This document shows, piece after piece, positions 1 through 64,000 of a DNA stretch of 64,000 nt (positions within the stretch are counted from its first letter, which is position 1; each line of letters starts with the position of its first letter). The DNA lies in IMG/VR virus record IMGVR_UViG_3300038968_000070, positions 59,914 to 123,913 of that record; one strand, written 5' to 3'. The notes beneath the pieces were generated by a model. It saw only the letters and a list, made by a program, of their open reading frames with translations, was not told where the DNA came from and made no database searches. The translations under genes were made by a program, and so were the position numbers. This DNA comes from a virus (lineage: Duplodnaviria; Caudoviricetes).

Positions 1-754
1 TGGCACCGCGCCCGAGCGCGTCTTCGAGCGCGTTGCAAAGCCGCTCTTGCTCCGTCGGGCCGAACGGCGTCGCGACGTACCCCATGAATGCGGTCGCGTC
101 GCCGTCGTAGGGCGGGTCGACGAAGATGACATCACCCGCGGCCGCCTCGGCGACGACGTCCTCGAAGTCCCACCCCGGCCGGATATCGGCGTTGCGGATG
201 TGATCGGCGACGGCGGTGAGCGTCTCGACGCTCGGGACGCTAACGCGCCTGCGGTGCCCGTACGGGACGTTGAAGTAGCCCTGCCGGTTCTCGCGGTAGA
301 CCCCGTTGAAGCTCGCGCATTGGAGCCACAAGAAGCGCGCGCTCGGGATCCAGCTCTCGTCGGAGAACGGCTCCACGTTGTGCTGGTAGCGCAGCTCGCC
401 GTAGCCCTCTTCGGTGTTCCAGTTGTCGCCGGTCTTGTCGAGACCGTAGGCGGTCGCGTACTCGACGATCGCGACGGGCTCACGTTGTAGCCACCACCAG
501 AGGTAGGCGACGGGCTTGCACGCGTCGCCGAGGACCATGTCGAGCCCATTCGGCATCGCAAGCGCGACGGCACCGGAGCCGAGGAAGGGCTCGAAGTAGC
601 GCCCGGTCGGCGCGCGCAGCGCCTCGCAACGCGCGGCGAGGTCGACGGCGAACTTGCGCTTCCCGCCGACCCATCGGATGAACGGCTTGAGGGCCGGGGC
701 GGGTGCGTCGACGTCGTCGTCGTCGTTCTCGATCTCTTCAGCGACCGCGGTCAT
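1..754 (-). CDS. dam: Dam-family DNA adenine methyltransferase (3' end runs off the window)
   Basis: Translated by hand (absent from ORF track): FIRWVGGK, YFEPFLGSGAV, FNGVYRENRQGYFNVPYG (Dam-type target-recognition loop), VDPPY. Confidence 0.93.
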   Translation of the reverse strand, partial: MTAVAEEIENDDDDVDAPAPALKPFIRWVGGKRKFAVDLAARCEALRAPTGRYFEPFLGSGAVALAMPNGLDMVLGDACKPVAYLWWWLQREPVAIVEYATAYGLDKTGDNWNTEEGYGELRYQHNVEPFSDESWIPSARFLWLQCASFNGVYRENRQGYFNVPYGHRRRVSVPSVETLTAVADHIRNADIRPGWDFEDVVAEAAAGDVIFVDPPYDGDATAFMGYVATPFGPTEQERLCNALEDALGRGA

Positions 755-820
755 GCAGTCCTACCCCTATCACGTGGGTGCGTCAGATCCCGTTGAATAC
801 AATCGGCTCACGCGACAGCT

Positions 821-3604
821 TCACTTCTTCACCTTGAACTTCGAGAGCCCGGGGCGCCCGACGTCCCAGACCAGCTGAGGGTGCTTGGCCTTCTGCTTGT
901 CGCTCGGCTCGACGTGGTACGCATAGCCGATCTTGAGATCGTTCGGGAACGGGATCACGTCGCCGCTGACACCCTTGACCTCGATGTAGAACGCCTCGTC
1001 GACGTCCTTCGCGAGCCGCTCGGCGTCGTCCTCCCAGCACTCGAAGTAGATCGCGTCGTGCTGGTGCAGAATCGGGAACGCGTCGTCGTACTTCTCCAGG
1101 CGCTTCATGATCTCGACCAGGCCCAGGTCCATGACGTCGGCGCCGAAAAACTGGTTCGGGTTGTTGGCGATGTCGGTCGGCGGCGGGTTCCCTAGCGGGA
1201 AGACGCGACGACGCCCGAGGATGAAGCTGCGTAGCGTGTACGGCGGCTGCGACGTCGTGTAGAGCAAGCGCTGTTGCCACGCGAAGACGCCGGGCACGGC
1301 TTTCTTCATCGTCGCGATCGCCTCGCGGATCATCTGGAAGCCGCGCGGGCCAGCGAGCGACGGGACCTCGGCGGCGATCGCGCGGTGCACCGTCGCGTCA
1401 GCGCCGCCGTAGATCGCGCCGTATTCGACGCGCTTTGTCGTGTCGCGGAGGTGGTTGTACTCCTCGGACGCTTTGTCGAGGTACCCCATCTTCGGGAACG
1501 CGATGACGCCGAACTCGTGGTGGATGTCCTTGCCGTCGCGGAAGATGCCGCAGAGGAACGGGTCGCCGCTCTGCACCGCCATCGACCGCGCTTCGAGCTG
1601 CGCCTTGTCGAACGCGACGATGGCGCGGCGCGGTGGCGCGACGAGCTGCCGCCGGATGTTCGGCAGGCGACGCCGCGGGTCCTCGTTCGTCTCGTCGCCC
1701 ATCGACCAGTTGGAGCTGGCCGGTTCCTCGGAGCCGTAGCGCCCGCTGATCTGCGTCGGCTTCCAGATCGGGTGGACGCGGCCGTCTTCCTGTACGAACG
1801 GCGGGCGCCACTTGCCGGCGCTGTCCTGCGTCCACTCGTACATGCGCACGACGAACGTGTCGAACAACTGCTCGTTGGCGCGCAGCCGTAGAAGCTCGTC
1901 GACCTCGGGGTAGTTGGCAAACTTCTCCAGCACCGACGCGCCGGTCGCGGTACGCCCGCCCTTCGTCGTCGCCCAGAGCGGCACGCCGGCCGCCTTCAGG
2001 AACGCCGCGGCGTGCCAGTCGTTCGACGCGCTGAACTCGAACTTGCCCTTCTCGATCTCCTTCGCCAGCTCGGCCTCACGGACGCGGATACGGTCGGCGT
2101 AGAACTCGGGGTCTTTCTTGCGCTGCGTCTTCGCCCGTTCGGCGGCGAGCTTGGCGTGCACGCGATCCGCGATCTCGCGGTACCGCCCGTCCATGAACGT
2201 GTTGGCTTCGTCGATGACGGTCTTGAGCCGCTTCTTGATCTCGGCGTTGACGTCCGGGTCGACGTAGTAGCCCCGCAGGTGCATCTTCGTCGCGAAGGCA
2301 CCCTTGATCTTGTCGACGTCGTAGACCTTCTCGACGCCGTAGCGCTTGATCCAAAAGAGCGTCGGCGCGATCGTCGCATCGGTGGCGAACGCGTCCTTCG
2401 CCGAATAGACCGCTTCGTCTTCGAGGCTATCACCGGCGTCGCGAAACTCGCTCTTCCACGGCTCGATCGCTCGGTACTGGCAAGCGACGTGTTGGAGCGT
2501 CTTCTTGGCGCCCGGCCACGCGACGTGCTGCCCGAGGAGCGTGTCCTCCGTCGGACCGTTGATCGTGAAGCGGTACCACTGGTTCTGCGAGACGGCGCCG
2601 TCGTAGACCTGCCCGTTGTGCCACGCCTTCGTGACGTTCGGGTCGGCGAGCACCTTACCGTACTCCTCGACCATCACCGGGTCGAGGAGATCCCACAGCA
2701 CGCAGCACGCCTTACCGTCGCTGGCCAAGCTGAGCAGCCGGATCTTCGCCACGAACGCCTGCAACGCGAAGTTACGCTCGGGGTCGTCGACGTACGTCTC
2801 GTAGTCGATCGTGAGGCGCCCGGTGTCACGCGCGGCGCAGAGACGCTCCCAGACTAGCTCACGCGCACGGTTGGGGTCCTTCAGCTCGATGAACAGCTCC
2901 TCACCGACGCGCATCCGTAGGCGGATGTCCTTACCGTCGGCGAGGTTCTTGACCTTGAGGATGTCCCACTTGAGCGACCAGTACGCGAGGTCGGCGACGT
3001 GTGAGCCGGTCTTCTCCGGGCCCTTGTCGCCGTCGCCGGAGCTGCGAAGGATCGCCGCCGGATGCACGGACGGGATGATCGACCGGACGCCGCTACCGTC
3101 GACGTCGACCTCGAAGTGCGCGCCGGCGATCTTCGTGATCGGCAACGTCGTCGCTCCTTCAAGGAGCGTCGCCGCGGCGACGTCACCGAGGACGAGCACG
3201 GGAATATCGGGGCGCTCCATCAGCTCGCGTTCGAGCCGTGGCTGGCAACACTTCGCGGCCTGCTTTCGGACCTTGGGGTCCTTCCCGAGCTTGCCAAGAG
3301 GCGGGCACAGGGTCGCGTTCGTCACCCACGCCAGGTTCCGGTCGACGTTCGTCTCACGGAGCCCACGGTCGAGTAGCTGCCCCGTGGGGCCGGCGAACGG
3401 CACACCTCGCCGGACCTCTTCGGCACCAGGACCCTCGCCGACGATCACGAAGCGCGGGTTCTCAGGACCGATGCCGCGCACCGGGTGGCTCGGCCGGCCG
3501 TCGACCGCGAACGGGCACTCGGCGCAGTTCGCGCCGTCGGTGTCGCCACGGACGACCGTGGGTGTCGCCGGCGGCGGCGGCGTATCGGTAGCGACGTCAG
3601 TCAC
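821..3604 (-). CDS. polA: Family A DNA polymerase with N-terminal family-4 uracil-DNA glycosylase-like domain and 3'-5' exonuclease
   Basis: CxxC, GEGPG, HPAA (UDG); DYET, YDG, YSAKD (Exo I-III); DKAQLEAR, KRVEYGAIYG, HQHDA (Pol motifs A-C). Confidence 0.95.
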   Translation of the reverse strand: MTDVATDTPPPPATPTVVRGDTDGANCAECPFAVDGRPSHPVRGIGPENPRFVIVGEGPGAEEVRRGVPFAGPTGQLLDRGLRETNVDRNLAWVTNATLCPPLGKLGKDPKVRKQAAKCCQPRLERELMERPDIPVLVLGDVAAATLLEGATTLPITKIAGAHFEVDVDGSGVRSIIPSVHPAAILRSSGDGDKGPEKTGSHVADLAYWSLKWDILKVKNLADGKDIRLRMRVGEELFIELKDPNRARELVWERLCAARDTGRLTIDYETYVDDPERNFALQAFVAKIRLLSLASDGKACCVLWDLLDPVMVEEYGKVLADPNVTKAWHNGQVYDGAVSQNQWYRFTINGPTEDTLLGQHVAWPGAKKTLQHVACQYRAIEPWKSEFRDAGDSLEDEAVYSAKDAFATDATIAPTLFWIKRYGVEKVYDVDKIKGAFATKMHLRGYYVDPDVNAEIKKRLKTVIDEANTFMDGRYREIADRVHAKLAAERAKTQRKKDPEFYADRIRVREAELAKEIEKGKFEFSASNDWHAAAFLKAAGVPLWATTKGGRTATGASVLEKFANYPEVDELLRLRANEQLFDTFVVRMYEWTQDSAGKWRPPFVQEDGRVHPIWKPTQISGRYGSEEPASSNWSMGDETNEDPRRRLPNIRRQLVAPPRRAIVAFDKAQLEARSMAVQSGDPFLCGIFRDGKDIHHEFGVIAFPKMGYLDKASEEYNHLRDTTKRVEYGAIYGGADATVHRAIAAEVPSLAGPRGFQMIREAIATMKKAVPGVFAWQQRLLYTTSQPPYTLRSFILGRRRVFPLGNPPPTDIANNPNQFFGADVMDLGLVEIMKRLEKYDDAFPILHQHDAIYFECWEDDAERLAKDVDEAFYIEVKGVSGDVIPFPNDLKIGYAYHVEPSDKQKAKHPQLVWDVGRPGLSKFKVKK

Positions 3605-3768
3605 GGTCGCGTGGTCTCCTCAACAACATCGAAACGTGGGGCACCCAGACGAAGTGCGTGCAACCGCGTTGCGAGCGCATCGATCTGCGCCGGATTCAGC
3701 TGCAAGTCGCGGCTGTTGTCGATCAACCAACGCCGCCAGCGGTCAACGGAGCCTCGCGCCATCGTCGA

Positions 3769-4014
3769 TCACTCGACATCGTGCAACACCAACATCGGTC
3801 GCTCGGCCGACGGCGCGATCGTCCTCCAATGCTCCGAGCCGGGCCCACCACCGGCGACGATGCGCGTGAACGCGTCGCGATGCTCGGCGATGACCGCCTC
3901 GTCGTGGATCACGGCGAAGTAGCGCCCGGGTCCGGGGTCGTGGTTGACGGCGACGAAGATGTACTGCTTGGCGCCGGGACGTCGGCGCAGTTCATCGAGC
4001 GTGAGCTTGGGCAT
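3769..4014 (-). CDS. hypothetical protein
   Basis: ATG with AAGGGA upstream; within minus-strand operon. Confidence 0.5.
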   Translation of the reverse strand: MPKLTLDELRRRPGAKQYIFVAVNHDPGPGRYFAVIHDEAVIAEHRDAFTRIVAGGGPGSEHWRTIAPSAERPMLVLHDVE

Positions 4015-4256
4015 GGTTCCCTTCTTGTTGCTGTGTTGAACGCGACGAGGAGCGCGTCCCACTGCGCCGACGTGAGCGATGGCTCGAACTTGTAGCCAGA
4101 GCGCATGACGACGACGCCGTTACTTTCGTTGTTATGCTCGCGGGGCGGGTCGACGCGGATGAACGCGATCTCGTCGACGCGCAGGTTGATGACGACCGGT
4201 GCGGAGCCGGAGCCATCGATGAGGAACTCGGTGTAGATGAACGCGAAGATCGTCAC
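3909..4256 (-). CDS. hypothetical protein
   Basis: Start overlaps thyX-like stop; protein-like composition. Confidence 0.5.
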   Translation of the reverse strand: MTIFAFIYTEFLIDGSGSAPVVINLRVDEIAFIRVDPPREHNNESNGVVVMRSGYKFEPSLTSAQWDALLVAFNTATRREPCPSSRSMNCADVPAPSSTSSSPSTTTPDPGATSP

Positions 4257-5323
4257 GACCGCCGCCGCACGGCTTCCATCCGCTTGTACGCCTCGACGGC
4301 GCGCGACGCCGCACGGATCTCAGCGAGCGACGGCGGCCGCTCGCCGGCGCGCTGCGCCTCGCCGAGCGGGCACACCTTGACGTGGTTGCCGTTCCAGCAC
4401 CCGCAAGCCGCACACTTGACGGTCGTAGGACCGGCTTCACCCGGGATGAACTTGCGGAACTGCTTCCAGCCCTTGAACGGTCCGTAGAACCGTCGGTCGC
4501 CGGTCGCCATACACGGGTGCTCGAACGGGCTCATGTGCATCGGGCCGCCGTCCTTGGCGGACGCGATGAGCTTGTCGTGCAAGGCGACGTCGTCGACGAC
4601 GTCACGCACGCCGTTGTGGGTCAGGTAGCTGACGCGCGCGCAGCGCCCGGTCGAGATCTCGCGCAGCCACTTCGACATGGCTTCGATCGGCGCCTTGTGC
4701 GCGACGTCGATCTCGGTGTCGAAGTCGACGAACGGCAAGTGCCACGACGGTTGGTGCTCGTCTTCAAGGCCGAGGTCGGCGCTGCCAGGGCCGGGCGGCC
4801 GGTAGACCGGCATGTGCTCGTGGTACGACTCCCACGCAAGCGTCGCGAGCTTCTGGAAGCTCGGCTCGGCGTCCTTGTGCTTGCGGAGGTGGAAGAAGTT
4901 GGCCCACTCGGTCGCGGTGATGACGATCGTGATCATCATCCACGGCTCGATGACGCGGTTCACCACCTGCTTTGCAAGACCGAGCTGCTCACCCTCCTCA
5001 TGATGTGCCGCCATCAGGTCACGTCCACGCAGCCACCACGCCTCCGCCGCGGCGGTGTCCTCGACCTCCTCGAAGGCTTGCATCCCCCTCTGATTCTTTC
5101 CCCATGAACCCGGGTACGCCGGCGCTTCGAGCACGCGAGCGCGCAGCTTCGCCGCGGGAATGGCGCGGCTCGATGCGCTGTTCCGACGCAGCATTCCGTG
5201 CGTCAACACCTCCGAATGGATGTGCCGTGGGTATGTCCACTCGAAGGTGGTAAGGCGATCACCCCCATCAGTGATCGAATCGGCGATGACGTTGACGGTG
5301 ATCGGTGCCGCAGGCATGGTCAA
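4253..5323 (-). CDS. thyX: ThyX/Thy1-like flavin-dependent thymidylate synthase (phage type)
   Basis: PRHIHSEVLTH..RNSASSRAIP, KQVVNRVIEPW, NFFHLR, RCARVSYLTH, HMSPFEH. Confidence 0.8.
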   Translation of the reverse strand: MTMPAAPITVNVIADSITDGGDRLTTFEWTYPRHIHSEVLTHGMLRRNSASSRAIPAAKLRARVLEAPAYPGSWGKNQRGMQAFEEVEDTAAAEAWWLRGRDLMAAHHEEGEQLGLAKQVVNRVIEPWMMITIVITATEWANFFHLRKHKDAEPSFQKLATLAWESYHEHMPVYRPPGPGSADLGLEDEHQPSWHLPFVDFDTEIDVAHKAPIEAMSKWLREISTGRCARVSYLTHNGVRDVVDDVALHDKLIASAKDGGPMHMSPFEHPCMATGDRRFYGPFKGWKQFRKFIPGEAGPTTVKCAACGCWNGNHVKVCPLGEAQRAGERPPSLAEIRAASRAVEAYKRMEAVRRRS

Positions 5324-5916
5324 CTCTCCCGACGCGAGCGCGTCGCCAACGCCACACGCACGGCATCCGCACGCGCAGCTAGTGATTCAACATGCCGAAG
5401 GAAATCCTCCGGCGACAGGTCCCACTTCATCGTGTTGCAGACGAAGCAACACGCGACGATGTTGTCGATCGTGTAGCCACGGTCGGCGTTGACGCGATCG
5501 AGCCCATGACAGGGGGCGCCGCGCCGACCGAACGGGCGCGCAGGTTCTCGCAGCACCCGCGACGGCGCTGCACCGCAATAAAAGCACGGCTCGAAGATCC
5601 GTGCCGCGGTCGCGGTCTCGGTCAGGTCGAACGGGAGTCCCCGCTTGCGCGCCGAGACGCGCAAATAGGCCAACACGCGACGCGCGATCCGCAGCCGCGG
5701 GTCACGGCAACGTGGTTCGTAGTTCAAGCAACCGCACGATTTGGCGCGATCGCCAGTCACGTGCTCGTGCCGAAACCATTTCTCGCGGCCGCACACGCAG
5801 CGCGCGCGCACTTCCTTCACACGCCGAACGGTGCCCGTCTTGAACGTTCGGTCGACCGAACGAACTTCCAAGATCGTCAACCGATTGCGTACGTCACCGG
5901 CCATCAAGCCCATCAC
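5320..5916 (-). CDS. HNH endonuclease (homing-type)
   Basis: CVCG..KSCGC N-terminus; CFYCG..GLDRVN..GYTIDNIVACCFVCN. Confidence 0.85.
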   Translation of the reverse strand: MMGLMAGDVRNRLTILEVRSVDRTFKTGTVRRVKEVRARCVCGREKWFRHEHVTGDRAKSCGCLNYEPRCRDPRLRIARRVLAYLRVSARKRGLPFDLTETATAARIFEPCFYCGAAPSRVLREPARPFGRRGAPCHGLDRVNADRGYTIDNIVACCFVCNTMKWDLSPEDFLRHVESLAARADAVRVALATRSRRES

Positions 5917-6098
5917 GACGGGCCTTTCACGACGACGAACGCGAGGCGCTCGCTCAGGATTTGAACGGTGACGATCGTCTCGTCGACGAACACGTTGCGA
6001 TTGAGTGTGTGATCAAGGACCGCTTCGAGCGGCGGCGGGTGACGCCACTCATCATGGTTGACGCGGTCCAGATCGACGCGGATGGTGCGGTACTTCAC
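5913..6098 (-). CDS. hypothetical protein
   Basis: 4-bp overlaps with both neighbours. Confidence 0.55.
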   Translation of the reverse strand: MKYRTIRVDLDRVNHDEWRHPPPLEAVLDHTLNRNVFVDETIVTVQILSERLAFVVVKGPS

Positions 6099-6448
6099 TT
6101 CAGCCTCGTCACCTTCGGCGTGTGCGCCTGGCAGCGAGGCTGACCGTTGACGAGCCGATACGCGGCGGCGCCGCAGCCGTCTTCACCGACCGGTCGCGAC
6201 AGATGCGTGCATTTCTGCGCCGATGAGATCAGCGAGTCGATGTGCCAGCCGAGGTACCACTCGGCCTTTTCGAGATCCTCGACGAGCTTCGCAGCGTCCT
6301 TCTTGCCGGCGCGCGCGATGTACTTGACGGTGTTGCCCAGCGCGAAGTTGAGCCCCCACGCGGCGATCACCTTGATCGCCTCGTAGACGTTGCTACCGCC
6401 GCCGTAGTGGCTCGGGTGATCGACGGCTTCACGCCGATCGACCGTCAC
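6095..6448 (-). CDS. DUF3310-like phage protein
   Basis: VDHPSHY..EAIKVI..NFALGNTVKYIARAGKK..EDLEKAEWYL. Confidence 0.85.
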   Translation of the reverse strand: MTVDRREAVDHPSHYGGGSNVYEAIKVIAAWGLNFALGNTVKYIARAGKKDAAKLVEDLEKAEWYLGWHIDSLISSAQKCTHLSRPVGEDGCGAAAYRLVNGQPRCQAHTPKVTRLK

Positions 6449-7083
6449 AGCGACGCCTCCAGCACGACATCACCACCACGGCACCGGCGCCCGGCCCGCG
6501 GCTCGACGTCGTCGCCCGTACGCTCGATGGCCACGACCGACATCAGGTCGCGCAGACCACCGGGCTTCCAGAGCTTGGGCGAGTCGTAGCGGATGTACCA
6601 GCCGGGCGGCCGAATGCGCGGGTTGCGCTGCGCGGCGTACGGCAGCAGCGAGTCGCCGATGCTGGCGACGCGACGGTCACCGACGAGCACGCGAACGGCG
6701 CGCTGCACGGCGCGGACCGACACGCTGCCGAAGTCGTCGATCACGGCCTGGTGCAAATCCGCGATCGGGACCGGCACGTAGTCGCCGATGTGCGCGTACG
6801 CGACCTCGATCAAGTCATCGTTGGCGTCGTCGAGGCGTCGCCGCGGGCTGGCACCGCCGGGGCGAACGCGGTTGAACACGGCGTCGCCGCCGCAGTAGTC
6901 GCAGCGCGGTGCCGCGACGTCGTCACGGACGAACCCACAGTCGCGGCACACCACCTCGAAGGCGTCGACCGTCTTCGTGGCTTTGATCGCGCGCGCGATC
7001 TTTCCGTGGGCTTCGTGTAGCTCCGTCCGGTCGCACTTGGGATCGCGGCAGAACTGAAGCAGGTCGAGATCGAACAGTCTCAT
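6445..7083 (-). CDS. Zn-ribbon / winged-helix-like hypothetical protein
   Basis: Start reassigned to ATG 7083 (MRLFDLD); CRDCG..CDYCG. Confidence 0.6.
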   Translation of the reverse strand: MRLFDLDLLQFCRDPKCDRTELHEAHGKIARAIKATKTVDAFEVVCRDCGFVRDDVAAPRCDYCGGDAVFNRVRPGGASPRRRLDDANDDLIEVAYAHIGDYVPVPIADLHQAVIDDFGSVSVRAVQRAVRVLVGDRRVASIGDSLLPYAAQRNPRIRPPGWYIRYDSPKLWKPGGLRDLMSVVAIERTGDDVEPRAGRRCRGGDVVLEASL

Positions 7084-7195
7084 GGTCCCCCGAACACGAG
7101 AGTGAGAGGAAAGGGGCCCCGTTGACGAACGGGACGGCAGTGAACGCACACGGGGCCACGTGCGACGTCCTGGCTCGGCTGCGCGAGCGCGCAGG

Positions 7196-7792
7196 TTAGC
7201 GCGCGCGCTGCGGCGGAGCCGCGGGCCGCGCCGGCGGCGCGGGGGGACGCGCCGGCGGGGCGTTGTTGGCGCGGGCGGGCGCCGGCGGCGGAGCGGCGGC
7301 GGCCGCCTGCTCCTCCTCGACCGGCTCCTCCTGCGAGAGCGAGACGTTGGTGTACGTCTTCTCGCGACCCTCCTGCGGGTCGTACTTCGTCGACGTCTCC
7401 AGCGACGCGTTGGCGTACATCTCGCAGCCGACGACGTTCTTGGTCTCGAACGACAGGCGGACCGGGTCGATGCCGGGCACGCGGAGCGCGTCGCGGAACA
7501 CGTGGGCGATGCGGCCGCCGTGACCCTTGAGCTTGAACTTCTGCCCCGAGACGAGGTACCACTGGCGGAACTGCTCGCCCGCGCCGGCACCGCCGTCGAC
7601 CTTCTCGTAGGTCACGACGATGTTCTTGCCGTCACCGGCCTTGGTCGGGTCGACGGTGCACGCGACCGCGCGGAAGCGGTGGCGCCCCGGCTCGATCGTC
7701 GGCGCGCCGCCCTGGCCGTCCCACCCGGCGATGCCCTCGGCCGGGACGTTGTCGAAGCCCTCGATGACGAAATTCTGATCTTCGTTGCTCAT
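7196..7792 (-). CDS. DUF669-like ssDNA-binding protein
   Basis: IEPGRHRF beta-rich core, Pro/Ala tail, AAGGA RBS, adjacent to AAA ATPase. Confidence 0.6.
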   Translation of the reverse strand: MSNEDQNFVIEGFDNVPAEGIAGWDGQGGAPTIEPGRHRFRAVACTVDPTKAGDGKNIVVTYEKVDGGAGAGEQFRQWYLVSGQKFKLKGHGGRIAHVFRDALRVPGIDPVRLSFETKNVVGCEMYANASLETSTKYDPQEGREKTYTNVSLSQEEPVEEEQAAAAAPPPAPARANNAPPARPPAPPARPAAPPQRAR

Positions 7793-7897
7793 GCTCTTTC
7801 CTTGCTCTTGTTGAGGGGTTGTTGCCCCGGTTGCTTACAGACGAGGGGTGTCGCCCCTCAACTCGAATCGTGGTGACCGATCACTCGACGCCAGCGC

Positions 7898-8821
7898 TCA
7901 GCGCTGACGAACGGGCGGACGCGGCCGCGGCGCGGCGGGCGCCGGCGTGCTCGTGCCGTTCGACGGTGGCGGCGCCATGGCACCGGGCGGCGCGAGCGTC
8001 GGCGCGGCGCTCTTGAGCAGCGTGATCGCGTGCTCGAACGCGTCGTCGGGGACGTCGGCCGGCGCCCACTCAGGCAGGCCGAGGATCTCCGCGACCTGCC
8101 GGAACGTCGGCCACGGCATCGGGTCGGGGAGCAAGCCACCGTCGCGGCAACCGGCGATGTACTTGTCGAACGCCTGCGTGCGCGCCTCGTAGACGGTGAC
8201 CGGCGCCTTGGTCTCGGGATCCTCGGCGACCCACTTGCGATGGTAGAAGATGTAGTCGCAGCCGGCGGGGAAGCGCTGACGCGACTTGCCCGAGAGCATC
8301 GGACCACCGAGCTGTTGCTCGTCAGGCGGCGCCGCGAGCGCGAGCCACACGACGTGGCACGGCCACTTGTGGACCTGCACGCGCGTGTTCGACAGGTGGT
8401 TCGCCATCGCGCCGTAGAGCGCGCGCGTGTCCATGCCCTTCGAGCCGCCACCGAGCGCCTTCAGCATCTTCTGGTGCTCGTGCTGGTACCAGCTCTCGGC
8501 GTAGAACGTGAGTGAGTCGATGACGACGGTGGTGATCCAGCCGTTGCGGACCCACTCCTCGGCGATCGTCAAGGCGACGATCATCTGGCTCTGATCGGCG
8601 ACGGGCAGGACGACCGGGCCCTTGCCAGGGTGGTAGAACTGATCCTCCGGCATGTGTTCGAGCGTGGTCCACCCGCGCTCGCTCGCGTCGGAGATGAAGA
8701 GCGCGTTGGGCGTCGTGCCGGCGAAGAAGGTCTTTCCCGCGCGCGTGTCGCCGTAGCAACAGAACGTGCGGTAGCTGGCCGCCGACGACTGGCCAGAACG
8801 GATACGGATGGGTTGGATCAC
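7898..8821 (-). CDS. AAA_24/Sak4-like P-loop ATPase
   Basis: YGDTRAGKT Walker A; VVIDSLT Walker B. Confidence 0.85.
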   Translation of the reverse strand: MIQPIRIRSGQSSAASYRTFCCYGDTRAGKTFFAGTTPNALFISDASERGWTTLEHMPEDQFYHPGKGPVVLPVADQSQMIVALTIAEEWVRNGWITTVVIDSLTFYAESWYQHEHQKMLKALGGGSKGMDTRALYGAMANHLSNTRVQVHKWPCHVVWLALAAPPDEQQLGGPMLSGKSRQRFPAGCDYIFYHRKWVAEDPETKAPVTVYEARTQAFDKYIAGCRDGGLLPDPMPWPTFRQVAEILGLPEWAPADVPDDAFEHAITLLKSAAPTLAPPGAMAPPPSNGTSTPAPAAPRPRPPVRQR

Positions 8822-9174
8822 GCGGCGATCTCCTCGACCCACGCGACGCAGAACTCGCCGGTCGCGGGGTCATACTTCGTGTTGTCGACGAGCACGTCTT
8901 GCGCCACCCCGGCCTCCAGCGCGATGCACATGACGACGACGATGACGGCGTCCGGCGGATGGAGCGGGTACGGACCTTGACTGATCGGTGATGCGATCAC
9001 TCGCCAGATACCGGGCGGCGTGCGATCGGTGATGACCTTCCAGCCCAGGACGACGCGAATCGCGGTGAGGCCGCCGGCAGCCTCGACCGCCGCGCCCTCG
9101 ATGACGTGCACGAGCGCGCGGACGTCGACGCCGGGGAACGCGGACACGGCCTCGCGGATCTGCGCCTCGGTCAC
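8818..9174 (-). CDS. hypothetical protein
   Basis: Operon packing with 4-bp overlaps. Confidence 0.6.
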   Translation of the reverse strand: MTEAQIREAVSAFPGVDVRALVHVIEGAAVEAAGGLTAIRVVLGWKVITDRTPPGIWRVIASPISQGPYPLHPPDAVIVVVMCIALEAGVAQDVLVDNTKYDPATGEFCVAWVEEIAA

Positions 9175-9356
9175 TTCGAGACCTCGACGACGTCGGCGAG
9201 GACGAAGGACGGGAACTGCCGCAGCACGTCCGTCGCAGCCATGCGGTCGTGGAACCGCACCGCGGTGCGCTTGGTGCCGCCCATCATCGGGAATCGGGGG
9301 TTGGTGCCGTTGTAGTAGCGCCCGGTCATGGTGTCTTTGATGAGATAGACGGTCAT
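9171..9356 (-). CDS. hypothetical protein
   Basis: MTVYLIKD start; 4-bp overlaps. Confidence 0.55.
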   Translation of the reverse strand: MTVYLIKDTMTGRYYNGTNPRFPMMGGTKRTAVRFHDRMAATDVLRQFPSFVLADVVEVSK

Positions 9357-9844
9357 TGCGCAGACCTCCACAAACCGGTGCGGATCGTCGTCACGTCGTA
9401 GAATTCACGCGCCGTGTACCGACGCCAGCGCGGCGGGTCGCCGACCTCGTAGAGCCAGAACGCAGCGATCTCGGCGTCGAGGATCGCGTTGGCGCACGGC
9501 AAGCAGCGCGGGCCGCCGCCGGCGACGAGCTGACCGTCGACGGTCTTGACGTGCACGGCTTCGAGACGAGAGATCGGGTCGCCATGCCGAACCGCCGCAA
9601 GCGCACGCTGCTCGGCGTGCACGCAGTACGCCGCGCAGCGCTCAGCACACGCCTCGGTCCGAAGGCACGGCAAGCCGCCCGGCGGTGCGTTGAAACCGGC
9701 GCTCGAAAGTCGCACGGCGCCGGCGTCGTTGACGAAGAAGAGCGCAACGCCACGCTTGCTCTTCGCGCACGGCGACGCGTTCGCCACACGAACGGCGAGG
9801 TCGATCACCTCGGGCGGGGGCGTCGTGAGAACCGCCCCACGCAT
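9353..9844 (-). CDS. dCMP/cytidine deaminase-like Zn enzyme
   Basis: SPC..RG, GFN, CVHAEQ, PRCLPC. Confidence 0.85.
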   Translation of the reverse strand: MRGAVLTTPPPEVIDLAVRVANASPCAKSKRGVALFFVNDAGAVRLSSAGFNAPPGGLPCLRTEACAERCAAYCVHAEQRALAAVRHGDPISRLEAVHVKTVDGQLVAGGGPRCLPCANAILDAEIAAFWLYEVGDPPRWRRYTAREFYDVTTIRTGLWRSAQ

Positions 9845-10074
9845 CACCACGGACCTCCTTCGAGCACGACCGTGTACGTCGGTTCGGCTTGCGTCGGCGA
9901 TAGCGACGCGTCGAACGCGTCGAACGCCTTGATCTTGGCGTGCAACTCGACGATCGCGTCGCAGCGCCCGCAACGGTGATCGTATTCGCAGTCGCACCCA
10001 CGCGACGTCTTACGCGCGGCCGCGATCACGGCCTCGGCAAGCTCGTCCCACCGCGCGTGAAGCTCGCCGCTCAC
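9844..10074 (-). CDS. hypothetical protein
   Basis: GTGA/TGATG coupling with neighbours. Confidence 0.5.
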   Translation of the reverse strand: MSGELHARWDELAEAVIAAARKTSRGCDCEYDHRCGRCDAIVELHAKIKAFDAFDASLSPTQAEPTYTVVLEGGPW

Positions 10075-10295
10075 TTCACGACTCCGTTCTTCGTCGGCAC
10101 GGGTTGCGCGGCGACCATGTCCCGCGGCGCCGCGGCAAACTTGCACGCGGCTTCGGCGAGCTTCTCGGCGTACGTGTTGACGTATTCGAGCGGCTGCTTG
10201 CCGGTCTTGTACCATCCGAGCGCGTTCGCGTAGTCTTGTGCGGCTTCGCGCAGTGCGCGCTCGGCACGGAGGATCTTGCGCGTGGTCGGCTTCAC
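10071..10295 (-). CDS. hypothetical protein
   Basis: GTGA overlap coupling. Confidence 0.5.
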   Translation of the reverse strand: MKPTTRKILRAERALREAAQDYANALGWYKTGKQPLEYVNTYAEKLAEAACKFAAAPRDMVAAQPVPTKNGVVK

Positions 10296-10645
10296 GGCGA
10301 CACCTCGCCGTCGCCAGCAGGCGTGACGTACTTGATCGACGCGCGCATCCACTCCATCGCGCGGTCGTTGAACGGCACCAGCTCGAAGCCACCGTGCTGA
10401 TCCTCGTGCTCGATCGAGATGTTGTGCTCGCGACAGAGCGCTTCGAGCGCGGCGAGGAACGCTGGCGCACGCGCAGCGGCGTCTTGCTTGAGCGCCTGTC
10501 GCGCGCGATACTTCGCATCTAGCTCGTCGCGCCAGTCACTATGCGCGGCCTGCCGCGCGCGTGCGGCGGCTTCGTGCACTTCTGCACGCTCGCGCGGCGT
10601 CATGTGCTCCCACTTCTTGGGCGGGGCCTTGGGCGCGACGCTCAC
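10292..10645 (-). CDS. hypothetical protein
   Basis: GTGA overlap coupling. Confidence 0.55.
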   Translation of the reverse strand: MSVAPKAPPKKWEHMTPRERAEVHEAAARARQAAHSDWRDELDAKYRARQALKQDAAARAPAFLAALEALCREHNISIEHEDQHGGFELVPFNDRAMEWMRASIKYVTPAGDGEVSP

Positions 10646-11817
10646 GGATCGATCTCCCGCGGGCCATCGTCCTCGACGCCGGCGCAGTGGTGGAACAGCG
10701 GGCAGAAGCCGTGGTAGCGCGTGACACACGACGCGCGGCTGCGCGGGTACGACCCGAGCGCCTCGGCGACGCGCATCTCCGCGTCCCAGATCTTGAGCGA
10801 CTTGTGGTGATCGCTCAGCACGCGCTTCTGCGGCAGCACGATCGACCGGAGGTACTGCGGCACCTTCGTCTTGATGAGGAGATTGATGCACGCGCCGCGG
10901 AGCGGGCCGAACCGCTTGCGGTACCCGAGGCGGTTGTAGAGGTCGACGTTGCCGAGGATCTGGCCGTCGTTCTGCCACTGGTCGCGCGTGACCATGTCGT
11001 TCTTCGACGCGGTCTTGTGATCGCTCACGTAGACGCCGGGCAAGAGGTTCTCGAACGGTTTCGTCACCTCGAAGACGAGGTCCCACCGACACGAGAAGCC
11101 CGTGCGCGGGTCGACGACCAGCTCCTCGACGGCGAGCGGGCGCATCCAGTCCTCGGTGCCCCAATACGCCCGGTAACCGTCGAACAGCTCCCACGCCTGG
11201 TTGATCACCGCCGGTGTCACGAGCTGAAGCTCCAAGAAGCGCTTCGCCGCCTCGGGGTCGATCGGGTAGCTCGGGTCGATGCGCTGCAAGTAGTGGATCG
11301 CGAGGAAGAGGTGCGTGAGCGATCCGACTTCGAGCGCGTCGGGGCCGGGCTGCGTCTCATCGATGACGCTCTTGCCGCTGCCGTACTGGTTCTTCCAGAG
11401 GTAGCGGCAACGCTGGAACGTCGAGATGCTCGACCAACCACGCGCGCCGGAGCTGCCGCCGAGGACCGGCTTGTTGATCGACTCGAAGAGCTTGCGCGTC
11501 GCGAAGTCGACGGCGACGTAGCCCGAGCCCTCGGGCGTCGCGCTCACCGCGACGCCGTCGATGAACATCGCGCCGCCGAAGCTGACCGGCACATTCGGCG
11601 CCGCCACCGGCGCCTCGCGCTGGTAGATCTCGCCGTCGACCAGCTCGTACGTGTCGTCGACGCAGACGCCGAGCGCGTCGGTGAGGACGACGGAGCACCC
11701 GGGGCTGTCCGTATGAAGGAACAGGTCGGGATAGGGCGAGGCGACGAGCGCAGCCTGGCACAAGGCACAGACGGGCCCCTTCCCGCCCCCGCGGGATTTC
11801 TTCGTGGTCCTGGTCAT
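10642..11817 (-). CDS. PD-(D/E)XK RecB/Cas4-like exonuclease
   Basis: SSISTFQRC, GSLTH, E..RWDLV..SDHKT, C-terminal Cys cluster. Confidence 0.85.
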   Translation of the reverse strand: MTRTTKKSRGGGKGPVCALCQAALVASPYPDLFLHTDSPGCSVVLTDALGVCVDDTYELVDGEIYQREAPVAAPNVPVSFGGAMFIDGVAVSATPEGSGYVAVDFATRKLFESINKPVLGGSSGARGWSSISTFQRCRYLWKNQYGSGKSVIDETQPGPDALEVGSLTHLFLAIHYLQRIDPSYPIDPEAAKRFLELQLVTPAVINQAWELFDGYRAYWGTEDWMRPLAVEELVVDPRTGFSCRWDLVFEVTKPFENLLPGVYVSDHKTASKNDMVTRDQWQNDGQILGNVDLYNRLGYRKRFGPLRGACINLLIKTKVPQYLRSIVLPQKRVLSDHHKSLKIWDAEMRVAEALGSYPRSRASCVTRYHGFCPLFHHCAGVEDDGPREIDP

Positions 11818-11931
11818 GTGAGATCGTCTCGAAACCGGAGCGCGATACAGAGAACCGTTTCGAGACGGCTCATCGAATAGCACAGGGGTCCGACAGAAAG
11901 CGAGCGGGAGCGCGCGCCCGCGCGTGAACGC

Positions 11932-13494
11932 TCAGCGAGATCCCCCCAAGAGCAACGCTTCCAGCTCACTTAGTAACAGGCGAGCGTCCTCGGGGCTTGT
12001 GGATAGATCGAAGCCGGAACCTGCGGCGGGCATTGAGGATGCAGCACCGCGCGCGAGCTTTGTCGTCAGCTTATCCACAAGCAGTTGCTCGACCGGATGT
12101 TCGACGCGAAAAAAAAGCAACGTCATCGCGCGATCGGGCGTGAAGGTTCGCATCGCGGCCTGGTAGAGCACCGCCGGCGTCCAGTCGACCTCGACGAAGG
12201 CAGCAACTTTCGCATGTGAGAGGTCGATCCCGACCTGCCCGACCGCGAGCGTCGCGATCAGGACGCCGTCTGGGGTGTCGCGCCACGCCGCCATCGCTGC
12301 GAGCCGCTTCTGCGGCGATTCGTCGCCATGGATCATGAACACCGGGCGGTGCTTGTCGCGCTCCTTGATCGCCTTCGCGAGCGGCTTGGCGACGTCGGCC
12401 TTGTGCCAGCACCACGCGACGGTCGGTTCGCGATACGCGAGCAGCTCGTCCGCCACCGCGGCGATCTTCAGCTTGCCAGTGAGCTTCCGGTAACGCCCGA
12501 TCGCACCGATCGTCGTGTCGTCGAGGGTCGCGTCACGCATCGCCTCGACGGCGATGTCCAACTCGCCGTAGCCGGCGGCGTCGATCGGCACGTCGACGAA
12601 GCGACGCGCGATGGGCGGCAGGTCCGGGCGCTCGGTCGCCCAATCAGCTTGAAAGACGACCTCGGCGCGGCGCGCGTGCCACTCCTCCTCGTTCGAGATC
12701 TCGCCGTAGACCCAGCCGTACTCCCCCTGCGTCGGCGCGCAGTAGCGCTGTTTGAACCCGAAGCTCGTCTTGCCCCACGCGCCCGGGTTCGCCGTCGCCA
12801 AGAGCGGCCACAAGCCCTTCGTGCTGTTCCACAGCGGTGTGCCGGTCAAGACGACGACGCGCTTCGCGAGCACAGCGAAGTCGCGGACACCTTCGCTCCG
12901 GCGGCTCTTGTCGTTCGCGAGGAGGTGCGCCTCGTCGACGATGAGCGTACCGATCCGCAGGTTCGTCAGCTGTTGGTCACGCGCGATGTCGTAGTGCCCG
13001 AAGATGAACGGCGAGGTCTTCAACGCCTCGACGTCGGGCTTGCGGCCCTCCATGCAGAAGACCTCGGCGCCGGGGAACATGCTCTCGATCGCGTCGATCC
13101 AGACCTGGCGCACGTCGAGCGGCGCGAGAATGCCGAGCGGGCCACGCGCCGGGTCATGGAGCGCGAGCGCCGCGCGGCTCTTGCCCATGCGAGGCTCGGC
13201 GACGATCATCGACCCCTGGCGCGGCGCCGCCCAATCGAGCGCGCGCTTCTGCCACGGGCGCCAAGGCATGTTCGCCGGCGGCGCGTGCGGCGCCTCGCCG
13301 CGCGGCGGCACGCCCGCGAGCGCACCGGGCAACCCAAGATCGAACCCGCGCTGTACCAGCAACGGCAGGTGTGTCCGGTGGACCTCGAACGTCCCATCGT
13401 TACGCGCGAGCACGCCGGGGATCCCCGCCGGCAACGCCTTCACCCATTCGAGCGGGATCTGCCACCAGTCCCAACGAGAGCTTGGACGGATCAC
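11932..13494 (-). CDS. SNF2-family SF2 helicase/ATPase
   Basis: PRMGKS, LIVDEAH, LTGTP, GIDLS, WTP..YQA..R. Confidence 0.88.
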   Translation of the reverse strand: MIRPSSRWDWWQIPLEWVKALPAGIPGVLARNDGTFEVHRTHLPLLVQRGFDLGLPGALAGVPPRGEAPHAPPANMPWRPWQKRALDWAAPRQGSMIVAEPRMGKSRAALALHDPARGPLGILAPLDVRQVWIDAIESMFPGAEVFCMEGRKPDVEALKTSPFIFGHYDIARDQQLTNLRIGTLIVDEAHLLANDKSRRSEGVRDFAVLAKRVVVLTGTPLWNSTKGLWPLLATANPGAWGKTSFGFKQRYCAPTQGEYGWVYGEISNEEEWHARRAEVVFQADWATERPDLPPIARRFVDVPIDAAGYGELDIAVEAMRDATLDDTTIGAIGRYRKLTGKLKIAAVADELLAYREPTVAWCWHKADVAKPLAKAIKERDKHRPVFMIHGDESPQKRLAAMAAWRDTPDGVLIATLAVGQVGIDLSHAKVAAFVEVDWTPAVLYQAAMRTFTPDRAMTLLFFRVEHPVEQLLVDKLTTKLARGAASSMPAAGSGFDLSTSPEDARLLLSELEALLLGGSR

Positions 13495-13519
13495 CGTCCG
13501 CTTGTAACACGCGGGTGCG

Positions 13520-13789
13520 TCAGGACCGTGCGCTGGCGCGCGGCGCGCAGAACACGTTGTGCTCGCGCAGCACACGCGTTGCGATCACATCGCTCGTATC
13601 ACCAGGCAAGACTGGTACGGCGGCGCCGAACGCACCCGACTGCGGCTCGTTCGTTCGTGTAGCTGCGTACGTCAGGGCATCCACCTCCGTCGCCCAATAC
13701 GACACCCCGTAGCCGCGCAAGCCGCCGTTCCCCAAGTACCAAACCACCGCCCAGGTTGCGCGTGGATCCGCCGGTCCGAGTGATCGCAT
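13520..13789 (-). CDS. hypothetical protein
   Basis: ORF with GGAAGGA upstream. Confidence 0.4.
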   Translation of the reverse strand: MRSLGPADPRATWAVVWYLGNGGLRGYGVSYWATEVDALTYAATRTNEPQSGAFGAAVPVLPGDTSDVIATRVLREHNVFCAPRASARS

Positions 13790-13976
13790 ACGCCGTCCTT
13801 CCGAGATCGAGCCTTAGCACGGTCACCCCGTCGGGGTGAACCAACAGGTAGTAGGTTTCGTCTCTCGCTGATCAAGATGTAGTAGGCGAGACGCTCGCTG
13901 CGATTTCTGACGCAGGGGTCCGGTATCTTGGCGCGCGGGGACGGCGGCACTGTCGCCGCTGTCGCCGCTCCCGCCC

Positions 13977-15632
13977 GTGACCCTCCTTCTCCCCGCCGAT
14001 TACGTCTCGATCCGCACCCGCGTCGCGCAGGCCCTCGCCAGCCTTGACAAAGACGCATCCGCGAGTGACCGCGGCGCCGCGGTCGCGTTCGTGATCCTCC
14101 AGACCGAGCAAGCCAACAACAGCCGCTTCCTCGTGATCGACGGCGACCCGTTCCTCTTCACCGGGTTCAACAAGCGGCTACTCGCGCTGCAACACGGCGA
14201 CCTTCGCTGGGCGACGCACTTGCTCATGGTCTACGGCGTCAACGTCAAGGATCGCGAGATCTCACCGAAGATCACACAGGCGCTCGCGAGCTACGCCATC
14301 ACCAACGGGCGCGCCGTCTCGCCGCGGCGCTGGTCGGCGTTCGTCGACGGCGCCTTGTACCTCAGCCGCTACGACGGGACGACCTACAAGCTCACCGGCG
14401 CCGGCGTCGATGAGAGCGATGATGAAACGCAGTCCCTCGTGGACGACATCTGGCTGAACCGTCGCTCGACGTGGGCGGGGCGGCGCAACGCAAGTCGACC
14501 ACCGCTCCGGTTCGACATCGAGGACAACGGGACGAACGTCCTCTTCGCCGACGACGACGGCGGATCGGTGCCGACGGCGCCGGCGTTCGGCCGCAACGGC
14601 AAGCTCTTCCAGCTCCTTCGCGGGATCGCGTGGTCGCGTGAGAGCACGAGCATGAGGCCGAAGCATCAAGTGCAAGCGCTCATGATCTGGATGCTGGCGA
14701 CGGCGTTCCCCGACCTGTTCCCGACGAAGCCCATCGTCATCGCCGAGGGCGCGCCAGGCTCGGGCAAGAGCACGACCCTCCAGATGATCCAGCAAGCGCT
14801 CTTCGGCAGCGTCGAGCCGTTCACGGTGTCGGAGGACGGCCTCCGCGACTTCTGGCTCAACCTCATGACGAGCCCGATCACGCTCCTCGACAACACCGAC
14901 GACATCGTGAAGTGGCTGCCCGATCAGATCGCAGCGTACACGACGCGCGGGTTCCGCAAGGAGCGCAAGCTGCACACGAACACCGGCACCGTCGTCATCC
15001 GCCCGAACGCGTTCATCTGCGTCGCGTCGCAAGACCCCAAGAACTTCCGCCGCGGTGACGTCGCCGACCGGTCGATCGTGCTGCGCATGGAGAGCCGCGT
15101 CGGGCGCGGTGGCGAGAACATCGCCGCGATCGCGGCACGCATCGAGCGTGAACGCGCCGTGATCTGGGGCGAGTGGGCCTACTTCCTGAACCGCGTCGTC
15201 GCCGCGCTCGCGCGCGAACCGGTGCGACGGACGACGGCCCGCCTCGGTGACTTCGAGGTCTTCGCCTACGCCGCCTGCCGTGCGCTCGGCTGGCAGAGCA
15301 GCATCATCGTCCCCGAGCTGATGGCGGCGCTGAGCCGCGAGCGCGCCACGTTTGCCGCCGAGGCTGACATCGTCCTCGACGTGCTCGAAGACTGGCTCGT
15401 CTACCCGTCGAACGTCGCGCGCGAGATCTCGCTCCGCGACCTCTTCCGGGACCTCTCCTCGCTCGCCGGGCAGAACAACAAGCCGTTCGTCCGTACGCCA
15501 CAAGCGCTCGCGCACCGACTACGCGCGCCGCACGTGCGGCTCATGTACGACGTCGCCGAGTGGAACAACGGCGACCAGCGCATGTACCGGGTCATCAAGG
15601 CGCCGACGACCGTCATCGTCGGTGAGAACTAG
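13977..15632 (+). CDS. P-loop replicative helicase-like ATPase
   Basis: EGAPGSGKST; LLDNTD; RKLHTN; DVADRS. Confidence 0.8.
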   Translation: MTLLLPADYVSIRTRVAQALASLDKDASASDRGAAVAFVILQTEQANNSRFLVIDGDPFLFTGFNKRLLALQHGDLRWATHLLMVYGVNVKDREISPKITQALASYAITNGRAVSPRRWSAFVDGALYLSRYDGTTYKLTGAGVDESDDETQSLVDDIWLNRRSTWAGRRNASRPPLRFDIEDNGTNVLFADDDGGSVPTAPAFGRNGKLFQLLRGIAWSRESTSMRPKHQVQALMIWMLATAFPDLFPTKPIVIAEGAPGSGKSTTLQMIQQALFGSVEPFTVSEDGLRDFWLNLMTSPITLLDNTDDIVKWLPDQIAAYTTRGFRKERKLHTNTGTVVIRPNAFICVASQDPKNFRRGDVADRSIVLRMESRVGRGGENIAAIAARIERERAVIWGEWAYFLNRVVAALAREPVRRTTARLGDFEVFAYAACRALGWQSSIIVPELMAALSRERATFAAEADIVLDVLEDWLVYPSNVAREISLRDLFRDLSSLAGQNNKPFVRTPQALAHRLRAPHVRLMYDVAEWNNGDQRMYRVIKAPTTVIVGEN

Positions 15633-15641
15633 GAGCGCATC

Positions 15642-16130
15642 GTGTCGAAGCTCACGTTGGGACACGCCGCCGTACAAGCCATCCTACGGCTCATCACCGA
15701 CAACCGCGACACGTTGGCGGCCGCGATCGCAGCACACCTCGAAGAGATCGAAGTCGCCACGCCGTCTGTCCCACAACTCGACGACGAGGTCACGCCCGTC
15801 GCCGCACCGCCGCCCATCGACGACGGCGTGGTCCGGCTCCGCTTCATCGGTCCCGGCACGGCCGAAGGCGTCCGCGCCTTCGCGACGAACCTCATCGTCA
15901 TCGGGTCATCGCTTTCCTGTCACATCATCACGGGCGGAGACTCGCGCGCGCAGCACGCAGCGATCACGCGGATGGGTCGCGAGGTGTGGCTCAACAACCT
16001 GACCCCTGACGGCACCGGCGTCAGCGTCAACCACCGCGCGGCCGCAGGCGGCCGCATCGTCACGAGCACCCACGTCTTGAAGCCGGGTGAGTGGGTCCAC
16101 GTCGGCGACACGTTCATCAGCCTCGCGTGA
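15642..16130 (+). CDS. Protein with degenerate C-terminal FHA-like domain
   Basis: VIGS..SRAQHAAI..LNNL..DGTGVSVN..LKPGEWVHVG; AGGAG RBS. Confidence 0.6.
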   Translation: MSKLTLGHAAVQAILRLITDNRDTLAAAIAAHLEEIEVATPSVPQLDDEVTPVAAPPPIDDGVVRLRFIGPGTAEGVRAFATNLIVIGSSLSCHIITGGDSRAQHAAITRMGREVWLNNLTPDGTGVSVNHRAAAGGRIVTSTHVLKPGEWVHVGDTFISLA

Positions 16131-16183
16131 ACGACGGCGTCGCTGTCGGACCGCTGTGGTAATCTCGAACCAAGCAGAATTCC

Positions 16184-16459
16184 ATGTCCATCGCTGGCAT
16201 TGTCCCCGGCTACCTGATCGGGTACCTCGTGCGTGAAGACGACACGACGTGCGAGTATCGCCTATTGCCGGTCGTCAGCCTCGTCGGCGACCCCGACGGC
16301 GAGATCGAACCGGTCGTCATGCTCCCCGATGGACGCACCGCGCGTGCGAGCGCGGTCGGCGAACGTGCATTCTCCGCCGGTCCGAACGAGGACATCACGA
16401 AGATCGCCAACGCCCACGCCAAGACGCGCGGGCGTCGGGCGCGGAGGGTCGCAGCGTGA
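16184..16459 (+). CDS. hypothetical protein
   Basis: ORF downstream of TGG-TAATCT. Confidence 0.6.
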   Translation: MSIAGIVPGYLIGYLVREDDTTCEYRLLPVVSLVGDPDGEIEPVVMLPDGRTARASAVGERAFSAGPNEDITKIANAHAKTRGRRARRVAA

Positions 16460-16653
16460 CCGAACGCCAGCGCTTCGCGCTCACGATCGGCGTCATCCTC
16501 GGCGTCACGCTCGTCACCGTCGCAGCGATGACCGCGTGCGCGATCGCGGTCTTCGAGGGTGCGTCGTTCATCTGGCTCGCCGGCGTCCCGAGCGGGGCGC
16601 TCATCGGCGCACTCGCGATCGCGGTCGTCTGGGAGCACTGGCTCGATGGCTAA
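16456..16653 (+). CDS. small two-TM membrane protein
   Basis: Two hydrophobic segments; GGAGG RBS. Confidence 0.6.
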   Translation: MTERQRFALTIGVILGVTLVTVAAMTACAIAVFEGASFIWLAGVPSGALIGALAIAVVWEHWLDG

Positions 16654-16939
16654 GCACTGGCCGATGGTTGCGTACGCGGCGGACCGTTCGCGCCAGACGT
16701 TGCACGGCATGTTCGTGACGGCGTTCGGGTGGCGCTACACCGTCGAGGCCGCCGACTTGGTGCAGGCGATCGTCGGGTCCGGGCTCGCCAAAGCGGTGAG
16801 TGGTGTCACGATCTCGCCGTACGATCTTCACTACAAACCGTGCTTCGAGAGCGCCGAAGACGAGCGGACGTTCGGCAACATCTGGAACGCGGCGGTCGAC
16901 GAACACCGGCGCAGGCGGGCAACGCGTGACGGTGCGTGA
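16646..16939 (+). CDS. family 1 paralog (C-terminal N..AA..E..RR module)
   Basis: FGNIWNAAVDEHRRR. Confidence 0.7.
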   Translation: MAKHWPMVAYAADRSRQTLHGMFVTAFGWRYTVEAADLVQAIVGSGLAKAVSGVTISPYDLHYKPCFESAEDERTFGNIWNAAVDEHRRRRATRDGA

Positions 16940-17213
16940 TATCCCGGTTCTCGCGGAGCGGTACATGCCGCAGGTCTACGCGTACCTCTACCGGAACTAC
17001 AATGTGGCGGCGCCGTCGTTCGCGTGGCTTCAGAGCGTATCGTTCCCTCACGGATGGGACGAGCGTACGGAGGACGTCTACGAGACGGTGAAGACGCTAT
17101 GGTGGAGCGGCTCCGCGAACAGCATGGCAGAGCTGCGCGCCGACGAAGAGCTACTCACGAACGTCTGGAACGCCGCCGTCGAGGAGTACGCACGGCGACA
17201 CGGAGAACTGTGA
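16926..17213 (+). CDS. family 1 paralog
   Basis: LTNVWNAAVEEYARR. Confidence 0.7.
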   Translation: MTVRDIPVLAERYMPQVYAYLYRNYNVAAPSFAWLQSVSFPHGWDERTEDVYETVKTLWWSGSANSMAELRADEELLTNVWNAAVEEYARRHGEL

Positions 17214-17530
17214 CAACGCCCCGCGACGCGCGAAGCAACACGCAGCGTGTGCGTGACAGCCGACGCTGGCCAGAGATCGACCGCGTACTCCACGCCGGCA
17301 CGATCACCTCGAAGATCCGCTACGCGTTCGGCGTCAGCACACGGAACGCCGTAGACTTCGCCGACCTCTACGACGTGATCATGCACGCCTACCGATCGCT
17401 CCGCATCGACCTGCTCTGGCACGGGGCGGCGCCACCGCCGCCCCCGTCAGAGAACGCCGAAGCGTTCGCCAACATCTGGAACGCCGCCCTCGACGAGTAC
17501 GATCGACGCAAGGCTGCCCGCCGTGGTTAG
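17210..17530 (+). CDS. family 1 paralog
   Basis: DSRRWP; FANIWNAALDEYDRR. Confidence 0.7.
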   Translation: MTTPRDARSNTQRVRDSRRWPEIDRVLHAGTITSKIRYAFGVSTRNAVDFADLYDVIMHAYRSLRIDLLWHGAAPPPPPSENAEAFANIWNAALDEYDRRKAARRG

Positions 17531-17906
17531 AGTCTGGTACCCCTACGAGCACGCGATGCCGTTCTGCGGCGATGTCCGCCGCTGGCCGGACGTCGCCTAC
17601 GAATGCGAGCGCCGGTTCGCGCATTGCAGCCCGCGCAAGATCATCGAATTCATCGGCGGCTTGCCCATGGAGCGCGACCGTGATCTCCTCGACACGTTGA
17701 CGTTGGTCTGGCACAACAGCGACGACAGCTGGAGCGGCGATCAACAGTCCAACCCGTACGATGACGCCAATGCGCCCTGCGAGCACGAGCAACTGATCGC
17801 CAACACGCTCGACGCCATCGTCGACGAGATCGACCGTCGCCTCGGGCGTCGGCCGACGTACCGACCGCCGCCGAACGGCGGGGCGCAGGTTTCGTACGGC
17901 GATTGA
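17523..17906 (+). CDS. family 1 paralog
   Basis: GDVRRWPD; DRDLLDTL; ANTLDAIVDEIDRR. Confidence 0.7.
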   Translation: MVRVWYPYEHAMPFCGDVRRWPDVAYECERRFAHCSPRKIIEFIGGLPMERDRDLLDTLTLVWHNSDDSWSGDQQSNPYDDANAPCEHEQLIANTLDAIVDEIDRRLGRRPTYRPPPNGGAQVSYGD

Positions 17907-17949
17907 CGACCATCGACGCCGCCCGGGACGCCGTGATACGCTCCTAGCC

Positions 17950-18462
17950 ATGCTGGCCACCTCCGTTCACCTCCTCGGGCGTCGTCGCCGCCGCGGGTTC
18001 CTCGGCGCCATCTCGCTTCCGAACTTCAGCGTCGCGGGGCGCCCGATGCTCACGCAGGGCGGCGGCATCGAGCAGCCTCCGATCGGCACCGACCCGCTGG
18101 CGCCGGGCTACACCACGCCAACGTTCCCCGGCAGCGGCGGGCTCCCGCCGCCTCCGCGGCCGCCCAAGGTGAAGGGCTACTGGTTCAGCGCCACGGTCGG
18201 ACCGACGTCGCCCGTCAACACGGGCCCGGCGGGCGACGGCACCGGGGGCACGCAACCGCCGCCGCCGCAGACGCCCGCGGGCACCGTGGTGAACGAGATC
18301 GCGCCGCCGTCGTACGTCCCGCCACCCATCACCACGACGCCCGACGCGACCGTTCCGACGGCCGACGTCGTCGTCCCGGGTACGCCGCGGAAGCCCTGGT
18401 GGCCGTGGGCGATCGCCGGCGCGGTCGTGGCAGCGGTCGGCGCGTACGCGATCACGCGCTAG
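17950..18462 (+). CDS. Pro-rich protein with C-terminal TM anchor (putative virion membrane protein)
   Basis: LLGRRRRRGFLGA N-terminus; KPWWPWAIAGAVVAAVGAYAITR. Confidence 0.7.
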   Translation: MLATSVHLLGRRRRRGFLGAISLPNFSVAGRPMLTQGGGIEQPPIGTDPLAPGYTTPTFPGSGGLPPPPRPPKVKGYWFSATVGPTSPVNTGPAGDGTGGTQPPPPQTPAGTVVNEIAPPSYVPPPITTTPDATVPTADVVVPGTPRKPWWPWAIAGAVVAAVGAYAITR

Positions 18463-18643
18463 CGCACGAGGAGCGCGAGGAGCGCGCGGAAACACGGCCC
18501 GCAGAGCACGCCGGCCGCGCCGCGGTCGCGCGCGTTGCCGTGGTCAGCGCCAGCATGACAGCGCAGCTCGGGGACTTCGACCGTCGACGGGTGGACGGTG
18601 CGGCCGCGCTTGATCTCGACGACGGGGGGGCGTGGCGCGCGCG

Positions 18644-19243
18644 TCACGCCGCCTCGCTCGGAAAGCGCGTCGCCGCCCACAACACCCAATCCGGCGGCGA
18701 GCCCGAGACCGGCGCCATCCGCTGTGGCAACTTCGCGAGCGTCTCACGCAGCTGTGTCACGACGTCGATGACGAGGTGATTCGACGACGCGTGTTCAGGC
18801 ACGAACTGGCGCCCGTTCCACGTGTACCGCGGTGCGTGACCCTCTTCGTAGAAGTTCGTGATGAACCACGGCCGCGCTGCGTAGCGGCGCCAGAGCCGAT
18901 GCCCCTCGATCCACGCGGTCAAACACCGCTCCGTGCTGTACCAGAGCTTCGCATTCAGGAACCCGCCGGTGTTCGGGTGCCGCAGGATGAAGCACGGCGG
19001 CACCGGCGCCTCGTCCCGCGGCCAACGGAAGCCGACGGCAAAGCCGACCGTATCGCTCCGTCGCGTGAACGTCGCTGCGTCGACGATGCCGAGGTCGACC
19101 GAGTCGATCGTGTCGCCGGTGACGTTCTCGGACCAGCACAAGGCGGTCAACCGGTTGTTGTCACCTTCGGTGTCGAGCCGCCACGGCGTGATGTCGTGCG
19201 CGGCGAGGTCTTGATGCAGAGCTACGAGCGGGTCGTCGTTCAT
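18644..19243 (-). CDS. hypothetical protein (weak family 2 member)
   Basis: MNDDPLVALHQDLAA start at 19243. Confidence 0.6.
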   Translation of the reverse strand: MNDDPLVALHQDLAAHDITPWRLDTEGDNNRLTALCWSENVTGDTIDSVDLGIVDAATFTRRSDTVGFAVGFRWPRDEAPVPPCFILRHPNTGGFLNAKLWYSTERCLTAWIEGHRLWRRYAARPWFITNFYEEGHAPRYTWNGRQFVPEHASSNHLVIDVVTQLRETLAKLPQRMAPVSGSPPDWVLWAATRFPSEAA

Positions 19244-19500
19244 CGCGGGTCCTCGTACAGCTCGATCGGACGGTCGTTCTTGGGATCGGGGCGAAAGCCG
19301 CGCGCGTTCGCTGAGCGGTCGCCCGACGGTGGTGCGGGGTTCGCCGGCGCGTCGAGCGCGAGGCGACACACGCGCTTCGCCTCGTCGATGACGTCGAGGA
19401 GAACGTCGCCGGGGTCGAGGTCGATCGTCACCTCGGCGCGGTCGTTCTCGAACTGCCGCCCCTGACGGAGCATGGCGTAGGTGATCGTTCGGACGCGCAT
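19240..19500 (-). CDS. hypothetical protein
   Basis: Operon packing. Confidence 0.6.
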   Translation of the reverse strand: MRVRTITYAMLRQGRQFENDRAEVTIDLDPGDVLLDVIDEAKRVCRLALDAPANPAPPSGDRSANARGFRPDPKNDRPIELYEDPR

Positions 19501-19502
19501 GG

Positions 19503-19865
19503 CTACTTCGACGGGCAGTTGTGCAGGTCCGGCTGTCGACGGTCGTACCAGAGCGTGCACGTCCCGCACTGCACGGCGTTGGCGCGCTCGCGTTCGACCT
19601 CAGCGATCGCGTCGTCCTCACCCTCTTCGAGCTGCGCAAGGATCTCACGGCAGATCTCGCGGACGGTCGACGCGCGACCCTCGATCTCCAGCGTGTCGCC
19701 GAAGTTCGCCTCGCCGTCATCGGTCTCGGCTTGCTCCGCGTCGGCGATCAGGATCTCGACGCGCGCGCCGACGTACTTCGGGGGCTCCGTCACCGGTGAA
19801 TCGAGCGGGTACACGACGACGCAGACTTGCGGGTGCTTCCTGGTGAATTCGTAGATGGTCCTCAT
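19503..19865 (-). CDS. hypothetical protein
   Basis: GAGG RBS; C-terminal CxxC..HxC. Confidence 0.6.
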   Translation of the reverse strand: MRTIYEFTRKHPQVCVVVYPLDSPVTEPPKYVGARVEILIADAEQAETDDGEANFGDTLEIEGRASTVREICREILAQLEEGEDDAIAEVERERANAVQCGTCTLWYDRRQPDLHNCPSK

Positions 19866-19877
19866 CGTTTTGTTTCC

Positions 19878-20162
19878 TCACCGTCGTAGCTTCAGATCAA
19901 GTACGGCGGCCAGCTTCTCGATGTGAGCGCGGAGCGCGAGGTAGACGCCGGTCTTCGCCTCCGTCAACGTGCGCGCACCGCCCGTGATCCGATGCGGGTG
20001 CTCCATCATCTCGTCGTCGTCCGACGGGCTGATACACCAGTTGTACCAGCCGGCGCCGTTGTTGCTGATGTACGCGTACAACGGAAGGTTGCCACCGTCG
20101 ACGATCGTTGCGCGATAGTACCGCTTGACGATCGGCCCCTTGATCACGCCCCACTTGATCAA
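19878..20162 (-). CDS. hypothetical protein
   Basis: GAGGAGG RBS; overlap coupling. Confidence 0.6.
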   Translation of the reverse strand: MIKWGVIKGPIVKRYYRATIVDGGNLPLYAYISNNGAGWYNWCISPSDDDEMMEHPHRITGGARTLTEAKTGVYLALRAHIEKLAAVLDLKLRR

Positions 20163-20593
20163 TTCCGAACCTCCTCACCTGCGAGCACACGCCGCCCGCG
20201 CGGTGTGATCGTGTAGTGCCGACGCGTCACGCTAACGAGCGCGGTCGGCGCGGCTTCACCTTCGATCAACCCTAGCTCTTCGAGCCGTCCTAAGTAGACG
20301 TACAGCGCACCGCGCCCCGCTCGCTTGAGCGGGCCAGCGCTGTCGTCCAAGAGCTGAAGGCCGTACTTCGGTTGGCTGGCGATATCGAGCTGACGCAACA
20401 CGTCGACCGTGATGAGGTCGAAGCGCGGGCGCAGCTTCCACCACGCCGAGCCGCAGTACCCGATCGTGGAACCAAGGGCGGCCTCGACAGGCCACGGCAA
20501 GAAGACGCCGTTGACAGCGAAGGTGACGAGGGTGATCACGGAAGCGATCACCAGAAACCCATGAAGCATCCGCATCGAGGTCGTTTCTATCAC
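20159..20593 (-). CDS. PadR-like winged-helix protein with N-terminal TM segments
   Basis: YGLQL..GALYVYLGRLEELGLI..RRHYTITPRG. Confidence 0.75.
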   Translation of the reverse strand: MIETTSMRMLHGFLVIASVITLVTFAVNGVFLPWPVEAALGSTIGYCGSAWWKLRPRFDLITVDVLRQLDIASQPKYGLQLLDDSAGPLKRAGRGALYVYLGRLEELGLIEGEAAPTALVSVTRRHYTITPRGRRVLAGEEVRN

Positions 20594-20671
20594 ACCCCTC
20601 CGTCAGATCAACCGTTCTCATATGAGATCGGCTTGACGCCGGACCACGCCGATGCGAGGGTGTTCAGGTAG

Positions 20672-21073
20672 ATGGACGACGATGTCTTGGCGGCGTGGCA
20701 CAACGCCATGGCGGCGCTGGGTGCGACGCCGATGACGGTCGGCTACAATGTCCTCGGATCGTCGACCTATAGACCGGTCCATGTTGTCTCTGCGTCCTTC
20801 GTCAGCGACGGTGTCGAGATCAATATCGTGACGACTGTGTGGTTACCCGCGGTCCCGGACGGTTCCTGCAAAGCGGTCACGCAGATCACCTGCCGCGGGC
20901 GCGCTTGGGCGTCTCACGAAATTTGGGACAACTGTGCCGCCGCGGTCATGGACACACTCCGCGGCGCGTTCATCAACGCGGCCGTGTGTCTACGCTGCGC
21001 GCACCTCCTCGAACAACACGTGGTCGTCGGCGGCGCTGTGCGTTGCCACTGCGGCTGCGGGAGCTTCAAGTAG
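20672..21073 (+). CDS. family 2 paralog (LAxWH) with C-terminal Zn finger
   Basis: VLAAWHNAMAA; CLRC..H..CHCGC. Confidence 0.6.
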   Translation: MDDDVLAAWHNAMAALGATPMTVGYNVLGSSTYRPVHVVSASFVSDGVEINIVTTVWLPAVPDGSCKAVTQITCRGRAWASHEIWDNCAAAVMDTLRGAFINAAVCLRCAHLLEQHVVVGGAVRCHCGCGSFK

Positions 21074-21290
21074 GGCGGTTCATAATGTTCGACGTAGACG
21101 ATCCCGAACGCGTCCTCGACGCCATCTTTCGCACGCACGACTTGACCTCCCCGTCGAAGATCGCGTAGTGTCTCGTCCCACTATGAGCGGCCACGCGCCG
21201 CCGCCGGGCAAGCGGAATCGAGGGAATCGGCCGCCGGGGCGGGGGAGGGCGCGCGCCCGATCGCTGGGCCGACACGGCGAAGCCGCCAGC

Positions 21291-21794
21291 GTGATCGACC
21301 CGAGCGTCGACGAACCGATCTGGTTCGAGCGCCCGTGGCGAGACGGCCGGAACGCTGTCCGGCTACTCGAAACGCTCGGGATCCTCGCCGGTGGGAACCG
21401 CCTCCCCGACGCGGTCGGCGCTGCGCTGGCGAAGACGCCGGACGACGCGACGTCCCTGGACTACGCTGCGGTCGACGGTGCCGGCGTCGAGGCGACGATC
21501 GTCCCCGGCGTCGACGGCGTCGTCTTCCCCGCGGCCGCCGGTTGCCTCGCCAACTGGCTCGCCAAGAGCCACGGTGGCGGCGTCGTCCCGAACGTCTTCC
21601 TGCGCGGCGTCGTCGGGTGGCTGCTCTGGCGCGGGCTCGTCACCGGTGACACCGTTCGATGGGAGGTCGGCCGCGCTCGCGCGCGAGACCTCGGGCTCGA
21701 CGACGCCCGCACCGCTGAATTCCTGCGGCTGTGGCACGGGCGGCGGTACCAGGCCGCCTTCGCCAGCGCGGACGGCGCCGCGAGCGGTCCGTAG
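21291..21794 (+). CDS. hypothetical protein (start uncertain)
   Basis: Protein-like frame; overlaps antisense ORF. Confidence 0.4.
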   Translation: MIDPSVDEPIWFERPWRDGRNAVRLLETLGILAGGNRLPDAVGAALAKTPDDATSLDYAAVDGAGVEATIVPGVDGVVFPAAAGCLANWLAKSHGGGVVPNVFLRGVVGWLLWRGLVTGDTVRWEVGRARARDLGLDDARTAEFLRLWHGRRYQAAFASADGAASGP

Positions 21795-22403
21795 GGCCAT
21801 CCGACGGTCGCGCTCGGCGATGCGCAGGCGCTCGCGCTCGTCTTCGCTGAGCTGTGGTTCGGCGAACGCGCGGCGTCGGGTGATCGGCGTCGGCGGCGTC
21901 GTGCGCGGCCGACTCCACGGGAGGTGAAGGTTCGGTGCGTCGCCAGCATACGGGACGCGGTACCCGAGCCGGCCGCGGCGGAAGTACGCCGTCTGTACGG
22001 CGAGGCACGCGACGCAGAGGACGTCGCAGCGATCGACGGCCGTCTTGACGGTGTCAAGCGACGCGCCGTTGCGGACGAGCGTCTCGACGCCGCCAGCGTC
22101 GAAGACGGCGCCGTCCTTGGGGACGAATTCGAGCAAGATCACGTGTTCTTGTCCGCACATCGAGCATGGATGCGCGCGCAAGAAGTCGCAGATCCAGGCG
22201 GCGACGCGGATCCGCTCCTGGTTCACGTTCGCGCGGTTGCGTCGGACGCCGAGATGCCGATCGACAGCCGTTCGGCGGTCGGACTCGCGCTTCTGTAAGA
22301 CCTTGCAATAGCTACAGAATCGAGCCTTGCCAGGGGGCAGGACGGCGGGGCATCGTGCGCACGTTCGGGTCGGATTTGAGCGGGGTGATTTCGAGATCGA
22401 CAT
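21363..22403 (-). CDS. degenerate HNH-like Zn-finger protein
   Basis: CARC..CSYC; CSMCG..LLEFVP..CDVLCVACL. Confidence 0.5.
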   Translation of the reverse strand: MSISKSPRSNPTRTCARCPAVLPPGKARFCSYCKVLQKRESDRRTAVDRHLGVRRNRANVNQERIRVAAWICDFLRAHPCSMCGQEHVILLEFVPKDGAVFDAGGVETLVRNGASLDTVKTAVDRCDVLCVACLAVQTAYFRRGRLGYRVPYAGDAPNLHLPWSRPRTTPPTPITRRRAFAEPQLSEDERERLRIAERDRRMALRTARGAVRAGEGGLVPPPVPQPQEFSGAGVVEPEVSRASAADLPSNGVTGDEPAPEQPPDDAAQEDVRDDAATVALGEPVGEATGGRGEDDAVDAGDDRRLDAGTVDRSVVQGRRVVRRLRQRSADRVGEAVPTGEDPERFE

Positions 22404-22762
22404 CAGGTTTTCCGTTGAACCTTGTGATACAGCATGTTTAGGCGTCGATCCAGCGGAAAACTGCACAGAGATCCATTCTTTTTCTAAATTTCTTCTACGG
22501 GGCGTGTGTGTTGGTTTGGGAAAAGTAGTCACTGTCTCAGGAAAAAACTTTTGGAAAAAGAAGGGATCTCTAGGTTGTTTTCTTCAGATCGCGCGGGAAG
22601 CGCGCGTGATCGCTGGGCGGCGTGGAAAAAACCAGCGAAGGGCTGCGATCGGAAAGCTACTCGATGTCCGCTCGAAAGCAGGAAAATTGGGATCGTGTCT
22701 GGCCGAAAACCGAATTGTAAGGCAGGGCCATTACGTCCTCTATTCTCTAGCGGTGATCTCGC

Positions 22763-22827
22763 ATAGAACCCCGCTATCCGATCAGTATTCGATCTGTGTG
22801 TTGACAATAGAACCCCGCTATGCGATC
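22763..22827 (+). repeat. 21-bp direct repeat pair ATAGAACCCCGCTAT(C/G)CGATC (22763-22783, 22807-22827) flanking TTGACA
   Basis: Read directly; one mismatch; 44-bp period; lies in an AT-richer intergenic region. Confidence 0.85.
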
Positions 22828-22835
22828 GGAATGCA

Positions 22836-23870
22836 GTGAGTAAACCGCATGTCCTCAAATTCGGGATTCAGACCGGATACTTCACGAAGCTTACAACTCT
22901 GGCACGCAACGCGGAGCTGTCGGTCCCTGAGTACGTCTACAACCTCGTGGTCATGGCGGTGAACGGTTTCACCCCGGGCGCTGGCGGCGTCAATGCGACA
23001 CCGGCGCTGGCGGCGGCGAAGACCGTCGCCAAGCTCGACGACATCCCCGTCGACGTCGAACGCGGGACGATCCCCGGCAGCTACGCCGGCGTGAAGCAAC
23101 GCGACGGTGCGTGGGAGGCGAAGGCCGGGCGCACCGTGCTCGGGCGCTTCAGTTCCCCCGAGGTCGCCGCGCTCGCGCGCTACTTCGCGATCGTCGGCTA
23201 CAAGGCCGGGCGCGGCGCCTTCTACGACGACGTCAGCATGAACCCCGACTACGCCGCCAAGCAGCTGCCGAAGGACGTCGAGCGGTTCGCGCCGCTGTCG
23301 GCGACGCAAGCGGTTGCAGGCGCAGCGGCACGCGGCGAGGCGCAGATCCCGGCGTCAGCGGTGCCGGCGGGGTTGCTCGTCGAGCCTGACCCGACGGCCG
23401 TCGCGACGTACCTCGGACCCCCGATCGCGTCTCAGCCTTCGGCGCGTCGGGCCAAGGCTCGCGGCGACGCCGCACCCCCGAGCCCCGCGGGCGATTCCCG
23501 GGTCGGCGGCGACGTTCTTCAAGGAGTCGACCCCCCGGCGGGACCAGAAACCGCCGGAGGGTCAAGGGAGACGTCGGCGGACGGGGGGCGGACGCCTTCT
23601 ACCTCGATTCGAGACGCTACCGAAGGGGGCGGCGGCGGTCAAGCGGATCTTTGCCCGATCTGCGACGGCGAGATGAACCCCGGCATCGCACGCAAGCACC
23701 CGCGCTACTGCCTCTTGTGCAGCGACGACTACGAGACGTGGCTTGGGCTCCCCGACGATCAAGACGGCGCCGACGACGTCGTCCTCGCGTTCACGTCGAC
23801 GAACGTGAAGCTCGCGCCGCAGGAGCGTGCGTTCATGGCGTACTTGATGCGCACGCGGGGCTTGCTGTGA
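22836..23870 (+). CDS. putative regulator: RHH-like + AP2-like + Zn finger
   Basis: KFGIQTGYFTKLTTLARNAELSVPEYV; YAGVKQRDGAWEA..LGRFSSPEVAA; CPIC..CLLC. Confidence 0.65.
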   Translation: MSKPHVLKFGIQTGYFTKLTTLARNAELSVPEYVYNLVVMAVNGFTPGAGGVNATPALAAAKTVAKLDDIPVDVERGTIPGSYAGVKQRDGAWEAKAGRTVLGRFSSPEVAALARYFAIVGYKAGRGAFYDDVSMNPDYAAKQLPKDVERFAPLSATQAVAGAAARGEAQIPASAVPAGLLVEPDPTAVATYLGPPIASQPSARRAKARGDAAPPSPAGDSRVGGDVLQGVDPPAGPETAGGSRETSADGGRTPSTSIRDATEGGGGGQADLCPICDGEMNPGIARKHPRYCLLCSDDYETWLGLPDDQDGADDVVLAFTSTNVKLAPQERAFMAYLMRTRGLL

Positions 23871-24394
23871 TGTGGACGGATCTTTGGCCGGATGCTGATC
23901 CTGATGTCGATGAGACCTTCGCCGACGGGTGGACGATCGAATGGGCCGCGCCGGCGTTCAACGGGCGATGGGGTGATTTGATCGGAGACCGAGCTGACCT
24001 CGCGTCGCCTCTGGCCGTCAAGGTGACGCGAGGCGACGGTGTGACGTTCACGCTCTCACCGTCGGCACATAGCCACTTGATGCGGCTATCCGACATCGTC
24101 GATCTCGCTGGGCGCGCGTTCGCGCGCGCCGACAACGACCACACGACGTATGGCAGCACCATCTTCTACCGCTGGTCTAACCGGCTCATCGCGGTGTTCC
24201 TGAACGCGCTCGTGCGCTTCCCCGACGACCTCCGTCAAACCGTCCTTCACGTCGCCGACGTAGAAAGCAGTGATCCTCCGTGCCAAGTCCTGTGGAACGT
24301 GTTCAAAGCCGCCGTCGCCGAGGAGCGTCGAAGGCGAAGGGCGAGTGGTCTACGTACGTCGAAGTCCGCGACGGCGATTTCTACCTCAGTCTGA
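23870..24394 (+). CDS. family 1 paralog
   Basis: PDDLRQTV; LWNVFKAAVAEERRR. Confidence 0.7.
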   Translation: MWTDLWPDADPDVDETFADGWTIEWAAPAFNGRWGDLIGDRADLASPLAVKVTRGDGVTFTLSPSAHSHLMRLSDIVDLAGRAFARADNDHTTYGSTIFYRWSNRLIAVFLNALVRFPDDLRQTVLHVADVESSDPPCQVLWNVFKAAVAEERRRRRASGLRTSKSATAISTSV

Positions 24395-24672
24395 AACGAC
24401 CGCGGAAAACGCCGATCGCCTTGGTCATTCCAAGCCATCTCGCGATGGTGATCGGCTCGATGGTGCCGAAGTCGAAGACGTGGGAGCGACGTCTGAGCGA
24501 CCTCGCTTCCGTGCTCACGTCTAGGTCCGAGCACGTCGCGACGGTGGCGAAACTCGTCGAAGCAGCACGGACGCCAGAAGACGTCGACGTCTTGTTCAAC
24601 GTCGTCAAGGCGGCGATCGCGAGTGATCGCCGCGCGGCGAGGGTGAAGGCACGTAAGGCGCGTAAGCGATGA
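24280..24672 (+). CDS. family 1 paralog (start uncertain)
   Basis: ARTPED; LFNVVKAAIASDRR. Confidence 0.6.
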   Translation: MPSPVERVQSRRRRGASKAKGEWSTYVEVRDGDFYLSLKRPRKTPIALVIPSHLAMVIGSMVPKSKTWERRLSDLASVLTSRSEHVATVAKLVEAARTPEDVDVLFNVVKAAIASDRRAARVKARKARKR

Positions 24673-25043
24673 GCGCACGCTGGCGTGTCGCGCCCGCGCC
24701 GTTGATGACGGCGCTCGCCGCGCGATTTCACATCTATCCGCCGACGTCGTCGTTGGGCCGGCGACAATGCGTGTGCGCGCGTTGGCCTGCGCAGACGGTT
24801 GTGCTGCACAAGCACGCAACGATCAACGTGCACACCGGTCAGGCGTTGCTCCAACAGCAGGCGCACGCGGTGTTCCACGTACTCGCGTTGTCGTCGGCGT
24901 GGCGCGAAACGTTCTTGCACTTGATCGCCGAGGCCCGTACGCCGGAGGACCTGGCCGCCGCCGTGAACTACGCCGGTGCGGCGTTCGAGGAGGATCGCCG
25001 GGGCTCGCTTAGCTCCACCCTCTCAAAACGTGCCGTTCCGTAG
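24669..25043 (+). CDS. family 1 paralog
   Basis: ARTPED; AVNYAGAAFEEDRR. Confidence 0.6.
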   Translation: MSARWRVAPAPLMTALAARFHIYPPTSSLGRRQCVCARWPAQTVVLHKHATINVHTGQALLQQQAHAVFHVLALSSAWRETFLHLIAEARTPEDLAAAVNYAGAAFEEDRRGSLSSTLSKRAVP

Positions 25044-25709
25044 GAATCGCTCGACCAGCTGATGCACCTCCGGTTCGTTCATGATCGTCGTGTGCGTCGC
25101 GTCGACGGTCGTGAACGCCGCCATCCACGGTAGCTTCGTCTCCTCAACGCTGACCGTCCCGTCGTGCTCGGTCTTCTCGTCGAAGACGCGCGTGCTCACG
25201 AACCAGCTCGTCGGGTTGGCGATGCTCTGGCGCCGTGTGCCGGCGATGACGGCGAACGGCGCTGGCGGGAACGGCCAGCGCGCGGCCGCTTTGGGGTCGG
25301 CGCTCGCGCCTGCGAGCCCGGTGCCGGCCGGGCCGTAGGCGAGGTTGAACGCGACGCTCGCGAGGCCCTCGGTGTTGTTCAGCGCGGCCGCGACGGCGCT
25401 GCCGTTGTTCGGCGGCGCGAGCATGACGATGCGCTTCCAGCGGAGCCGTTCGTCACGCATGTGGCGCAAGACGATGCCGCCCAACGAGTGCGTGACGGCG
25501 TAGAGCGGGCGGTCTTTCAGGTCACGGCGGATGCGCGTGCACAGCCGCCGCGCGAGGTGCGCGATCGGCATCGACGTCGACGGGTACTCGTAGAGGCGTG
25601 CGTCGAAGCCGGCGGCGTCGAGATGCTCCGCGAGCGGCTGCATCGACCGTCCGCCGCGGGCGAGCCCGTGGAGGAGGACGACGGCGGGTCTGTCGGGCGA
25701 TTTCGTCAG
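25023..25709 (-). CDS. alpha/beta hydrolase (lipase/esterase-like), probable CTG start
   Basis: VVLLHGL upstream of first ATG; THSLGG, LAPPNNGS, DGTV, H. Confidence 0.85.
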   Translation of the reverse strand: MTKSPDRPAVVLLHGLARGGRSMQPLAEHLDAAGFDARLYEYPSTSMPIAHLARRLCTRIRRDLKDRPLYAVTHSLGGIVLRHMRDERLRWKRIVMLAPPNNGSAVAAALNNTEGLASVAFNLAYGPAGTGLAGASADPKAAARWPFPPAPFAVIAGTRRQSIANPTSWFVSTRVFDEKTEHDGTVSVEETKLPWMAAFTTVDATHTTIMNEPEVHQLVERFLRNGTF

Positions 25710-26191
25710 ATGCCGCTTCCGTCGTCGTCGGGGCCCTCCTCGGGCATCGCCTCGACGGACGCCGTCGTGATCGCCCCGGTCGCCGTCGGCGACGTCACCG
25801 GGTAAACGCGCGTCGGCGCGGGCAGTGGGCCGCCGAGGAGATCCACGAGCCCGCTCATGTCCGGCACCGGTCGTGGTGCCGCGGGCGCCGGCGGCGCCAG
25901 TCCTAGCGCGCGCTCGGCTTCGAGGAGGTCTTCCTCCGCTTGCTGCGCCAGCTCCGCTTGCGCTTGCCGCGCGCGATCGCGCGCGTACTCGGCAAGGCGC
26001 CGTGCCTCTTCGGCTTCACGACGCGCGTCGTCGATCTGCCGTGCGGCGAGCGTTAGCCGCCGGCGCACCGCGCGCTGGTAGGCGAGGAGCTTCGGGGTCG
26101 GGTTCGGGAACGTCGGCTCCTCGAACGCTGCCTGCGCGCCAGCGAGGTTGATGATCGGGCTGTGCGGGGAACCGTTGAACGGGTTCATCAC
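25706..26191 (-). CDS. coiled-coil hypothetical protein
   Basis: Helical A/E/R run; TGC-TACCGT just upstream. Confidence 0.6.
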   Translation of the reverse strand: MMNPFNGSPHSPIINLAGAQAAFEEPTFPNPTPKLLAYQRAVRRRLTLAARQIDDARREAEEARRLAEYARDRARQAQAELAQQAEEDLLEAERALGLAPPAPAAPRPVPDMSGLVDLLGGPLPAPTRVYPVTSPTATGAITTASVEAMPEEGPDDDGSGI

Positions 26192-26216
26192 CCCGCGACG
26201 GTAGCACAGGGGTCCG

Positions 26217-26999
26217 TCAGCGCCGCTTGGCTGCCTTGCGCTTGTTGGGCTTGGCCTTGGTCTTCGCTGGCGTCTTGCGCCGTGTCGGCTTCGTCTTCGA
26301 CGCGAGCTTCATGAGCGTGTAGCCCGCCGCCTGCGCTTGCTCGCGGAGCTGCTTCTCCTTGTACTCGGCGACGCGCTCGGCCCACTCCGGCGTCCCGCGG
26401 CGATCGCGCCAGTCGGCGATGATGCGCGCGCGTTCGGCCCAGACCGTAGCGCGCTCGCTGTCGCGCTGCGTGGCGCCGACGACCTTGTCGACGTTGCGGG
26501 CGGCGACCTCGAATGCCTCGCCCGGCAAGTCGCGGATGAACTCCGGCGACAAGTTGGCGACGGCGTGGTCGACGATCTCCTTGAGCGCGTCGATCAGGGT
26601 GGCAGCGACTTCGAGCCGTGCGTCCGGCGTCTTCGCCCGCTCCGCCTCCAGCTCCTTCCGCAGCTCCTCGGCGCGAAGCTCTGCGGCCGCGGTGTCGTTC
26701 CGCCACTTGTCGACCAGCTCGCGCGCGACCTTGACGATCTCGCCGCTGGGGTTGTTCATGTGCCCGATGGGCTTGGTGCTCTCGATGTCGGTTTCCATCG
26801 GAGGCGACGGTAGCACGCGGGTGCGACAGGGACGGCGACGTGCGAACGGCTTGAGCTGTTCGTCGATGCGGCGACGGAGCGCGGCCGCACGGCGTCGCGC
26901 ATCGGCGTGGCCTGCGAGCGGCGCGCGCATGTCGAGCTGCGCGAGCATCGACGGCGGGTCGCCGACGGCGGCGGTCCAGATGGTCGGCTTGGGCTTCAT
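26217..26999 (-). CDS. hypothetical protein with Lys-rich tail
   Basis: Coding-like frame; start uncertain. Confidence 0.6.
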   Translation of the reverse strand: MKPKPTIWTAAVGDPPSMLAQLDMRAPLAGHADARRRAAALRRRIDEQLKPFARRRPCRTRVLPSPPMETDIESTKPIGHMNNPSGEIVKVARELVDKWRNDTAAAELRAEELRKELEAERAKTPDARLEVAATLIDALKEIVDHAVANLSPEFIRDLPGEAFEVAARNVDKVVGATQRDSERATVWAERARIIADWRDRRGTPEWAERVAEYKEKQLREQAQAAGYTLMKLASKTKPTRRKTPAKTKAKPNKRKAAKRR

Positions 27000-27310
27000 T
27001 CCAACGCGAGCTGTAGGTCACGGATGCGCCTGAGCCGCTCCGGCGGGCACCAGGCGAACTTACGTCGGCGGAACACCGCGCCCGGTTTCCAGGCGACGCC
27101 TGTGTACTCAGCGCCGTACAGCTCGTCCCAGATGAATGGTACGCCGCCGCCGCCCATATAGCAGTACCCCGCGAGGTGCCCGCTGTACGTTCGCCAGACC
27201 GCGCAGTCGGGGCGACCTTCGGCCTCGTTCCAGATGAACTTGATGAGGCCGTCGGTGTGAATCGCTGCGGCGCGGTGCCATTCGGCGAGGTCGCCGCGTC
27301 GACGACTCAA
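26996..27310 (-). CDS. family 2 paralog
   Basis: LAEWHRAAA..LIKFIWNE; TTGA overlap start. Confidence 0.6.
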   Translation of the reverse strand: MSRRRGDLAEWHRAAAIHTDGLIKFIWNEAEGRPDCAVWRTYSGHLAGYCYMGGGGVPFIWDELYGAEYTGVAWKPGAVFRRRKFAWCPPERLRRIRDLQLALE

Positions 27311-27720
27311 GGCTTCGATTCCTTGTTGATGGCGAGGACGTTGTCCATCGGCGGCGGTAGCGGGAGGTCCGAGGTCGTCGTCGTGTAGCCAACCTCGACG
27401 TTCTGCACGTACGGCGCGCCTGACAGCTCCGTCAACGCCCGCTCCATTTTCGCCGCGATGACCGCCGTCCAGACGATCGACATCGCGCCGGCGATCAGGA
27501 TCGCCCACGGTGACGTCGACCCGAGGAACGGGACGTCGAACGCGTAGCCGATGGCGGCGGTGCCGAGGCCGTACCAGAAGCCGCTGCACGCCGCGCAGGA
27601 CATGAGCGCATCGAGCCGCGCCGGGTAGCGCGACCATAGGAAGGACGTGATCTGGGCGCGCGCCCCGAGGTAGAAAAGCGCCGTCGTGATCAGGGGCAGA
27701 ACGAAGATGCTGTCGATCAT
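27307..27720 (-). CDS. DUF1360-like membrane protein
   Basis: Three TM segments; LMSCAACSGFW. Confidence 0.6.
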   Translation of the reverse strand: MIDSIFVLPLITTALFYLGARAQITSFLWSRYPARLDALMSCAACSGFWYGLGTAAIGYAFDVPFLGSTSPWAILIAGAMSIVWTAVIAAKMERALTELSGAPYVQNVEVGYTTTTSDLPLPPPMDNVLAINKESKP

Positions 27721-28064
27721 GGTGACGTCTCTTGTATCACGTCGGTCCGACGGGCAACGTTCCGTCGGTCTTGCTCGTCGATCGCGGCGTCGCTGACGTT
27801 GATCAGCGCGTCTTCGACCTCGATTTCATAGCCGGTGAAGTCGGGTGCAGAGATCCACGCGTCGAGCAGGGCTCTGACTGTAGCGACGAGGTCGTCGTCG
27901 GTGATCTTCGCGTGCTCCCGGAGGATGTACATCCGCGTGGCGTCGGAATCACCGGCGCAGTGTCGCCGCGCCTCTTCGGTGACTGAATATCTCCACCAGT
28001 TCGGCCATCGTCGCGGGTCAGCAATCGTCTGGTGGTCGTCGACGTTACGCCATCGGCGGTTCAT
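27717..28064 (-). CDS. family 1 paralog
   Basis: DPRRWP; DDDLVATV; INVSDAAIDEQDRR. Confidence 0.75.
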   Translation of the reverse strand: MNRRWRNVDDHQTIADPRRWPNWWRYSVTEEARRHCAGDSDATRMYILREHAKITDDDLVATVRALLDAWISAPDFTGYEIEVEDALINVSDAAIDEQDRRNVARRTDVIQETSP

Positions 28065-28405
28065 CGCTGCGCGTCCCTTCGATCTTGCTCGTCGATCGCG
28101 GCGTCGAGTGCGTTGATGACGACGGCCTCGATTTCGAGGTCAGCGTGGCCGGGCGTGGTCAACCACTCTTCGTAGAGCCGTGCAACCGTGGTGCGGAGGT
28201 CCGGGTCGATGATTCCCACACAGTCGAGCAACGTCGTCACCATCGCCGTCACGTGTGCCTCGCGGCTGTCGCGAAGCCTGACGGCGTCGGCTGTGGTGAA
28301 CGCGACCAGTGGCCATCTTCGCGGGTCCCCGTTGCTGGCGACGAGCGCGCTACTGCGCGGTTCGCCCGCGTAGTAACGAACGCTTCGAGGGTGCGCTCCG
28401 ATCAT
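28061..28405 (-). CDS. family 1 paralog
   Basis: GDPRRWP; DPDLRTTV; INALDAAIDEQDRR. Confidence 0.75.
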   Translation of the reverse strand: MIGAHPRSVRYYAGEPRSSALVASNGDPRRWPLVAFTTADAVRLRDSREAHVTAMVTTLLDCVGIIDPDLRTTVARLYEEWLTTPGHADLEIEAVVINALDAAIDEQDRRDAQR

Positions 28406-28420
28406 TCCTATACGAGAATT

Positions 28421-29008
28421 CTAGTTCCCGTCGCCGACTCGGTCAACCATCTCTTCGGGCAGAAGATCCGGCTTGGCGCCCTCGCGCGCGACGCTCGCGC
28501 CCGTCGTCGCACTCCAACGATCGCACAGGTACTTGTCGCTGACGTACGTCCCGTACTTCGGCGACGACCGCTCGTTGCAGAGCGCCTGTTGCCCGAGGAT
28601 CGGGTCGCCGTGGTTGATCGATGCCTCGAACCGGTCCAGGTGCTCCGTCGCCTTCTCGATGCCGTCGATCTTGTGGAACAAGCTCGCGGCGGCCTCGTCC
28701 TTCGGGCGGTGACAGCGCTTGTACTTCTGCCCGGAGCCGCACGGACAGCGTTCGTTGACCGGCGTGTTCTTGAAGCGCGCAACCATCGTCGGGTCGACGA
28801 CGGCGCCTTCGAGGAGGAGCCGTTTACCCTCGGCGATGCGCGCTTCGTGCACCGGGCGTTCGGTGGCGCGCCAGTGCTGAAGGCTCGCTTCCTTCGAGGC
28901 CATACCACGACAGTTCCAACAGCCCTGGCGACGCTCGAAGGTGCGATCGGCGAGGGGGAGCGAGATTTTGTTCGACACGGCGGGCACGGTAGCACACGGG
29001 TGCGTCAT
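28421..29008 (-). CDS. SEC-C motif protein
   Basis: NERCPCGSGQKYKRCH. Confidence 0.75.
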   Translation of the reverse strand: MTHPCATVPAVSNKISLPLADRTFERRQGCWNCRGMASKEASLQHWRATERPVHEARIAEGKRLLLEGAVVDPTMVARFKNTPVNERCPCGSGQKYKRCHRPKDEAAASLFHKIDGIEKATEHLDRFEASINHGDPILGQQALCNERSSPKYGTYVSDKYLCDRWSATTGASVAREGAKPDLLPEEMVDRVGDGN

Positions 29009-29146
29009 TTTTTTCGGCGCGTGGTGTTGACGCCGCGGTGATGCGCGTGGTACAACTACACGTAATCAAACGTGAAACTGACCTGATCGTGGTAAAATAA
29101 CCACACGATCGGGAATTTTTTATTGGCGCTAAAAAGCCCGACGTCG

Positions 29147-29175
29147 TTGATCGGTCACACGATCCAGCGTACGGT
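29147..29175 (+). promoter_or_regulatory. GATC-dyad promoter
   Basis: TTGATC-17 bp-TACGGT; contains GATCGGTCACACGATC; ATG at 29185. Confidence 0.75.
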
Positions 29176-29184
29176 GAGCGTCAC

Positions 29185-31284
29185 ATGCCGCCCGCGCGCA
29201 CGCAGCGAATCAAGGCCGGAATCGATCTTCCCGCGCTCCTCAAGATGCAGGAACCGTTGACGATCGCTCTCGTCCGGGTCCGGGGAAACAACAAGGAGCC
29301 GATCATGTTGGAGCCCCGTGAGGGGCACCACGTGTCGAACGTCGGCTGGACGATCGCCGAGGTGCAGGCGATCGATCAGGAGGTCATCGACGTCGCCGGT
29401 GGCGGCGTCTACGAGCTGCAAGTTACCGACGCGTCGCCCGACCCGCAGAGCACGGCGTGGACGTTCGTGATCCCCGTGGAGGCTTACCCGATGAAGATGC
29501 CCCGGACGAATCCGGCCTCGGCCGCGTACGGCTACGGCGTGACGTCGCCACCCGCCTCGCCGGCGGGCCTCGCAGGCTACCCGTCCTACGCGCACGCACC
29601 CGTCCACCCGGTTCACTACGGCGCGGCGACGCCGATCGCCGCCCCGCCGCCGCCACGGTCCGCGCCGACGGTCGACGTCGCGCCCGGCACGTACACGATG
29701 CAGCAAGAGCTGCATCGGCGTGACTTGGCGATCATCGAGGAGCGTCATCGGCACGAGCGCGAGCTGGGCGAGCTGCGGCGGCAGGTTGAGGCAAACCGGA
29801 CGCCCGCCGGGCTCGACGACCGGATCGCCGCCGAGCGTGCGGCGCGGGAGGCCGCCGAGCGCGCCGCCGCTGAGGCGCGGGCCGTCGCCGAGCGCGCGCT
29901 GGCGGAGGCGCAGCGCGCCGCCGCCGAGGCGCAGGCGCGCGCCGAGCGTGAAGCGGCCGAGCGCCGCGCCGAGGAGCGTCAGCGCGCGCTCGAAGCGCAG
30001 ATCGCCGAAGACCGCCGCCGCGCCGACGAGAAGTTCACGCAGCTCATGGCGCAGATGGCGGCGATCGCGCAGCGCCCTGCGGGCCCCGACCCGATGATGA
30101 TGCTCCTCATCGAGAATCAGAAGGCGACGGCCGAGGCGGCGCGTGAGGCGGCGCGGATCGCCGCCGAGACCGAGCGCGAGAAGGCGCGCGTCAAGGCCGA
30201 GACCGACAAGGAGGTCGCTCGCGCCCGCGCCGAGGAAGCTCGCATCAACTCCGAGTCGCAGAACCGGCTGATCGAGCGCGTGCACACGATGATGGCGCCG
30301 AACCAGATGTCGCCGATGGACGCCGCCCGCGTCGTGCGTGAGGCGAGCCAGAGCGCCGACCAGTTCACGAAGACGATGGTCGGTTCGATGAACGACATGA
30401 TGGACATCCAGCGCAACTTCCTCGCGAACATGATGCAGATGGCGCCGCAGGGTGAGGGTGTCGCCGGCCGCATCGTGAGCGCGATCGAGAACGTCGCGCA
30501 GACCGTGACGCAGTCGCAGGCGCAGGTCGCGGCCGCGCAGGCGCACGCCGCAAGCGTGGCGCAGCGTGCGGCGAGCTGGCAGCCGCCGCCCCCGGTGGCG
30601 CCGACCGGTGCCGCCGCGCCGCAGCCCGTCGACGGCGGCGCGAGCGGCGGCCTGAACGGCACGAACGGCGCACCGCAGAACGGCGCGGCCGCGCCGGAGC
30701 CGCAGGCGCAACCTGTCGTCGACGCGCCCGCGTCGTCGACCGACCCCGGCCCCGTGCGCAACGGCAAGACCGACGCGCAGTGGTTCGGTCCTGCGCTCCC
30801 GGACATCCAGCGGCTCCGTGAAGGCGTCACCAAGTACCTCGTCGAAGTGACGCGGGAAGAGGTCACGATCGATCAGCCCAAGAAGGGCGAGCCGCCGACC
30901 GTCGTCGGCGACGACGGCAAGGCGGTCGGTGTGTCGCCGCTCTTGGCCGCGCAGATCATCCTGATGTCGGCTGCGATGATCGAGCAGAACAAGGTCCCGG
31001 GCGTCGAGGCGTTCGACTACTTCTGGAAGCAGCAGATGTACCCGGCGCTCGTCGACATCATGATCCCGGACGCGCCGCCGGCCTACCGCACCGACGTGCT
31101 CCGGTTCATGCACCGGCTCTTCATCGGGGAGCCGCTCTTCAAGGACGACGACGAACCGATGTTCGGCATCGCGAAGTACCTCGAAGAAGGCGACGAGGTC
31201 GATGAGGACGAGGCGCCGACGCCGATGCCGGTGCCGACGGCCAAGCCGCCGATCCCGGTCGCGACGGGGCGGAGGGGTCGGTGA
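29185..31284 (+). CDS. large coiled-coil protein (699 aa), function unknown
   Basis: Long A/E/R coiled coil, Met/Gln-rich region, Pro linkers. Confidence 0.85.
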   Translation: MPPARTQRIKAGIDLPALLKMQEPLTIALVRVRGNNKEPIMLEPREGHHVSNVGWTIAEVQAIDQEVIDVAGGGVYELQVTDASPDPQSTAWTFVIPVEAYPMKMPRTNPASAAYGYGVTSPPASPAGLAGYPSYAHAPVHPVHYGAATPIAAPPPPRSAPTVDVAPGTYTMQQELHRRDLAIIEERHRHERELGELRRQVEANRTPAGLDDRIAAERAAREAAERAAAEARAVAERALAEAQRAAAEAQARAEREAAERRAEERQRALEAQIAEDRRRADEKFTQLMAQMAAIAQRPAGPDPMMMLLIENQKATAEAAREAARIAAETEREKARVKAETDKEVARARAEEARINSESQNRLIERVHTMMAPNQMSPMDAARVVREASQSADQFTKTMVGSMNDMMDIQRNFLANMMQMAPQGEGVAGRIVSAIENVAQTVTQSQAQVAAAQAHAASVAQRAASWQPPPPVAPTGAAAPQPVDGGASGGLNGTNGAPQNGAAAPEPQAQPVVDAPASSTDPGPVRNGKTDAQWFGPALPDIQRLREGVTKYLVEVTREEVTIDQPKKGEPPTVVGDDGKAVGVSPLLAAQIILMSAAMIEQNKVPGVEAFDYFWKQQMYPALVDIMIPDAPPAYRTDVLRFMHRLFIGEPLFKDDDEPMFGIAKYLEEGDEVDEDEAPTPMPVPTAKPPIPVATGRRGR

Positions 31285-31664
31285 CGCGGAAGCGCAAGGG
31301 TGCGCCGCGGAAGCGTAAGGGTGCGCCACGTAAGCGCACCGCGAAGCAGCCGACGTCGATCAACATCACGAGCAAGGGCGGTCGCGTCTACATCGCCGCC
31401 GACTTCCCGGCCGACGGCTTCAACGACGTCATCGAGACGTTGCGCAACCAGATCCTCGGGCCGTCGGCGAAGCGGGCGCGGATGTCGAAGGCGCTGCGTG
31501 CGCAGATCCAGGCGATCCAGGCGACGCCGCTCAGCGGCATCGGCGTCGCTCCGTGGCCGGCGCCGTCGTTCAACACGGCGACGGCGGGCGGTGCGCCCGT
31601 GCCACCACCGTCGCCGCTGGTGTCCGACGACGACGACGACACCGGGCCGAACGGCCTGGGCTGA
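31281..31664 (+). CDS. basic protein with RKRKGAP tandem repeats
   Basis: 21-bp coding tandem repeat; GGAGG RBS. Confidence 0.7.
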   Translation: MTRKRKGAPRKRKGAPRKRTAKQPTSINITSKGGRVYIAADFPADGFNDVIETLRNQILGPSAKRARMSKALRAQIQAIQATPLSGIGVAPWPAPSFNTATAGGAPVPPPSPLVSDDDDDTGPNGLG

Positions 31665-31691
31665 CGCACCCGCGTGATACCCTTGAAGGCG

Positions 31692-32066
31692 ATGACCTTG
31701 GACTGGCAGCCGAACGAGCAGTACACCGTGTTCTACAAGGAAGCCGACGTCGGCATCTTGTTCATGGTCGAGCGCCTCGTCGGCAAGAAGCTCTACGCCG
31801 CCGTCGCTGTCGAGGGTGCGCACCCGCGTGGGATCTCGCTCGCGCAGTTCATCGAGACCGCCGAGAAGTTCCTCCTCGGCGACAAGTTCCGGTCGGTCGC
31901 GAGTGCGCAGGCCGCGTGCGCCAAGTACCTACGCGCCGCGCAGCGCGAGATCGCGCGGCGTCGCCGCGCCGGTGCGGTCGACGTGCTCGACATCAACGCG
32001 ACGGGTCGCGTGGTTCATCTTCCGCGGTGGTCGTGGGAGATGACGTCGGACGTTCCGCGGGCGTAG
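31692..32066 (+). CDS. hypothetical protein
   Basis: TGA-TACCCT 8 nt before ATG. Confidence 0.6.
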   Translation: MTLDWQPNEQYTVFYKEADVGILFMVERLVGKKLYAAVAVEGAHPRGISLAQFIETAEKFLLGDKFRSVASAQAACAKYLRAAQREIARRRRAGAVDVLDINATGRVVHLPRWSWEMTSDVPRA

Positions 32067-32418
32067 CGCGCGCAGCGTCTCGGCGGCGTTGTTCGGCGGC
32101 CGCGGCTTCAGCGACGTTGACGACGGTGTCGTAGTCCTCGCCGTTACTGGCACGACAAGCGCGCCCTGCGTTGATGACGGTCTCGCAAAGGTCTTCGTCG
32201 GTGATCTTCAGCGTGTTGCAGCGGCTCACCGCGAGCGCGATGCGCGTCGAGCACCACTCTTCGATTTCAGCGAAGTCGACGTCGCCGATCGGCTTGTCGT
32301 TGTCGGCGCGGAACCACTCGGCGACGCCGGCTTGGAACGCACCCTCTTCGGTAGTCTCGATGGATAGCTCCATCTTGAGCACCGCGAAGGGCTGGCCGTC
32401 TTTGTCGACGCCGATCAC
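31993..32418 (-). CDS. family 1 paralog
   Basis: DEDLCETV; VNVAEAAAAEQRRR. Confidence 0.65.
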   Translation of the reverse strand: MIGVDKDGQPFAVLKMELSIETTEEGAFQAGVAEWFRADNDKPIGDVDFAEIEEWCSTRIALAVSRCNTLKITDEDLCETVINAGRACRASNGEDYDTVVNVAEAAAAEQRRRDAARATPAERPTSSPTTTAEDEPRDPSR

Positions 32419-32792
32419 GTCGCCGCCGGCAGCCGTCGGCGCTGGCGCAGCCACCGGCGCTCGTCGAGGAACTGGCGGTTGATCTCGTACTCCGCGTTCG
32501 AGAGCCGGACGAGCGTGAGCGTGCTGATCGCACAGCTGGCGAGGATCGCGCCGGCGAACGCCTGCTTCCACGGCACACCGACGACGCGGAAAAACGGCGC
32601 GATGAGGAGCGTGCGCGCCGCCGTCCAGCCGAGGAGCCGGATGCCGGCGCCGTTCTTCTTCTCCAGCACGTCCGCGACGGTCGCGTAGGTGGGGAGCTTG
32701 GGCTTGTCGCGCTCGTCGGCGGCGCTGCACGCACCTGACGGCAGGTGACACCAGGCTTGCTTTGCAGGGTCGTAGACGATGTCGCTGCTCAT
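32415..32792 (-). CDS. membrane protein
   Basis: Two hydrophobic segments. Confidence 0.65.
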   Translation of the reverse strand: MSSDIVYDPAKQAWCHLPSGACSAADERDKPKLPTYATVADVLEKKNGAGIRLLGWTAARTLLIAPFFRVVGVPWKQAFAGAILASCAISTLTLVRLSNAEYEINRQFLDERRWLRQRRRLPAAT

Positions 32793-32811
32793 CGGCTTGT
32801 AACCTAGCGTA

Positions 32812-33210
32812 TCACAACGGTGGGGCGTCTCGGCGTGAGATCCGCGTGACCGGCGTGGGGGTGATCCCCCTGCGGCGGTCTTGCTCGTCGATGGCGGCGT
32901 CGGTCACGTTGGCGTAGGCCCAACACTCCTCGTCGGTGGCGCCGCAGTCAGCGGTGAAGGTCGTCGAGAAAGCGGTCGTGACGACGGCGACGAGGTCGGG
33001 GTCGGTGATGCCCATCGCAGCCACGGTCGCCTTCGCCGTCGCGCGGTTGATGGGGTTGACGTTGGGGTACCGCCGCGCGTCGCTTGTTAGCCACGGCGCG
33101 GCGCTGCCTTGTCGACGGATCTCGCGTTCGACGTCGTCGTCCGCGTGGAATCGCTGTCGCACGGTCACGTCGATCGGGTTGAAGTAGCCCAGGCTGCCTA
33201 GCTGCGTCAT
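32812..33210 (-). CDS. family 1 paralog
   Basis: DARRYP; DPDLVAVV; ANVTDAAIDEQDRR. Confidence 0.75.
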   Translation of the reverse strand: MTQLGSLGYFNPIDVTVRQRFHADDDVEREIRRQGSAAPWLTSDARRYPNVNPINRATAKATVAAMGITDPDLVAVVTTAFSTTFTADCGATDEECWAYANVTDAAIDEQDRRRGITPTPVTRISRRDAPPL

Positions 33211-33470
33211 CGCTCTCTCGTCACCGGGCGTGGCGTTCGTCCGAATCGGCGATCTTGTTCGTCGATCGCGGCGTCGAAGACGTGGATCCAAGTCCATAGC
33301 GACTCGGGTTCAAAGGGGTCATCAACGTTGCGTGCACGTGTTACGGCTGTGCGTAGGTCATCGTCGAGCCACGCAAGCGCTGCGTTCCAGCCGCCGTCGC
33401 CGCAGTCAGGGAAGCGTCGCGGGTCGCCGGTGTACGCACAGAACGGATACTCAGGCCACGCGTGGTTCAT
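33207..33470 (-). CDS. family 1 paralog
   Basis: GDPRRFPDCG; DDDLRTAV; HVFDAAIDEQDRR. Confidence 0.75.
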   Translation of the reverse strand: MNHAWPEYPFCAYTGDPRRFPDCGDGGWNAALAWLDDDLRTAVTRARNVDDPFEPESLWTWIHVFDAAIDEQDRRFGRTPRPVTRER

Positions 33471-33721
33471 CGCTCGCGCACCACCGGCTTCGGCTCCAGC
33501 CCACGCCGCCGGTCCATCTCGTCGATCGCGGCGTCGAAGACGTTGATGAACGCCCAGAGCGCGTCACGTGGCCAGATGCCGCCCCACGACGCGATGACGG
33601 CGCGCCGGAGGTCTGCGTCGAGCCACTCGGTGTAGTCGTAGAGACCGCGGCCGGCGGCGCCGCAATCGGGGTACCGGCGGGGGTCGCCTGTTGGGTGTGG
33701 GAAACCGGCGGCGGTGGTCAT
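33467..33721 (-). CDS. family 1 paralog
   Basis: GDPRRYPDCG; DADLRRAV; INVFDAAIDEMDRR. Confidence 0.75.
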   Translation of the reverse strand: MTTAAGFPHPTGDPRRYPDCGAAGRGLYDYTEWLDADLRRAVIASWGGIWPRDALWAFINVFDAAIDEMDRRRGLEPKPVVRER

Positions 33722-33753
33722 GCGAAAGCTGAACGTCGACCAGACGATGCCGA

Positions 33754-34905
33754 TCACCGTCGATGCCGACGACGACGTCGCGAGCCGCTGATCGACGGTG
33801 TCGGCTCCGCGTCGACACGCGTCTTCTTGCGCCGCGCGTCGCGACGCTCCGTGGCGTAGCGGAACACGTTGATGAGCGCCGTCGACGCCACCGCGCCCGC
33901 GCTGAGGATGCCGAGCATGTACATGCGGTCCTGGTGCATCTTCAGCTCGTGCACCGCCGCGGTCGCGGGGTCCATCGGCGGCGCGCCGTCGGCGGTCGCG
34001 GTCTCGGCGCCCAGGACGTTCGCCATCGGGCCGGCGATGCCGGGGCGTCGATACGCAGGCGCAGCGCCCTTGCCCCACGGCGTCATGAACGCCGGGTCGT
34101 TCGGCGTCGGGCGACCGTGCGGCGGCGCCCACGGCGCCGGTGAGTAGGCGCCCTCCTTCATGGGGATCCACTGCGACATGACCGGCGTGTAGCCGTACTG
34201 CGTTGACAGCTGCATGTCCGTCGGGACGGCGCCCATGCCCGGGGTCGGGCAACCGACGCCGGCGGTGCGGCACGTGAACCGCGCGAGGCGCCCCAGCACG
34301 CCGTTGGGCTCGTAGGCCGACGTCCGGTCCTGCCGGTAGTTCGGTCCGCGCTCGGGGCGATCGGTGCAGTACGCCTGCGGGCCGAAGTCCTTGGTCGCCG
34401 CGACCATCTCGAAGCTCGGGTACGGGCTCCGGTCGCCGTAGGGGGCGAGGACGATGCCGAGGGCGCCGAGGGCGCTGTTGACTTCCTGGCGTGACGCGAC
34501 TCGGAAGTTCTCACGGAAGACGTGCCCGCGTCGCGTCGCCCCGCTCAAAGTGCCCTTGAGCGCCTCGATGGTGCCGTAGGGGTCGAGCACGCGCTTGACG
34601 CGCGTGGCGGCGGCGGTCGTGAACGCCTCGGCGGAGGCCGCCCGGCGCGTGAACGACGCCGTGGGCGCCGGCGACGCCTCGGCCGCCGGCCCCGTCTGGA
34701 TCATCGTCGACGCGCGCTGGACGCCGTCGACGAACTTGCCCGGTGGGAACAGGTAGTACCGCTGTTGCGCGGCACGCGCCGGGTTCTCACAGCCGACGAC
34801 GCCGTTGCCGGCGGCCGTGGGGCCGGTCAAGAGCACCGTCGTCGTGCCAGGGGCGACGCCGACGGCGGTGGGCTGACCAGGGGTCGACTCGATGGCGGTC
34901 TGCAC
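33754..34905 (-). CDS. putative virion protein with TM and poly-Arg tail
   Basis: VGVAPGTTT; GMGA, VLGA; TM; SISGSRRRRRHRR. Confidence 0.75.
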   Translation of the reverse strand: MQTAIESTPGQPTAVGVAPGTTTVLLTGPTAAGNGVVGCENPARAAQQRYYLFPPGKFVDGVQRASTMIQTGPAAEASPAPTASFTRRAASAEAFTTAAATRVKRVLDPYGTIEALKGTLSGATRRGHVFRENFRVASRQEVNSALGALGIVLAPYGDRSPYPSFEMVAATKDFGPQAYCTDRPERGPNYRQDRTSAYEPNGVLGRLARFTCRTAGVGCPTPGMGAVPTDMQLSTQYGYTPVMSQWIPMKEGAYSPAPWAPPHGRPTPNDPAFMTPWGKGAAPAYRRPGIAGPMANVLGAETATADGAPPMDPATAAVHELKMHQDRMYMLGILSAGAVASTALINVFRYATERRDARRKKTRVDAEPTPSISGSRRRRRHRR

Positions 34906-34909
34906 GGGG

Positions 34910-35371
34910 TCAGCGTACCACAGCGGGCCCGGGGCCCGCTACGGCGCCGCGTAGGCGGCGGTCCTCCGCCACGACCGCGTCGAGGATGTTGTTGAACGCC
35001 GCGAACGACGCCGGGTCGCGCCATGCAGTCGTATTGAAGACACGCGCGAGCGTCCGTGTGTACTCGGTCGTGAGCCCGAGGTCGACGACGAGGAGCGGTG
35101 CGAACGACAAGCGCCCGAGCTTGCGGTGGTCGCCGCGCTCGCGGCGGTACTCGAACATGTACCAGTTGAGGCGCGCGTAGGGGTCGAGATCGTCGAGCGG
35201 GTCGTGGAACAACCCGTCGCCGAGGCCGTAGCCGACCGCCCGTGTGACGTCGCGTTTGCGCTCCGTCGCCGCGTGTCGCGCTTCGAGCAGCGTTCTTGCA
35301 GAACCCGCGCGCCAGCACGCCCACCGAGCGTTCAACGCGCGGATCAAGTTATCGCTGACGTGGTCATGCAC
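34910..35371 (-). CDS. family 1 paralog
   Basis: DPYARL; FNNILDAVVAEDRR. Confidence 0.65.
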   Translation of the reverse strand: MHDHVSDNLIRALNARWACWRAGSARTLLEARHAATERKRDVTRAVGYGLGDGLFHDPLDDLDPYARLNWYMFEYRRERGDHRKLGRLSFAPLLVVDLGLTTEYTRTLARVFNTTAWRDPASFAAFNNILDAVVAEDRRLRGAVAGPGPAVVR

Positions 35372-35870
35372 TGCGTGGCTCCTGCCGCCGGCGCGCCGCC
35401 GTCTCGACCGCCGCTGCGATGATGTTGTCGAGCGCGGCACGGTCCTCTTGCCTCGACCAGTCGGTCGTCATGTATGCCTCTCGAACGGCGTCGGTCAGGT
35501 CAGCCCAGCACCGTAGCGTCAGGTCAGCCCAGCACCGTAGCGCAAGATCGTCGACGAGGAATCCGCTCATGATCCGGCGCGCCGGGCGCTCGGTGCTGAG
35601 GAACATGTAGTCCCACAGCCGTGAGTACGGATCGCGGGCGCCCCCGCCGGTCAACGCGTGTTCGACGGCGCGCGTTGGGTCGGTCACCCGCGCGTCGTGC
35701 AGCGCATTCCAGATCGCCCAGCGATGTCGCAGTGCTGTGCGTAGCGTGGGCACATCGGCGATCGTCACGAGCGTATCATATAAGAATACGCGGACGAACG
35801 CAAACCTGGCGCGCCAGCGGGCGGGGACCGTGAACGTCGTCGTGCCGGGTGCGGTGCCGACTACCGGCAC
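35364..35870 (-). CDS. family 1 paralog with capsid-like N-terminal peptide
   Basis: VGTAPGTTTFT; DPYSRL; LDNIIAAAVETAARR. Confidence 0.65.
   Translation of the reverse strand: MPVVGTAPGTTTFTVPARWRARFAFVRVFLYDTLVTIADVPTLRTALRHRWAIWNALHDARVTDPTRAVEHALTGGGARDPYSRLWDYMFLSTERPARRIMSGFLVDDLALRCWADLTLRCWADLTDAVREAYMTTDWSRQEDRAALDNIIAAAVETAARRRQEPRSA
35494..35541. repeat. perfect 24-bp tandem duplication GTCAGGTCAGCCCAGCACCGTAGC x2
   Basis: Read directly; in frame (LRCWADLT x2). Confidence 0.9.
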
Positions 35871-36194
35871 TTCGCGACCGCGGTCCGGCGGCAGCGGTAG
35901 CGGCTCTGCGGCCCGCGCTTCACGAGCGACGCGCGAGCCTTCGCGGCCCACTTGCGGTACTGCTTGTTGTACTTCTTCTTCCAGCCCTTCTTCGTCTTGA
36001 TCGTCGCGACGTGCTTCTGCCCGTCGGCGCCGACGTAGGTGCAGACCTGCCGGTAGTGCGTCGCGGTCGGCTTCAGCCGCTTGCACTTGTACTCCTGGCT
36101 CTCGTAGATCGGCGCGCGCCGGGGGGCCGGGGCCGATCTTGCGAGTCCTTTTGAACGGCTGGTGCGAGTCGTCGATACGGCGGGGGGTGGCCAT
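35861..36194 (-). CDS. basic Cys-containing protein, probably frameshifted at a C6 run
   Basis: GC3-rich frame switches at 36121-36126. Confidence 0.5.
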
Positions 36195-36226
36195 GTGGGC
36201 ATGTTATCGCGCCGTTGCCCGATGGT

Positions 36227-36544
36227 CTAGGCGATCTCTTCGAGGACGGTCAAGACGTGGTTCAGTTCGCGGACCGCTCGCGTCAACCTTCGCTCGATGT
36301 CTCGTTTGATGTCGTCGGCCTGGACGGTGTCTACCTCGTGCTTGCGGATCGCTTCACAAATCTCAGTGATCGCGGTGCGGTGCGCGCCCAACTTTTGCTC
36401 GGTCTTTTCCAGATTGAAAGGCATTGCTTCCGTGTTTATCATATGAGAAAACCGGTCGCAAGCCGATGACCTTGTTCGACGTCTTTCGTATGCTGTTCGG
36501 GTTGTCCGCCTACGGACACACGCCCGAGGACGAGACCCTGGCAA
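36227..36544 (-). CDS. hypothetical helical protein (true start probably downstream)
   Basis: Coding-like C-terminal part. Confidence 0.4.
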   Translation of the reverse strand: MPGSRPRACVRRRTTRTAYERRRTRSSACDRFSHMINTEAMPFNLEKTEQKLGAHRTAITEICEAIRKHEVDTVQADDIKRDIERRLTRAVRELNHVLTVLEEIA

Positions 36545-36794
36545 CGTGGCTATGCTTGCTTGTCGGGTTAGTGGTCGGGTTCGTTAGTGGTTGGGCTGTG
36601 AGCCCGTAGATACGGGAGCGGAGAGGATGCGTAAGAAGCAATGTTTGGGTTCGGGGGCGTCGTGCTCACCTGAGTGGCGGTACCCCGTGGAAAACGGGAA
36701 GACGCGTTGCCCCGATTGTGGTCGATGGCTCAAAGCCCGTCGCAATCCGTTCGGTGGGCTCACCTTGCAGATGCCGCGGCACAACACCGAGGCG

Positions 36795-37106
36795 TCAGCG
36801 CCGACAACGACGCCACGGCCCCGGCGTCCGTGACTTGATCATGCAGCGGCGTGCGGTGTCAGGGTCGTAGCGTTTCATCGCGAACGGGCGGTACGCTGCG
36901 ATGAACTTGTCCCTGGGCCAACCGCGGCGGCCCGGCCCGAGTCCTTGGCTTGACTGCCAGTCGAGGATGCGTCCGCGGCGTTCGATCCACGCGTGCTGAA
37001 ACACGCGTCCCGACCACGGATCGTGGACCTTCGCGTGGACGACGACGTCGCCGGTGCGTGCGTTCGCGACCGCGTAGCCGAAACAGTCGCCACAGGCGAT
37101 GGTCAC
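36795..37106 (-). CDS. minimal transglutaminase/papain-fold Cys-His-Asp protein
   Basis: GDCF..FQHAWIE..ILDW. Confidence 0.6.
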   Translation of the reverse strand: MTIACGDCFGYAVANARTGDVVVHAKVHDPWSGRVFQHAWIERRGRILDWQSSQGLGPGRRGWPRDKFIAAYRPFAMKRYDPDTARRCMIKSRTPGPWRRCRR

Positions 37107-37525
37107 TTCGCGCCCGCGCGCGACAGTGCCGACAGCCGTTCGAGGTTCGCGAGGAGCGCCTCAGCTGCGGCGCCGAGCCGGCCCGCCTCGATCTCGGCGA
37201 CCACGCCGATCGCCTGCGCGATCTTCTCCTGCGCGATGAGGAGCGCCCGCGCCTCGTGCTCGGGCTTGATCTCGACGCCGGCGGCCTTCGCCAGCTTCCT
37301 GAAGCGGTCGAGGTACGCGTTCACGGCGGCTTCGTTGTCGTTGAAGACGCCGTTCTTGATCGCGACGACGATGACCGCGACCGCGACGGCCGCCCAGCGG
37401 TCGACTTCGGCGGCGGTCGCCGCCCGCTTCTTGCGCCAGGCGCTCACGCCGAGCCAGCCGAGGACGGTGCTGACGCCAGTGACGACGGCGTCGGGGTTGT
37501 TACGGACGAGGTCGAGGATGCTCAT
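37103..37525 (-). CDS. membrane protein
   Basis: Two hydrophobic segments; GGAG RBS. Confidence 0.7.
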   Translation of the reverse strand: MSILDLVRNNPDAVVTGVSTVLGWLGVSAWRKKRAATAAEVDRWAAVAVAVIVVAIKNGVFNDNEAAVNAYLDRFRKLAKAAGVEIKPEHEARALLIAQEKIAQAIGVVAEIEAGRLGAAAEALLANLERLSALSRAGAK

Positions 37526-37575
37526 GATTTCGGGCTCCGTATTACGGTGGTGTTGGCGGAATTACAGGCGCGATA

Positions 37576-38301
37576 TCAGCGCAGCACCGCCCGCGCGCCG
37601 TAGAACGCCGCGCCGCCGAGCGCGAGTGCGCCCGCGCCCATCGCCACCATGCCCAGGGTCGTCATCCACCAGCGGCCGGTCGCGCTCATGAACGTGCTGC
37701 GCGAGACCTCGGTGCCCGACGCCGGGCGGCTCTCCGACGGCGCGATCTCGACGTAGTCCTTGTACTCGCCGGCGAGCGTACCCTGCGGCACCGCGACGCG
37801 GTAGACGCGCTTCCAGCCGTCGTAGAACCAGATCTTCGTCGGGGCGAGCGGCCCGCCGCCGCCGTCGGGCGTCGTCATCGACGGCGGCGCCCAGACGGCG
37901 CCGGGCGTCTGCGCGTAGTCGCTCACGAGCGCCCAGCTCGCCTTGCCACCACCGGGCGTCGGCGGCTGCGGAACGCCGCCACCGGTGGCGACGTTGTGAA
38001 TGCCGATCGCGATGACCGCCTTGGCGATCGAGCTGGCGTGCTTGCGGATGAGCGCGAACAGCTTGTCGGCCTGCGTCTGGTCGTACTGCGCGAATGCCCA
38101 GATCACCGGCGCGAGCGTCGAGACCTCCGAGGGGATGCCCGGCGTGCGCGGCAGCATCGCGACGACCGCGCCGGCGGTCTTGAGCCCGACCTTGCCGTCG
38201 ATCGGGCCCGGGTTCGCGGCGGTGTAGCCCGTGGTCTGGGCGTACGTCGTGAGCACCTTCTGAAGCTCTTCGACGCTACTATCGTAGGGCTGCGCGGCCA
38301 T
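37576..38301 (-). CDS. peptidoglycan-binding-like protein with C-terminal TM
   Basis: VEELQKVL..PGPIDGKVGLKT; terminal TM. Confidence 0.7.
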   Translation of the reverse strand: MAAQPYDSSVEELQKVLTTYAQTTGYTAANPGPIDGKVGLKTAGAVVAMLPRTPGIPSEVSTLAPVIWAFAQYDQTQADKLFALIRKHASSIAKAVIAIGIHNVATGGGVPQPPTPGGGKASWALVSDYAQTPGAVWAPPSMTTPDGGGGPLAPTKIWFYDGWKRVYRVAVPQGTLAGEYKDYVEIAPSESRPASGTEVSRSTFMSATGRWWMTTLGMVAMGAGALALGGAAFYGARAVLR

Positions 38302-38313
38302 GGACGTTTCCTT

Positions 38314-39636
38314 TCAGCGGGTGGCGAGGACGGTGGCGAGCGAGGCAGCGGCAACGCCGCCGACCGCGAGGCCGATCTTCGTAGAGGTGCGCCGCCAGAA
38401 CGGCAGCGTCGCCTTCTCCCAGGTGTGCTTGTTCACGAGCGAGACGCCGGCGGGGATCGCTTTCAGCGCGCCGGCCGTGAGCACGACGTGCGTGGTGCCG
38501 TCGCCGGGGTGTGGGATGGCGACGCGGTAGCCGCCGAGTGAGCTGTCGTACCAGGCGATGCTCCCCGTCGGGTACTGCGGCGTCGGCGGCGTGACGACGC
38601 TTCCGCCCGTGACGATGCGCGGGTCGAGCGCATGGGCGCCGGGGATCGTCGCGGCGTTGCTGGCGCCGCTTGCGGTCTGCGACTTCCAGCCGGTCGTCGC
38701 CGTGACGGTCGTCGCCGTGACGATCGGCGACGCGGGAAGCGGCTGATCGGGTCGCGGCTCGCACGGCGGCGGCGGCGCCATGTAGCGCGCGCAACCGGCG
38801 AGCGCGACTGCCCACGCCGCAGCGTAGGGGTTGCCGCTCGCAGCGGCGGCGCCGCTCGTGGTGGTCGTCGACCCCGACTTCGGCTTCTCCTCCAAGTCCT
38901 TGTACATGTCGATGGCGACCCGCGCTTGCTGCGCCTTCTCGCCGGTGATCGTCGAGCAGAACTTGTCGAAGCTCCACTCGATACCGCTCGCCGCCGTGCG
39001 CATGACCTTCTCCCACGTGTCCTCGTAACGGACGCGCACGCTGTACTCGACGCGGTTCTCGCCGGGGCGGTAGTAGCCCCAGAGCTGCACCGTCTCGACG
39101 TTGCTCGGGAGCCACGACGGCTTGTACCAGTCGATCGGCTGGTGGCTCGTGAACGCGCCCGTCGCGGGGTCGATCCACAGCATGTAGCCACCGCGGCGCG
39201 CGAAGTTCGCCGCCGTCTCGTTCGGGTCGGGGCGGATCTCGACGTGGACGACGCCGTAGTCGAGCGCGAGCTTGCCCTGCGTCTTCGCCATGACCTGCGC
39301 CATCGTCAGGTCGCGGTATTCCTTCCAGTTCTTGAAGACGTTCTGCGTGTGCATCCGGCTGCGCTCGGCCATGAGCCGCAGGATCGCGCTCGCCGCCGGC
39401 GTCCCGAGCGGCGTGAAGCTCGCCCAATAGCGATTGCCGCCGGGTGCGAGCCACGCCTGCGGCCCGGCGACGTCGGCCCATGGGATGACGACGGCCCAAT
39501 ACTTCTGGCTATCGCTGCATCCGCCCGCGGTCGCCGTGCCCGGCATACACGTCGCGCCGTACTTGAGCAGCCCCGGCTGATCGCGCGGGAGCTGCGGAGG
39601 ACGGAGCGGGTCGACCCGCGGGCACATCTGAGCCAT
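38314..39636 (-). CDS. putative virion membrane protein with C-terminal TM
   Basis: Shares (W/F)YD..YRVA(I/V)P domain with 37576-38301; downstream of GATC-dyad promoter. Confidence 0.75.
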   Translation of the reverse strand: MAQMCPRVDPLRPPQLPRDQPGLLKYGATCMPGTATAGGCSDSQKYWAVVIPWADVAGPQAWLAPGGNRYWASFTPLGTPAASAILRLMAERSRMHTQNVFKNWKEYRDLTMAQVMAKTQGKLALDYGVVHVEIRPDPNETAANFARRGGYMLWIDPATGAFTSHQPIDWYKPSWLPSNVETVQLWGYYRPGENRVEYSVRVRYEDTWEKVMRTAASGIEWSFDKFCSTITGEKAQQARVAIDMYKDLEEKPKSGSTTTTSGAAAASGNPYAAAWAVALAGCARYMAPPPPCEPRPDQPLPASPIVTATTVTATTGWKSQTASGASNAATIPGAHALDPRIVTGGSVVTPPTPQYPTGSIAWYDSSLGGYRVAIPHPGDGTTHVVLTAGALKAIPAGVSLVNKHTWEKATLPFWRRTSTKIGLAVGGVAAASLATVLATR

Positions 39637-39643
39637 GTGGGTC

Positions 39644-39672
39644 ATCCTACTAGTGATCGCGTGACCGATCCA
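39644..39672 (-). promoter_or_regulatory. GATC-dyad promoter
   Basis: TGGATC-17 bp-TAGGAT, ATG 7 nt later. Confidence 0.75.
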
Positions 39673-39698
39673 GGCGGTTCGTGTTAGCGTTCAGGGAG

Positions 39699-40436
39699 AT
39701 GCAGCGCTCCATCTTCCGTTCGCCGTTGTTCTGGGGAGGCGTGGGCATTCTCGCGGCTGGCACCGCCGTCGCGTTCCACCGCAAGCGGGAAGCGTTGCTC
39801 GGACGTGAGAAGGCGGGGCCGGAGCCGTTCTTGGTGCAGAGGAACAACGCGACGATCCCCCCACCGACCCAGGTGACGAAGGCAGGCGGGTACACGGCGC
39901 GGCGGTATACGACCGACCGTTTCTCGATTGACCAACGTCTCCGCTTGATCCAGGAGAACGTGTTCACCGGCATTCAGGACGGACGCATCCGTCATCTCGC
40001 TGGGCAGCTGACGAAGCATTGCGGGCGTGACGACGGCCCGTGTGAGGTGCAAGCGGTGTTCGACGCGGTGCGGAAGCACGTGCGTTACAGTGGAGATGTC
40101 GGCCCGGTGATCGATCCGAAGACGGGCGTCGTCGACGGTGTGGACCTCTATGCGTCACCTCATCGCGTGTGGACGTCGCAGATCGGCGACTGTGACGACC
40201 ACGTCGCGTTGATCGCATCGCTCTTGGCGATCATGGGGCACGAGGTCAGGCTGCGTGTGACGGCGCCATCACGCTTTGGTGAATTCGCCCACATTTACGC
40301 GGCGGTGGGGACCCCGAAGATCGGGCCGAGGAAGTTTCGTGCGGTCGACACGACGTTGCCCTGGCGGAACGCGAACGTCGGTAGCGAGGCGAAGTACGGT
40401 CGCGCGCGGGACTACGTCGTCGAGGTCCCGGCTTAG
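39699..40436 (+). CDS. transglutaminase-like cysteine protease with N-terminal TM
   Basis: VRYSGD, GDCDDH, HIY, VDTT (Cys-His-Asp triad). Confidence 0.85.
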   Translation: MQRSIFRSPLFWGGVGILAAGTAVAFHRKREALLGREKAGPEPFLVQRNNATIPPPTQVTKAGGYTARRYTTDRFSIDQRLRLIQENVFTGIQDGRIRHLAGQLTKHCGRDDGPCEVQAVFDAVRKHVRYSGDVGPVIDPKTGVVDGVDLYASPHRVWTSQIGDCDDHVALIASLLAIMGHEVRLRVTAPSRFGEFAHIYAAVGTPKIGPRKFRAVDTTLPWRNANVGSEAKYGRARDYVVEVPA

Positions 40437-41038
40437 GGTTTGAAGCGGCGTTCACCGCGCAGGTACGCTACAGCTGCGAGTAGCAGCTCCGGGTCGTCGT
40501 TGAAGCGACCGATGCCGGTGTTGCAGTTGTGACAGAGCAAGCCGCGCACCTCGCCGGTTTTATGGTCGTGGTCGAGGGCGATGAGCGTCACACCGAGCCT
40601 GTTCGTTCGTGTCTCGGGCCGACGGCAGATTGCGCAGCGGTCGTCATGCGCCTTGACGAGCCGTGCATGGTCTTCGAGCGTCATCTTGAAGTCACGTAGG
40701 CGCCGCTTCAACGTCGCCGTCCGTTGGCGTACGCGGAAGGTGACGTCTTCGCGCCGCCGTTTCTTACGGGCTTTCGAGACGCGCGCTGCGTCTTTAGGAT
40801 GGCTGCGGTGCCACTCGGCTTGATTGAAATGTCGACAACGCGTGCACCAGCCGTCGACGATTTTGAAACGGCCGGTGCGCTTACACTTCGTACACGTGCA
40901 TCGTGGGCGAATCGTTGGGCTGCGGCCTGCGTACCATTCACGGTAGTACGCCCGCCAGCACGCGCGACACGGTTGCGGTCGCCCGGCGTAGAACGGTCCG
41001 GTGCCGCCGCACTTCTTACAGACGCGCGTTCCACTCAC
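40433..41038 (-). CDS. endonuclease VII-like nuclease
   Basis: CAIC..ALDHDHKTGEVRGLLCHNCNTGIG..D. Confidence 0.9.
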   Translation of the reverse strand: MSGTRVCKKCGGTGPFYAGRPQPCRACWRAYYREWYAGRSPTIRPRCTCTKCKRTGRFKIVDGWCTRCRHFNQAEWHRSHPKDAARVSKARKKRRREDVTFRVRQRTATLKRRLRDFKMTLEDHARLVKAHDDRCAICRRPETRTNRLGVTLIALDHDHKTGEVRGLLCHNCNTGIGRFNDDPELLLAAVAYLRGERRFKP

Positions 41039-41090
41039 AACCGCCTGAGTTTACGTTGACCCTCCGACAGATCCTCCGTACCTTGGTCAT

Positions 41091-41435
41091 ATGGCTCGTC
41101 GTCGAAAGCGTCTCGGTGCTACCAAGCGCGTGCACCACCACATGGCTGAAGATCACATGACGAAGGCACGCAGCGCGATCAACAAGGCCGTCGCTGCGCT
41201 TCGACGTGGGAGCTGCCACGGCGCGCACTTGCACCTCGCGGAAGCGCACGAGGAGATCGGCGCGAGCCACGCGCACGGGCGCAGCCATGGCCAGACCGCA
41301 TGGCTCCCGCAGCGTGCGCTCATGGACGTCAACGGCAAGTTCAACGACCTCTGCATCGTCCCCGACAAGGTCGACGTCGGTGCGAACTGGTCGCCCGCGC
41401 TCGCGCGAGCCCGTCGGAAGCGGCGCCGGCGCTGA
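41091..41435 (+). CDS. small basic protein (GxC family, Arg tail)
   Basis: RRGSCHGA; ARRKRRRR. Confidence 0.7.
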   Translation: MARRRKRLGATKRVHHHMAEDHMTKARSAINKAVAALRRGSCHGAHLHLAEAHEEIGASHAHGRSHGQTAWLPQRALMDVNGKFNDLCIVPDKVDVGANWSPALARARRKRRRR

Positions 41436-41439
41436 CGCC

Positions 41440-42042
41440 ATGCGGGGCGTCCGTCCATATACGCCCGCCGCGTTCCGCGAGCGTCTCGACGAAGCGGCCG
41501 AGGACCCTGCACGCTTCCGTGCGACCGCAGAGCGGCTTCAAGCCGTTGCCGATGCCCTTGCACAGCAAGGCCGTGGCTGGAACGGCACGCGGAAGGTCTT
41601 CATCGCCGACGTCGCCAAGGCGCTGGGGACGAAGCCCGAGCGCATCGCCGGGCCGCTCTTGATCGCCAACAACAAGGGTTGGGTCGAGCTGGTGCGCGCC
41701 GATCTCGTCGGCGCGATGGACACGGACAAGGTCGTCGCCAGCGAGGTCGAGTCGCCAAGCGGCGTCGCGTCGTATCACTTCGTGGTCGCGAAGAGCGGTG
41801 CGTTGCGTGGTACCGTGAGGGGAACCGCGATGAAGTGCGTCAAGGTCAAGGCACCGCTGTCGACGTTCGACAAGCGAAGCATCCGCACGGTCACGCACAA
41901 GAGCGGCGCGCGCGTCCTCGTCGGTTGTCCGAAGGGGAAGTGGATGCCGCGGAAGCAGCGCTGTCGCGTCGCGATGCGCGCGTACGAGACGATCACGCCC
42001 GGCCGCTGCAAGCGCGGGTCGGGCGGGAAGACGAAACGATGA
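41440..42042 (+). CDS. two-domain basic protein
   Basis: Domains separated by GALRG; VGCPKGKW. Confidence 0.65.
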   Translation: MRGVRPYTPAAFRERLDEAAEDPARFRATAERLQAVADALAQQGRGWNGTRKVFIADVAKALGTKPERIAGPLLIANNKGWVELVRADLVGAMDTDKVVASEVESPSGVASYHFVVAKSGALRGTVRGTAMKCVKVKAPLSTFDKRSIRTVTHKSGARVLVGCPKGKWMPRKQRCRVAMRAYETITPGRCKRGSGGKTKR

Positions 42043-42407
42043 AGTGCTCCTGCGGCCACATCCTCCCCGACCCGGTGATCGCCTGCGACGGCGCCGCGAC
42101 GCCGCCGCTCGTCTGCGCGCGCTGCGCCGCCGTGCAGACGTTCACCACGCCCGGCGACGACATCCTCTTGACGCAGTTCGTGACGGCGCCCGACGCTCAG
42201 AACATGGCCAACAACGTCCAGAAGCCCTTCGGCGATCGCTCTCCCTGCCCGGTCTGCGACGAGATGATGCCGTCGCCGGTGATCAACGACGGCAAGCCGA
42301 CGACGACGTCTTGCGGCAACTGCGGGACGCGGCGTACGATTCAGGTGTCGGATCCTGGTGACGAGGCGTCGAAGCCCGTACCGCCCGACGGCAAGCTCTG
42401 GAACTGA
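42039..42407 (+). CDS. duplicated Zn-ribbon protein
   Basis: Two C..C..PxPVI..CxxC units. Confidence 0.65.
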   Translation: MKCSCGHILPDPVIACDGAATPPLVCARCAAVQTFTTPGDDILLTQFVTAPDAQNMANNVQKPFGDRSPCPVCDEMMPSPVINDGKPTTTSCGNCGTRRTIQVSDPGDEASKPVPPDGKLWN

Positions 42408-42883
42408 TGACCCCCCTCGCCGATCTCCGCCGCGCCGTGCTCGACCTGGACAACGTCCCGGCCGGCACGCCCGTCGTGCTCCAAGCGAGCTACGGCGAAC
42501 GGCCGAGCCTCACCTACGACGCGCCGAACGGCGTCGTGCGGTTGAACATCGGCGGCGGTCAGCCACAGGGGCGGCCGACGATGGGTCAGCTGCGCGCGTG
42601 GCTCGGGCTGCCGCCCGCCGGCGGCAGCGGCGGCAACCTCGCCGGCTTCTGGGACAGCGCGCGGCTGCGCGAGCCGTCGACGTGGCGTGGCATCGCGACG
42701 TTCGCGAGCGCGGCCGTCAGCGGCTACCACGGTGTGAAGCGCAACGGCGGGAGCGTCTTCTGGGGTGCGTGGTGGTTCGCGTGGGGCGCGGCGTTGCCGG
42801 GCCTCGCGCCGCTCGTCGCCGTGGCGCAGGGCTACGGCGACTGCGCCAACAATTGCCGGCGTGCGCCGACGGAGAAGCGGTGA
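42407..42883 (+). CDS. membrane protein (YHGxKR family)
   Basis: GYHGVKRNGGSVFWG..AQG. Confidence 0.7.
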   Translation: MTPLADLRRAVLDLDNVPAGTPVVLQASYGERPSLTYDAPNGVVRLNIGGGQPQGRPTMGQLRAWLGLPPAGGSGGNLAGFWDSARLREPSTWRGIATFASAAVSGYHGVKRNGGSVFWGAWWFAWGAALPGLAPLVAVAQGYGDCANNCRRAPTEKR

Positions 42884-42887
42884 TCTG

Positions 42888-43154
42888 ATGGCGAAGTCGA
42901 AGCTCAACCCTCGTGCGTATCGCCTGTCGTTCGGCGGGACGCGCGCCAAGAAGTACGCACCGACGAAGCGCGAGGCGTACAAGGATGCGCGCTACTGGAT
43001 CGCCTTCGGTCAGATGAAGGTCTGCGTCGAGAAGCGGCTTCCGTCGGGCGATTACAAGCAGGTCGGCTGTGTCCGTCGGAAGAAAACGCGACCGTTCTCG
43101 ATTCGGTCCCGCGCGACAGACGCGATCGAACGCAACATGAACGCGCGCTGGTGA
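42888..43154 (+). CDS. small basic protein
   Basis: MAKSKLNP start; K/R-rich. Confidence 0.6.
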   Translation: MAKSKLNPRAYRLSFGGTRAKKYAPTKREAYKDARYWIAFGQMKVCVEKRLPSGDYKQVGCVRRKKTRPFSIRSRATDAIERNMNARW

Positions 43155-43167
43155 TACACTCACCGTC

Positions 43168-43434
43168 ATGGCCAAGCTCAACCCCGACGCCTCCGCCGCC
43201 ATCTCCGCCGCTCGCGCCGGCCGCTGCCGCGACGCGATGAAGCACCTCTACGACGCCTCGCCGCACGTGCAAGGGCGCGGCTGCGACAGCATGACGTCGG
43301 CGGAAGCCAACGCCTATCGGCAAGCCAACCTCGTCGTCGCGGGGCTGTGCACCGTGCAGACGAAGCCGAAGCACTACAAGTCGACCGGCTTCGACGGCGC
43401 GCGCCGCCGGCGGCGCCGCACGCGCCGCCGGTGA
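43168..43434 (+). CDS. small basic protein (GxC family, Arg tail)
   Basis: RAGRCRDA; FDGARRRRRR. Confidence 0.7.
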   Translation: MAKLNPDASAAISAARAGRCRDAMKHLYDASPHVQGRGCDSMTSAEANAYRQANLVVAGLCTVQTKPKHYKSTGFDGARRRRRRTRRR

Positions 43435-43470
43435 CACGCCGGGCGCGTCGGTGATACGCTCACCGTCACC

Positions 43471-43725
43471 ATGAACCTCGGCTACCACACCTGGAACCAG
43501 GAAACCCGCCTCGCCGGCCTCGGCTCGCCCGTCGGCACTGCGTGGTCGCTCCTCAGCCTCGCGTCGTTCGCCGCCAGCGCCTACCACGGCAGCAAGCGGC
43601 ACGGCGGCAGCATCGGCTACGGCATCCTCTGGGGCGTCCTCGGCGGCGTGTTCCCGGTGCTGACGCCGGCGATCGCGGCGGGCCAGGGCTTCGCGCAGTG
43701 CAAGTACAACTGCCGGGGGCGGTGA
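43471..43725 (+). CDS. membrane protein (YHGxKR family)
   Basis: LAGLG; AYHGSKRHGGSIGYG..GQG. Confidence 0.7.
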   Translation: MNLGYHTWNQETRLAGLGSPVGTAWSLLSLASFAASAYHGSKRHGGSIGYGILWGVLGGVFPVLTPAIAAGQGFAQCKYNCRGR

Positions 43726-43732
43726 TCACGTC

Positions 43733-44044
43733 ATGAAGACCGAGTGCCGGCTCCCGGCGTACTCCGACGATCCGCTCACGCTCACCGGCTGCGCGACCGC
43801 GAAGGGCGTCACGCTCTGCGTCGGCGATCGCGTGCATCGTAAGCTGAAGGGCTGGACGCACCGTCAGGGTGAGGTCATCGCGCTCGCGATGGGGCGGGAC
43901 AACAACGGTCGTCCGAAGCAAGCCGCGCGCGTTTGCTTCGACACCGACGAGCCCGGCGACCTCGCCTACTCGTACTTGTTCGAGGAGCTGGCGCCGGTCA
44001 AGAAGCGCGCGTTGAAGGGCGCGCGTAGGCGGCGCCGTCGGTGA
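43733..44044 (+). CDS. small SH3-like protein with Arg tail
   Basis: VGDRV..GEV..VCFD; LKGARRRRRR. Confidence 0.65.
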   Translation: MKTECRLPAYSDDPLTLTGCATAKGVTLCVGDRVHRKLKGWTHRQGEVIALAMGRDNNGRPKQAARVCFDTDEPGDLAYSYLFEELAPVKKRALKGARRRRRR

Positions 44045-44511
44045 CGATCTCCCCCGAAGAGCTTGCCTGGCGGCGTGACTTCAGCGCCGACCGTAGCGCG
44101 AGTGACCTCGTCCGCGAGATGTCACGGCTGCGCAGCAAGCAGCCGCGGCCGCTTCTCAAGCTCTACCGGAACCCGACGCCCGAGCAGCGCGCGGCCTGGG
44201 ACGCCGTCAACAAGCAGTACAACCGGATGATGAGTCACTTGCGCAAGGTGCACAAGATCGCGCTCGCGCGCGACAACGCGCGCTTTCGTAGCGGTGGCGT
44301 CGGGCGTACGCGTCGCCGCGAGTTGATCCCCGGTGGCCTCGCTCCGCGCGGGCGGTGTCCGCGCGACGTTCTCAAGAGCGAGCTGCGCAAGGGCATCAAG
44401 GTCGAGATGGAGCACACGCGCTCGCGCCGCGTCGCACGCGAGATCGCCTGCGACCATCTCACTGAGGATCGACGCTACTACACGAATCTGGCGCGGATCC
44501 ATCGCGAGTGA
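44041..44511 (+). CDS. DUF5661-like protein
   Basis: LRKGIKVEMEHT..AREIACDHLTE..YY. Confidence 0.7.
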   Translation: MTISPEELAWRRDFSADRSASDLVREMSRLRSKQPRPLLKLYRNPTPEQRAAWDAVNKQYNRMMSHLRKVHKIALARDNARFRSGGVGRTRRRELIPGGLAPRGRCPRDVLKSELRKGIKVEMEHTRSRRVAREIACDHLTEDRRYYTNLARIHRE

Positions 44512-45040
44512 CGTCCCGTCGCTGTTGCTCCGCCCGCGCCGCCGTCACGACGTTCATGAACGCGTCGTAGTCCTCACCGGGCTCCCACAACCGTTGCGTC
44601 GAGACCGCAGCGACGGCGACGGTGTCTTGAAGATCGCGGTCACGGATGCGCCACTGACCGCACGCGCGCTTGGCGACGTAGAGGTGTTGCAGCTGTTCGT
44701 CGGTGACGTTCACGTCGTTCTCCCGGGTGATGATGCCGATGACGCGCGCTGCGCCCGTCCACGTCGTGAACCCGCCGGAGACTTCGTACGCGCGCTTGAC
44801 GCGAACGTCACGCAGCTGCGTGGCGCGGAGCCAGAAGCGAATCGGGCGGGAGCCGATCGATAGCCCGTAGACCTCGACCCGATCGTTGTCGGCGAGCTGT
44901 GTGAGGTTGGTGATGATGACGCGGGCGCCGTGGCGTAGCTTGCTTACGCCCGGCTCAGCGACGTTCGCGACGATCTGCCAGGGCAGGTCGTAGTCACGCA
45001 CCACGACGGATCTTCCACTCGCGCGGACAACCCTGTCCAC
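44459..45040 (-). CDS. family 1 paralog
   Basis: DRDLQDTV; FMNVVTAARAEQQRR. Confidence 0.65.
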   Translation of the reverse strand: MDRVVRASGRSVVVRDYDLPWQIVANVAEPGVSKLRHGARVIITNLTQLADNDRVEVYGLSIGSRPIRFWLRATQLRDVRVKRAYEVSGGFTTWTGAARVIGIITRENDVNVTDEQLQHLYVAKRACGQWRIRDRDLQDTVAVAAVSTQRLWEPGEDYDAFMNVVTAARAEQQRRDVTRDGSAPDSCSSVDPQ

Positions 45041-45203
45041 TCTCGCGTAGCTTCTTGCGCGCGCGATACGCGCGGTCGCGCTTCGAGCACGTCGTGCACG
45101 TGAACGGCGTGCGAACGCCGCCGCAACGTCGGCACTTCCCGACGGAGAATCCGCGTGCGCGAAGTCGCGCAGCCGCGGCGGCACGTGCGCGTAGTCGGGT
45201 CAC
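44994..45203 (-). CDS. small Zn-finger protein
   Basis: CRRC..CTTC; GTGA overlap. Confidence 0.45.
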   Translation of the reverse strand: MTRLRARAAAAARLRARGFSVGKCRRCGGVRTPFTCTTCSKRDRAYRARKKLRESGQGCPREWKIRRGA

Positions 45204-45391
45204 TGCGTCGCTCGCTTGATGAACGCGTCGACGTCCACACGGCGGAATCGTAGCGACGTGCGCGTCGAGTCGCCGGCGCTGAAGCGCGTGCACTTGAGCC
45301 GTTTCTTCGCGACGAGTCGATGTACCGTTTTCGGCGCGACGCGGAGGATCGCAGCGACCTCCTCGACCGTGAGCAGCGCTTCGTTAGGCAT
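45200..45391 (-). CDS. excisionase-like HTH DNA-binding protein
   Basis: LLTVEEVAAILRVAPKTVHRL..LRFRRVDV. Confidence 0.85.
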   Translation of the reverse strand: MPNEALLTVEEVAAILRVAPKTVHRLVAKKRLKCTRFSAGDSTRTSLRFRRVDVDAFIKRATQ

Positions 45392-45481
45392 CTCGAACAC
45401 CGATCTATCACGGTGCTTTGTGGACATCAACAGACAACAGGGAGCTTTAGCACCTATGCCATTGGAATCACACAAGAACCG

Positions 45482-45510
45482 TTGATCGGTCACGCGATCC
45501 CGCGTACTCT
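45482..45510 (+). promoter_or_regulatory. GATC-dyad promoter of structural operon
   Basis: TTGATC-17 bp-TACTCT; GATCGGTCACGCGATC. Confidence 0.8.
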
Positions 45511-45521
45511 CATCGTCAACC

Positions 45522-46187
45522 ATGGCGAAGCACGGCCCCGAGGCTCACTACATCTCGCCCTACGTGACGTACGTGACCAGCCAACGCCAGCCGTCCGTCG
45601 GCGCCGGCTTCAACCCGGTGAACGACACGGCCGCGATCGCCGCGCGCTTCGTCGCCCCGACCGGGCTCGCCGGCCCCGTCGGCAGCATCGAGCTGATGGG
45701 TCGTGGCTGGCGCGGTCGTCGCCGGCTGCGGCTCCTCGGCGCCGCCGACGCGGCCCCGCCGTCGGACCTGCGTCTGCGCTGGATCAACTTCTGGGCGCGC
45801 GTCCGCGCCAATCTGGCGGCGAGCAAGCTCGCGCGGCAGATGCGCCGCAACGACGCGCCGACGGTCGTCACCGTCGACACGTCACCGCGCGGCCCCGCCC
45901 CGAGCGCGACCGCGCTGCCGGTCAAGAGCGGCTGGTCGCCGTCGCCGCAGAGCGCCGCCACGGCCGCGATCAGCGACGTCGGCTTCACGCCCGGCCAGGG
46001 CGACCCGCCCAACATGGGCCCGGTCGTCACCGCCGTGCAGATGGACCCGCGCGGCGCCGCGTTCCCGGCCAACTTCTGGGACCGCGTGATCCGTCAGGGC
46101 TACCCGCCCGTCGTCGCCGCGCGCGCGCAGGAGGACGTCCTCACCAAGTGGTTCGGCGTCAAGTCGCCGACCAACGGGGGTTGGTGA
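45522..46187 (+). CDS. putative virion protein
   Basis: First gene of capsid operon; GLAG, LMG, LLGA. Confidence 0.7.
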   Translation: MAKHGPEAHYISPYVTYVTSQRQPSVGAGFNPVNDTAAIAARFVAPTGLAGPVGSIELMGRGWRGRRRLRLLGAADAAPPSDLRLRWINFWARVRANLAASKLARQMRRNDAPTVVTVDTSPRGPAPSATALPVKSGWSPSPQSAATAAISDVGFTPGQGDPPNMGPVVTAVQMDPRGAAFPANFWDRVIRQGYPPVVAARAQEDVLTKWFGVKSPTNGGW

Positions 46188-46390
46188 TGGCGTCAGCGAT
46201 CACCCTCGACGGTCCGTCGCCGCGGCGTGAGCGGCGCGCGCGTGGTGGCGGCCTCGGCGCCGTCGACAACGACGGCTGTCGGTGCAGCGTCCGCCCGAAC
46301 CCGAAGACGGGCAAGCGCATCCGGCTGTGCCCGGTGCCCAAGACGAAGTCGCACCGCTCCGGCTGGAAGATCGTCGGCAGCTGTCCCTGA
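46187..46390 (+). CDS. small basic Cys-rich protein
   Basis: TGATG coupling; GGLGA. Confidence 0.65.
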   Translation: MASAITLDGPSPRRERRARGGGLGAVDNDGCRCSVRPNPKTGKRIRLCPVPKTKSHRSGWKIVGSCP

Positions 46391-46392
46391 CG

Positions 46393-46408
46393 GATCGGGT
46401 GACCGATC
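46393..46408. promoter_or_regulatory. GATC-dyad box
   Basis: GATCGGGTGACCGATC, intergenic. Confidence 0.7.
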
Positions 46409-46464
46409 CTGAGCTTCAACGGCGAAAGCCACTTCCCGAACCAACCTCGAAGGAGATCACGATC

Positions 46465-47028
46465 ATGAGCGGAACCAACCTCGCCGGCGACCTCGGCGAC
46501 TACATGCCCCGGGGCCTGATGGAGTGGGCGCCGGTCATCGGCGCCGGCGCCGCGTCGAGCGGATCCGTGCTCGCGCGCATGTTCGGCGGCGCGTCCTGGG
46601 CCGGGCGCAACCCCGACCTGGCGGGCTGGCTCCTGTCGCTGGCGGCCGCCGGCGGCGTCGCCTACTTCGAGAGCAAGTCGGCCGGCATGATGGTCGCGCT
46701 CGGCGGCACCGCCGTCGCGCTGCCGAAGATCCTGGAGCGCCTCGCGTCGGGCGCCGGGCTCCTCGGCTACTACGCGGCCGAGACCGCCAACCCGCTGCTC
46801 GCCGGTGGGGTGGGCATGGTCCGCGCCGATCAGATCAACGGCCTCGGCTACGCGACCGCGTCGCAGCAGCCGCACGCCTACGGCACCGTCCCCGGCGTCG
46901 CCGGCTCGGGCGCCTTCGCGGGCCCGATGGCCGACAACGGTGGCGGCGCGCCGGTGAACCTCCTCGGCCCGCCGTCGAACCACATGTCGCTCGCCAAGCA
47001 CTACGGCGCGACGCACATGGGCGGCTGA
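46465..47028 (+). CDS. Gly-rich multi-TM virion membrane protein
   Basis: AAGGAG RBS; hydrophobic segments; directly upstream of capsid candidate. Confidence 0.75.
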   Translation: MSGTNLAGDLGDYMPRGLMEWAPVIGAGAASSGSVLARMFGGASWAGRNPDLAGWLLSLAAAGGVAYFESKSAGMMVALGGTAVALPKILERLASGAGLLGYYAAETANPLLAGGVGMVRADQINGLGYATASQQPHAYGTVPGVAGSGAFAGPMADNGGGAPVNLLGPPSNHMSLAKHYGATHMGG

Positions 47029-47051
47029 GCCGCTTCGGCTCGATCGCCTGT

Positions 47052-47067
47052 GATCGCGTGACCGATC
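47052..47067. promoter_or_regulatory. GATC-dyad box
   Basis: GATCGCGTGACCGATC, intergenic. Confidence 0.7.
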
Positions 47068-47138
47068 ACTGAACACGAACCTCAGCCGCCGGGTCGGCGG
47101 CCGTCAACGAAACCCCGCAACTCTCAGGAGAACACATC

Positions 47139-47849
47139 ATGTCCATGGGCACCGTCGGCGTCGCACCCGGCACCACCACGTTCACCCTCCAGGACGGCAC
47201 GGTCATCAGCCTCGCCGACTGGATCGACGATCGCGTCTTCAGCACGATCCAGCTGAGCAACGGCCAGTCCGGCTCGCTGGAGTGCTTCGGCGCGGGCCTG
47301 TCGCAGCAGATCCCCGGCGGCACGCGCACGCTGACGTCGGCGGACACCAACCTCCAGCGGCCGGGCTCGAACGGTCTCCCGCAGGCGTACGAGCTGCTCG
47401 TCTTCTCGATCGGCATCGACTTCGTGCGCGCGTGCCGGCCGCAGACGGGCCAGTCGCAGCCGGTCATCGGCGACAGCTCGGGCGCGCTCTCCGAGGCGCT
47501 CCGGTACTCGACGTTCTTCGGCATCAACCGCCTGACGAACGTCCAGTTCAAGTACCGCGAGAAGACGTACGCCGAGGGCGTGCCGGTGAACTTCCCGAAC
47601 GGGCGCGGCGCGTGGATCGACGTGACCACGTCGGACTTCGAGGTCGTGAACAACGGCCGCCCGGACCCGCGCTCGCGCAACTCGATGGTGCTGCCCATCC
47701 GGCTCCAGGAGAACCTGAGCTTCAAGCTCGTGTTCGCCCCGCAGTCGCCGCTCGTGATCTCGCAGGACGCGACCGACGGCGGCACGGACCTGACGTTCGT
47801 CGACGCCAAGGGCGAGCTGAACGGACTCTACAAGCGCCCGGTGGTCTGA
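47139..47849 (+). CDS. candidate major capsid protein (jelly-roll-type, inferred)
   Basis: Beta-rich 236 aa; AGGAG RBS; strongly biased codons; followed by terminator; no HK97 features recognised. Confidence 0.6.
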   Translation: MSMGTVGVAPGTTTFTLQDGTVISLADWIDDRVFSTIQLSNGQSGSLECFGAGLSQQIPGGTRTLTSADTNLQRPGSNGLPQAYELLVFSIGIDFVRACRPQTGQSQPVIGDSSGALSEALRYSTFFGINRLTNVQFKYREKTYAEGVPVNFPNGRGAWIDVTTSDFEVVNNGRPDPRSRNSMVLPIRLQENLSFKLVFAPQSPLVISQDATDGGTDLTFVDAKGELNGLYKRPVV

Positions 47850-47938
47850 AGCAATAACGCCTAGTTGCGCGGCATAAAGCTAGGCTTTGGCCGGGCCAAG
47901 TGCCAAACAGCTAGACGTTGGCTGAAGGCTTGATGTAG

Positions 47939-47967
47939 AAGGGGACCTCGATTCGAGGTCCCCTTTT
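47939..47967 (+). terminator. intrinsic terminator
   Basis: AAGGGGACCTCG..CGAGGTCCCCTT stem ending in TTTT. Confidence 0.8.
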
Positions 47968-47985
47968 GTCGTCCAAGGAGCCTTC

Positions 47986-49632
47986 ATGCCTCAGCCGTTG
48001 ATCGACTTGACCGGACGGCGGTTCGGTCGGCTCGTCGTCTGCTTTCGCGCGCCCGCGGAGCCGGGCAAGAAGCCGCAGTGGGTCTGCAAGTGCGACTGCC
48101 CGGCACAGACGATCAGGATCATCTACGGCTACTCGTTGTTGCGTGGCGACTCGACCTCGTGTGGCTGTGCACAACGCGAGGGTATGTCGGCGCGCCGCAC
48201 GAAGCACGGACGGCGGCGGATCGCGGATCCGGGTGCGTTCGGTGAAGACCGACGTACGCGTAGCTCAACGTACGGCTCGTGGTCGGCTATGAAGTCACGG
48301 TGCAAGGACCACCCGCGCTACGCCGGGCGCGGGATCAAGGTGTGCCCACGGTGGCTCGGGCCTACCGGCTTCGACAACTTCGTTGCGGACATGGGTGAGT
48401 GTCCCGAGGGGATGTCGCTCAACCGGTTGAGCAACGCAGGCAACTACTGCGCGGCGAAGTGCGGCGGCCTTTGTGGACACACCGAGAGCAACTGCGAGTG
48501 GGCCACGCACACGAAGCAGATGCTCGATCGTGACCACATCCGGCGCTTCACCGACGACGAGGTAAAGGACATCGTCGCGCGCACCGTCGCGCGACAATCG
48601 CAGGAGCACATCGCGCGGGTGTACGGCGTCGGTCGGCGAGTGATTCGACGCGTCCTCCGCGACGCGTTCGCGACAGCGCCGCGTACGCCTACGAAGGCGC
48701 CGTCGCATCGCGTGCGGCTAACACGTGAGGTTGACGTCGCCGGGCATATCGCCGCCCTCCGTCGTGACGGTTTCCCGTGGGCTGCGCTGGTGGATGATGA
48801 AGGTGACTCGCTCGCGCTCGTTCGTGCGGCCAAGGTTACGGTGCGCGGCGACGAAGTCGTGTCCATCAGCGGCGCCGGGCAATGGACGTGCCTCGACGCC
48901 AATCGACATCGGTTCGACGCGCGGCATCTCGGACAGCCGTCGGTCGTGGCGGCGTTCGCCGATGACGAAATCCTCGCACGTGCGATCAGGTACAGGATGG
49001 ATCGGGGGTACCGCATCACGGCCCGCGCTGTCTTGCGGACGCTTCGCGCGATGATTCACGCCCCGAGCAACTTCCCGCCGGCACTCGCGCGTTGGCTTGT
49101 CGACGAGTACGCCCCTGAGGGTGGCGTTGTCCTCGACCCGTGCGCCGGGTTCGGCGGGCGACTTCTCGGCACCGTCGCGAGCGCGCGCAACGCGCGCTAC
49201 GTCGGCTTCGATGTCGAGCCGCGAACCGTCGAGGGCAACCGCGCGCTTGCCTCGCGGGTCGGTGTTGCCGATCGAGTCGATGTTGTGTGCCGTAGCGCGG
49301 TCGCACCTACCGTGTGGCCCCGCGCCGACGTCGTCTTGACCGGGCCGCCGTACTTCAACTTGGAGGACTACGGCGACGCCTCGCGTGTCTTGCACGCGGC
49401 TTACGAGGACTGGCGTGACGACTTCCTTTGCGGGCTCATCACGCGCGCACTGGCGGCCGCGCCGGTCGTGATCCTCAACGTTGCGCACGTCGGCAAGCAC
49501 GACATGCCGGCGGACGTGTGCGAGATCGCTAAAGGTTTGGGCGCGCGCGTGGCGCGTGTCATCACGTGGCCGCTGCGAGAATTCAACCGGCGCAGCCACC
49601 CTGAGAAGATCCTCGTGCTGCGCGCGGCGTGA
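47986..49632 (+). CDS. HNH-type endonuclease-like domain + HTH + amino-DNA methyltransferase fusion
   Basis: DLTGRRFGRL..SCGC..YAGRGIKVC..NCEWAT; LDPCAGFGGR; TGPPYFNLEDY. Confidence 0.8.
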   Translation: MPQPLIDLTGRRFGRLVVCFRAPAEPGKKPQWVCKCDCPAQTIRIIYGYSLLRGDSTSCGCAQREGMSARRTKHGRRRIADPGAFGEDRRTRSSTYGSWSAMKSRCKDHPRYAGRGIKVCPRWLGPTGFDNFVADMGECPEGMSLNRLSNAGNYCAAKCGGLCGHTESNCEWATHTKQMLDRDHIRRFTDDEVKDIVARTVARQSQEHIARVYGVGRRVIRRVLRDAFATAPRTPTKAPSHRVRLTREVDVAGHIAALRRDGFPWAALVDDEGDSLALVRAAKVTVRGDEVVSISGAGQWTCLDANRHRFDARHLGQPSVVAAFADDEILARAIRYRMDRGYRITARAVLRTLRAMIHAPSNFPPALARWLVDEYAPEGGVVLDPCAGFGGRLLGTVASARNARYVGFDVEPRTVEGNRALASRVGVADRVDVVCRSAVAPTVWPRADVVLTGPPYFNLEDYGDASRVLHAAYEDWRDDFLCGLITRALAAAPVVILNVAHVGKHDMPADVCEIAKGLGARVARVITWPLREFNRRSHPEKILVLRAA

Positions 49633-49656
49633 CCGGCGGTGTAGGGCGAACCCCCG

Positions 49657-49704
49657 GATCGCTCACCCGATCCCCTTGATCGGTCACGCGATCCAGGGGA
49701 CAAT
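49657..49704 (+). promoter_or_regulatory. tandem GATC-dyad boxes with promoter
   Basis: GATCGCTCACCCGATC then TTGATC-17 bp-GACAAT; ATG at 49712. Confidence 0.75.
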
Positions 49705-49711
49705 GCTCCCC

Positions 49712-50212
49712 ATGGGCCGTCTCGCACAGAGCTTCGCGGGTCTTCAGATCCAGGACATGTTCCCGTACGCGATGAAGACCCAGCTCACGTTGGGTCCGAG
49801 CGTCAGCGCCCGGAACTTCCCCAACGCGGACTGGCTCAACACGCAAGATCACCCCTTCGCGGTGCACCGGCTCACGGTGCGCATCATCGCGCTCGACGAG
49901 AACGGCCTCGTCGTCGCGTCGCAGCCCGACATCGAGACGCGCGAGGCGCTCGTTCTCCTCGGCTTGCTCCTTCAGGGCTTCAACCAGCCCATGACGAAGG
50001 ACGCAACGCCCATCGAGGTCGGCAACCTCCTCGGTGGCACCACGAGCGAGCGCTACTGGCGCTTCGAGGAGCCGTTCGTGCTGCCCAACAGCTACGGCGT
50101 CGTCGCCACCGCGACCACGCTCGCGTTGCCGGCGGGCGTCTCGTACACGCAGCTTCGCATCACCCTGGTCTGTCAGGGTTTTCTCCTCCAGGTCACCAAG
50201 CCCAACGGCTGA
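49712..50212 (+). CDS. candidate second (small) jelly-roll capsid protein
   Basis: Beta-rich ~166 aa; PF(AV)HRL..EPFVLP..ITLVCQG pattern parallels 47139 protein. Confidence 0.5.
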   Translation: MGRLAQSFAGLQIQDMFPYAMKTQLTLGPSVSARNFPNADWLNTQDHPFAVHRLTVRIIALDENGLVVASQPDIETREALVLLGLLLQGFNQPMTKDATPIEVGNLLGGTTSERYWRFEEPFVLPNSYGVVATATTLALPAGVSYTQLRITLVCQGFLLQVTKPNG

Positions 50213-50226
50213 TCGGCCAACGCCGC

Positions 50227-50562
50227 ATGGCCAACCACATGATCACGATCGTCGGGACGACGGATCTCCTTCCGTCGACCTCGACCGCGAACGACGTCGG
50301 CCCGTTGGTGACGGCGCCTAACGACAAGTTCGTTCGCGCCCTGATTCGCAACACCGGGCAGTCGGACGTGTTCCTCGGCTTCACGACCGCGGCTGTCGTC
50401 GGCAACCCGGGCGCGCAAGCGGCGTATCGCCTGCCGGCAGGACAATCCGACGTGTTCGTCCTCACGCCGCGTCAAGCGCTGTACGCGACGTCGGTCGGCG
50501 GCGGCGGCCGCGTGTCGTTCGCTGTGTCGCAGGCGTTGCCCATCGATATGAGGGTGGGCTGA
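50227..50562 (+). CDS. small beta-sandwich structural protein
   Basis: IRNTGQSDVFLG..YRLPAG. Confidence 0.6.
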   Translation: MANHMITIVGTTDLLPSTSTANDVGPLVTAPNDKFVRALIRNTGQSDVFLGFTTAAVVGNPGAQAAYRLPAGQSDVFVLTPRQALYATSVGGGGRVSFAVSQALPIDMRVG

Positions 50563-50565
50563 CGT

Positions 50566-51393
50566 ATGTCGATCCAGAGCCTCGTGACGTACCAGCAGGC
50601 GCTCGCCGCCGGCGATACGTTCTGGCGCCTTCAGATCTCGAATTGGGGCAACCGCGAAACCGGTGCGGATGCTAACAGCATCCAGTACACCGGGGCCGTC
50701 GACGGTGCGCAGTACGTCACTATCGGCCCCGAGAGCACGGCGGACGAAGTGATCGTCGGTTACAGCGCGCCGTCGACCTTCAACCGCGCGTTCACAATCC
50801 CGAACCCGGGGTTCCAGAATCAGATCTCGATGACCGTCGGGATCACGCGGCCTGGCGTCATGCTCCCCGGTCCGCTGACGATCCGTACGGCGATGTCGAC
50901 GCAGTTCTGCGACAGCTACTTCCGCGACGGTAATCCGATCGTGCAGAACTTCGGTGGCTTGGAGCCGCTCTTCGAGGCGCCGAGCCTTCAGCTGCTCGTC
51001 TACCCGTACGTCCCGACGATGCCCGCGCTCCCCAAGCGCGCAGACCTGTACCGACACGCGCAGACCAGCGCGGACGCGGACGTCGGCGACGAGACGTTGA
51101 TCGCGATCTGGCCGGTCATGGGGCGCAGTTGCAAGGCGCTCTACTTCCGCGCGACGAATGACCTCGTCGCGACCATTCGCGTCGGCGCGATTTCGTACTT
51201 CACGCAGACCGTTGTCGGCAACCCGTCGCCGCGTGCTGTCGAGGACACTGTCGCGACCGCGGATATCAACGCGACGACCGGCGTACAGGAGTCGATCATC
51301 ACCGGTCGACCGATGCAGTGGGTCGCGGTGTACTACACACGGACGAGCGGCACCGGGTTCATCAACACCAACCTCATCGCGCAGGATTGCTGA
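50566..51393 (+). CDS. putative vertex/structural protein
   Basis: Beta-rich; structural operon. Confidence 0.6.
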   Translation: MSIQSLVTYQQALAAGDTFWRLQISNWGNRETGADANSIQYTGAVDGAQYVTIGPESTADEVIVGYSAPSTFNRAFTIPNPGFQNQISMTVGITRPGVMLPGPLTIRTAMSTQFCDSYFRDGNPIVQNFGGLEPLFEAPSLQLLVYPYVPTMPALPKRADLYRHAQTSADADVGDETLIAIWPVMGRSCKALYFRATNDLVATIRVGAISYFTQTVVGNPSPRAVEDTVATADINATTGVQESIITGRPMQWVAVYYTRTSGTGFINTNLIAQDC

Positions 51394-51396
51394 GCC

Positions 51397-51720
51397 ATGG
51401 GGTGCGGCTGCACGTCGACCGAAGGTGGCAACTCCGGCGGGGGTGGGAACGGTCACGACTACGTCGCGTTCACGTACATTTGCAGTGGCGCGGAGGGCTC
51501 CGACTTCACGATCACGATTCCCGTCCCCGATAGCCCGTTGCTCAACACCAGCTACATCCCGCAGGTGACGTGCGGCGGCGTCAGCACGATCCTGGCCTTC
51601 GACTGTCCTTTCGGAGATCGGACCGTGAACGACTTCCGGGTGATCTCCACGGCGGCGGTCACCGCCGGTGACCGACTCGACGTCGTCATCCACTACACGA
51701 CGTCGTCGCCGCCGACATGA
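51397..51720 (+). CDS. putative spike-associated protein
   Basis: Beta-rich; precedes spike. Confidence 0.6.
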   Translation: MGCGCTSTEGGNSGGGGNGHDYVAFTYICSGAEGSDFTITIPVPDSPLLNTSYIPQVTCGGVSTILAFDCPFGDRTVNDFRVISTAAVTAGDRLDVVIHYTTSSPPT

Positions 51721-51728
51721 GGTGACCC

Positions 51729-53423
51729 ATGGCCAAGACGTTCAACGCGGAGCGGGTTTCTCTCGGTACGGGCGCGCCCGAGCTTTTGTCAGGCGCCGCC
51801 GATCCGTCGGCCGGCGCCGGCGTCGCGGCACCAGTCGGGTCGGTGTACCTCCGCAGCACGACCGACGAGCTGTGGCAGAAGTTCGGTGTCGCAGACACGG
51901 ATTGGGCGCTCGTCGGCGGGTCGAGCCTTGTCGGCTTCACGACGGCGACCGACACCGCGCTTGGTGTCGGCGCCGGTGACGCGCTCACGACCGGCGCGCG
52001 CAACGTGGCCGTCGGTACCGACGCGCTCGGCGCGCAAACCACGTCGAATGACAGCACCGCGCTCGGGTACAACGCGTTACTCCTCGCGACCACGGGACCG
52101 AATACGATGGTCGGCAGCCTGGCGGGCGCCGCGATCACGTTGGGTCCTCGTAATACCGGCGTCGGATTCAGCGCGCTCGGCGCGTTGCAGACGGGTCAAG
52201 ACAATACAGCCGTTGGGCATTTCGCGCTCGCGACGTCGACGGGGAGCAACAATACGGCGGTGGGCACCTTCGCACTTACGGGGGTCACCACGGGCACGCA
52301 GAACACTTCCGTGGGCGCGAACGCGCTCGGCGCTGTCTCGACCAACGGAAATTGCACCGCTGTTGGCGCGCGCGCGCTCGCCGTCAACACGGCTGCCGAT
52401 AACACCGCCGTCGGCGCTAACGCGCTCGACGTCAACACGAGCGGTACGCAGAACACGGCCGTGGGCCGCAACGCGCTCGGCGCGATCACGACGAACGGGT
52501 CGTCCACCGCCGTCGGACATCACGCGTTGCTATTCGCGACCGGGTCGTCGAACACCGCCGTGGGCGCGCTGGCCGGCGATGCCGTCACGTCGGGCTCGCA
52601 GAACACGATGGTCGGGTACAACGCGGGCAGCGCGTCGACCGTGGCCCAGAACGTCACGGCCGTCGGTTCCAACGCCGCCGCGGCGAACACGGCGAGCGGC
52701 ATCACGGCCGTCGGATACAACGCGCTCACCGGCAACACGAGCGGCATCAACAACACGTCCGTCGGCAACCGTTCGCTCGAAACCATGACGCTGGGCTCCA
52801 ACAACACCGCTGTTGGTGGCGCCGCACTCTTGAATTCGGGCTCCGACGACTGCACCGCCATGGGCTACCTTGCCCTCTTCAACGTGACCAGCGGCTCGCA
52901 GAACACGGGCATCGGCACCAACGCTGGCGACACCATCACGACGGGCGCACGCAACACGATCCTCGGTGCTGGCGCGGACGTGGATGCCGGCACGCGGACG
53001 GGCGCGATCGCGATCGGTATCTCGGCGGCCGGAACGGGCGCCACCGCTACCGTCGATGACGGCCTCTTCTTCCACACCGCGCTCGCGACGGTCTCCGGCA
53101 CTGCGGTCGAGTACGACGCCGCAACCGGTCAGATGGGACCGATCGCCAGCTCGCGGCGCTTCAAGACCGACATCGAGCCGCTCGGACGTGACGTCGACTC
53201 GTCGAAGGTCTTCGATCTCCGCGAGGTGAGCTACACGCTCAAGTCGAACGGCGCGCACGAGATCGGCCTCATCGCCGAGGAAGTCGCGGAGCTGTACCCG
53301 CAACTCGTTCCGCTCGACAACGAAGGGCGCCCGCAGGCGGTCAAGTACGACCGCGTGGTCGTGCTCTTGCTCGCGGAGCTGCGCAAGCTGCGCGACCGCG
53401 TGGCGCAGCTCGAAGCACGCTAG
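51729..53423 (+). CDS. spike/fibre with NTAVG beta-roll repeats and C-terminal peptidase S74 intramolecular chaperone
   Basis: Many ~14-aa NTAVGxxAL repeats; SSRRFKTDI..IGLIAEEV..VKYD..coiled coil. Confidence 0.88.
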   Translation: MAKTFNAERVSLGTGAPELLSGAADPSAGAGVAAPVGSVYLRSTTDELWQKFGVADTDWALVGGSSLVGFTTATDTALGVGAGDALTTGARNVAVGTDALGAQTTSNDSTALGYNALLLATTGPNTMVGSLAGAAITLGPRNTGVGFSALGALQTGQDNTAVGHFALATSTGSNNTAVGTFALTGVTTGTQNTSVGANALGAVSTNGNCTAVGARALAVNTAADNTAVGANALDVNTSGTQNTAVGRNALGAITTNGSSTAVGHHALLFATGSSNTAVGALAGDAVTSGSQNTMVGYNAGSASTVAQNVTAVGSNAAAANTASGITAVGYNALTGNTSGINNTSVGNRSLETMTLGSNNTAVGGAALLNSGSDDCTAMGYLALFNVTSGSQNTGIGTNAGDTITTGARNTILGAGADVDAGTRTGAIAIGISAAGTGATATVDDGLFFHTALATVSGTAVEYDAATGQMGPIASSRRFKTDIEPLGRDVDSSKVFDLREVSYTLKSNGAHEIGLIAEEVAELYPQLVPLDNEGRPQAVKYDRVVVLLLAELRKLRDRVAQLEAR

Positions 53424-53503
53424 CGCCCCAATCGAGCGCGTGCAGCGTGATGCCCAGGGCGGCGACGGTCACGTGCCAGTCGTGAAGCCGTGCGCTCACG
53501 CGC

Positions 53504-53836
53504 TCACGGCGCGTCGACCCCGGCGTCAGCGCAAACCGCCTCACACGAGAACCCGACGCACGTGTCGCACGGGTTCGGCTGCGGAAACGGCGGGTGTGTC
53601 GCCGTCGGGGCATCGACCTCGGCGTCCACGCCCGCGTCCGGCGCGCCCGCGCAGTCGGACCCGAGGCACTCGTCCGGCGGGGGCTCGCTCGGCGGCAGGA
53701 TCACGACGTCGGCGTCGACCTGCGCGGCGTCGTCCGGGTCGCGGTCGTCGCCGAAGTACAGAGCGCAGCCGTACAGCGGCCCGATCGCGAGCGCGGTCAA
53801 AATCGCATACGAGAATCTGGTCACGAGACGAATCAT
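53504..53836 (-). CDS. acidic lipoprotein with DAG repeats
   Basis: Signal peptide, LYG-C lipobox, PDAGVDA. Confidence 0.65.
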   Translation of the reverse strand: MIRLVTRFSYAILTALAIGPLYGCALYFGDDRDPDDAAQVDADVVILPPSEPPPDECLGSDCAGAPDAGVDAEVDAPTATHPPFPQPNPCDTCVGFSCEAVCADAGVDAP

Positions 53837-53903
53837 ACGCCTCTCAGACGGGCTGTGAACCCCCTGTGTTCAAAGGGCTATTTACCCCTATGAAATCAGG
53901 TAT

Positions 53904-54344
53904 TTAGCCGGCTCCACAGGCTGTGGTCAGCCCGTGGATTTCCGCCGCCGGGTCGGCGCACACCCGAAGGATGTTCGTCGTGGCGGCGACGGCGCCCGAG
54001 TCCGTGACGTCCGTGTCGAGAAGGAGTCGCGTGCACAACTCGACGTTGGTAACGACCGCGACGGCGGCGTCGAGCATGTCGGCGATGCTCGCGCGCGGGC
54101 CGCAGGCACGACGTAGTGTGTCGGTGAAGACGCACGGCCGCAGGTAGAACCACGGACGTACGCCGCGCCCGCACCGCGTGATGTAGACGCCGTCGTAGGC
54201 CGGAAAGACCAAGTGTCCCGCGCCGTGGTAGCTGAAGTGCCAGCGCCCGTCGGGGGTGTCGGCTGTGACGCCGACGACGCGCTCGGTGACACGGCTCGTC
54301 GCCGCGAGCACGCGTCGTGTCAGCTTCGTCTGGACGATCTCCAC
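53904..54344 (-). CDS. hypothetical protein
   Basis: GTG start downstream of terminator. Confidence 0.45.
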   Translation of the reverse strand: MEIVQTKLTRRVLAATSRVTERVVGVTADTPDGRWHFSYHGAGHLVFPAYDGVYITRCGRGVRPWFYLRPCVFTDTLRRACGPRASIADMLDAAVAVVTNVELCTRLLLDTDVTDSGAVAATTNILRVCADPAAEIHGLTTACGAG

Positions 54345-54369
54345 ACCGCCGTTTCTAACACGAGAAACC

Positions 54370-54402
54370 AAAACGGCGCCCGGGTTTCCCCGGACGCCGT
54401 TT
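54370..54402 (-). terminator. intrinsic terminator
   Basis: AAACGGCG..CGCCGTTT hairpin followed by T-rich run on the minus strand. Confidence 0.75.
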
Positions 54403-54452
54403 CTTCCGTCGCCGCGCAGCGGGAAGGTCGGGCACCGCGCGTCGACAGAAAC

Positions 54453-54545
54453 CTAGCGCCTGCGGCGCCGGCGCGCCTTGAGGCACTGCCCCTTGCGGCG
54501 GCCCCGCTTGACGACTCCGAAACGACACTTGCGCTTGCCGGCCAT
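54453..54545 (-). CDS. 30-aa protamine-like peptide
   Basis: MAGKRKCRFGVVKRGRRKGQCLKARRRRRR; GGAG RBS; own terminator. Confidence 0.7.
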   Translation of the reverse strand: MAGKRKCRFGVVKRGRRKGQCLKARRRRRR

Positions 54546-54645
54546 GATTCTTTCTCCGTGTGAATCGCGACCAGGGGCCGCGGGTTGAGGCTCTAGGGTC
54601 GCATGACCGTGGCGTCGTTGCAAGGCTTCCGATAGGATAGCCAGT

Positions 54646-55500
54646 ATGGCGACGCCTCAGCAGCTCTGCGCGAACCTCCACGCGCTGACCGACACGATCA
54701 GCGGCGGGTACCTCTGGATCGTGCGGACGTTCCCTGACGCCGCGGGCGTCAGTGCCGCCGCGCGCGCGGTGCAGATGGCCAACGAAGCGCCGGTGCCGCC
54801 TGACTACGCGCCGCTCTGTGCGGCCGCGCGGGATTGGCAGTCGTCGGACGGACAGGAGAAGCTGCTCAACGGTATCGCGGTGTGGGGTCGCGACAAGGGC
54901 TTCGATCGCTACGCGCTCGGCCCTGTCGTCGGGTTCGCGCTGTGGCGCGTGCTGACCAACCCGCGCGCGCACAACCCGAGTGATCCGATGGCGACGGTCG
55001 CGTACGCCGCGACGACCGTCGTCACGCTCGCGAAGGACGGCTCCGTCGACGCCGTGTCGTACGCACCGCTGTGGCAGCTCGTGCTCAGCGACGCGAGCGT
55101 TCGCGTCCGCGTCGGTGCGATGAAGGGCTTGCAGGCGATCCTCCGTCGGGGCGTCTACAAGCTCTTGCCCGGAGAGGTCGCGAAGGCTGAGGCGTTGGCG
55201 CAACAAGCCAGGCAGCGCGGGGCGACGGTGCCACCGAGTCAGCGCAACGAGTACATGATCGACGCGGACGCGCTGCTCGGGGCGGTCGGTACGGTCAAGA
55301 CGCGGTTGGAGCTGATCGCCGCCGGGTACGCGCCCGCCGCCGTGGCGACGCAGGCGCCATTTCCGCCCGGCCCAAGCGACTGGCCGAACCCGAAGGTTTG
55401 GCCGTGGTGGTCGTGGGCGGCGATCGCGGCCGGCGGCCTGACCGTCGTCGGCGGCGCCGCAGCGCTCGCGTTGCGCTCGCGCGGCCCCGCGGCTGCGTGA
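54646..55500 (+). CDS. putative virion protein with C-terminal TM
   Basis: WPWWSWAAIAAGG TM. Confidence 0.75.
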   Translation: MATPQQLCANLHALTDTISGGYLWIVRTFPDAAGVSAAARAVQMANEAPVPPDYAPLCAAARDWQSSDGQEKLLNGIAVWGRDKGFDRYALGPVVGFALWRVLTNPRAHNPSDPMATVAYAATTVVTLAKDGSVDAVSYAPLWQLVLSDASVRVRVGAMKGLQAILRRGVYKLLPGEVAKAEALAQQARQRGATVPPSQRNEYMIDADALLGAVGTVKTRLELIAAGYAPAAVATQAPFPPGPSDWPNPKVWPWWSWAAIAAGGLTVVGGAAALALRSRGPAAA

Positions 55501-55512
55501 TACGCTGGGCCC

Positions 55513-56448
55513 ATGGCCACGCAGGAAGCGCAAGTCAAGGGCGTTCAGGACATCATGGCCAACGTCCAGGCCGCGTACGATTCGCTGAATCGTGGCCGCG
55601 CGACGTTGAACCGGTTGATCCAGAACGGCGTCGCGACGTGTCAGGACGTCAAGGTCTACAACCTTCAGGCGCGGGCGGTGTGGGCGTACCAGGAGAGCGT
55701 CGCTGGCATCATCCGTCAACAGGGCGGGCAGGCGCCGGTGGTTCCGTTGCCGGTCTACGTCGGCTGGCGCGGCATCTCCGGTGACCGCTTCGCGGACGTC
55801 GACTGCTCGTCTCCGTCGCTCGCAGGCCCCGGCGGCGCCGTGACGATGTTCGTCGACCCGCGATCGGTCGAGTGGCGTCAGGAGGTCATCCCGACGGACG
55901 CCGCCTACGTGCGGAACCTGATCGATCAGGCCGGCGCGGCGGCGACGTCCGCCGCCAACCAGGCCGGGCTCGGGGCGTTCCCTGTGGCGGCGATCCCGAT
56001 CATCATCGTCGGTGTCTTCGTCACCGTCGCGCTCGTGATCGTCCTCAAGATCGCCGAGGTCTTCATGGACATCCCGGGCAAGCGGGAGACGACCAAGCAG
56101 ATCGCCGCGCAGGCGACGGCGCACGACGCCGTCATGCAGAAGCGCGAGAGCTGCTACACGTCGTGCGTCAACACCGGCAAGGACCGCACCGCGTGCGCGC
56201 GGGACTGCGCGCGGCTCTACGAGACGCCCAAGTACAAGCTCCCCGAGGGCATGTTCGGTGGGCTCGCGGGCAAGATCGCCGGCGTCGCTGTCGTCGGGAT
56301 CCTCGCCTACGCCGGCTATCGGTTCGTCAAGGGCGGCGGCGTCGATCGTCTGCGGGACCGGCTCCCGAGCGGCGATGACCGTGACGACGACGACGGCGTC
56401 GACGTCGGCGGCGGCATGACGGTCTTGCCGGCGCGGCGCTCGGCGTGA
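55513..56448 (+). CDS. putative virion membrane protein (two TM)
   Basis: AGLGAF then TM; Cys cluster; second TM. Confidence 0.75.
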   Translation: MATQEAQVKGVQDIMANVQAAYDSLNRGRATLNRLIQNGVATCQDVKVYNLQARAVWAYQESVAGIIRQQGGQAPVVPLPVYVGWRGISGDRFADVDCSSPSLAGPGGAVTMFVDPRSVEWRQEVIPTDAAYVRNLIDQAGAAATSAANQAGLGAFPVAAIPIIIVGVFVTVALVIVLKIAEVFMDIPGKRETTKQIAAQATAHDAVMQKRESCYTSCVNTGKDRTACARDCARLYETPKYKLPEGMFGGLAGKIAGVAVVGILAYAGYRFVKGGGVDRLRDRLPSGDDRDDDDGVDVGGGMTVLPARRSA

Positions 56449-56461
56449 TACTGCCTCTCGT

Positions 56462-56830
56462 GTGAGAAACGACCTGCGCGAAAAGGTCAAGCGGGCGACC
56501 TACGCCATGGCGTACAGTGGCTCGCCCGCGCCGGCGCCCAAGACCGCACCGTCGGACGCCGCCGAACGTCTGGCCGTTTGGCACCGCGCGCTTGCTGCGC
56601 GTGGGTTGGGCGTCATCGAATTTGTGTGGAGCGACCGGTATGCTGCGCCGGACCTTGTCGTCGCCTTCCGTGCGACCGCGCCGGACGCGCACGTCGTGAT
56701 CGTCCGCGCCTTCGACACCTTGCTCTGCCGTAACGGCCCGCACCCACGCGATGTGAACCGAGCGAGCACAGGGGTCTGGGCGGGCTTCGCGCTCGACAAG
56801 CTCCTCGCACCGCCGCCGGCGCGGCCGTGA
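56462..56830 (+). CDS. family 2 paralog
   Basis: LAVWHRALAA..VIEFVWSD. Confidence 0.65.
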   Translation: MRNDLREKVKRATYAMAYSGSPAPAPKTAPSDAAERLAVWHRALAARGLGVIEFVWSDRYAAPDLVVAFRATAPDAHVVIVRAFDTLLCRNGPHPRDVNRASTGVWAGFALDKLLAPPPARP

Positions 56831-57153
56831 ACGAAGCGGCGGCGCTCGCGGCGTGGCACGCCGCGCTCGCGGACGTGCGTGTGATCCGGTTCGAATGGGA
56901 CGAGAACCTGGCGTTACCGCCGGTGGTCGAGTGGATTGAAGCGACGGACGGCGAGCGGCGGTACAAAGCGTTGCTTCACCCGTTCGGCGACCGCTTCGAG
57001 GTGTACGCGACCGATCGTGATGACGTCACGTTCTTCTTGCGTTCGGTCCGAACACGGTTGGACGGTCGCTTACCGCGCTCGCCGCGCGAGGTCGTTGATC
57101 GTCTCCGTCACGCTGACGGCGGCTTCGTGTCGGGTGACTTCGGCGTTCGCTGA
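56827..57153 (+). CDS. family 2 paralog
   Basis: LAAWHAALA..VIRFEWDE. Confidence 0.65.
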   Translation: MNEAAALAAWHAALADVRVIRFEWDENLALPPVVEWIEATDGERRYKALLHPFGDRFEVYATDRDDVTFFLRSVRTRLDGRLPRSPREVVDRLRHADGGFVSGDFGVR

Positions 57154-57181
57154 CGCACCCCTCTGCTACAATCGCCCCGTC

Positions 57182-57526
57182 GTGAGCCTCTACGTCGAGA
57201 ACATCCCGACCGGCGCGCCGGTGCTCGTGGTCCTGGTCGTCCAAGAGGGCTGCGGCGCCTGCGACGAGTACAAACCGATCTTCGAGAAGATCGCCGAGCC
57301 GTACGCCAAGCGCGGCCTGCCGATCTACAAGCTCGACGCCGGCAGCGAGGACCCCGACGCGCAGGCGTTCATGAACCGGCACGGGGTGGAATCGACCCCG
57401 ACCGTCATCGCCGCGACGCTCTACCGTGGCCCCGTCGCCCGGCTCGAAGGCGTGTCGAGCGAGTACGAGACGCGACAGCTCCTCGACGTCGCGTGGGCGC
57501 ACAATCGGCCGGTGAGCATCTGGTGA
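57182..57526 (+). CDS. thioredoxin-like protein
   Basis: CGAC; YKLD; GVESTPT cis-Pro loop. Confidence 0.85.
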   Translation: MSLYVENIPTGAPVLVVLVVQEGCGACDEYKPIFEKIAEPYAKRGLPIYKLDAGSEDPDAQAFMNRHGVESTPTVIAATLYRGPVARLEGVSSEYETRQLLDVAWAHNRPVSIW

Positions 57527-57530
57527 TCTT

Positions 57531-58004
57531 GTGAGCGACCGCCTCGCGGCGTGGCTCAACGCGCACCGCGACTACGAGATCATTGCCGTCGACTGGAACG
57601 AGCGCGGCGATTACCTCACCAGCGCGGTTCTCGGTCGTGAGATCGCGGGTGAACACGTCACCTACGGTGTCCACGGCACAGACCACACGTTGTGGATCGC
57701 GGTGCCGTGGTCCGGCACGCCAGTGCGTGGCCCCGGTTGGTATCGTTACCACCGCCGCGCCGCGGGTGCGCCGCCGGCGCCGACACCCTGGACGCGGCTG
57801 ACGGCCGATACCTTGATCTACCTCGACGGCGCTGCGCTGGTGTGGGTCAACGAGCCGGAAGCCGCGCTGCCCACGGCTTTGCGATGGCTACGTTACGTCG
57901 CCGACGCGCACGCAGGGCGGTCGTCAGCAGAATTCGAGCCATACGAACCGGCGATGATGCGCTGCCCGGCGCTCGTGGCGCACGTCGGCGGGCGACTGCC
58001 ATGA
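57531..58004 (+). CDS. family 2 paralog
   Basis: LAAWLNAH..IIAVDWNE. Confidence 0.6.
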   Translation: MSDRLAAWLNAHRDYEIIAVDWNERGDYLTSAVLGREIAGEHVTYGVHGTDHTLWIAVPWSGTPVRGPGWYRYHRRAAGAPPAPTPWTRLTADTLIYLDGAALVWVNEPEAALPTALRWLRYVADAHAGRSSAEFEPYEPAMMRCPALVAHVGGRLP

Positions 58005-58384
58005 CCCTCCCCGCCAACGCCAACAAGCGCAAGCGCCGCAAGAAAGCGCGCACCGTCGTCGACGTTCTGCGCGAGATGGCACGGCGCGACGCGCTCGTTG
58101 CTGCCAACGCCAGTCGTCTCGCGAAGGCGTCGTTCGACCGGTTGAACGTCGTGACCGCGCTTGCGGCCGCGCACGATCACACCCACACCCCGATCGCCGC
58201 ACGCATCCTTGCGTTCCTCCGCGACGCCGAGGAGATCGCGCCCGGCCTTGCGTACAGCGACGCGCAGATCGCCTACGTCATCGGTGCGTCGCGTGAGTCG
58301 ACGCGGAAGACGCTGTACCGGCTACGCACCGACGCGCGGGTCGAGCACCGCGGGCACGGCGCGTGGGGGTTGTGCGGTTCATGA
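58001..58384 (+). CDS. Crp-type HTH protein
   Basis: SDAQIAYVIGASRESTRKTLYRL. Confidence 0.7.
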   Translation: MTLPANANKRKRRKKARTVVDVLREMARRDALVAANASRLAKASFDRLNVVTALAAAHDHTHTPIAARILAFLRDAEEIAPGLAYSDAQIAYVIGASRESTRKTLYRLRTDARVEHRGHGAWGLCGS

Positions 58385-58573
58385 GCCACCCGCTCGACGT
58401 CGACGCCATGCGGCAGTGCACACGCTGCGGCGAGTGGATCCTGAAGATCGACTGGACGCATGAGCGCGAGTGCGCCGCGGGTCTTGCGCCGTTGCGAAGG
58501 GAGCTGCGTGCCGCACGACAGCGGGTCGAAGCGCTGGAGCGCGACGTCGCAGAGGCGGCGCGGCGCTTGCGCG

Positions 58574-58909
58574 CTACTGCGTCGGCGGCCGACGCGGCGG
58601 ACGCACGAGGCGGCGCCCCGGAACCGACGCCGCGCGTGACGTCGTCGGCGGCGCCGGAACTTCGAGTGGCGTCGCCTCGAAGTCAACGGGCTCCGGCACG
58701 TTCGTGATCGACTTCATGCGCGCGCTCGTGCGCCGGAGGTCGTCGATGCGGCGAACGAGCGACGGGTCGTTGAAGTCCATCCCGTCGCCGTCGTCGCTCT
58801 CGTCGATCGTCTTGACCGCTTCATCGATTTTCTCGGATGCCTCTCGCCCGCGCCGTTCCATCTCTTGGAAGGCGTCTTCGAGGGGCTTGGGCAGGGCCAC
58901 TGCGCTCAC
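58574..58909 (-). CDS. hypothetical protein
   Basis: GTGA coupling to 58906. Confidence 0.5.
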   Translation of the reverse strand: MSAVALPKPLEDAFQEMERRGREASEKIDEAVKTIDESDDGDGMDFNDPSLVRRIDDLRRTSARMKSITNVPEPVDFEATPLEVPAPPTTSRAASVPGRRLVRPPRRPPTQ

Positions 58910-59295
58910 CTGGGGACTCGGTTGCGGGTGAAGGAATCGGCGAGTGCCGACAGCTTATCCGACAGCGTCGTGACGATCGCGAACGTTCGTTGCTGCATCT
59001 CGCTCGCCTGACGGTCGTAGCGATCAGCTTGCTCACGCAATGCTTGTGCATGGGCCGTACCCATCGCTTGAACCTGCGCGGCGAACGCCGCCGCGGTCGC
59101 TGCGACGGCGGCCGCATTCTTCTCGTTCAGCGCCGCCACGTCGGCGGCGCTCTTCTCGTTCAACGCCGCTGTGGTGGCAGCGCACGCATCGCGCAACCGG
59201 CCGTTGTCGCGGTACAGATGGACGACACCCGCCGTCGCCGCCAGGGCCCAGAGCCCGAGCGGTCCGTACACGACAAGGCCGGCGAGGGGTTCCAC
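58906..59295 (-). CDS. N-terminal TM + coiled coil (holin-like, tentative)
   Basis: YGPLGLWAL TM; AALNEK repeat. Confidence 0.55.
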   Translation of the reverse strand: MEPLAGLVVYGPLGLWALAATAGVVHLYRDNGRLRDACAATTAALNEKSAADVAALNEKNAAAVAATAAAFAAQVQAMGTAHAQALREQADRYDRQASEMQQRTFAIVTTLSDKLSALADSFTRNRVPR

Positions 59296-59315
59296 GCGAA
59301 GCTCCTACCGGAGCC

Positions 59316-59555
59316 TCAGCGCGGGGTGACCGAGCGCATCGCGTTGCCGATGCAGCGACGGTAGACGGCGGCGTTGCCCTTCGCCTTGCGCTTGCAAGGA
59401 CCGGCCTCTTCGCGCATCGTCCGCTTCCAGAGCGAGAGGTGCGAGGTCGACGGCTTCTTGCGCGGCGGGCAGCCCGAGCCCTGGTGGCCCATGAACTCCG
59501 CGATGACCTTGCGGCCCTTCTTGATCACGATGCGCTTGCGCTTGCACTTGGCCAT
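59316..59555 (-). CDS. small basic Cys-containing protein
   Basis: GGAG RBS; K/R-rich. Confidence 0.7.
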   Translation of the reverse strand: MAKCKRKRIVIKKGRKVIAEFMGHQGSGCPPRKKPSTSHLSLWKRTMREEAGPCKRKAKGNAAVYRRCIGNAMRSVTPR

Positions 59556-59776
59556 TGTCGTTCTCCGTGTGGATCGGTTGTTCGGTCGTTACGAGAGCGC
59601 GCGCACCGTGCGCGGCTCAGCGCACGTCGTGCGCTAGCGCGACGGGCGACGGATCGGGGAAGGCCGCACCGGGCCCGGCCGGGTGGGCGCCGATGGGGGC
59701 TTGGGACGCAGGCAGCACGGCGGGGCCGGCTTGGGCGGGTTGGCGAGTGGGAAGGGACGGCGCATGGTGAAGCTCC

Positions 59777-60439
59777 TCACTCCGCGGCGGGCGAGCCCGG
59801 CCGCATGATCATGACGGCGGCACCGATGCCGACGGCGAGGATGACGCCGCCGACGATGAACGGCAGGTTCTTCTGCGAGAAGAAACCGGGCTTGGCCGGC
59901 TGGAATCCCGGCGGCGGGTAGACGTCCGGCGTGACGTTCGTCGCCGCCGGCGTGATCGACGTCCCCGATCCGGTGGCCGGCGGGATCGCTGGCGGCGCCG
60001 TTGCCGGAACCGCGCCACGGATCGCCGCGAGCGTGTTGCTGATGGCGTCGGCGTTCTTGGCGACGGCCTCGGGCGTGTTGTACACGAGCAAGGTCGCACC
60101 GAGCGCGATGCCCTGCGACGACGCCGTACGGGCGACCGTCGAGAGCGCGTTGACGGTGCCGGCGCCGACCTTGCCGTCGACGGTGACCCGCGTGTTGGCG
60201 CGGAGCGCGTCGCCCGCCTGATTGATCAGGCTTTGCATGTTGCGGATGTTCGTGTCGCAACTCGGGCAGTTGCTCGACGCCCAGATGTCGCCGTACTGCT
60301 TGACGCCGACTTGCTGCGCGGTCGCACCCAGCTGCGGGGCGCCCGCGTACTGGTTCAGCGGCGCGGTGTCGTTCGCCGGCGCGCGGCCGAAGCCGCCACC
60401 GGAGAAGCCGCCACCGGACAAGCCGAAGTTGCTGAGCAT
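59777..60439 (-). CDS. peptidoglycan-binding-like protein with C-terminal TM
   Basis: IRNMQSLI..VDGKVGAGT; FGLSG, QLGA; TM. Confidence 0.7.
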   Translation of the reverse strand: MLSNFGLSGGGFSGGGFGRAPANDTAPLNQYAGAPQLGATAQQVGVKQYGDIWASSNCPSCDTNIRNMQSLINQAGDALRANTRVTVDGKVGAGTVNALSTVARTASSQGIALGATLLVYNTPEAVAKNADAISNTLAAIRGAVPATAPPAIPPATGSGTSITPAATNVTPDVYPPPGFQPAKPGFFSQKNLPFIVGGVILAVGIGAAVMIMRPGSPAAE

Positions 60440-60446
60440 AGGGGGT

Positions 60447-60475
60447 AGGTTACATGTGATCGGGTGACCGATCCA
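60447..60475 (-). promoter_or_regulatory. GATC-dyad promoter
   Basis: TGGATC-17 bp-TAACCT, ATG 7 nt later. Confidence 0.75.
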
Positions 60476-60501
60476 GGGGGTTGCGTGATACGTTGCCATT
60501 C

Positions 60502-61398
60502 ATGGGCCTGCCCCCCGCGAGCGTCCTGTTCCAGCCGGTGACCTGTATGCCGGCGTGGGTCGGCAAGTACGCCTTGCTGCCCAACACGACGGTGGCGTCG
60601 GGGTGCAGCACCGCGAACGGCAACGTGCAGTGCGACCCGCGCGCGATGGCGACCGCGGCCGCGAAGAAGACGGGACTCCCCGTCACGCTCGAAGCGTACA
60701 CGCTCGCACGCTACGTGACGTCCGAGGTCGGGACGCGCAGCGTGCCCGAGCGCGTCGCCGTGTTGCAAGCAGCGCTCAACCGCGCGCGGTACGTCGAGCG
60801 GCTCCCGAGCGTGCTCAACCTGTTGCTCTACCGCCAGTCCCCGACGGGGGCGCAGGCGGCGCACCGTGGCTACTACGGACCGATCCACAGCGGCGGTGAT
60901 CTCGCGGCGCCGTACGGTCGATGGGCGTCGACGGCGCGCGACCCGGCGTACTCGAACATCGCGCTCGCGATCGCGGTCTTGAACGGCGAGATCCCGGAGA
61001 GCTTCTCGAAGGGCGCCGACGACCAGTACGGGCCGGAGATCTTGGTCACCAAGCAAGGGCTCGCGGTGACGCAGAACGGCGTCCGCCGGCGCGGCGGCGA
61101 GCATCGCTATTGGGTCGGCCCGCTCCCCGGCGTCGACCACATGCGGACGTTCCTCTACACGACCCGGCGCGACATCTCGCCGACGTCGCCCGAGGGCAAA
61201 GCGCTCATCGAGCGCGGCGTCGCCGCGATCAGCTCCGGTCGCCCGAACTGGTCGGGCTTGACCGTCTGCGCCGCGGAGCCGGGTATGCTCGACACGCCGG
61301 GCGCCAAGGCGGCGGCGGTCGTGGTCGGCGGTGCGACGGCGGCGGCACTCGCGGTGGTCGGCGCGGCGGTGTGGCGGCGGCGTCGGGTGATGGTGTAG
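60502..61398 (+). CDS. SleB/Hydrolase_2-like cell-wall hydrolase with C-terminal TM
   Basis: TLARYVTSEVG..AVLQAALNRA; TM then WRRRR. Confidence 0.65.
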   Translation: MGLPPASVLFQPVTCMPAWVGKYALLPNTTVASGCSTANGNVQCDPRAMATAAAKKTGLPVTLEAYTLARYVTSEVGTRSVPERVAVLQAALNRARYVERLPSVLNLLLYRQSPTGAQAAHRGYYGPIHSGGDLAAPYGRWASTARDPAYSNIALAIAVLNGEIPESFSKGADDQYGPEILVTKQGLAVTQNGVRRRGGEHRYWVGPLPGVDHMRTFLYTTRRDISPTSPEGKALIERGVAAISSGRPNWSGLTVCAAEPGMLDTPGAKAAAVVVGGATAAALAVVGAAVWRRRRVMV

Positions 61399-61408
61399 GC
61401 TGGTCGGT

Positions 61409-61807
61409 ATGGCGACGTACTCCGTCATGGGTTGCACCGGTGCGATGGCCAAGCGCTTCACCGACCCGCGCAAGGCGATCAAGTTCGCGCGGCAGTGCGC
61501 CCGTAAGGGGCACACGCCAGTCAACGTGAACACGGTGCGCAAGCGTTCGTTCGGCCCCGGGGAGTCGTTCGAGACGATCTTTCGGTGCATCGACGCACGG
61601 CGCATGTCGAAGCGCGGCAGCAAGACGACGATCAAGTGCGGCCCTACGTACAGCAAGCACGCGCATCATACGGACTACGCGTCGTGGGAACGTCAACAGC
61701 GCGCCGACGGCTACCTGAAGGGCGCGCGCAAGCGGCGCAGCAAGTCGTGTCCGTCGAACGTCGGCAAGACGCGCGCGCCCAAATCGCTTCGTCGGAGGCG
61801 CCGATGA
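61409..61807 (+). CDS. basic Cys-containing protein with Arg tail
   Basis: YLKGARKRR..LRRRRR. Confidence 0.7.
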   Translation: MATYSVMGCTGAMAKRFTDPRKAIKFARQCARKGHTPVNVNTVRKRSFGPGESFETIFRCIDARRMSKRGSKTTIKCGPTYSKHAHHTDYASWERQQRADGYLKGARKRRSKSCPSNVGKTRAPKSLRRRRR

Positions 61808-62136
61808 GCGGCGCGGTGCTCCCAGCACCGTCACGTGAGCTGGTCGCCAAGGCGGCGGCGCGGTACGTGACCGGCGAATTCACCACGTTCCGTGACTGGC
61901 TCAGCTACGAAGACGAGCTGGCCGCGGAGTGGCTCAAGGACCCCGCGTTCACGTGCACTGTCGAGTACGCGACGCTCAAGGTCATGGAACAGATCCGCTG
62001 GAAGACGCAGATGTCATCGATCGCGGCCGAACACGGCGGCGGCGCCAAGGGTGTCGCTGTCGTCGTCGGTCGTGTCGTCGGTGAGTGGGTCGCCGGCGGC
62101 ACGACGATCGATCGTGAGCTACAGACCTGGGGCTGA
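61804..62136 (+). CDS. hypothetical protein
   Basis: GGAGG RBS; ATGA overlap. Confidence 0.55.
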   Translation: MSGAVLPAPSRELVAKAAARYVTGEFTTFRDWLSYEDELAAEWLKDPAFTCTVEYATLKVMEQIRWKTQMSSIAAEHGGGAKGVAVVVGRVVGEWVAGGTTIDRELQTWG

Positions 62137-62139
62137 TCC

Positions 62140-62238
62140 ATGACCACCGCCATCCTCCCCATCCTCGCCGTCCTCGTCAGCTGCGCCGGCATCGCCGTCG
62201 TCGGCATCGTCCTCGACAAGCACGCGAGGAAGCGCTGA
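62140..62238 (+). CDS. 32-aa single-TM peptide
   Basis: MTTAILPILAVLVSCAGIAVVGIVLDKHARKR; TGATG coupling. Confidence 0.55.
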   Translation: MTTAILPILAVLVSCAGIAVVGIVLDKHARKR

Positions 62239-63098
62239 TGCCCGGCGAAGACCCCAACGTCGGCGATCGCGGCCACGTCACGCCGCTGCCTGGCACGAAC
62301 GCCGGGCCGGTGATCGACCGACTGTGGGCTGTCCCGCCGCGCACTGGCGGTGGCGGTGGCCCCGTACCGACGCGGACGATACCGTCGGGCTACCGCCAGT
62401 GGCCGACGCGGCGTCTTGGCGCCATGCTGGGCGCCGTGTCGGGATGGCTTCCATTCGCGGCGTTGGCCGCGGTCTGGGCCGGCGCCGTCATGTACGGCGC
62501 GCACCGCAGCCGCGGGCGGCTTCGTGGTGCGCGTCGAAAGAGTGACAAGATGCGCGACCAAGCCCGGCCCGAGGCGGTCGGCTACGAGCTGGATCGTGAG
62601 ACGCTCACACCGACGCGTCGCGTGATCGACACCTCTGCACCCGGTGACTACGGCGCCGACCCGATCGGCGACGGGCTCTTTCGCATGGTCCCGAGCGGTG
62701 ACATCGTCGACTTCGAGGAGCGCAATCGGCGGCTAAAGAAGCCGCTGCGCGGCGCGCCGCGGCGCTTACACGGCACGGACGACGACGACGACGATACCGG
62801 TCTCACGTTCACGCAGCGCTTCCGACGGGGGCAGCGACGCGCCGGCATCCAGACCTACACCGAAGGAAAGTGGACGCCCTTCCGTGCCGGTGAGCGTGTC
62901 ACGACCATGATCGTCGAGACGCCCGCCGGTGTGTGGCAGGCGAAGGTTCACAAAGACGGCTCGTGGTCGGTGCGTGGCCCCGACCCCGACAACGAAGCTC
63001 ACTACGGATCCGGTGAGGTCACCGCCGACACCGATCGTGAACTGGTGACCCTCGCCAAGAAACAAGCACGGGCGTTCCTCAAGGCGCGCTTGGGATAG
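62238..63098 (+). CDS. multi-module protein with TM and LxG linkers
   Basis: RLGAMLGA, RLRGARRK, PLRGAPRRLHG. Confidence 0.7.
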   Translation: MPGEDPNVGDRGHVTPLPGTNAGPVIDRLWAVPPRTGGGGGPVPTRTIPSGYRQWPTRRLGAMLGAVSGWLPFAALAAVWAGAVMYGAHRSRGRLRGARRKSDKMRDQARPEAVGYELDRETLTPTRRVIDTSAPGDYGADPIGDGLFRMVPSGDIVDFEERNRRLKKPLRGAPRRLHGTDDDDDDTGLTFTQRFRRGQRRAGIQTYTEGKWTPFRAGERVTTMIVETPAGVWQAKVHKDGSWSVRGPDPDNEAHYGSGEVTADTDRELVTLAKKQARAFLKARLG

Positions 63099-63108
63099 GA
63101 GCACCGCC

Positions 63109-63390
63109 ATGCCCTGGAAGAAGCTCAAGGTCGATCGCGGGTGGCCCGCCACGTGGCAGCGCTGCGGCAAGAACGCCAGCGGCCGTGAATACTGCGTCCT
63201 CATGACGAAGGAGAACGGCAAGTTCCGGTGGGGCTGGACGCAGGACAAGCACGAAGTCGACCCCATCAACGGGTGGTCGCGCGTCGTCGGCGGCTCCGCG
63301 CGCAAGACGAAGGAGTACGCTGACGACTACCTTCGTTACCTCGTCGGCAAGGGCGGCACGCTCGGGCGTCGCGGGCGGAGGCGGCGATGA
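63109..63390 (+). CDS. small protein with Arg tail
   Basis: AGGAG RBS; TLGRRGRRRR. Confidence 0.7.
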   Translation: MPWKKLKVDRGWPATWQRCGKNASGREYCVLMTKENGKFRWGWTQDKHEVDPINGWSRVVGGSARKTKEYADDYLRYLVGKGGTLGRRGRRRR

Positions 63391-63584
63391 GCTTGCTCGC
63401 CGACCTCAAGTCCGCGTTCCGCCGCGGCGACTGCGCGACCGCCCGCGCGATCGTCAGCAAGATGAACGTCCGCGCGAAGACGCCGGCCGAGCGCGAGCAG
63501 ATCTACCGCTTGCAAAACGCCGTGCGGCGTTGCCGCGTTCGCGGCGTCGCGGGCGTCAGGCGTCGCCGCAGGCGGCGGCGCTGA
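63387..63584 (+). CDS. small basic protein (GxC family, Arg tail)
   Basis: RRGDCATA; VAGVRRRRRRRR. Confidence 0.7.
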   Translation: MSLLADLKSAFRRGDCATARAIVSKMNVRAKTPAEREQIYRLQNAVRRCRVRGVAGVRRRRRRRR

Positions 63585-63598
63585 AGGAGAAAAACGTC

Positions 63599-63850
63599 AT
63601 GCCGATCCGCCGTACGACTTCCACCTCGCGCGCGTTGAACGACGTGCGCGCCGCCGCCTACCTCGCCGATGTGGGGCGCTGCGACGAGGCGAAGCGCAAG
63701 CTCGCCTTCGCCGAGGCGGTTCTCGACACGGCGTCGGGCGGCCAACGGCGCGCGCTTCGTGACGAGATCAAGGCCGCGCGGGGCTCGTTCCGTTCCTGCG
63801 GCATCACGCTCGCGGGTGCCCGGCGGCGCCGGCGCAGGCGCCGCCGGTGA
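63599..63850 (+). CDS. small basic protein (GxC family, Arg tail)
   Basis: AAGGAG RBS; VGRCDEA; LAGARRRRRRRR. Confidence 0.7.
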   Translation: MPIRRTTSTSRALNDVRAAAYLADVGRCDEAKRKLAFAEAVLDTASGGQRRALRDEIKAARGSFRSCGITLAGARRRRRRRRR

Positions 63851-64000
63851 AGCTCGCGCTCTTCGGTGCCGCGGCCGCGCTCGCCGGTGTCGCCGCGTTC
63901 CGGCGCCGGCGGCGTCTCGGCGCGACGAGCCGTAAGGGCCCGCGCACCGGCGCCGTCGAGATCGACATCGTCGAGATCAACAAGCGCGTCGAGCAAGCGC
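63847..64000 (+). CDS. partial ORF: N-terminal TM, poly-Arg, LGA
   Basis: MKLALFGAAAALAGVAAFRRRRRLGATSRK. Confidence 0.55.
   Translation, partial: MKLALFGAAAALAGVAAFRRRRRLGATSRKGPRTGAVEIDIVEINKRVEQA

Follow-up and report, generated by a model that had tools for sequence, protein, structure and literature searches.

A multicopy phage family of small proteins sharing a predicted three-helix C-terminal module

Sixteen small genes in the window end in one module

The window, by which we mean the whole 64,000-nt stretch of phage DNA analyzed here, contains 16 open reading frames (ORFs) ending in variants of one conserved segment, hereafter the module. An earlier note on this DNA had listed these ORFs, and all 16 were found where it placed them; its numbers denote start codons on the plus strand and left ends, i.e. 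stop codons, on the minus strand. Members were identified with the core profile described below; leave-one-out scores are given for some, and the dN/dS values refer to orthologue comparisons.

The first cluster lies just beyond the replication genes. On the plus strand, a 97-aa member with a degenerate H-W-P at its N-terminus (16646–16939; leave-one-out 29.5 bits; dN/dS 0.26) is followed by a 95-aa member (16926–17213), which would have 82 aa if translated from an alternative ATG at 16965, and by two members of the class carrying a D-x-R-R-[WFY]-P motif (RRWP class), one of 106 aa (17210–17530; dN/dS 0.25–0.37) and one of 127 aa (17523–17906; dN/dS ≤ 0.04). Further along this strand are a 174-aa member with an unrelated N-terminal part of 116 aa (23870–24394; dN/dS 0.38), a nearly module-only member of about 75 aa with a very basic tail (24445–24672; dN/dS 0.13) and a 124-aa member with the most diverged module (24669–25043; leave-one-out 15.1 bits; dN/dS 0.29).

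The other members lie on the minus strand. Two of them belong to the RRWP class: a 115-aa member (27717–28064), which overlaps the gene on each side by 4 nt, and a 114-aa member (28061–28405), which was modelled as protein P0007. A sigma-70-like promoter match on the same strand (28418–28446) ends 12 nt ahead of the start codon of the latter; because it was the only match in 20 kb, where 1.4 would be expected by chance, it counts as weak evidence. A member of about 126 aa with an uncertain start (31993–32373; dN/dS 0.62 at low divergence) overlaps a convergent gene (31692–32066) at its 3' end. Three further RRWP members have 132 aa (32812–33210; dN/dS 0.41), 87 aa (33207–33470) and 96 aa (33467–33757; 84 aa from the ATG at 33721), the last with an orthologue that is 98% identical. 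The members of 153 aa (34910–35371; dN/dS 0.50) and about 168 aa (35364–35870, start uncertain; leave-one-out 14.9 bits; dN/dS 0.18) have related N-terminal parts (BLASTP E 2e-5), and the longer one carries a short internal tandem duplication immediately ahead of the module. A 181-aa member (44459–45004) has a beta-rich N-terminal part, which gave an OB-like lead, joined to the module, and sits among genes near the tail-fibre region.

When 30 neighbouring and structural-region genes were compared with Pfam and PHROGs, almost no matches were obtained, the exceptions being a SEC-C motif, a weak alpha/beta-hydrolase match below the cut-off and an HNH/methyltransferase protein. The genome showed no recognisable portal gene. 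The 699-aa product of the gene at 29185, which the earlier note had suggested as a partner, was considered as an obvious partner or a polymerase and rejected, being Ala/Glu/Arg-rich, of low complexity, coiled-coil-like and without a family match.

The module defines a family of 21 genes

A 44-column core could be aligned across all 16 ORFs, which bears out the claim of a common C-terminal module. When ORFs from all six frames of the complete 123,913-bp genome were searched, the core profile scored the 16 members at 42–59 bits and found five additional members in the genome half outside the window at 21.8–40 bits, giving a total of 21, while the next-best ORF reached 6.3 bits and shuffled ORFs at most 9.2 bits. 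Leave-one-out profiles recovered 16 of 16 members at 14.9–44.4 bits, the 24669 and 35364 members being the weakest, against at most 9.6 bits for reversed decoys. The family is real and significant. It accounts for about 10% of the roughly 206 called ORFs of this uncultured 124-kb high-GC phage, and its 21 copies are dispersed over eight clusters on both strands.

The motifs described previously were also found. The D-x-D-L helix is present in its strict form in about 10 of the 16 members and as Asp-Leu or a close variant in 12, and D-x-R-R-[WFY]-P occurs seven times. The N-termini are unrelated by BLASTP, as had been proposed, except for the short RRWP motif and the 34910/35364 pair.

Members are under selection and turn over between close relatives

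Gene starts were revised from the third-position GC profile. The ORF first listed at 24280 probably starts at 24445 or 24460, its earlier start probably being too far upstream; the other probable starts are near 32373 (31993 member), at 33757 or 33721 (33467 member), near 35870 (35364 member) and at 45004 (44459 member). The tandem overlaps described earlier were thus retained in part: start/stop overlaps of 1–14 nt stand and point to co-translation within operons, while the long overlaps arose from ORF starts set too far upstream.

Third-position GC is high in the reading frame of the module, and orthologue comparisons revealed no premature stops and dN/dS values of 0.0–0.6 with a median near 0.3, apart from 1.0 in one 98%-identical pair. 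Family members are real genes, and the family was shown to be under selection. Turnover was seen as two whole-gene indels relative to phages at 90–98% nucleotide identity: the 16926 member is absent from close relatives L023 and L024 (320-bp indel, 16931 to 17251), and the 33207 member from close relatives L021 and L022, with the junction inside a repeated module-coding stretch. The 32812 member has just 72% nucleotide identity to its counterpart in a relative, with flanking DNA that is 98% identical. The closest paralogue pair within the genome is 54% identical and several members resemble their counterparts in distant phages more closely than they do any paralogue of their own genome, which indicates that the duplications are old.

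The family is found in related phages and matches no named domain

Among 1.84 billion representative proteins, the family profile gave 76 matches, 75 of which have at most 214 aa. The exception, a 628-aa protein (P0031), is a likely false positive with only weak, sub-threshold coiled-coil-type matches in Pfam. Matches lay among phage-like neighbours, in related phages, in every contig examined, and fragments of distant relatives carry 5–8 family copies each; the search for related loci used a six-member module alignment. When 185,579 bacterial and archaeal genomes were scanned by pattern, neither the module nor a 440-aa neighbouring protein had a relative there, so that the latter gave no clue to the host. 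An 8-kb piece matched none of 50,697 phage records by megablast, and the DNA polymerase of the phage is at most 24–29% identical to that of any isolate. As judged from these searches, the family is confined to one phage clade and is multicopy there.

The earlier note had recognized no named domain, and we likewise obtained no match to Pfam, PHROGs v4 or NCBIfam at curated cut-offs. Pfam-A was searched with all 21 members of this genome, PHROGs with 10 of them, and all three libraries with 31 members (7 from this genome and 24 foreign); none of the library families was matched by more than one member. Single matches to VMAP-M18 (vWA-MoxR-associated; E 0.099), which was taken as noise, and to a PHROG head-tail adaptor family (E 0.26) were recorded. 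Pfam detected no fused known domain in ten longer foreign members, nor was there one among the 76 matches. A sequence-profile search of the PDB gave no matches at E up to 10, and a literature search on motif strings found no relevant paper. By sequence, this is an undescribed small domain, predicted to be helical, with no relative in Pfam, PHROGs, NCBIfam or the PDB.

Predicted structures place the conserved residues in a three-helix unit

AlphaFold2 predicted the 28061 member as five helices (pLDDT 83, pTM 0.73), and the same three module helices were predicted at pLDDT of about 90 in the 44459 member, whose N-terminus is unrelated. The shared part is thus predicted confidently as a three-helix unit in two dissimilar members. 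The earlier description of the module as a C-terminal docking hairpin was therefore borne out with respect to the hairpin, to which the models add one more helix, but not with respect to docking. On the predicted topology, the motifs at the start of the first hairpin helix and at the end of the second would be side by side. The conserved residues of the last helix share a single face that is first hydrophobic and then polar.

Structural searches identified no clear relative. Foldseek gave best E values of 2.1 against the PDB and 0.66 against BFVD, and VIA-align, run over 48,161 chains, reached Z scores of no more than 6.1 and 6.0 for the two models, which is under the stated noise level for helical models. 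In each of these two whole-PDB searches, 15 of the top 50 rows were entries for phage neck, adaptor or portal proteins, all with Z ≤ 6.1. A feature-based search of the ESM Atlas yielded no usable match; weak Atlas look-alikes to sigma-70 region 2 came from a poor model and lay below any meaningful threshold.

N-termini, tails and charge vary around the module

Six members have at most 33 residues ahead of the module and are almost module-only, so that the module itself must carry function; the shortest members have 70–75 aa. Two long members gave leads to N-terminal domains. One of them, outside the window at genome positions 44900–45292 on the minus strand, has a C-x-C...C-x-H pattern with an 11-residue spacer and matched the SWIM zinc finger PF04434 below its cut-off (E 0.12; 12.4 bits against 19.6). 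The other is the 44459 member, whose N-terminal 100 aa were predicted by AlphaFold2 as beta strands at pLDDT < 60; OB-bearing families appeared in 6 of 10 Atlas rows (TM 0.55–0.58, model pLDDT 0.43), and the poor model is explained by the single homologue of this 181-aa protein.

The RRWP motif was accompanied by Asp at module position 38 in 27 of 30 sequences with the motif and 19 of 55 without it, and at position 41 in 28 of 30 and 7 of 55, respectively, an association that is inseparable from shared ancestry (only three independent supported pairs; sign test P = 0.5, underpowered). Most members lacking RRWP have lost the acidic stripe on the last helix. Many members have basic or Pro-rich C-terminal tails, and the net charge of the module ranges from 0 to -10. 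DNA mimicry was ruled out as a general reading by whole-protein pI values of 4.3 to 11.2.

Possible functions of the family

We tentatively favour the reading that the 21 genes form a single lineage-specific family, old and still changing, of non-enzymatic proteins that bind host or phage partners. They would be small, mostly acidic, soluble, all-helical proteins that arose through old tandem duplications in an uncultured 125-kb high-GC phage group in which copies are still being gained and lost. Their shared part would be a folded unit of about 45–70 residues whose last two helices form an antiparallel hairpin, with an acidic D-x-D-L cap beginning the first hairpin helix and E-Q-x-R-R at the end of the second adjoining it. 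Sequence periodicity and topology suggest that the hairpin is held closed by a clasp of these two motifs and that, in about one third of members, the N-terminal D-x-R-R-W-P probably folds back on the acidic stripe of the last helix to give a compact five-helix domain; the invariant Ala-Ala may permit close helix packing. The remaining members have different N-terminal pieces or nearly none. Produced from tightly packed operons, the proteins may have accessory roles, attaching to proteins of the host or the phage in takeover, regulation or counter-defence. The conserved unit would then serve as a scaffold and perhaps as a common contact site, and surface variation, added N-terminal pieces and the C-terminal tails would provide specificity. 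Alternatively, a ligand, metal or partner site could be built from the conserved acidic and basic residues. By analogy, the family may plausibly act in host takeover or anti-defence.

The earlier note had proposed an adaptor arsenal, in which an exposed docking hairpin binds one hub (a protease, RNA polymerase or phage machine) and the N-termini bring targets. The module is indeed far more conserved than the remainder, its conserved polar residues lie on one helix face, the N-termini are unrelated, and the SWIM-like and OB-like leads to separate binding domains in two long members agree with this part of the proposal. The six almost module-only members do not, since at most 33 residues leave no room for a target-recognition domain. 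Moreover, the RRWP members are predicted as a single compact domain and their motif tracks the acidic stripe, so that the supposed docking face may be occupied intramolecularly; no hub was identified, and the 76 matches include no known-domain fusion. In its strict form we regard this proposal as unlikely. F-box proteins and SspB-type protease adaptors combine a constant docking domain with a variable part, and the present family resembles them in joining a constant module to a variable part but differs in having no homology to them and several members without a variable domain. Rather less likely is a genuine docking function of the three-helix unit for one hub only, such as the portal or neck, the replisome or a protease; in that case a 21-gene phage system would bring this hub module-only competitors as well as different N-terminal binding domains, zinc-finger and OB-like ones among them, a bacterial-virus counterpart to F-box-type adaptor families.

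We give still less credence to a virion-associated role, in which the module would direct its carriers to the capsid, portal or neck, where they would be packaged cargo or accessory components of the neck, much like T4 internal proteins (IPs) or cargo borne on a scaffold-like helix-loop-helix. The recurrence of neck, adaptor and portal entries with two independent models and the position of the 44459 member near the tail-fibre region are consistent with it, but the structural matches fall within helical-protein noise, Foldseek gave none, most members lie among non-structural genes of unknown function adjoining replication genes, and no protease-site pattern was found. The T4 IP locus encodes otherwise unrelated small proteins with a shared capsid-targeting sequence and changes quickly between related phages; its signal is an N-terminal peptide of about 10 residues that is cleaved off by the prohead protease. 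Both loci change fast and have one short conserved part common to small proteins, but the shared part here is C-terminal, predicted to be folded and 45–70 residues long. Head-to-tail adaptors with a helical core of the SPP1 gp15 or T7 gp11 type show a recurrent weak three-helix resemblance to two models, but at the low Z scores above and with no sequence signal, and 21 copies among non-structural genes fit a neck component poorly.

Lower again we place regulators of transcription or nucleic-acid transactions, such as sigma- or RNA polymerase-binding factors or replisome accessory proteins, an improbable reading to which the sigma-70 region 2 look-alikes, the basic or Pro-rich tails, the SWIM-like and OB-like leads and the first cluster beside the replication genes point, but against which stand the acidic module, the lack of a helix-turn-helix or other profile match and the sub-threshold level of those look-alikes. 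Small metal-dependent enzymes with the several nearly invariant Asp and Glu residues as active site are very improbable, given the small size of the shortest members, the absence of a match to any enzyme family or fold and the loss of the acidic stripe from most non-RRWP members.

The favoured reading, a lineage-specific set of binding proteins, has its nearest likeness in the arrays of 121Q/PBECO4-type jumbo coliphages, which are likewise phage-lineage-restricted, tandem, diverged paralogues of a small, often acidic protein with a conserved C-terminal part and variable N-termini. The two differ in that they have no sequence relation, that those phages carry one long array rather than eight scattered clusters on both strands, and that the conserved part here is a predicted three-helix unit. 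Protein families that combine expansion, purifying selection and turnover among near-identical strains usually act at the virus–host interface, and these three properties make the present family a defined candidate set for host-takeover or counter-defence functions. The large high-GC phages in which it occurs are a poorly known group. For now, the family is a further example of a known phenomenon, and its module would be a new small helical domain worth naming.

A diverged protein family defined by a C-terminal module

The 16 ORFs that the earlier note had grouped by their C-termini, named here by window coordinate (left ends for the - strand), were translated and their last 80 residues were aligned. 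Their common pattern is a D-x-D-L-x-x-x-V helix that leads, through a variable loop, into a final helix carrying N-[VI]-x-x-A-A-x-x-E-x-x-R-R. A 44-column profile of this module, searched against the 2,160 six-frame ORFs of the complete genome, gave 42-59 bits for the 16 ORFs and 21.8-40 bits for five others that lie outside the window; the best non-member ORF reached only 6.3 bits, and shuffling the ORF set five times gave at most 9.2 bits. With leave-one-out profiles, each of the 16 ORFs scored 14.9-44.4 bits versus at most 9.6 bits for reversed decoys. The common module thus withstood both controls. The five extra members lie in stop-to-stop frames at genome positions 22950-23624 (+), 44505-44975 (-), 44900-45412 (-), 47376-47924 (+) and 47890-48540 (-), and a second profile, built from 92 sequences, found no additional member in this genome. 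The family totals 21 genes, about one-tenth of 206 crude gene calls.

In every member, third-position GC climbs to 0.8-1.0 in the frame that encodes the module; it also marks the real starts, so several ORFs are shorter than had been listed. In contigs from close relatives (90-98% nucleotide identity), the orthologues of family members carried no premature stops and had dN/dS values of 0.0-0.6 (1.0 for one near-identical pair), with a median near 0.3 versus about 0.17 for neighbouring genes. The family members are protein-coding genes under somewhat relaxed purifying selection. Start/stop overlaps of 1-14 nt inside clusters indicate tightly packed operons. A single sigma-70-like match was found just before the 28061 gene, a number no higher than expected by chance. 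The crude gene call at 35861-36202 (-) has two stops and a dN/dS of 0.84 in the close relative L021, and there may be no gene in that frame. The dyad GATCG-N6-CGATC occurs at 11 sites in window 6985-60473 versus 0.58 expected (for example 29149-29164, 39655-39670, 45484-45499, 46393-46408, 47052-47067, 49678-49693 and 60458-60473). Eight copies have a GTGA[CG] core; these lie 10-87 nt upstream of + strand genes, and two divergent regions at the head of family operons as well are among them.

The phage and the distribution of the family

The window covers bases 59,914-123,913 of an IMG/VR virus record of 123,913 bp; GC content is 63-70%. The genome ends carry a 103-bp exact overlap (genome bases 1-103 and 123811-123913), recorded as a 'direct terminal repeat'; we take this overlap to come from the assembly of a circular or circularly permuted molecule rather than to be a long terminal repeat. 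Since megablast of 8 kb against phage records found no match and polymerases in such records share at most 24-29% identity with the phage's family-A DNA polymerase, the phage is, as judged by sequence, distant from any isolate. Recognisable genes in the window are few: the polymerase (821-3619, -), which is fused to an N-terminal uracil-DNA-glycosylase-superfamily (UDG-like) domain, a SNF2 helicase, a PD-(D/E)XK nuclease, a ThyX-like protein and a tail fibre with an S74 chaperone domain. PHROGs matched none of nine presumed structural proteins (37576-56448), and the whole genome yielded no recognisable portal, terminase or capsid protein; current profiles leave the virion module of the group unannotatable. 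Among the presumed structural genes, a 548-aa protein (47986-49632, +) combines an HNH endonuclease part (PHROG E 2e-43) with a DNA-methyltransferase-like part.

Among 1.84 billion representative proteins, a profile search gave 76 matches at E up to 1e-3, seven of them this genome's own. They are 43-214 aa long, with the single exception of a 628-aa match, a likely false positive whose only Pfam matches were weak, below threshold and of coiled-coil type. A 126.5-kb sister phage in IMG/VR has 6-9 members, and fragments of more distant relatives have 5-8 apiece. Contigs with family members had phage-like neighbours in every one examined, and several share genes with this genome, for example a GDSL lipase, an alpha/beta hydrolase, an integrase or a SEC-C protein. 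No family member turned up when 185,579 bacterial and archaeal genomes were scanned with a sequence pattern. A full-text literature search for the module motifs returned no relevant paper, and the protein family is undescribed; that a large phage spends many genes on one diverged small-protein family is an already familiar phenomenon.

A predicted three-helix unit

The earlier note had recognised no named domain in the module. Likewise, Pfam, PHROGs and NCBIfam held no matching family, with none recurrent among 31 members even at permissive thresholds, and a PDB sequence-profile search with the module gave no match. An AlphaFold2 model of the 114-aa member 28061, made from a 31-sequence alignment (pLDDT 83, pTM 0.73), has five helices, the last three above pLDDT 90. 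The 181-aa member 44459, with an unrelated N-terminus, was modelled with the same three C-terminal helices (pLDDT about 90) behind a beta-rich, poorly defined N-terminal part. Their recurrence in both models predicts that the conserved unit is a three-helix unit; the helical hairpin proposed earlier was right in being helical and too small in extent. Fold searches with the two models found no significant match.

Across 92 sequences, the best conserved residues are D2, D4, L5 and V9 in the first hairpin helix and N31, V32, A35, A36, E39, Q40, R42 and R43 in the last, where they follow a seven-residue period along one face that is hydrophobic in its first half and polar (E-Q, R-R) in its second. 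Because the last helix of an antiparallel hairpin finishes next to where the first one begins, we infer that D-x-D-L and R-R would form a clasp of the hairpin.

An N-terminal D-x-R-R-[WFY]-P motif, which defines the RRWP class, occurs in about 30 of the 76 matches, which include seven window members and an eighth member, outside the window, with the variant DPTRWP. The motif accompanies Asp at module position 38 (27/30 with RRWP versus 19/55 without; Fisher p 7e-7) and at position 41 (28/30 versus 7/55; Fisher p 1e-13), which suggests that the Arg pair may dock on an acidic stripe of the module. On the tree, the association comes down to only three independent supported contrasts (sign test p 0.5), so it could also reflect shared ancestry.

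Variable N-termini and possible function

BLASTP linked the N-terminal regions only through the RRWP motif and in the pair 34910/35364, in agreement with the claim that they are largely unrelated. Six members have at most 33 residues ahead of the module, and one 72-aa member has nine. Two long members offer leads to separate domains: one a C-x-C...C-x-H SWIM-like pattern (Pfam SWIM E 0.12, below cut-off), the other, 44459, an OB-like beta region in its N-terminal part. The module has a net charge of 0 to -10, many C-terminal tails are basic or rich in Pro, and whole-protein pI runs from 4.3 to 11.2.

These features are consistent with a family built on a small helical scaffold that has diversified into various binding proteins, and we tentatively regard the members as accessory binders of host or phage proteins. 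The earlier note had proposed modular adaptors with a constant docking hairpin. Long members do join the module to other likely binding domains, so that part of the modular picture stands; because module-only members exist, the module has to be more than an address tag, and in the RRWP class a fold-back, if real, would leave no freely exposed hairpin for docking. The strict form of the adaptor model is unlikely. The 699-aa protein at 29185, suggested as a partner, is low-complexity and rich in Ala, Glu and Arg. Association with the virion is quite improbable. A curious lead in its direction is that phage neck, adaptor or portal entries made up 15 of the best 50 rows in both whole-PDB searches, all with Z at or below 6.1, which is within noise for helical models according to the search tool. 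A role in regulating transcription or replication has little probability, and an enzymatic one very little indeed.

Several neighbours were recorded. Directly upstream of the 28061/27717 pair is the gene for a 188-aa protein that contains a SEC-C zinc motif (28421-28987, -; Pfam E 1e-8), and in the sister phage, too, a SEC-C protein adjoins a 710-aa protein. Just upstream of the 44459 member, a 63-aa ORF (45200-45391, -) resembles an excisionase/MerR-type helix-turn-helix, by eye from its translation. Outside the window, genome 20082-23238 (+) holds a weak, sub-cut-off AAA_5 (MoxR/dynein-type) ATPase match and then a DUF2201 metallopeptidase/VWA-like protein; 167 bp downstream of it lies a module-only family member of 72 aa.

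Gene turnover among old duplicates

The 33207 gene is absent from the close-relative contigs L021 and L022, with the breakpoint inside 95 nt of module-coding sequence common to 33467 and 33207, as would be expected from unequal recombination between tandem paralogues. The 16926 gene is absent from L023 and L024, also from close relatives, through a clean 320-bp indel, and the 32812, 34910 and 35364 genes are 72-84% identical in L021/L022 versus 98% for flanking DNA. Despite this turnover the duplications are old: the closest paralogue pair in this genome is 54% identical and several members are closer to counterparts in distant phages than to their own paralogues. The member at 35364-35870 (-) carries an internal tandem duplication of about nine residues directly before the D-L helix.

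Follow-up and report, generated by a model that had tools for sequence, protein, structure and literature searches.

We found that about a dozen mostly unrelated proteins of an uncultured virus share a terminal run of arginine residues preceded by a hydrophobic-x-glycine hinge. The virus is probably a tail-less, membrane-containing phage. This Arg tag is real, kept by selection and movable between proteins: selection acts on the peptide, true C-termini are enriched in it, it has a Gly hinge, and it moves from protein to protein and from one terminus to the other. The comparison of orthologs supports the view that the Arg tail is a peptide label of a portable kind. The Arg runs are best read as lineage-wide, portable polybasic end-tags, and there is, in our judgement, an even chance that these keep diverse small proteins and membrane proteins attached to the packed DNA or to the acidic inner membrane. 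What the tag binds (DNA or membrane), whether its bearers are in the virion and whether it is removed are matters of inference.

Results

Proteins carrying the Arg tag

The genome is 124 kb long, with 216 called genes and a 103-bp terminal repeat, and the same tags are found in relatives (contigs of 77-132 kb). The window, that is, the whole stretch of DNA analysed, comprises 64,000 nucleotides. The nine tails listed in the earlier note on this DNA were all found at the positions it gives, including the two at 41091 and 54453 that have no Gly hinge (ARARRKRRRR and CLKARRRRRR), and further tails exist. The tagged genes are as follows.

33754..34905, minus strand: 383-aa protein with the tail ..ISGSRRRRRHRR, in which ..AEPTPSISGS is followed by RRRRRHRR
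41091..41435, plus strand: 114-aa basic protein with the N-terminal leader MARRRKRLGA and the hingeless tail
43168..43434, plus strand: 88-aa protein with the tail ..FDGARRRRRRTRRR, in which FDGA is followed by RRRRRRTRRR; coding-type GC3 of 0.93
43733..44044, plus strand: 103-aa protein ending in LKGA and R6
44041..44511, plus strand: 156-aa protein with an internal ..GGVG-RTRRR-ELIPGG junction
54453..54545, minus strand: 30-aa protamine-like miniprotein with 53% Arg+Lys and two Cys, ending in ..CLKARRRRRR
61409..61807, plus strand: 132-aa protein with tandem tags, ..YLKGARKRR and then SKSCPSNVGKTRAPKSL and R5 (end ..SLRRRRR)
63109..63390, plus strand: 93-aa protein ending in GGTLG and RRGRRRR; its stop overlaps the next start (ATGA)
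63387..63584, plus strand: 65-aa two-helix, two-Cys protein ending in VAGV and R8
63599..63850, plus strand: 83-aa protein ending in LAGA and R9
63847..64000, plus strand: start of a 265-aa protein that crosses the 103-bp terminal repeat to genome position 747, with the tail ..IAGPRRVRRRSRTRS
40002-40145, 50087-50233, 50238-50648 and 52276-52500, all minus strand: further tailed genes in the other half of the genome, beyond the list of the earlier note

In the 33754 protein, a VGVAPGTTT arm at the N-terminus resembles the arm of the capsid protein; the protein also has an internal SLKG..R-rich junction and, ahead of the tail, a C-terminal membrane helix. In distant relatives, what follows the internal junction is encoded by a gene of its own. 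The 63847 protein has its membrane helix at the N-terminus, carries RRRRRLGAT and a HELAH motif, and ends in IAGP with RRVRRRSRTRS. The body of the 43733 protein looks like an SH3-like barrel, which we take as a lead only. Many proteins of the genome have a pI of 11.5-12. The tagged proteins had been regarded as dissimilar, but some of them may be related: a loose pattern of two helices and two Cys is common to those at 41091, 43168, 63387 and 63599, though a profile search gave no support for kinship.

Enrichment of Arg runs and of the hinge at C-termini

In this genome, at least six Arg in the last eight residues were found in 9 of the 216 genes and in 0 of 33,944 internal 8-residue windows. 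At least five were found in 14 of the 216 genes, compared with an internal frequency of 0.1%. In the pooled statistics, which are not fully independent because orthologs from different genomes were counted separately, strong tails made up 4.0% of called genes and 1.1% of Arg-rich shadow ORFs of six related genomes, and a hydrophobic-(x)-Gly-(x) hinge preceded 45% of real tails and 9% of shadow tails. Hydrophobic-x-Gly is thus enriched ahead of C-terminal Arg runs over shadow frames, a comparison that the earlier note had called for. Among 1338 proteins, Gly stood at -1/-2 in 47% of strong tails and before 13-17% of internal basic runs (Fisher's test: p ~6e-6 when all 77 tails were compared with internal runs, 1e-7 when strong tails were compared with all positions), and the hinge was present in 42% versus 7-9% (p ~1e-7 and 6e-12 for the same two comparisons). 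Compared with internal basic runs or with the Arg-rich shadow frames, the tails have Gly one or two residues ahead of them three to five times more often. The generic LG and LxG motifs noticed earlier at module boundaries occur at chance level: [LFM]G in residues 3-13 is present in 10.8% of proteins, with 10.5% expected.

The tails are more biased to Arg than the basic residues of the proteome in five of the six genomes (0.90 versus 0.72 in this genome). The hinge is not obligatory, since only about 45% of the tails have it, and this counts against a label acting by charge. So does the number of tags per genome, which among relatives ranges from 2 to 13 and rises with G+C.

Conservation and mobility of the tag

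The tail of the 33754 protein is kept in 31 orthologs, down to 37% identity, as ..AEPxPxISGx followed by R4-11; ISG is near-invariant in them, and the following residue and the length of the run vary. The Arg codons of the tails differ between orthologs, and Arg itself is retained. The 54453 miniprotein is kept in the relatives G002 and G004 (56-63% identity), and the orthologs of the 63387 protein in L059, L039 and G001 all have basic tails.

The tag also changes its place. In one relative, the ortholog of the 43733 protein has an N-terminal leader, MARRQRRRSRGLGS, instead of the C-terminal tail; in another, SLRGAKRRR is internal, and the second domain beyond it ends in an R6 tail of its own. 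The tag persists inside proteins formed by fusion of two modules. The DUF5661-like C-terminal part of the 44041 protein is a separate gene in G001, where it starts with MAARRKHRELIPGG. At locus L039, a homolog of the 63109 protein is fused to a homolog of the 63387 protein, with the hinge retained and the Arg run lost. The tail module of the 61409 protein is better conserved than its body: only this module aligns with the G001 ortholog, and it recurs on an unrelated family, as the end of P0032, the most distant ortholog of the 33754 protein. The tag is, like a terminal cargo peptide, a short terminal peptide common to unrelated proteins and transferable between them. In the earlier note the Arg tail was proposed to be a portable tag for DNA binding and encapsidation; of this, the portability is borne out by the conserved tail, the changing codons and the swap of terminus.

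Enzyme encoded at 39699

39699..40436, plus strand: 245-aa transglutaminase-fold enzyme with an N-terminal membrane helix and Cys165-His198-Asp217

A membrane-anchored Cys-His-Asp enzyme had been noticed at this position, and the analysis agrees: the protein has the N-terminal helix, a transglutaminase/LapG-like fold and a triad (C165, H198, D217) that is invariant in 49 homologs. Its match to Pfam PF01841 (E 6e-4, 20.5 bits) is below the 23-bit cut-off, and most of its homologs carry PF01841. The AlphaFold2 model (pLDDT 90.8) shows the papain-like transglutaminase core fold, and Foldseek matched this model with probability 1.0 to PNGase, LapG, putative Cys proteases, transglutaminases and PeiW; PeiP was also matched. 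The enzyme, a core gene product of the lineage, has a conserved juxtamembrane motif of basic residues and then L-x-G(L)G directly after the membrane helix, and an extra conserved Cys pair, C108 and C115.

A six-frame search of this genome (G000) and four relatives gave no match at E<=1 to adenain (PF00770, Peptidase_C5) or Ulp1-like (PF02902, C48) proteases. The C39 peptidase (PF03412) gave none at E<=1 in G000-G005, and the control genomes responded. The only Cys-His-Asp enzyme found is of the transglutaminase fold, not of clan CE. Because this fold family includes PNGase amidases, transglutaminases and the phage pseudomurein endoisopeptidases PeiW and PeiP, a role in the cell wall or in cross-linking is as likely as proteolysis. 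The "eukaryotic-virus-like core maturation" of the earlier note is an analogy only, since no C5, C48 or C39 peptidase is detectable in these genomes and the transglutaminase fold is not specific to proteases. Cutting of the tag at the hinge Gly by this enzyme is a hypothesis.

Capsid candidate and gene neighbourhood

47139..47849, plus strand: major capsid protein candidate, 236 aa (context gene)

The gene at 47139 is the most conserved of the lineage, and its product has no Arg tail. The best structural matches of its model (pLDDT 88) were the single jelly-roll capsid proteins of SPV1, HHIV-2 and HCIV-1, with modest Z scores of 6.9-7.4 and Foldseek E-values of at least 0.009. The predicted structure thus most resembles, at a modest level, single jelly-roll capsid proteins of internal-membrane viruses of the Helvetiavirae or Portogloboviridae type. 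In the icosahedral SPV1 (Sulfolobus polyhedral virus 1, Portogloboviridae), the capsid proteins are single jelly rolls, a membrane lies inside the capsid, and the genome is condensed by a nucleocapsid protein of the virus (PMC8459092). Each of the 14 strong tails of this genome is no more than 17 kb away from one or other of the two capsid-protein paralogs, in the company of membrane-anchored proteins. In the relative G003, about 27 kb separates the cluster of tagged genes from the capsid gene, which counts against a charge label. Walker-A proteins are encoded in the genome.

Discussion

The tag most likely acts by charge. It would be a disordered stretch of 5-10 Arg/Lys, linked by a short hinge (a hydrophobic residue, any residue, Gly and often one small residue) to diverse bodies: small Cys-containing miniproteins, an SH3-like barrel, a membrane protein with a HExxH motif and a tail-anchored protein whose N-terminal arm is capsid-like. 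Such a tag may tether its bearer to the phosphate backbone of the viral genome or to the adjoining anionic face of the internal membrane. By binding the genome or the adjacent membrane, the tag would gather the diverse, rapidly evolving small proteins at the DNA, and these would finish in a nucleoprotein core. The tags of membrane proteins would link them to the DNA, and condensation of the 124-kb genome may be helped by the protamine-like peptide of 30 aa along with further proteins of pI 11.5-12.

This charge reading is suggested by the enrichment of tails and hinge at true C-termini, by the conservation of the peptide while Arg codons change, by the swap from C- to N-terminus between orthologs with retention at fusion joints, and by the 61409 tail module, which outlasts its body and recurs on the P0032 family. 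It is also consistent with the Arg bias of the tails in most of the genomes, with the many proteins of pI 11.5-12, including the conserved 30-aa protein, with the position of the strong tails near the capsid paralogs among membrane-anchored proteins, and with the resemblance of the capsid model to capsid proteins of internal-membrane viruses, of which SPV1 has a nucleoprotein core.

One point against this reading is that acidic lipid, RNA and acidic protein patches are equally good targets for a polybasic tail.

The tag may instead be a cleavable loading signal, as the earlier note proposed. The 39699 enzyme would then cut at or just after the hinge Gly, in the manner of adenain or T4 gp21, and both the mature proteins and short poly-Arg peptides would be set free within the particle. 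The h-x-G-(small) hinge is five times enriched beside tags, ISG is near-invariant ahead of a variable residue and run in the 33754 orthologs, and tags persist at joints of modules that are separate elsewhere, which gives a polyprotein-like look; the enzyme itself is a core gene product with an invariant triad, its own basic and L-x-G(L)G motif after the membrane helix, and LapG and other proteases among its best fold matches. However, the amidases, transglutaminases and PeiW/PeiP of the fold family, the lack of a hinge in more than half of the tails and its lack of enrichment after N-terminal basic leaders (19% versus 14%, p = 0.29) argue against cleavage, as do the presence of the enzyme in all relatives regardless of tag number and the site of LapG, between two Ala in TAAG, which is unlike the hinge. 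We consider cleavage unlikely. Another reading is that the tagged miniproteins are not virion cargo but intracellular effectors for host takeover or anti-defence, the tag targeting the host nucleoid, ribosomes or RNA, or the inner side of the cell membrane. Their bodies evolve so fast that for most of them no ortholog can be detected even in G001, a relative of 126 kb with core proteins of 50-90% identity; they are small and diverse, as is usual for accessory host-interaction proteins; and in G003 they form their own cluster apart from the capsid gene. This reading is quite improbable, because in the present genome they are interleaved and translationally coupled (4-nt overlaps) with conserved structural-module genes, among capsid, spike and membrane protein genes, and because the same tag ends membrane-anchored module proteins (33754, and 63847 onwards).

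That the tails are a by-product at the nucleic-acid level, G+C-rich Arg codons serving as a Shine-Dalgarno or coupling region or as a ribosome brake before the stop and the peptide having no function, would fit the overlap of 6 of the 14 strong tails with the next start by 4 nt (ATGA/GTGA), three more ending 4 nt ahead, the GGAGG inside the 61409 and 63109 tails, and the excess of AGG (3 times) and CGG (1.8 times) in tails over the Arg codons of the genome. But five tails have 14-235 nt to the next gene, Arg is retained across orthologs despite codon change, the tag may be N-terminal or internal, tails are 3.7 times commoner on real genes than on Arg-rich shadow frames of the same DNA, and a ribosome-binding site needs 1-2 Arg codons, not 6-9. 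We consider a by-product very unlikely. We also give very little credence to a translocation signal by which a motor, such as an FtsK-type packaging ATPase, might pump tagged proteins into the membrane vesicle. Basic C-terminal signals mark type IV secretion substrates, and the terminal positive charge common to unrelated proteins and the Walker-A proteins would suit such a signal, but no packaging ATPase was identified in this genome. Since the tag occurs at either terminus and internally, plain charge binding fits better than a directional signal.

In the published literature, such a tag was found in no paper. Adenain processes adenovirus pVII, pX/mu and pVI (with its basic C-terminal peptide pVIc) at (M/I/L)-x-G-G↓x or (M/I/L)-x-G-x↓G, Gly being needed at P1 or P1'. 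The phage resembles adenovirus in its very basic small proteins, in its terminal basic peptides beside hydrophobic-x-Gly-x and in its virus-encoded, membrane- or DNA-associated cysteine enzyme; the adenovirus basic peptides associate with packed dsDNA, and their phage counterpart is proposed by analogy to do so. In contrast to adenovirus, the phage has no detectable clan CE protease, its enzyme is of transglutaminase fold, the hinge Gly is followed by Arg or a small or otherwise variable residue rather than by the Gly of adenain sites, and its capsid protein is predicted to be a single, not double, jelly roll. LapG, which works in the periplasm, depends on calcium and cleaves its adhesin substrate between two Ala, shares the fold and the Cys-His-Asp triad of the 39699 enzyme; the phage enzyme differs in its N-terminal helix anchor and its extra Cys pair. 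T4 gp21 removes the N-terminal capsid-targeting sequence (CTS) after loading, and encapsulin cargo carries C-terminal cargo-loading peptides (CLP). These are likewise short, portable terminal peptides common to unrelated proteins; however, they bind a specific pocket of the HK97-fold shell or scaffold and are not polybasic, whereas the phage tag is a plain charge run at either end, with a predicted jelly-roll capsid over a membrane. The likeness to SPV1 lies in the capsid candidate, which has the SPV1 capsid protein as its top match (Z 7.4, modest, with no sequence similarity seen); SPV1 differs from the phage in being archaeal and 20 kb, with one filament-forming core protein (VP1) and no family of end-tagged miniproteins. 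Protamines and the capsid proteins of small viruses, such as the hepatitis B core protein with its C-terminal domain, have terminal Arg runs, like the phage proteins, and these neutralise and retain nucleic acid within the particle. In those systems the tail is on the single capsid/core protein, whereas in this dsDNA phage the tag is spread over a dozen accessory proteins and the capsid protein is untailed.

The virus and its relatives

The record comprises 123,913 bp at 68% G+C, of which the window is the final 64 kb, and carries a 103-bp direct terminal repeat. Genes were called with our own codon-model script, trained on long ORFs of the same genome; it gave 216-217 genes, and the real genes have GC1 > GC2 << GC3, as expected. 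No near match was found among the deposited phages of the phage collection at the DNA or protein level. Uncultured relatives of the genome are many, and the comparison set consisted of five whole relatives (G001-G005, 77-126 kb), metagenome loci and MAG contigs. In the literature searched, neither the lineage nor a poly-Arg tag is described.

The most conserved gene encodes the capsid protein candidate, which is 90% identical to its G001 counterpart and about 50% identical to those of distant relatives. Its AlphaFold2 model is a beta sandwich (pLDDT 88), and the top three structural matches, at modest Z scores of 6.9-7.4, are the capsid proteins of SPV1, HHIV-2 and HCIV-1. These are internal-membrane viruses with single jelly-roll capsids, and the model resembles their proteins modestly. 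About 12 proteins of the region end in a single terminal membrane helix. Taken together, the capsid model matches and the membrane-helix proteins suggest that the virus is likely a tail-less icosahedral phage with an internal membrane. The other half of the genome encodes a second capsid paralog (31% identity). The N-terminal peptide of the capsid candidate, VG(V/T)APGTTT, also starts the tail-anchored 33754 protein (proteins are named by the window start coordinate of their genes) and two others. The coordinates for this peptide and for the capsid paralog are:

47139-47849 (+), capsid protein candidate, 236 aa
33754-34905 (-), tail-anchored protein
35364-35870 (-)
genome 48204-48947 (-), in the other half

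Several observations concern the surroundings of the capsid gene. Between it and the conserved 49703 gene lies 47986-49632, whose 548-aa product contains an N6/N4 DNA methylase domain; G001 has no homolog at the corresponding place. The 564-aa product of 51729-53423, a spike or fibre protein, ends in an intramolecular chaperone domain (Peptidase_S74, E 2.6e-9) and matches PHROG tail spikes; the particle thus has a fibre-like receptor-binding protein, although no tail genes were seen. On a 78.6-kb Tessaracoccus sp. MAG contig (L064), the capsid protein is 91% identical to that of the window and its neighbours only 35-57%, identities that indicate strong mosaicism around the conserved capsid gene. 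This MAG is from a wastewater plant, and contigs of the lineage occur in activated-sludge and soil samples; the MAG bins point to Tessaracoccus and Gemmatimonadota as host leads. Another relative (L066:1-20705) lies at 3.705-3.726 Mb of the 4.7-Mb Gemmatimonadota MAG chromosome CP070815.1. Its capsid protein is 48% identical to that of the window and 65% to that of G003, its closest relative, and the viral region directly adjoins ordinary metabolic genes; the virus may have integrated there, which would point to a host, or the junction may have arisen in assembly.

Arginine tails at true C-termini

The poly-Arg tails quoted in an earlier note on this DNA are all present, the 54453 item being a 30-aa gene on the minus strand. 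Beyond these, four tails were found in the other half of the genome; an extra tail belongs to a 265-aa protein whose gene starts at window 63847 and extends over the terminal repeat as far as genome position 747. Pfam and PHROGs gave no match for the tagged proteins or for most of their neighbours. In this genome, at least 6 Arg occur in the last 8 residues of 9 of 216 genes, as against 0 of 33,944 internal windows, and 11 of the 15 runs of at least 5 Arg lie within four residues of a C-terminus, 8 of them at the very end. When six genomes were pooled, strong tails were found on 4.0% of called genes and 1.1% of shadow ORFs. Shadow frames are richer in Arg than real genes, yet shadow ORFs carry fewer strong tails.

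The segment before the Arg run is also distinctive. Among 1338 proteins of the lineage, Gly stands one or two residues before 47% of strong tails and 13-17% of internal basic runs, and the hinge, hydrophobic-(x)-Gly-(x), precedes 42% of strong tails as against 7-9%. Fisher p-values range from about 6e-6 to 6e-12 by motif and comparison, and are somewhat too good because orthologs from different genomes were counted separately; the enrichment is nevertheless large and falls on unrelated proteins. The proposed enrichment of hydrophobic-x-Gly plus an Arg run at true C-termini over shadow frames is clear, whereas generic LG/LxG motifs at N-termini or at the module boundaries noted earlier occur at chance level. 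After N-terminal basic leaders, enrichment of the hinge was not significant. Capping of a helix C-terminus was considered as a general reason for the Gly and rejected, since by eye the residues ahead of several hinges (..STGFDGA, ..GKGGTLG, ..CGITLAGA) do not resemble a helix; it may still apply to others. As to kinship among the 41091, 43168, 63387 and 63599 proteins, their alignment has an apparent common two-helix, two-Cys pattern, but a profile of the 63387 family reaches the others only at E>0.2, which does not support kinship.

Acidic runs, sought as partners of the tags, number only three in this genome. Runs of 5-6 Asp occur in two proteins, 31281-31664 and 62238-63098 (..SDDDDDTG.., ..GTDDDDDDTG..), one of which starts with the repeated basic leader MTRKRKGAPRKRKGAPRKR.

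The tail behaves as a portable peptide

Comparison among relatives bears out the suggestion that the Arg tail is a portable peptide tag: it is conserved with differing codons, changes terminus and is retained at module joints. Orthologs of the 33754 protein number 31, with identities as low as 37%, and almost all end in ..AEPxPxISG, one variable residue and 4-11 Arg; the Arg codons vary between orthologs of this gene and of three other tagged genes. An ortholog of the 43733 protein (..ALKGA+R6) at 58% identity has no C-terminal tail and begins with MARRQRRRSRGLGS, and another, at 77% identity, has an internal SLRGAKRRR followed by about 50 residues that close with a second R6 tail. The 61409 protein carries two tandem tags, and its G001 ortholog can be aligned only over the tail module; this tail type, C..N[VI]GK..APK..L..RR, also closes the remotest ortholog in the unrelated 33754 family. 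That family has a conserved internal ..SLKG and an Arg-rich spacer of very variable length, and in distant relatives the portion after the spacer (LGIVLAPYG..) is a separate gene. Similarly, 44041 reads ..GGVG-RTRRR-ELIPGG, and the matching stretch in G001 is the beginning of a gene of its own, MAARRKHR-ELIPGG. A fusion of the 63109 and 63387 homologs in the relative locus L039 has retained the hinge and lost the Arg run, and in L064 the 43471 homolog has gained a GGVG+RARRKGR tail.

The tails favor Arg more strongly than do the remaining basic residues of the proteome in 5 of 6 genomes. Of 14 tails, 9 touch or overlap the start of the following gene, and tails use AGG and CGG to excess; tail DNA therefore serves translational coupling in part. 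Such use at the nucleotide level is ruled out as the full explanation by the 6-9 Arg, by the tails that have no downstream gene nearby and by the N-terminal and internal tags.

The transglutaminase-fold enzyme

39699-40436 (+), transglutaminase-fold Cys-His-Asp protein, 245 aa

This protein has a membrane helix at its N-terminus and scores just below the cut-off for Pfam Transglut_core, a domain carried by most of its at least 350 homologs, which lie on contigs up to about 180 kb. Cys165, His198 and Asp217 are invariant in 49 sequences. The structure model is confident (pLDDT 90.8) and matches PNGase, LapG, putative cysteine proteases, transglutaminases, the CPR-C4 protease and PeiW/PeiP, the last being phage pseudomurein endoisopeptidases. 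The fold is thus compatible with protease, amidase, cross-linking or cell-wall peptidase activity. Just past the membrane helix the family has a conserved motif, basic residues followed by L-x-G-(L)-G, which looks like the tag read backwards and might be where the enzyme processes itself. Since every relative has the enzyme, regardless of a tag number that ranges from 2 to 13, its co-occurrence with the tag says nothing.

Possible function of the tag

The earlier note saw in the tails a tag for DNA binding and encapsidation, with a protease cutting at the Gly motif. The most likely mechanism is that of a portable polybasic label acting by charge. Such a label would keep the proteins that carry it attached to the packed genome or to the neighbouring acidic face of the membrane, and the protamine-like miniproteins would condense DNA. 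This reading is favored by the extreme charge density and the Arg preference, by a conserved 30-aa protein that is 53% basic, by the position of all strong tails here near two capsid paralogs among membrane-anchored proteins, and by the indifference of the tag to the terminus that carries it. SPV1, which has a nucleoprotein core (PMC8459092), offers a precedent. In G003 the tagged genes are clustered far from the capsid gene, which counts against a charge label, and the fast turnover of the bodies of tagged proteins would suit intracellular effectors equally. Cleavage at the hinge would be a reasonable addition to the charge label, if an unlikely one. It seems quite unlikely that large bacterial jelly-roll membrane viruses, as a widespread lineage, build a protein-loaded nucleoprotein core through a cleavable poly-Arg tag on unrelated cargo, trimmed at the Gly hinge by a transglutaminase-fold protease.

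By analogy, the tag system may work like adenovirus core proteins and pVIc, the targeting peptides of encapsulins and T4, or protamine-type tails. It belongs to neither the adenain nor the C39 type, since searches of the six genomes for the proteases that define these, and for Ulp1-like peptidases, detected none. If the core with a cleavable tag were real, it would be a bacterial system convergent with the core maturation of adenoviruses or poxviruses, and the tag would be a natural label, portable by genetic means, that marks a protein for packing with the DNA. If the tag loads proteins onto the packaged genome, this would explain how a large tail-less phage is filled with varied accessory proteins, by a very simple natural address label of a Gly hinge and 6-9 Arg. 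It would also give bacterial membrane-containing viruses a set of DNA-condensing proteins, a kind of set that the literature searched does not describe for them. Whatever its function, the tag singles out a group of rapidly evolving miniproteins within a virus lineage that is uncultured and abundant.

Other proteins of the module

The 265-aa ORF (window 63847-64000 plus genome 1-747, L061:1-747) reads through uninterrupted when the 103-bp terminal repeat is counted a single time. Its features are a membrane helix at the N-terminus, RRRRRLGAT, a conserved HExxH motif (HELAH) and the Arg-rich tail at its end, and it may act in the virion module as a second peptidase, one that depends on a metal. 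Searches of Pfam and PDB sequences gave no match for it; Atlas gave weak leads, and there was a weak DA1-like structural lead. All five relatives conserve a thioredoxin-like protein (57095-57526), whose Pfam E of 1.6e-4 falls short of the cut-off. Cys pairs are conserved in many of the module's small proteins, such as ..GYGDCANNCR in 42407 and ..CKYNCR in 43471, and the virus may form disulfides in its own virion proteins.

Follow-up and report, generated by a model that had tools for sequence, protein, structure and literature searches.

Genome organization and replication block

The DNA analysed here, a stretch of 64,000 nucleotides that we call the window, carries what is probably the structural half of a viral genome together with a replication block. 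It is the second half of the record IMGVR_UViG_3300038968_000070, a single contig (123,913 bp) with the same 103 bp at its start and at its end, an arrangement that IMG/VR classes as direct terminal repeats. The contig ends overlap by these 103 bp, and the record is a complete genome of approximately 123.8 kb. Its overall GC content is 67%, and it contains an integrase and a ParB-like gene. The genome probably represents a widespread lineage of bacterial viruses that has no cultured member and whose probable hosts are Actinomycetota in activated sludge. Comparisons were made with relatives, one of them a genome of 126.5 kb; those named below are G001, L007, L008 and the remote L018.

The replication block (821..15632) encodes PolA with a UDG-like domain, ThyX, a Sak4-like ATPase, a PD-(D/E)XK exonuclease, an SNF2 helicase and an SF3/VapE-like helicase. 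According to Pfam, the UDG-like domain occupies the N-terminus of the family-A polymerase (821-3604). The original prediction had attributed a PolA replicon to the span 37103-64000; the polymerase is indeed in the window, but outside that span.

Putative capsid operon and predicted jelly-roll proteins

The putative capsid operon lies on the plus strand and starts with two basic proteins, g172 (221 aa, pI 11.2) and g173 (80 aa, pI 11.5; 45522..46390), both kept in G001 and L007. They are followed by g174 (46465..47028, 187 aa), a Gly/Ala-rich hydrophobic protein with a GC3 of 0.97 and 64% identity in G001, for which all relatives have a protein of similar size at the same position. Directly downstream is g175 (47139..47849, 236 aa), the candidate for the major capsid protein on the grounds of its predicted fold and conservation. 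A second candidate, for another capsid protein or a penton, is the 166-aa protein encoded at 49712..50212, and two beta-rich proteins, g177 (111 aa) and g178 (275 aa; 50227..51393), come next as vertex or penton candidates. These last two have no Pfam, PHROG or atlas match, and a pair of 106-111 and 275-305 aa is conserved in this position among the relatives. The gene order as a whole (approximately 200, 60-80, 190, 236, 166, 110 and 275-305 aa) persists even in relatives whose capsid identity is as low as 43%. Upstream, the same strand encodes two paralogous small hydrophobic proteins, g164 and g167 (42407..43725; E 7e-13), with a Cys near the C-terminus and two small basic ORFs between them, which are kept in G001, L007, L008 and the remote L018.

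The genes for the 236-aa and 166-aa proteins are neighbours in the relatives, whereas in this genome they are separated by an HNH endonuclease and DNA methyltransferase region on the same strand (47986..49632; PHROG HNH 2.4e-43, with additional methyltransferase matches). The GC3 of this region is 0.80, against 0.90-0.98 in the flanking genes, and it is missing at the same site in G001, L007 and L008. Judged by its sequence, it is a mobile insertion that splits the jelly-roll pair.

The two beta-rich proteins of 236 and 166 aa in the original prediction are present, and structure prediction gave jelly rolls of good confidence for both (pLDDT 79 and 87, respectively). High in the structural match lists of both stand many shell proteins of membrane-containing viruses. 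No protein of the genome is more conserved than the 236-aa one, which is 90% identical in the relative; PolA reaches 70% and most other proteins 30-65%. Its gene has the highest GC3. A full-length paralog of 247 aa is encoded in the half outside the window (E 6e-23), tandem paralogs are present in a remote relative, and the family comprises 241 clusters, all from metagenomes. The best BFVD TM scores of the g175 model (0.34-0.49) were obtained with two unnamed proteins of 211 and 256 aa which, considering their equal lengths, would correspond to gp46 and gp47, adjacent structural proteins of phage SSIP-1.

Transglutaminase-like protein

On the plus strand at 39681..40436 is g161, a papain-fold, transglutaminase-like protein (Pfam Transglut_core, 5.9e-4) and a candidate maturation protease. 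It is homologous to gp34 of SSIP-1, with a BLASTP E value of 1e-15, 28% identity over 168 aa and aligned Cys, His and Asp positions; the profile of its orthologs matches gp34 at 5.8e-16. SSIP-1 was its only match in 50,697 phage records, and there gp34 is annotated as a structural protein of the virion. In all relatives the g161 gene adjoins the structural module.

Membrane-anchored proteins, fibres and basic proteins

Divergent from the g161 gene, the minus strand encodes three proteins recognized as membrane proteins by their hydrophobic segments (37103..39636), one of 140 aa and two, of 241 and 440 aa, with C-terminal anchors. None of them has a family match, and the anchors are kept in the G001 orthologs at 34-47% identity. 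A 383-aa membrane-anchored protein with a poly-Arg tail (33754..34905, minus strand) begins with VGVAPGTTT, a start that it has in common with the capsid candidate and that is kept in its G001 ortholog. Further along, the plus strand carries a 284-aa C-terminally anchored protein and a 311-aa multi-pass protein (54646..56448), with orthologs in G001, L007 and L008, and a divergent pair of C-terminally anchored proteins occupies 59777..61398 (220 aa on the minus strand and 298 aa on the plus strand, the latter 67% identical in G001). The original prediction counted more than ten TM-anchored proteins between 37103 and 64000. Membrane-anchored proteins are present, but that number is overstated, since we find five clear C-terminal anchors in this span (37576, 38314, 54646, 59777 and 60502), one multi-pass protein (55513) and two or three proteins with internal segments; with a loose threshold the number rises to 15. 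In the genome as a whole, the orthologs of the relative retain nine C-terminal anchors despite identities of 34-72%.

A spike had also been anticipated, and the 564-aa product of 51729-53423 has this character: its PHROG matches (3e-41 to 8.6e-7) are to families of tail spikes, fibres and virion proteins, and it ends in an intramolecular chaperone (Pfam Peptidase_S74, 2.6e-9). Together with a 107-aa protein, which like the product of 50227 had originally been read as a small beta-sandwich protein, it forms a pair on the plus strand (51397..53423) that in G001 is located elsewhere, beside the ortholog of g008. Small basic proteins are frequent, 28 of the 105 proteins of up to 130 aa having a pI of at least 10.5, and the GC content of 67% may partly account for their Arg richness.

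Search for tailed-phage and packaging genes

Pfam was run on 186 predicted proteins of at least 60 aa and PHROGs on 128 proteins, both scans including every protein of at least 110 aa. Six-frame searches of the genome and of the 126.5-kb relative used the profiles Terminase_6N, TerL_ATPase, Phage_portal, Phage_capsid and Pox_A32 with a cut-off of E<=1, and the positive controls fired. Across the whole genome, Pfam gave no morphogenesis family among the 186 proteins, and among the 128 proteins compared with PHROGs the only matches of this kind were to tail-fibre and spike families, all on the 564-aa protein. A lone 'portal' PHROG match was rejected, as it corresponds to the NUDIX domain of a 141-aa enzyme. 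The six-frame searches gave zero matches at E<=1 in either genome for terminase (Terminase_6N, TerL_ATPase), portal (Phage_portal) and HK97 capsid (Phage_capsid), and a tail-tube gene was not found by Pfam, PHROGs or these searches. The initial observation that terminase, portal, HK97 capsid and tail genes are missing from the window can accordingly be extended, at the sequence level, to the rest of the contig.

The packaging ATPase had been expected outside the window. The other 60 kb were searched and did not reveal one: Pox_A32, representing FtsK/HerA-type ATPases, had zero six-frame matches at E<=1 in the genome and the relative, and no packaging candidate was left after the proteome and the six reading frames had been scanned for Walker A and B motifs. 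The four canonical P-loop proteins of the genome are better assigned otherwise, three of them (Sak4-like, SNF2 and SF3/VapE-like) to the replication and recombination block and the fourth as a MoxR-like AAA+ protein; conjugation ATPases are not among them. All proteins of at least 280 aa common to the genome and the relative are assigned as enzyme, fibre, coiled coil or membrane-anchored protein, with the sole exception of g059, a helical-looking protein of 355 aa that is 24% identical in the relative.

Proposed virion and alternative explanations

Reading the virion from its genes, we consider it somewhat probable that this is a large tailless membrane virus resembling SSIP-1 and SPV1, with no recognisable packaging NTPase. 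Instead of an HK97 head and tail, the particle would be icosahedral, with small jelly-roll proteins forming a shell that covers a lipid membrane modified by the virus. In this shell the main building block would be the 236-aa protein and the 166-aa protein a second shell or vertex protein, with the many C-terminally anchored proteins populating the membrane. By mimicking the N-terminal peptide of the capsid candidate, the 383-aa anchored protein may link shell and membrane. The homolog of transglutaminase-like cysteine proteases would be built into the virion, where it may process precursors, and host binding would fall to fibres and beta-helix spikes that share an anchor domain at the N-terminus. 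Since no packaging NTPase is recognisable, either the small Arg-rich proteins would condense the DNA for wrapping, as in SPV1, or an enzyme of unrecognised type would package it. Against this reading, neither jelly-roll family is linked by sequence or profile to a solved capsid protein or to a protein of SSIP-1, the packaging ATPase of SSIP-1 (gp40), of Singelaviria and of Varidnaviria is missing here, and it is tailed phages that typically have fibre or spike domains with an S74 chaperone.

An ordinary tailed phage of the Caudoviricetes, whose jelly rolls would be cement, decoration or fibre parts, seems unlikely. Its HK97 fold, portal and terminase could be too divergent for HMMs, structure prediction having covered two of approximately 200 proteins (those of 236 and 166 aa) and these hallmark genes having otherwise been judged by sequence and HMM. 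However, no phage gene is normally easier to detect than the large terminase, of which nothing appeared at E<=1 in two genomes, every P-loop protein is already accounted for, and apart from the weakly conserved 355-aa protein no conserved soluble protein of at least 300 aa is left to act as portal, terminase or capsid. It would also be unusual for a decoration protein to be the most conserved of a genome, and the sole link of the structural module to a cultured phage is to one that is tailless. A different build, in which the jelly rolls do not form an icosahedral shell, is very improbable; examples are particles, enveloped or pleomorphic, that have a nucleoprotein core, and plasmid-like elements displaying surface structures. 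Such a build would fit the lack of any known kind of packaging motor, the abundance of small basic and membrane proteins, and the integrase and ParB-like protein, whereas a jelly-roll protein that is the most conserved gene of a virus is most often its shell protein, the one homolog in a cultured phage belongs to the virion of an icosahedral phage, a particle adsorbing to cells is implied by the fibres and spikes, and conjugation ATPases are lacking.

Equally improbable is a true member of Singelaviria of the sphaerolipovirus or P23-77 type, in which two vertical single-jelly-roll proteins form pseudo-hexameric capsomers and an FtsK/HerA-type ATPase fills a preformed, membrane-lined shell. The adjoining jelly-roll genes of 236 and 166 aa, the many membrane proteins, and the integrase and ParB-like gene, suggestive of temperate or plasmid-like carriage, would agree with it. 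The structural matches of the two jelly rolls also include SH1, HHIV-2 and HCIV-1 chains, of approximately 225-229 and 135-175 residues. However, these matches are generic, with no standout, and their scores do not separate viruses of this type from other jelly rolls. Neither family resembles a solved capsid protein in sequence or profile, and no paralogy between the two is detectable. The ATPase is lacking in 124 kb and in the 126.5-kb relative, and the genome is 4-7 times larger than those of the group. The original prediction of a Varidnaviria-like phage of sphaerolipovirus type consequently stands in part: the jelly-roll genes are adjacent in relatives, the membrane-anchored neighbours are conserved and the whole genome has no tailed module, but membership in the sphaerolipovirus type is not supported, because the structural matches are generic and the profiles match no solved capsid protein. 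Two checks on that prediction did not refute it: sequence searches gave no terminase, portal or HK97 capsid elsewhere on the contig, and both candidates were predicted as jelly rolls.

A more specific version of the proposed tailless membrane virus would be a lineage of bacterial viruses of 85-130 kb with a protein-condensed DNA core wrapped by a membrane and a jelly-roll shell, no packaging motor, and maturation by the built-in cysteine protease; we hold this to be possible but doubtful. To our knowledge, such an assembly route is known only from an archaeal virus of 20 kb, for core and shell, and partly from adenoviruses, for core proteins and protease; it has not been described in bacteria or for a genome as large as this. 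The general assumption is that a large phage genome requires the machine of HK97 head, portal and terminase. If our reading is true, the size limit for the jelly-roll membrane type of virion would be roughly tripled, a major unseen group, from a family that has hundreds of sequence clusters in metagenomes of sludge, wastewater and other sources, would be added to the wastewater and soil virome, and the question would arise of how 124 kb of DNA enters a membrane-lined shell without a recognisable motor. Marker-based tools score such genomes as incomplete or unclassifiable, CheckV giving a completeness of 67% for the complete 123,913-bp genome studied here.

Comparison with known systems

Described tailless membrane-containing bacterial viruses have genomes of approximately 10-44 kb in the literature searched, which contained no description of a virus like this one. 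As originally noted, the genome is unusually large, far bigger than that of any described bacterial virus of the jelly-roll membrane build. The Helicobacter phages KHP30 and KHP40 and the cyanophage Pam1 have jelly-roll cement proteins, but with an HK97 capsid, portal and terminase, none of which is detectable here. Within Singelaviria/Helvetiavirae, the Sphaerolipoviridae (SH1, HHIV-2, HCIV-1), Simuloviridae (SNJ1) and Matshushitaviridae (P23-77, IN93) have genomes of 16-31 kb (PMC12714852, PMC12643093, PMC12642351); unlike them, this genome lacks their conserved FtsK/HerA-type ATPase and any similarity to them in sequence or profile.

SSIP-1, a cultured icosahedral tailless membrane phage of 44 kb, is the largest such virus in the literature searched (PMC6260650). 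It has in common with this genome the transglutaminase-like protein (gp34/g161), a genome of circular type, an integrase, small structural proteins that adjoin one another and belong to no Pfam family, and a lack of tailed-phage genes. The genome described here is nearly three times larger, however, and no gene beyond g161/gp34 is common to both at the sequence or profile level. The RecA-like virion ATPase of SSIP-1, gp40 (AAA_25, 5e-11), has no counterpart here, with no match at E<=10 in this genome or the relative, and the Sak4-like g112 is not similar to it. SSIP-1 also lacks the PolA replication block and its host is a halophilic bacterium of Bacteroidota type, not an actinobacterium of sludge.

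Sulfolobus polyhedral virus 1 (SPV1, Portogloboviridae, PDB 6OJ0) has a shell of jelly-roll proteins, a layer of lipid inside it and a core of nucleoprotein, and no packaging ATPase is among its nine ORFs with an assigned function (PMC8459092). It differs in its archaeal hyperthermophile host, its 20-kb genome and the lack of its own polymerase, and no sequence similarity to it was found. That no packaging ATPase was found in the present genome would agree with SPV1, and the 28 Arg-rich small proteins with a pI of at least 10.5 may form a comparable nucleoprotein core. From these comparisons, the nearest concrete links would be SSIP-1, through one virion gene in common, and SPV1, through its architecture.

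General features of the genome

The genome is a single contig of 123,913 bp with an identical 103-bp stretch at either end, and IMG/VR classifies its ends as direct terminal repeats. The whole genome was therefore open to examination, including the part outside the window (the second half, 59914-123913) where the packaging enzyme had been expected. GC content across the window is 63-70%. Using third-position GC bias we called 200 genes and added one missed gene (49712-50212, GC3 0.90); 96 of the resulting 201 are common to the 126.5-kb relative G001, mostly at 30-65% identity. Four tRNA genes (Arg-TCT, two Ile-AAT and Met-CAT) were located in the first half (positions 18720-18948 of genome piece L002 and 7569-7645 of piece L001) and none in the window. 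The family-A DNA polymerase, PolA (821-3604), carries an N-terminal uracil-DNA-glycosylase-superfamily domain (1e-19), and about 4 kb from its gene lies that of a separate 3'-5' exonuclease subunit of 290 aa. Directly after the terminal repeat, L001:112-747 encodes a 211-aa basic protein with a HELAH zinc-protease-like motif and a weak SprT-like match (E 0.083). Members of an expanded paralog family of small proteins lie within 16646-33757 of the window and 47469-47924 of the genome, and BLAST links g077, g128, g145, g151, g152, g125 and g127 through a common C-terminal module.

Search for tailed-phage hallmarks and a packaging ATPase

Among the 186 proteins of at least 60 aa, Pfam searches recovered replication, nucleotide-metabolism, methylase, integrase, glycosyltransferase and similar families, and no terminase, portal, capsid, tube, sheath or baseplate family. 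With PHROGs, searched with 128 proteins including every one of at least 110 aa, structural matches were limited to a 564-aa protein (51729-53423; tail-fibre, spike and virion-protein families) and a weak 'virion structural protein' match in the 1261-aa cadherin/Ig-repeat protein. Terminase_6N, TerL_ATPase, Phage_portal, Phage_capsid and Pox_A32 gave no match at E<=1 in six-frame searches of this genome and G001, while the same searches gave matches in control genomes. The absence of recognisable terminase, portal, HK97 capsid and tail genes originally reported for the window extends to the whole genome. A 'portal protein' match to phrog_15528 was rejected: it covers 50 of 794 profile positions and lies in a 141-aa NUDIX hydrolase (L003:16153-16578), and the profile matches all 14 cellular control genomes, so we regard it as an accessory-domain artefact. 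With a NUDIX-like segment at positions ~518-621, this profile is an annotation trap.

The packaging ATPase, which the original prediction placed outside the window, was found nowhere in the genome: in addition to the result with Pox_A32, the only four canonical Walker A proteins in the proteome and all six frames are otherwise assigned. They are a MoxR-like AAA+ protein with a DUF2201/VWA partner, a Sak4-like AAA_24 protein (g112) that shares a recombination cluster with a PD-(D/E)XK exonuclease, an SNF2 helicase, and g121 (551 aa), whose nearest named relatives are NrS-1/VapE-type helicases. Looser Walker-motif scans of the genome gave no further P-loop candidate, and phmmer searches of three ATPases against the PDB yielded nothing useful. 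We rejected g121 (Walker A GAPGSGKS) as the packaging enzyme on account of its nearest named atlas clusters, which are the NrS-1/VapE-like helicases, and of its position in the replication block. Likewise, g112 was rejected as a counterpart of gp40, the virion ATPase of the cultured tailless membrane phage SSIP-1, to which it has no similarity; a g112-type gene accompanies the exonuclease gene in a remote relative too, as recombination pairs do. All proteins of at least 280 aa common to the genome and G001 could be assigned as enzyme, fibre, long coiled coil or membrane-anchored protein, with the exception of one of 355 aa that is only 24% identical. This elimination argues at the level of sequence against a hidden tailed-phage module, as two proteins alone were folded.

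Predicted jelly-roll proteins and their gene neighbourhood

The 236-aa capsid candidate (47139-47849, plus strand) shares 90% identity with its G001 ortholog, the maximum for the genome (the DNA polymerase reaches 70%), and its gene has the highest GC3 of the genome (0.98). The order of genes encoding ~200, 60-80, 190, 236, 166, 110 and 275-305 aa persists in relatives with no more than 43-58% identity in the capsid protein. The 236-aa protein and the 166-aa jelly-roll protein (49712-50212, plus) are probably the shell proteins. A full-length paralog of the capsid candidate, 247 aa long, is encoded outside the window on the minus strand (genome 48204-48947, L003:9204-9947; 31.5% identity, E 6e-23) and is 42% identical to its own ortholog in G001. 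In the remote relative L020, this paralog type adjoins an exonuclease/Sak4-like pair. Another remote relative, the 34.5-kb contig L018, encodes a tandem pair of capsid-candidate homologs, of 244 and 259 aa (L018:10001-11536), also present in L022, and no tailed-phage family was found on it. Also encoded on this contig are a transglutaminase-like protein and a divergent replication block of the SNF2/DUF3987 type.

The two jelly-roll genes are separated by an inserted HNH endonuclease/DNA methyltransferase gene (47986-49632) of lower GC3 (0.80). Since relatives have at this site either nothing or different small genes on the opposite strand, it looks like a hotspot for mobile insertions. Directly 3' of the capsid gene (~47950-47980), reading the sequence by eye revealed a GC-rich hairpin, GGGGACCTCGATTCGAGGTCCCC, followed by TTTT, which the terminator scanner did not report. 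Comparing the 236-aa and 166-aa families by hhalign, searching profiles of both against PDB sequences, searching the capsid region against cultured phages by megablast and tblastn, and searching the atlas with the 275-aa protein produced nothing useful. A 228-aa protein (P0093) from a 1.5-kb contig matches one third of the capsid candidate at 94% identity, bears an FtsK gamma domain (PF09397) as well, and is probably an assembly chimera.

Membrane-anchored proteins and spikes

A hydrophobic segment followed by basic residues terminates the proteins at 33754, 37576, 38314, 54646, 59777 and 60502 and four others elsewhere in the genome, with sizes between 102 and 440 aa. The anchor is kept in the G001 orthologs of nine such proteins, despite identities of only 34-72%. 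The original count of more than ten TM-anchored proteins in 37103-64000 was generous for that span, the core observation being sound. Directly upstream of the capsid gene lies the gene for a Gly/Ala-rich hydrophobic protein. Two small paralogs, hydrophobic in their C-terminal half and ending in C-x3-C (CANNC or CKYNC), are encoded at 42407-42883 and 43471-43725 and are conserved even in L018.

The N-terminal peptide VG(V/I)APGTTT is common to the capsid candidate (47139), the 247-aa paralog (genome 48929), a poly-Arg-tailed, membrane-anchored protein of 383 aa (33754-34905, peptide at 34860) and a minus-strand ORF near 35858 missed by the gene caller, and it is conserved in G001. In the predicted model of the capsid candidate the peptide sits in a low-confidence N-terminal arm, which fits a common docking or processing signal.

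A beta-helix spike-like protein (L001:986-2797, minus) and the 1261-aa cadherin/Big_9-repeat protein (L003:855-4640, plus) have in common an N-terminal domain of ~100 aa that also matches G001 at 35145-35483. This is probably a common virion-anchor domain, as expected of exchangeable receptor-binding proteins with one anchor. Both genes appear to be annotated from too early a start.

Relationship to SSIP-1

The transglutaminase-like protein g161 (39681-40436, plus) resembles gp34 of SSIP-1 (43,788 bp, circular), an annotated structural protein, with 28% identity over 168 aa (E 1e-15) and aligned Cys, His and Asp positions; a five-sequence ortholog profile of g161 gave 5.8e-16. Against 50,697 phage records SSIP-1 was its sole match (E 5e-9). 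A gene of this type adjoins the capsid module in every relative examined. Its product is a possible maturation protease, with recurring hydrophobic-x-Gly sites as candidate points of cleavage. Beyond this pair, comparison with all SSIP-1 proteins by profiles and hhalign found nothing in common at the sequence or profile level. Compared with predicted structures of viral proteins, the 236-aa model scored best (TM 0.44/0.49 and 0.34/0.32) against two unnamed entries of 211 and 256 aa. Their lengths are exactly those of gp46 and gp47, neighbouring structural proteins of SSIP-1, with which we infer them to be identical. Unlike this genome, where no counterpart was found, SSIP-1 encodes a RecA-like virion ATPase, gp40 (AAA_25, 5e-11).

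Proposed virion architecture

We favour, with somewhat better than even confidence, a virion of the SSIP-1/SPV1 kind, SPV1 being an archaeal virus (Portogloboviridae). Its shell would consist of jelly-roll capsomers whose main subunit is the 236-aa protein, while second-subunit or vertex roles would fall to the 166-aa protein, to the 247-aa paralog and perhaps also to those of 111 and 275 aa. Beneath this shell, which would bear projecting spikes and fibres, would lie a membrane set with many tail-anchored viral proteins. As no packaging NTPase was found, one of two routes is favoured: the DNA could be condensed by many small Arg-rich proteins and then wrapped, following the SPV1 pattern, or be packaged by a motor of unrecognised kind. 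A pI of at least 10.5 was calculated for 28 of the 105 proteins of up to 130 aa.

The main rival, to which we give perhaps one chance in a handful, is a tailed phage in which the hallmark genes lie beyond the reach of HMMs and the jelly rolls serve as cement or as parts of fibres. Flat fold lists, fibre domains and the fact that few proteins were folded speak for it, whereas the elimination of terminase and portal, the first rank of the 236-aa protein in conservation and the fact that the sole structural link to a cultured phage goes to a tailless one argue against it. A non-icosahedral or non-viral build explains less than the jelly-roll shell over a membrane and appears quite improbable.

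Distribution and comparison with known viruses

Near-identical sequence occurs in sludge and wastewater metagenomes of several studies, and one wastewater DNA run contains an 8.2-kb contig ~97% identical to this region. Metatranscriptome runs that seemed to contain 17% of the sampled words matched, once aligned, only through 20-58-nt GC-rich snippets of unrelated contigs, leaving expression unsupported. A homolog of the 166-aa protein falls in the bin of a Tessaracoccus genome, no more than a hint to the host; Tessaracoccus and other Propionibacteriaceae are candidates.

The sphaerolipovirus-type affiliation originally proposed was not borne out, since strict membership in Singelaviria, the realm created only in 2025 for viruses with two vertical jelly-roll capsid proteins (PMC12714852), fails both on the packaging ATPase and on sequence. 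In SPV1 a nucleoprotein core is enclosed by lipid and by a jelly-roll shell, and a packaging ATPase is not among the nine ORFs with an assigned function (PMC8459092). Full-text literature searches turned up no account of a tailless bacterial virus of the present size, and the largest bacterial virus of such kind in that literature is SSIP-1, at 44 kb (PMC6260650). The virus described here is, relative to the literature searched, an undescribed and much larger variant of a known virion type.
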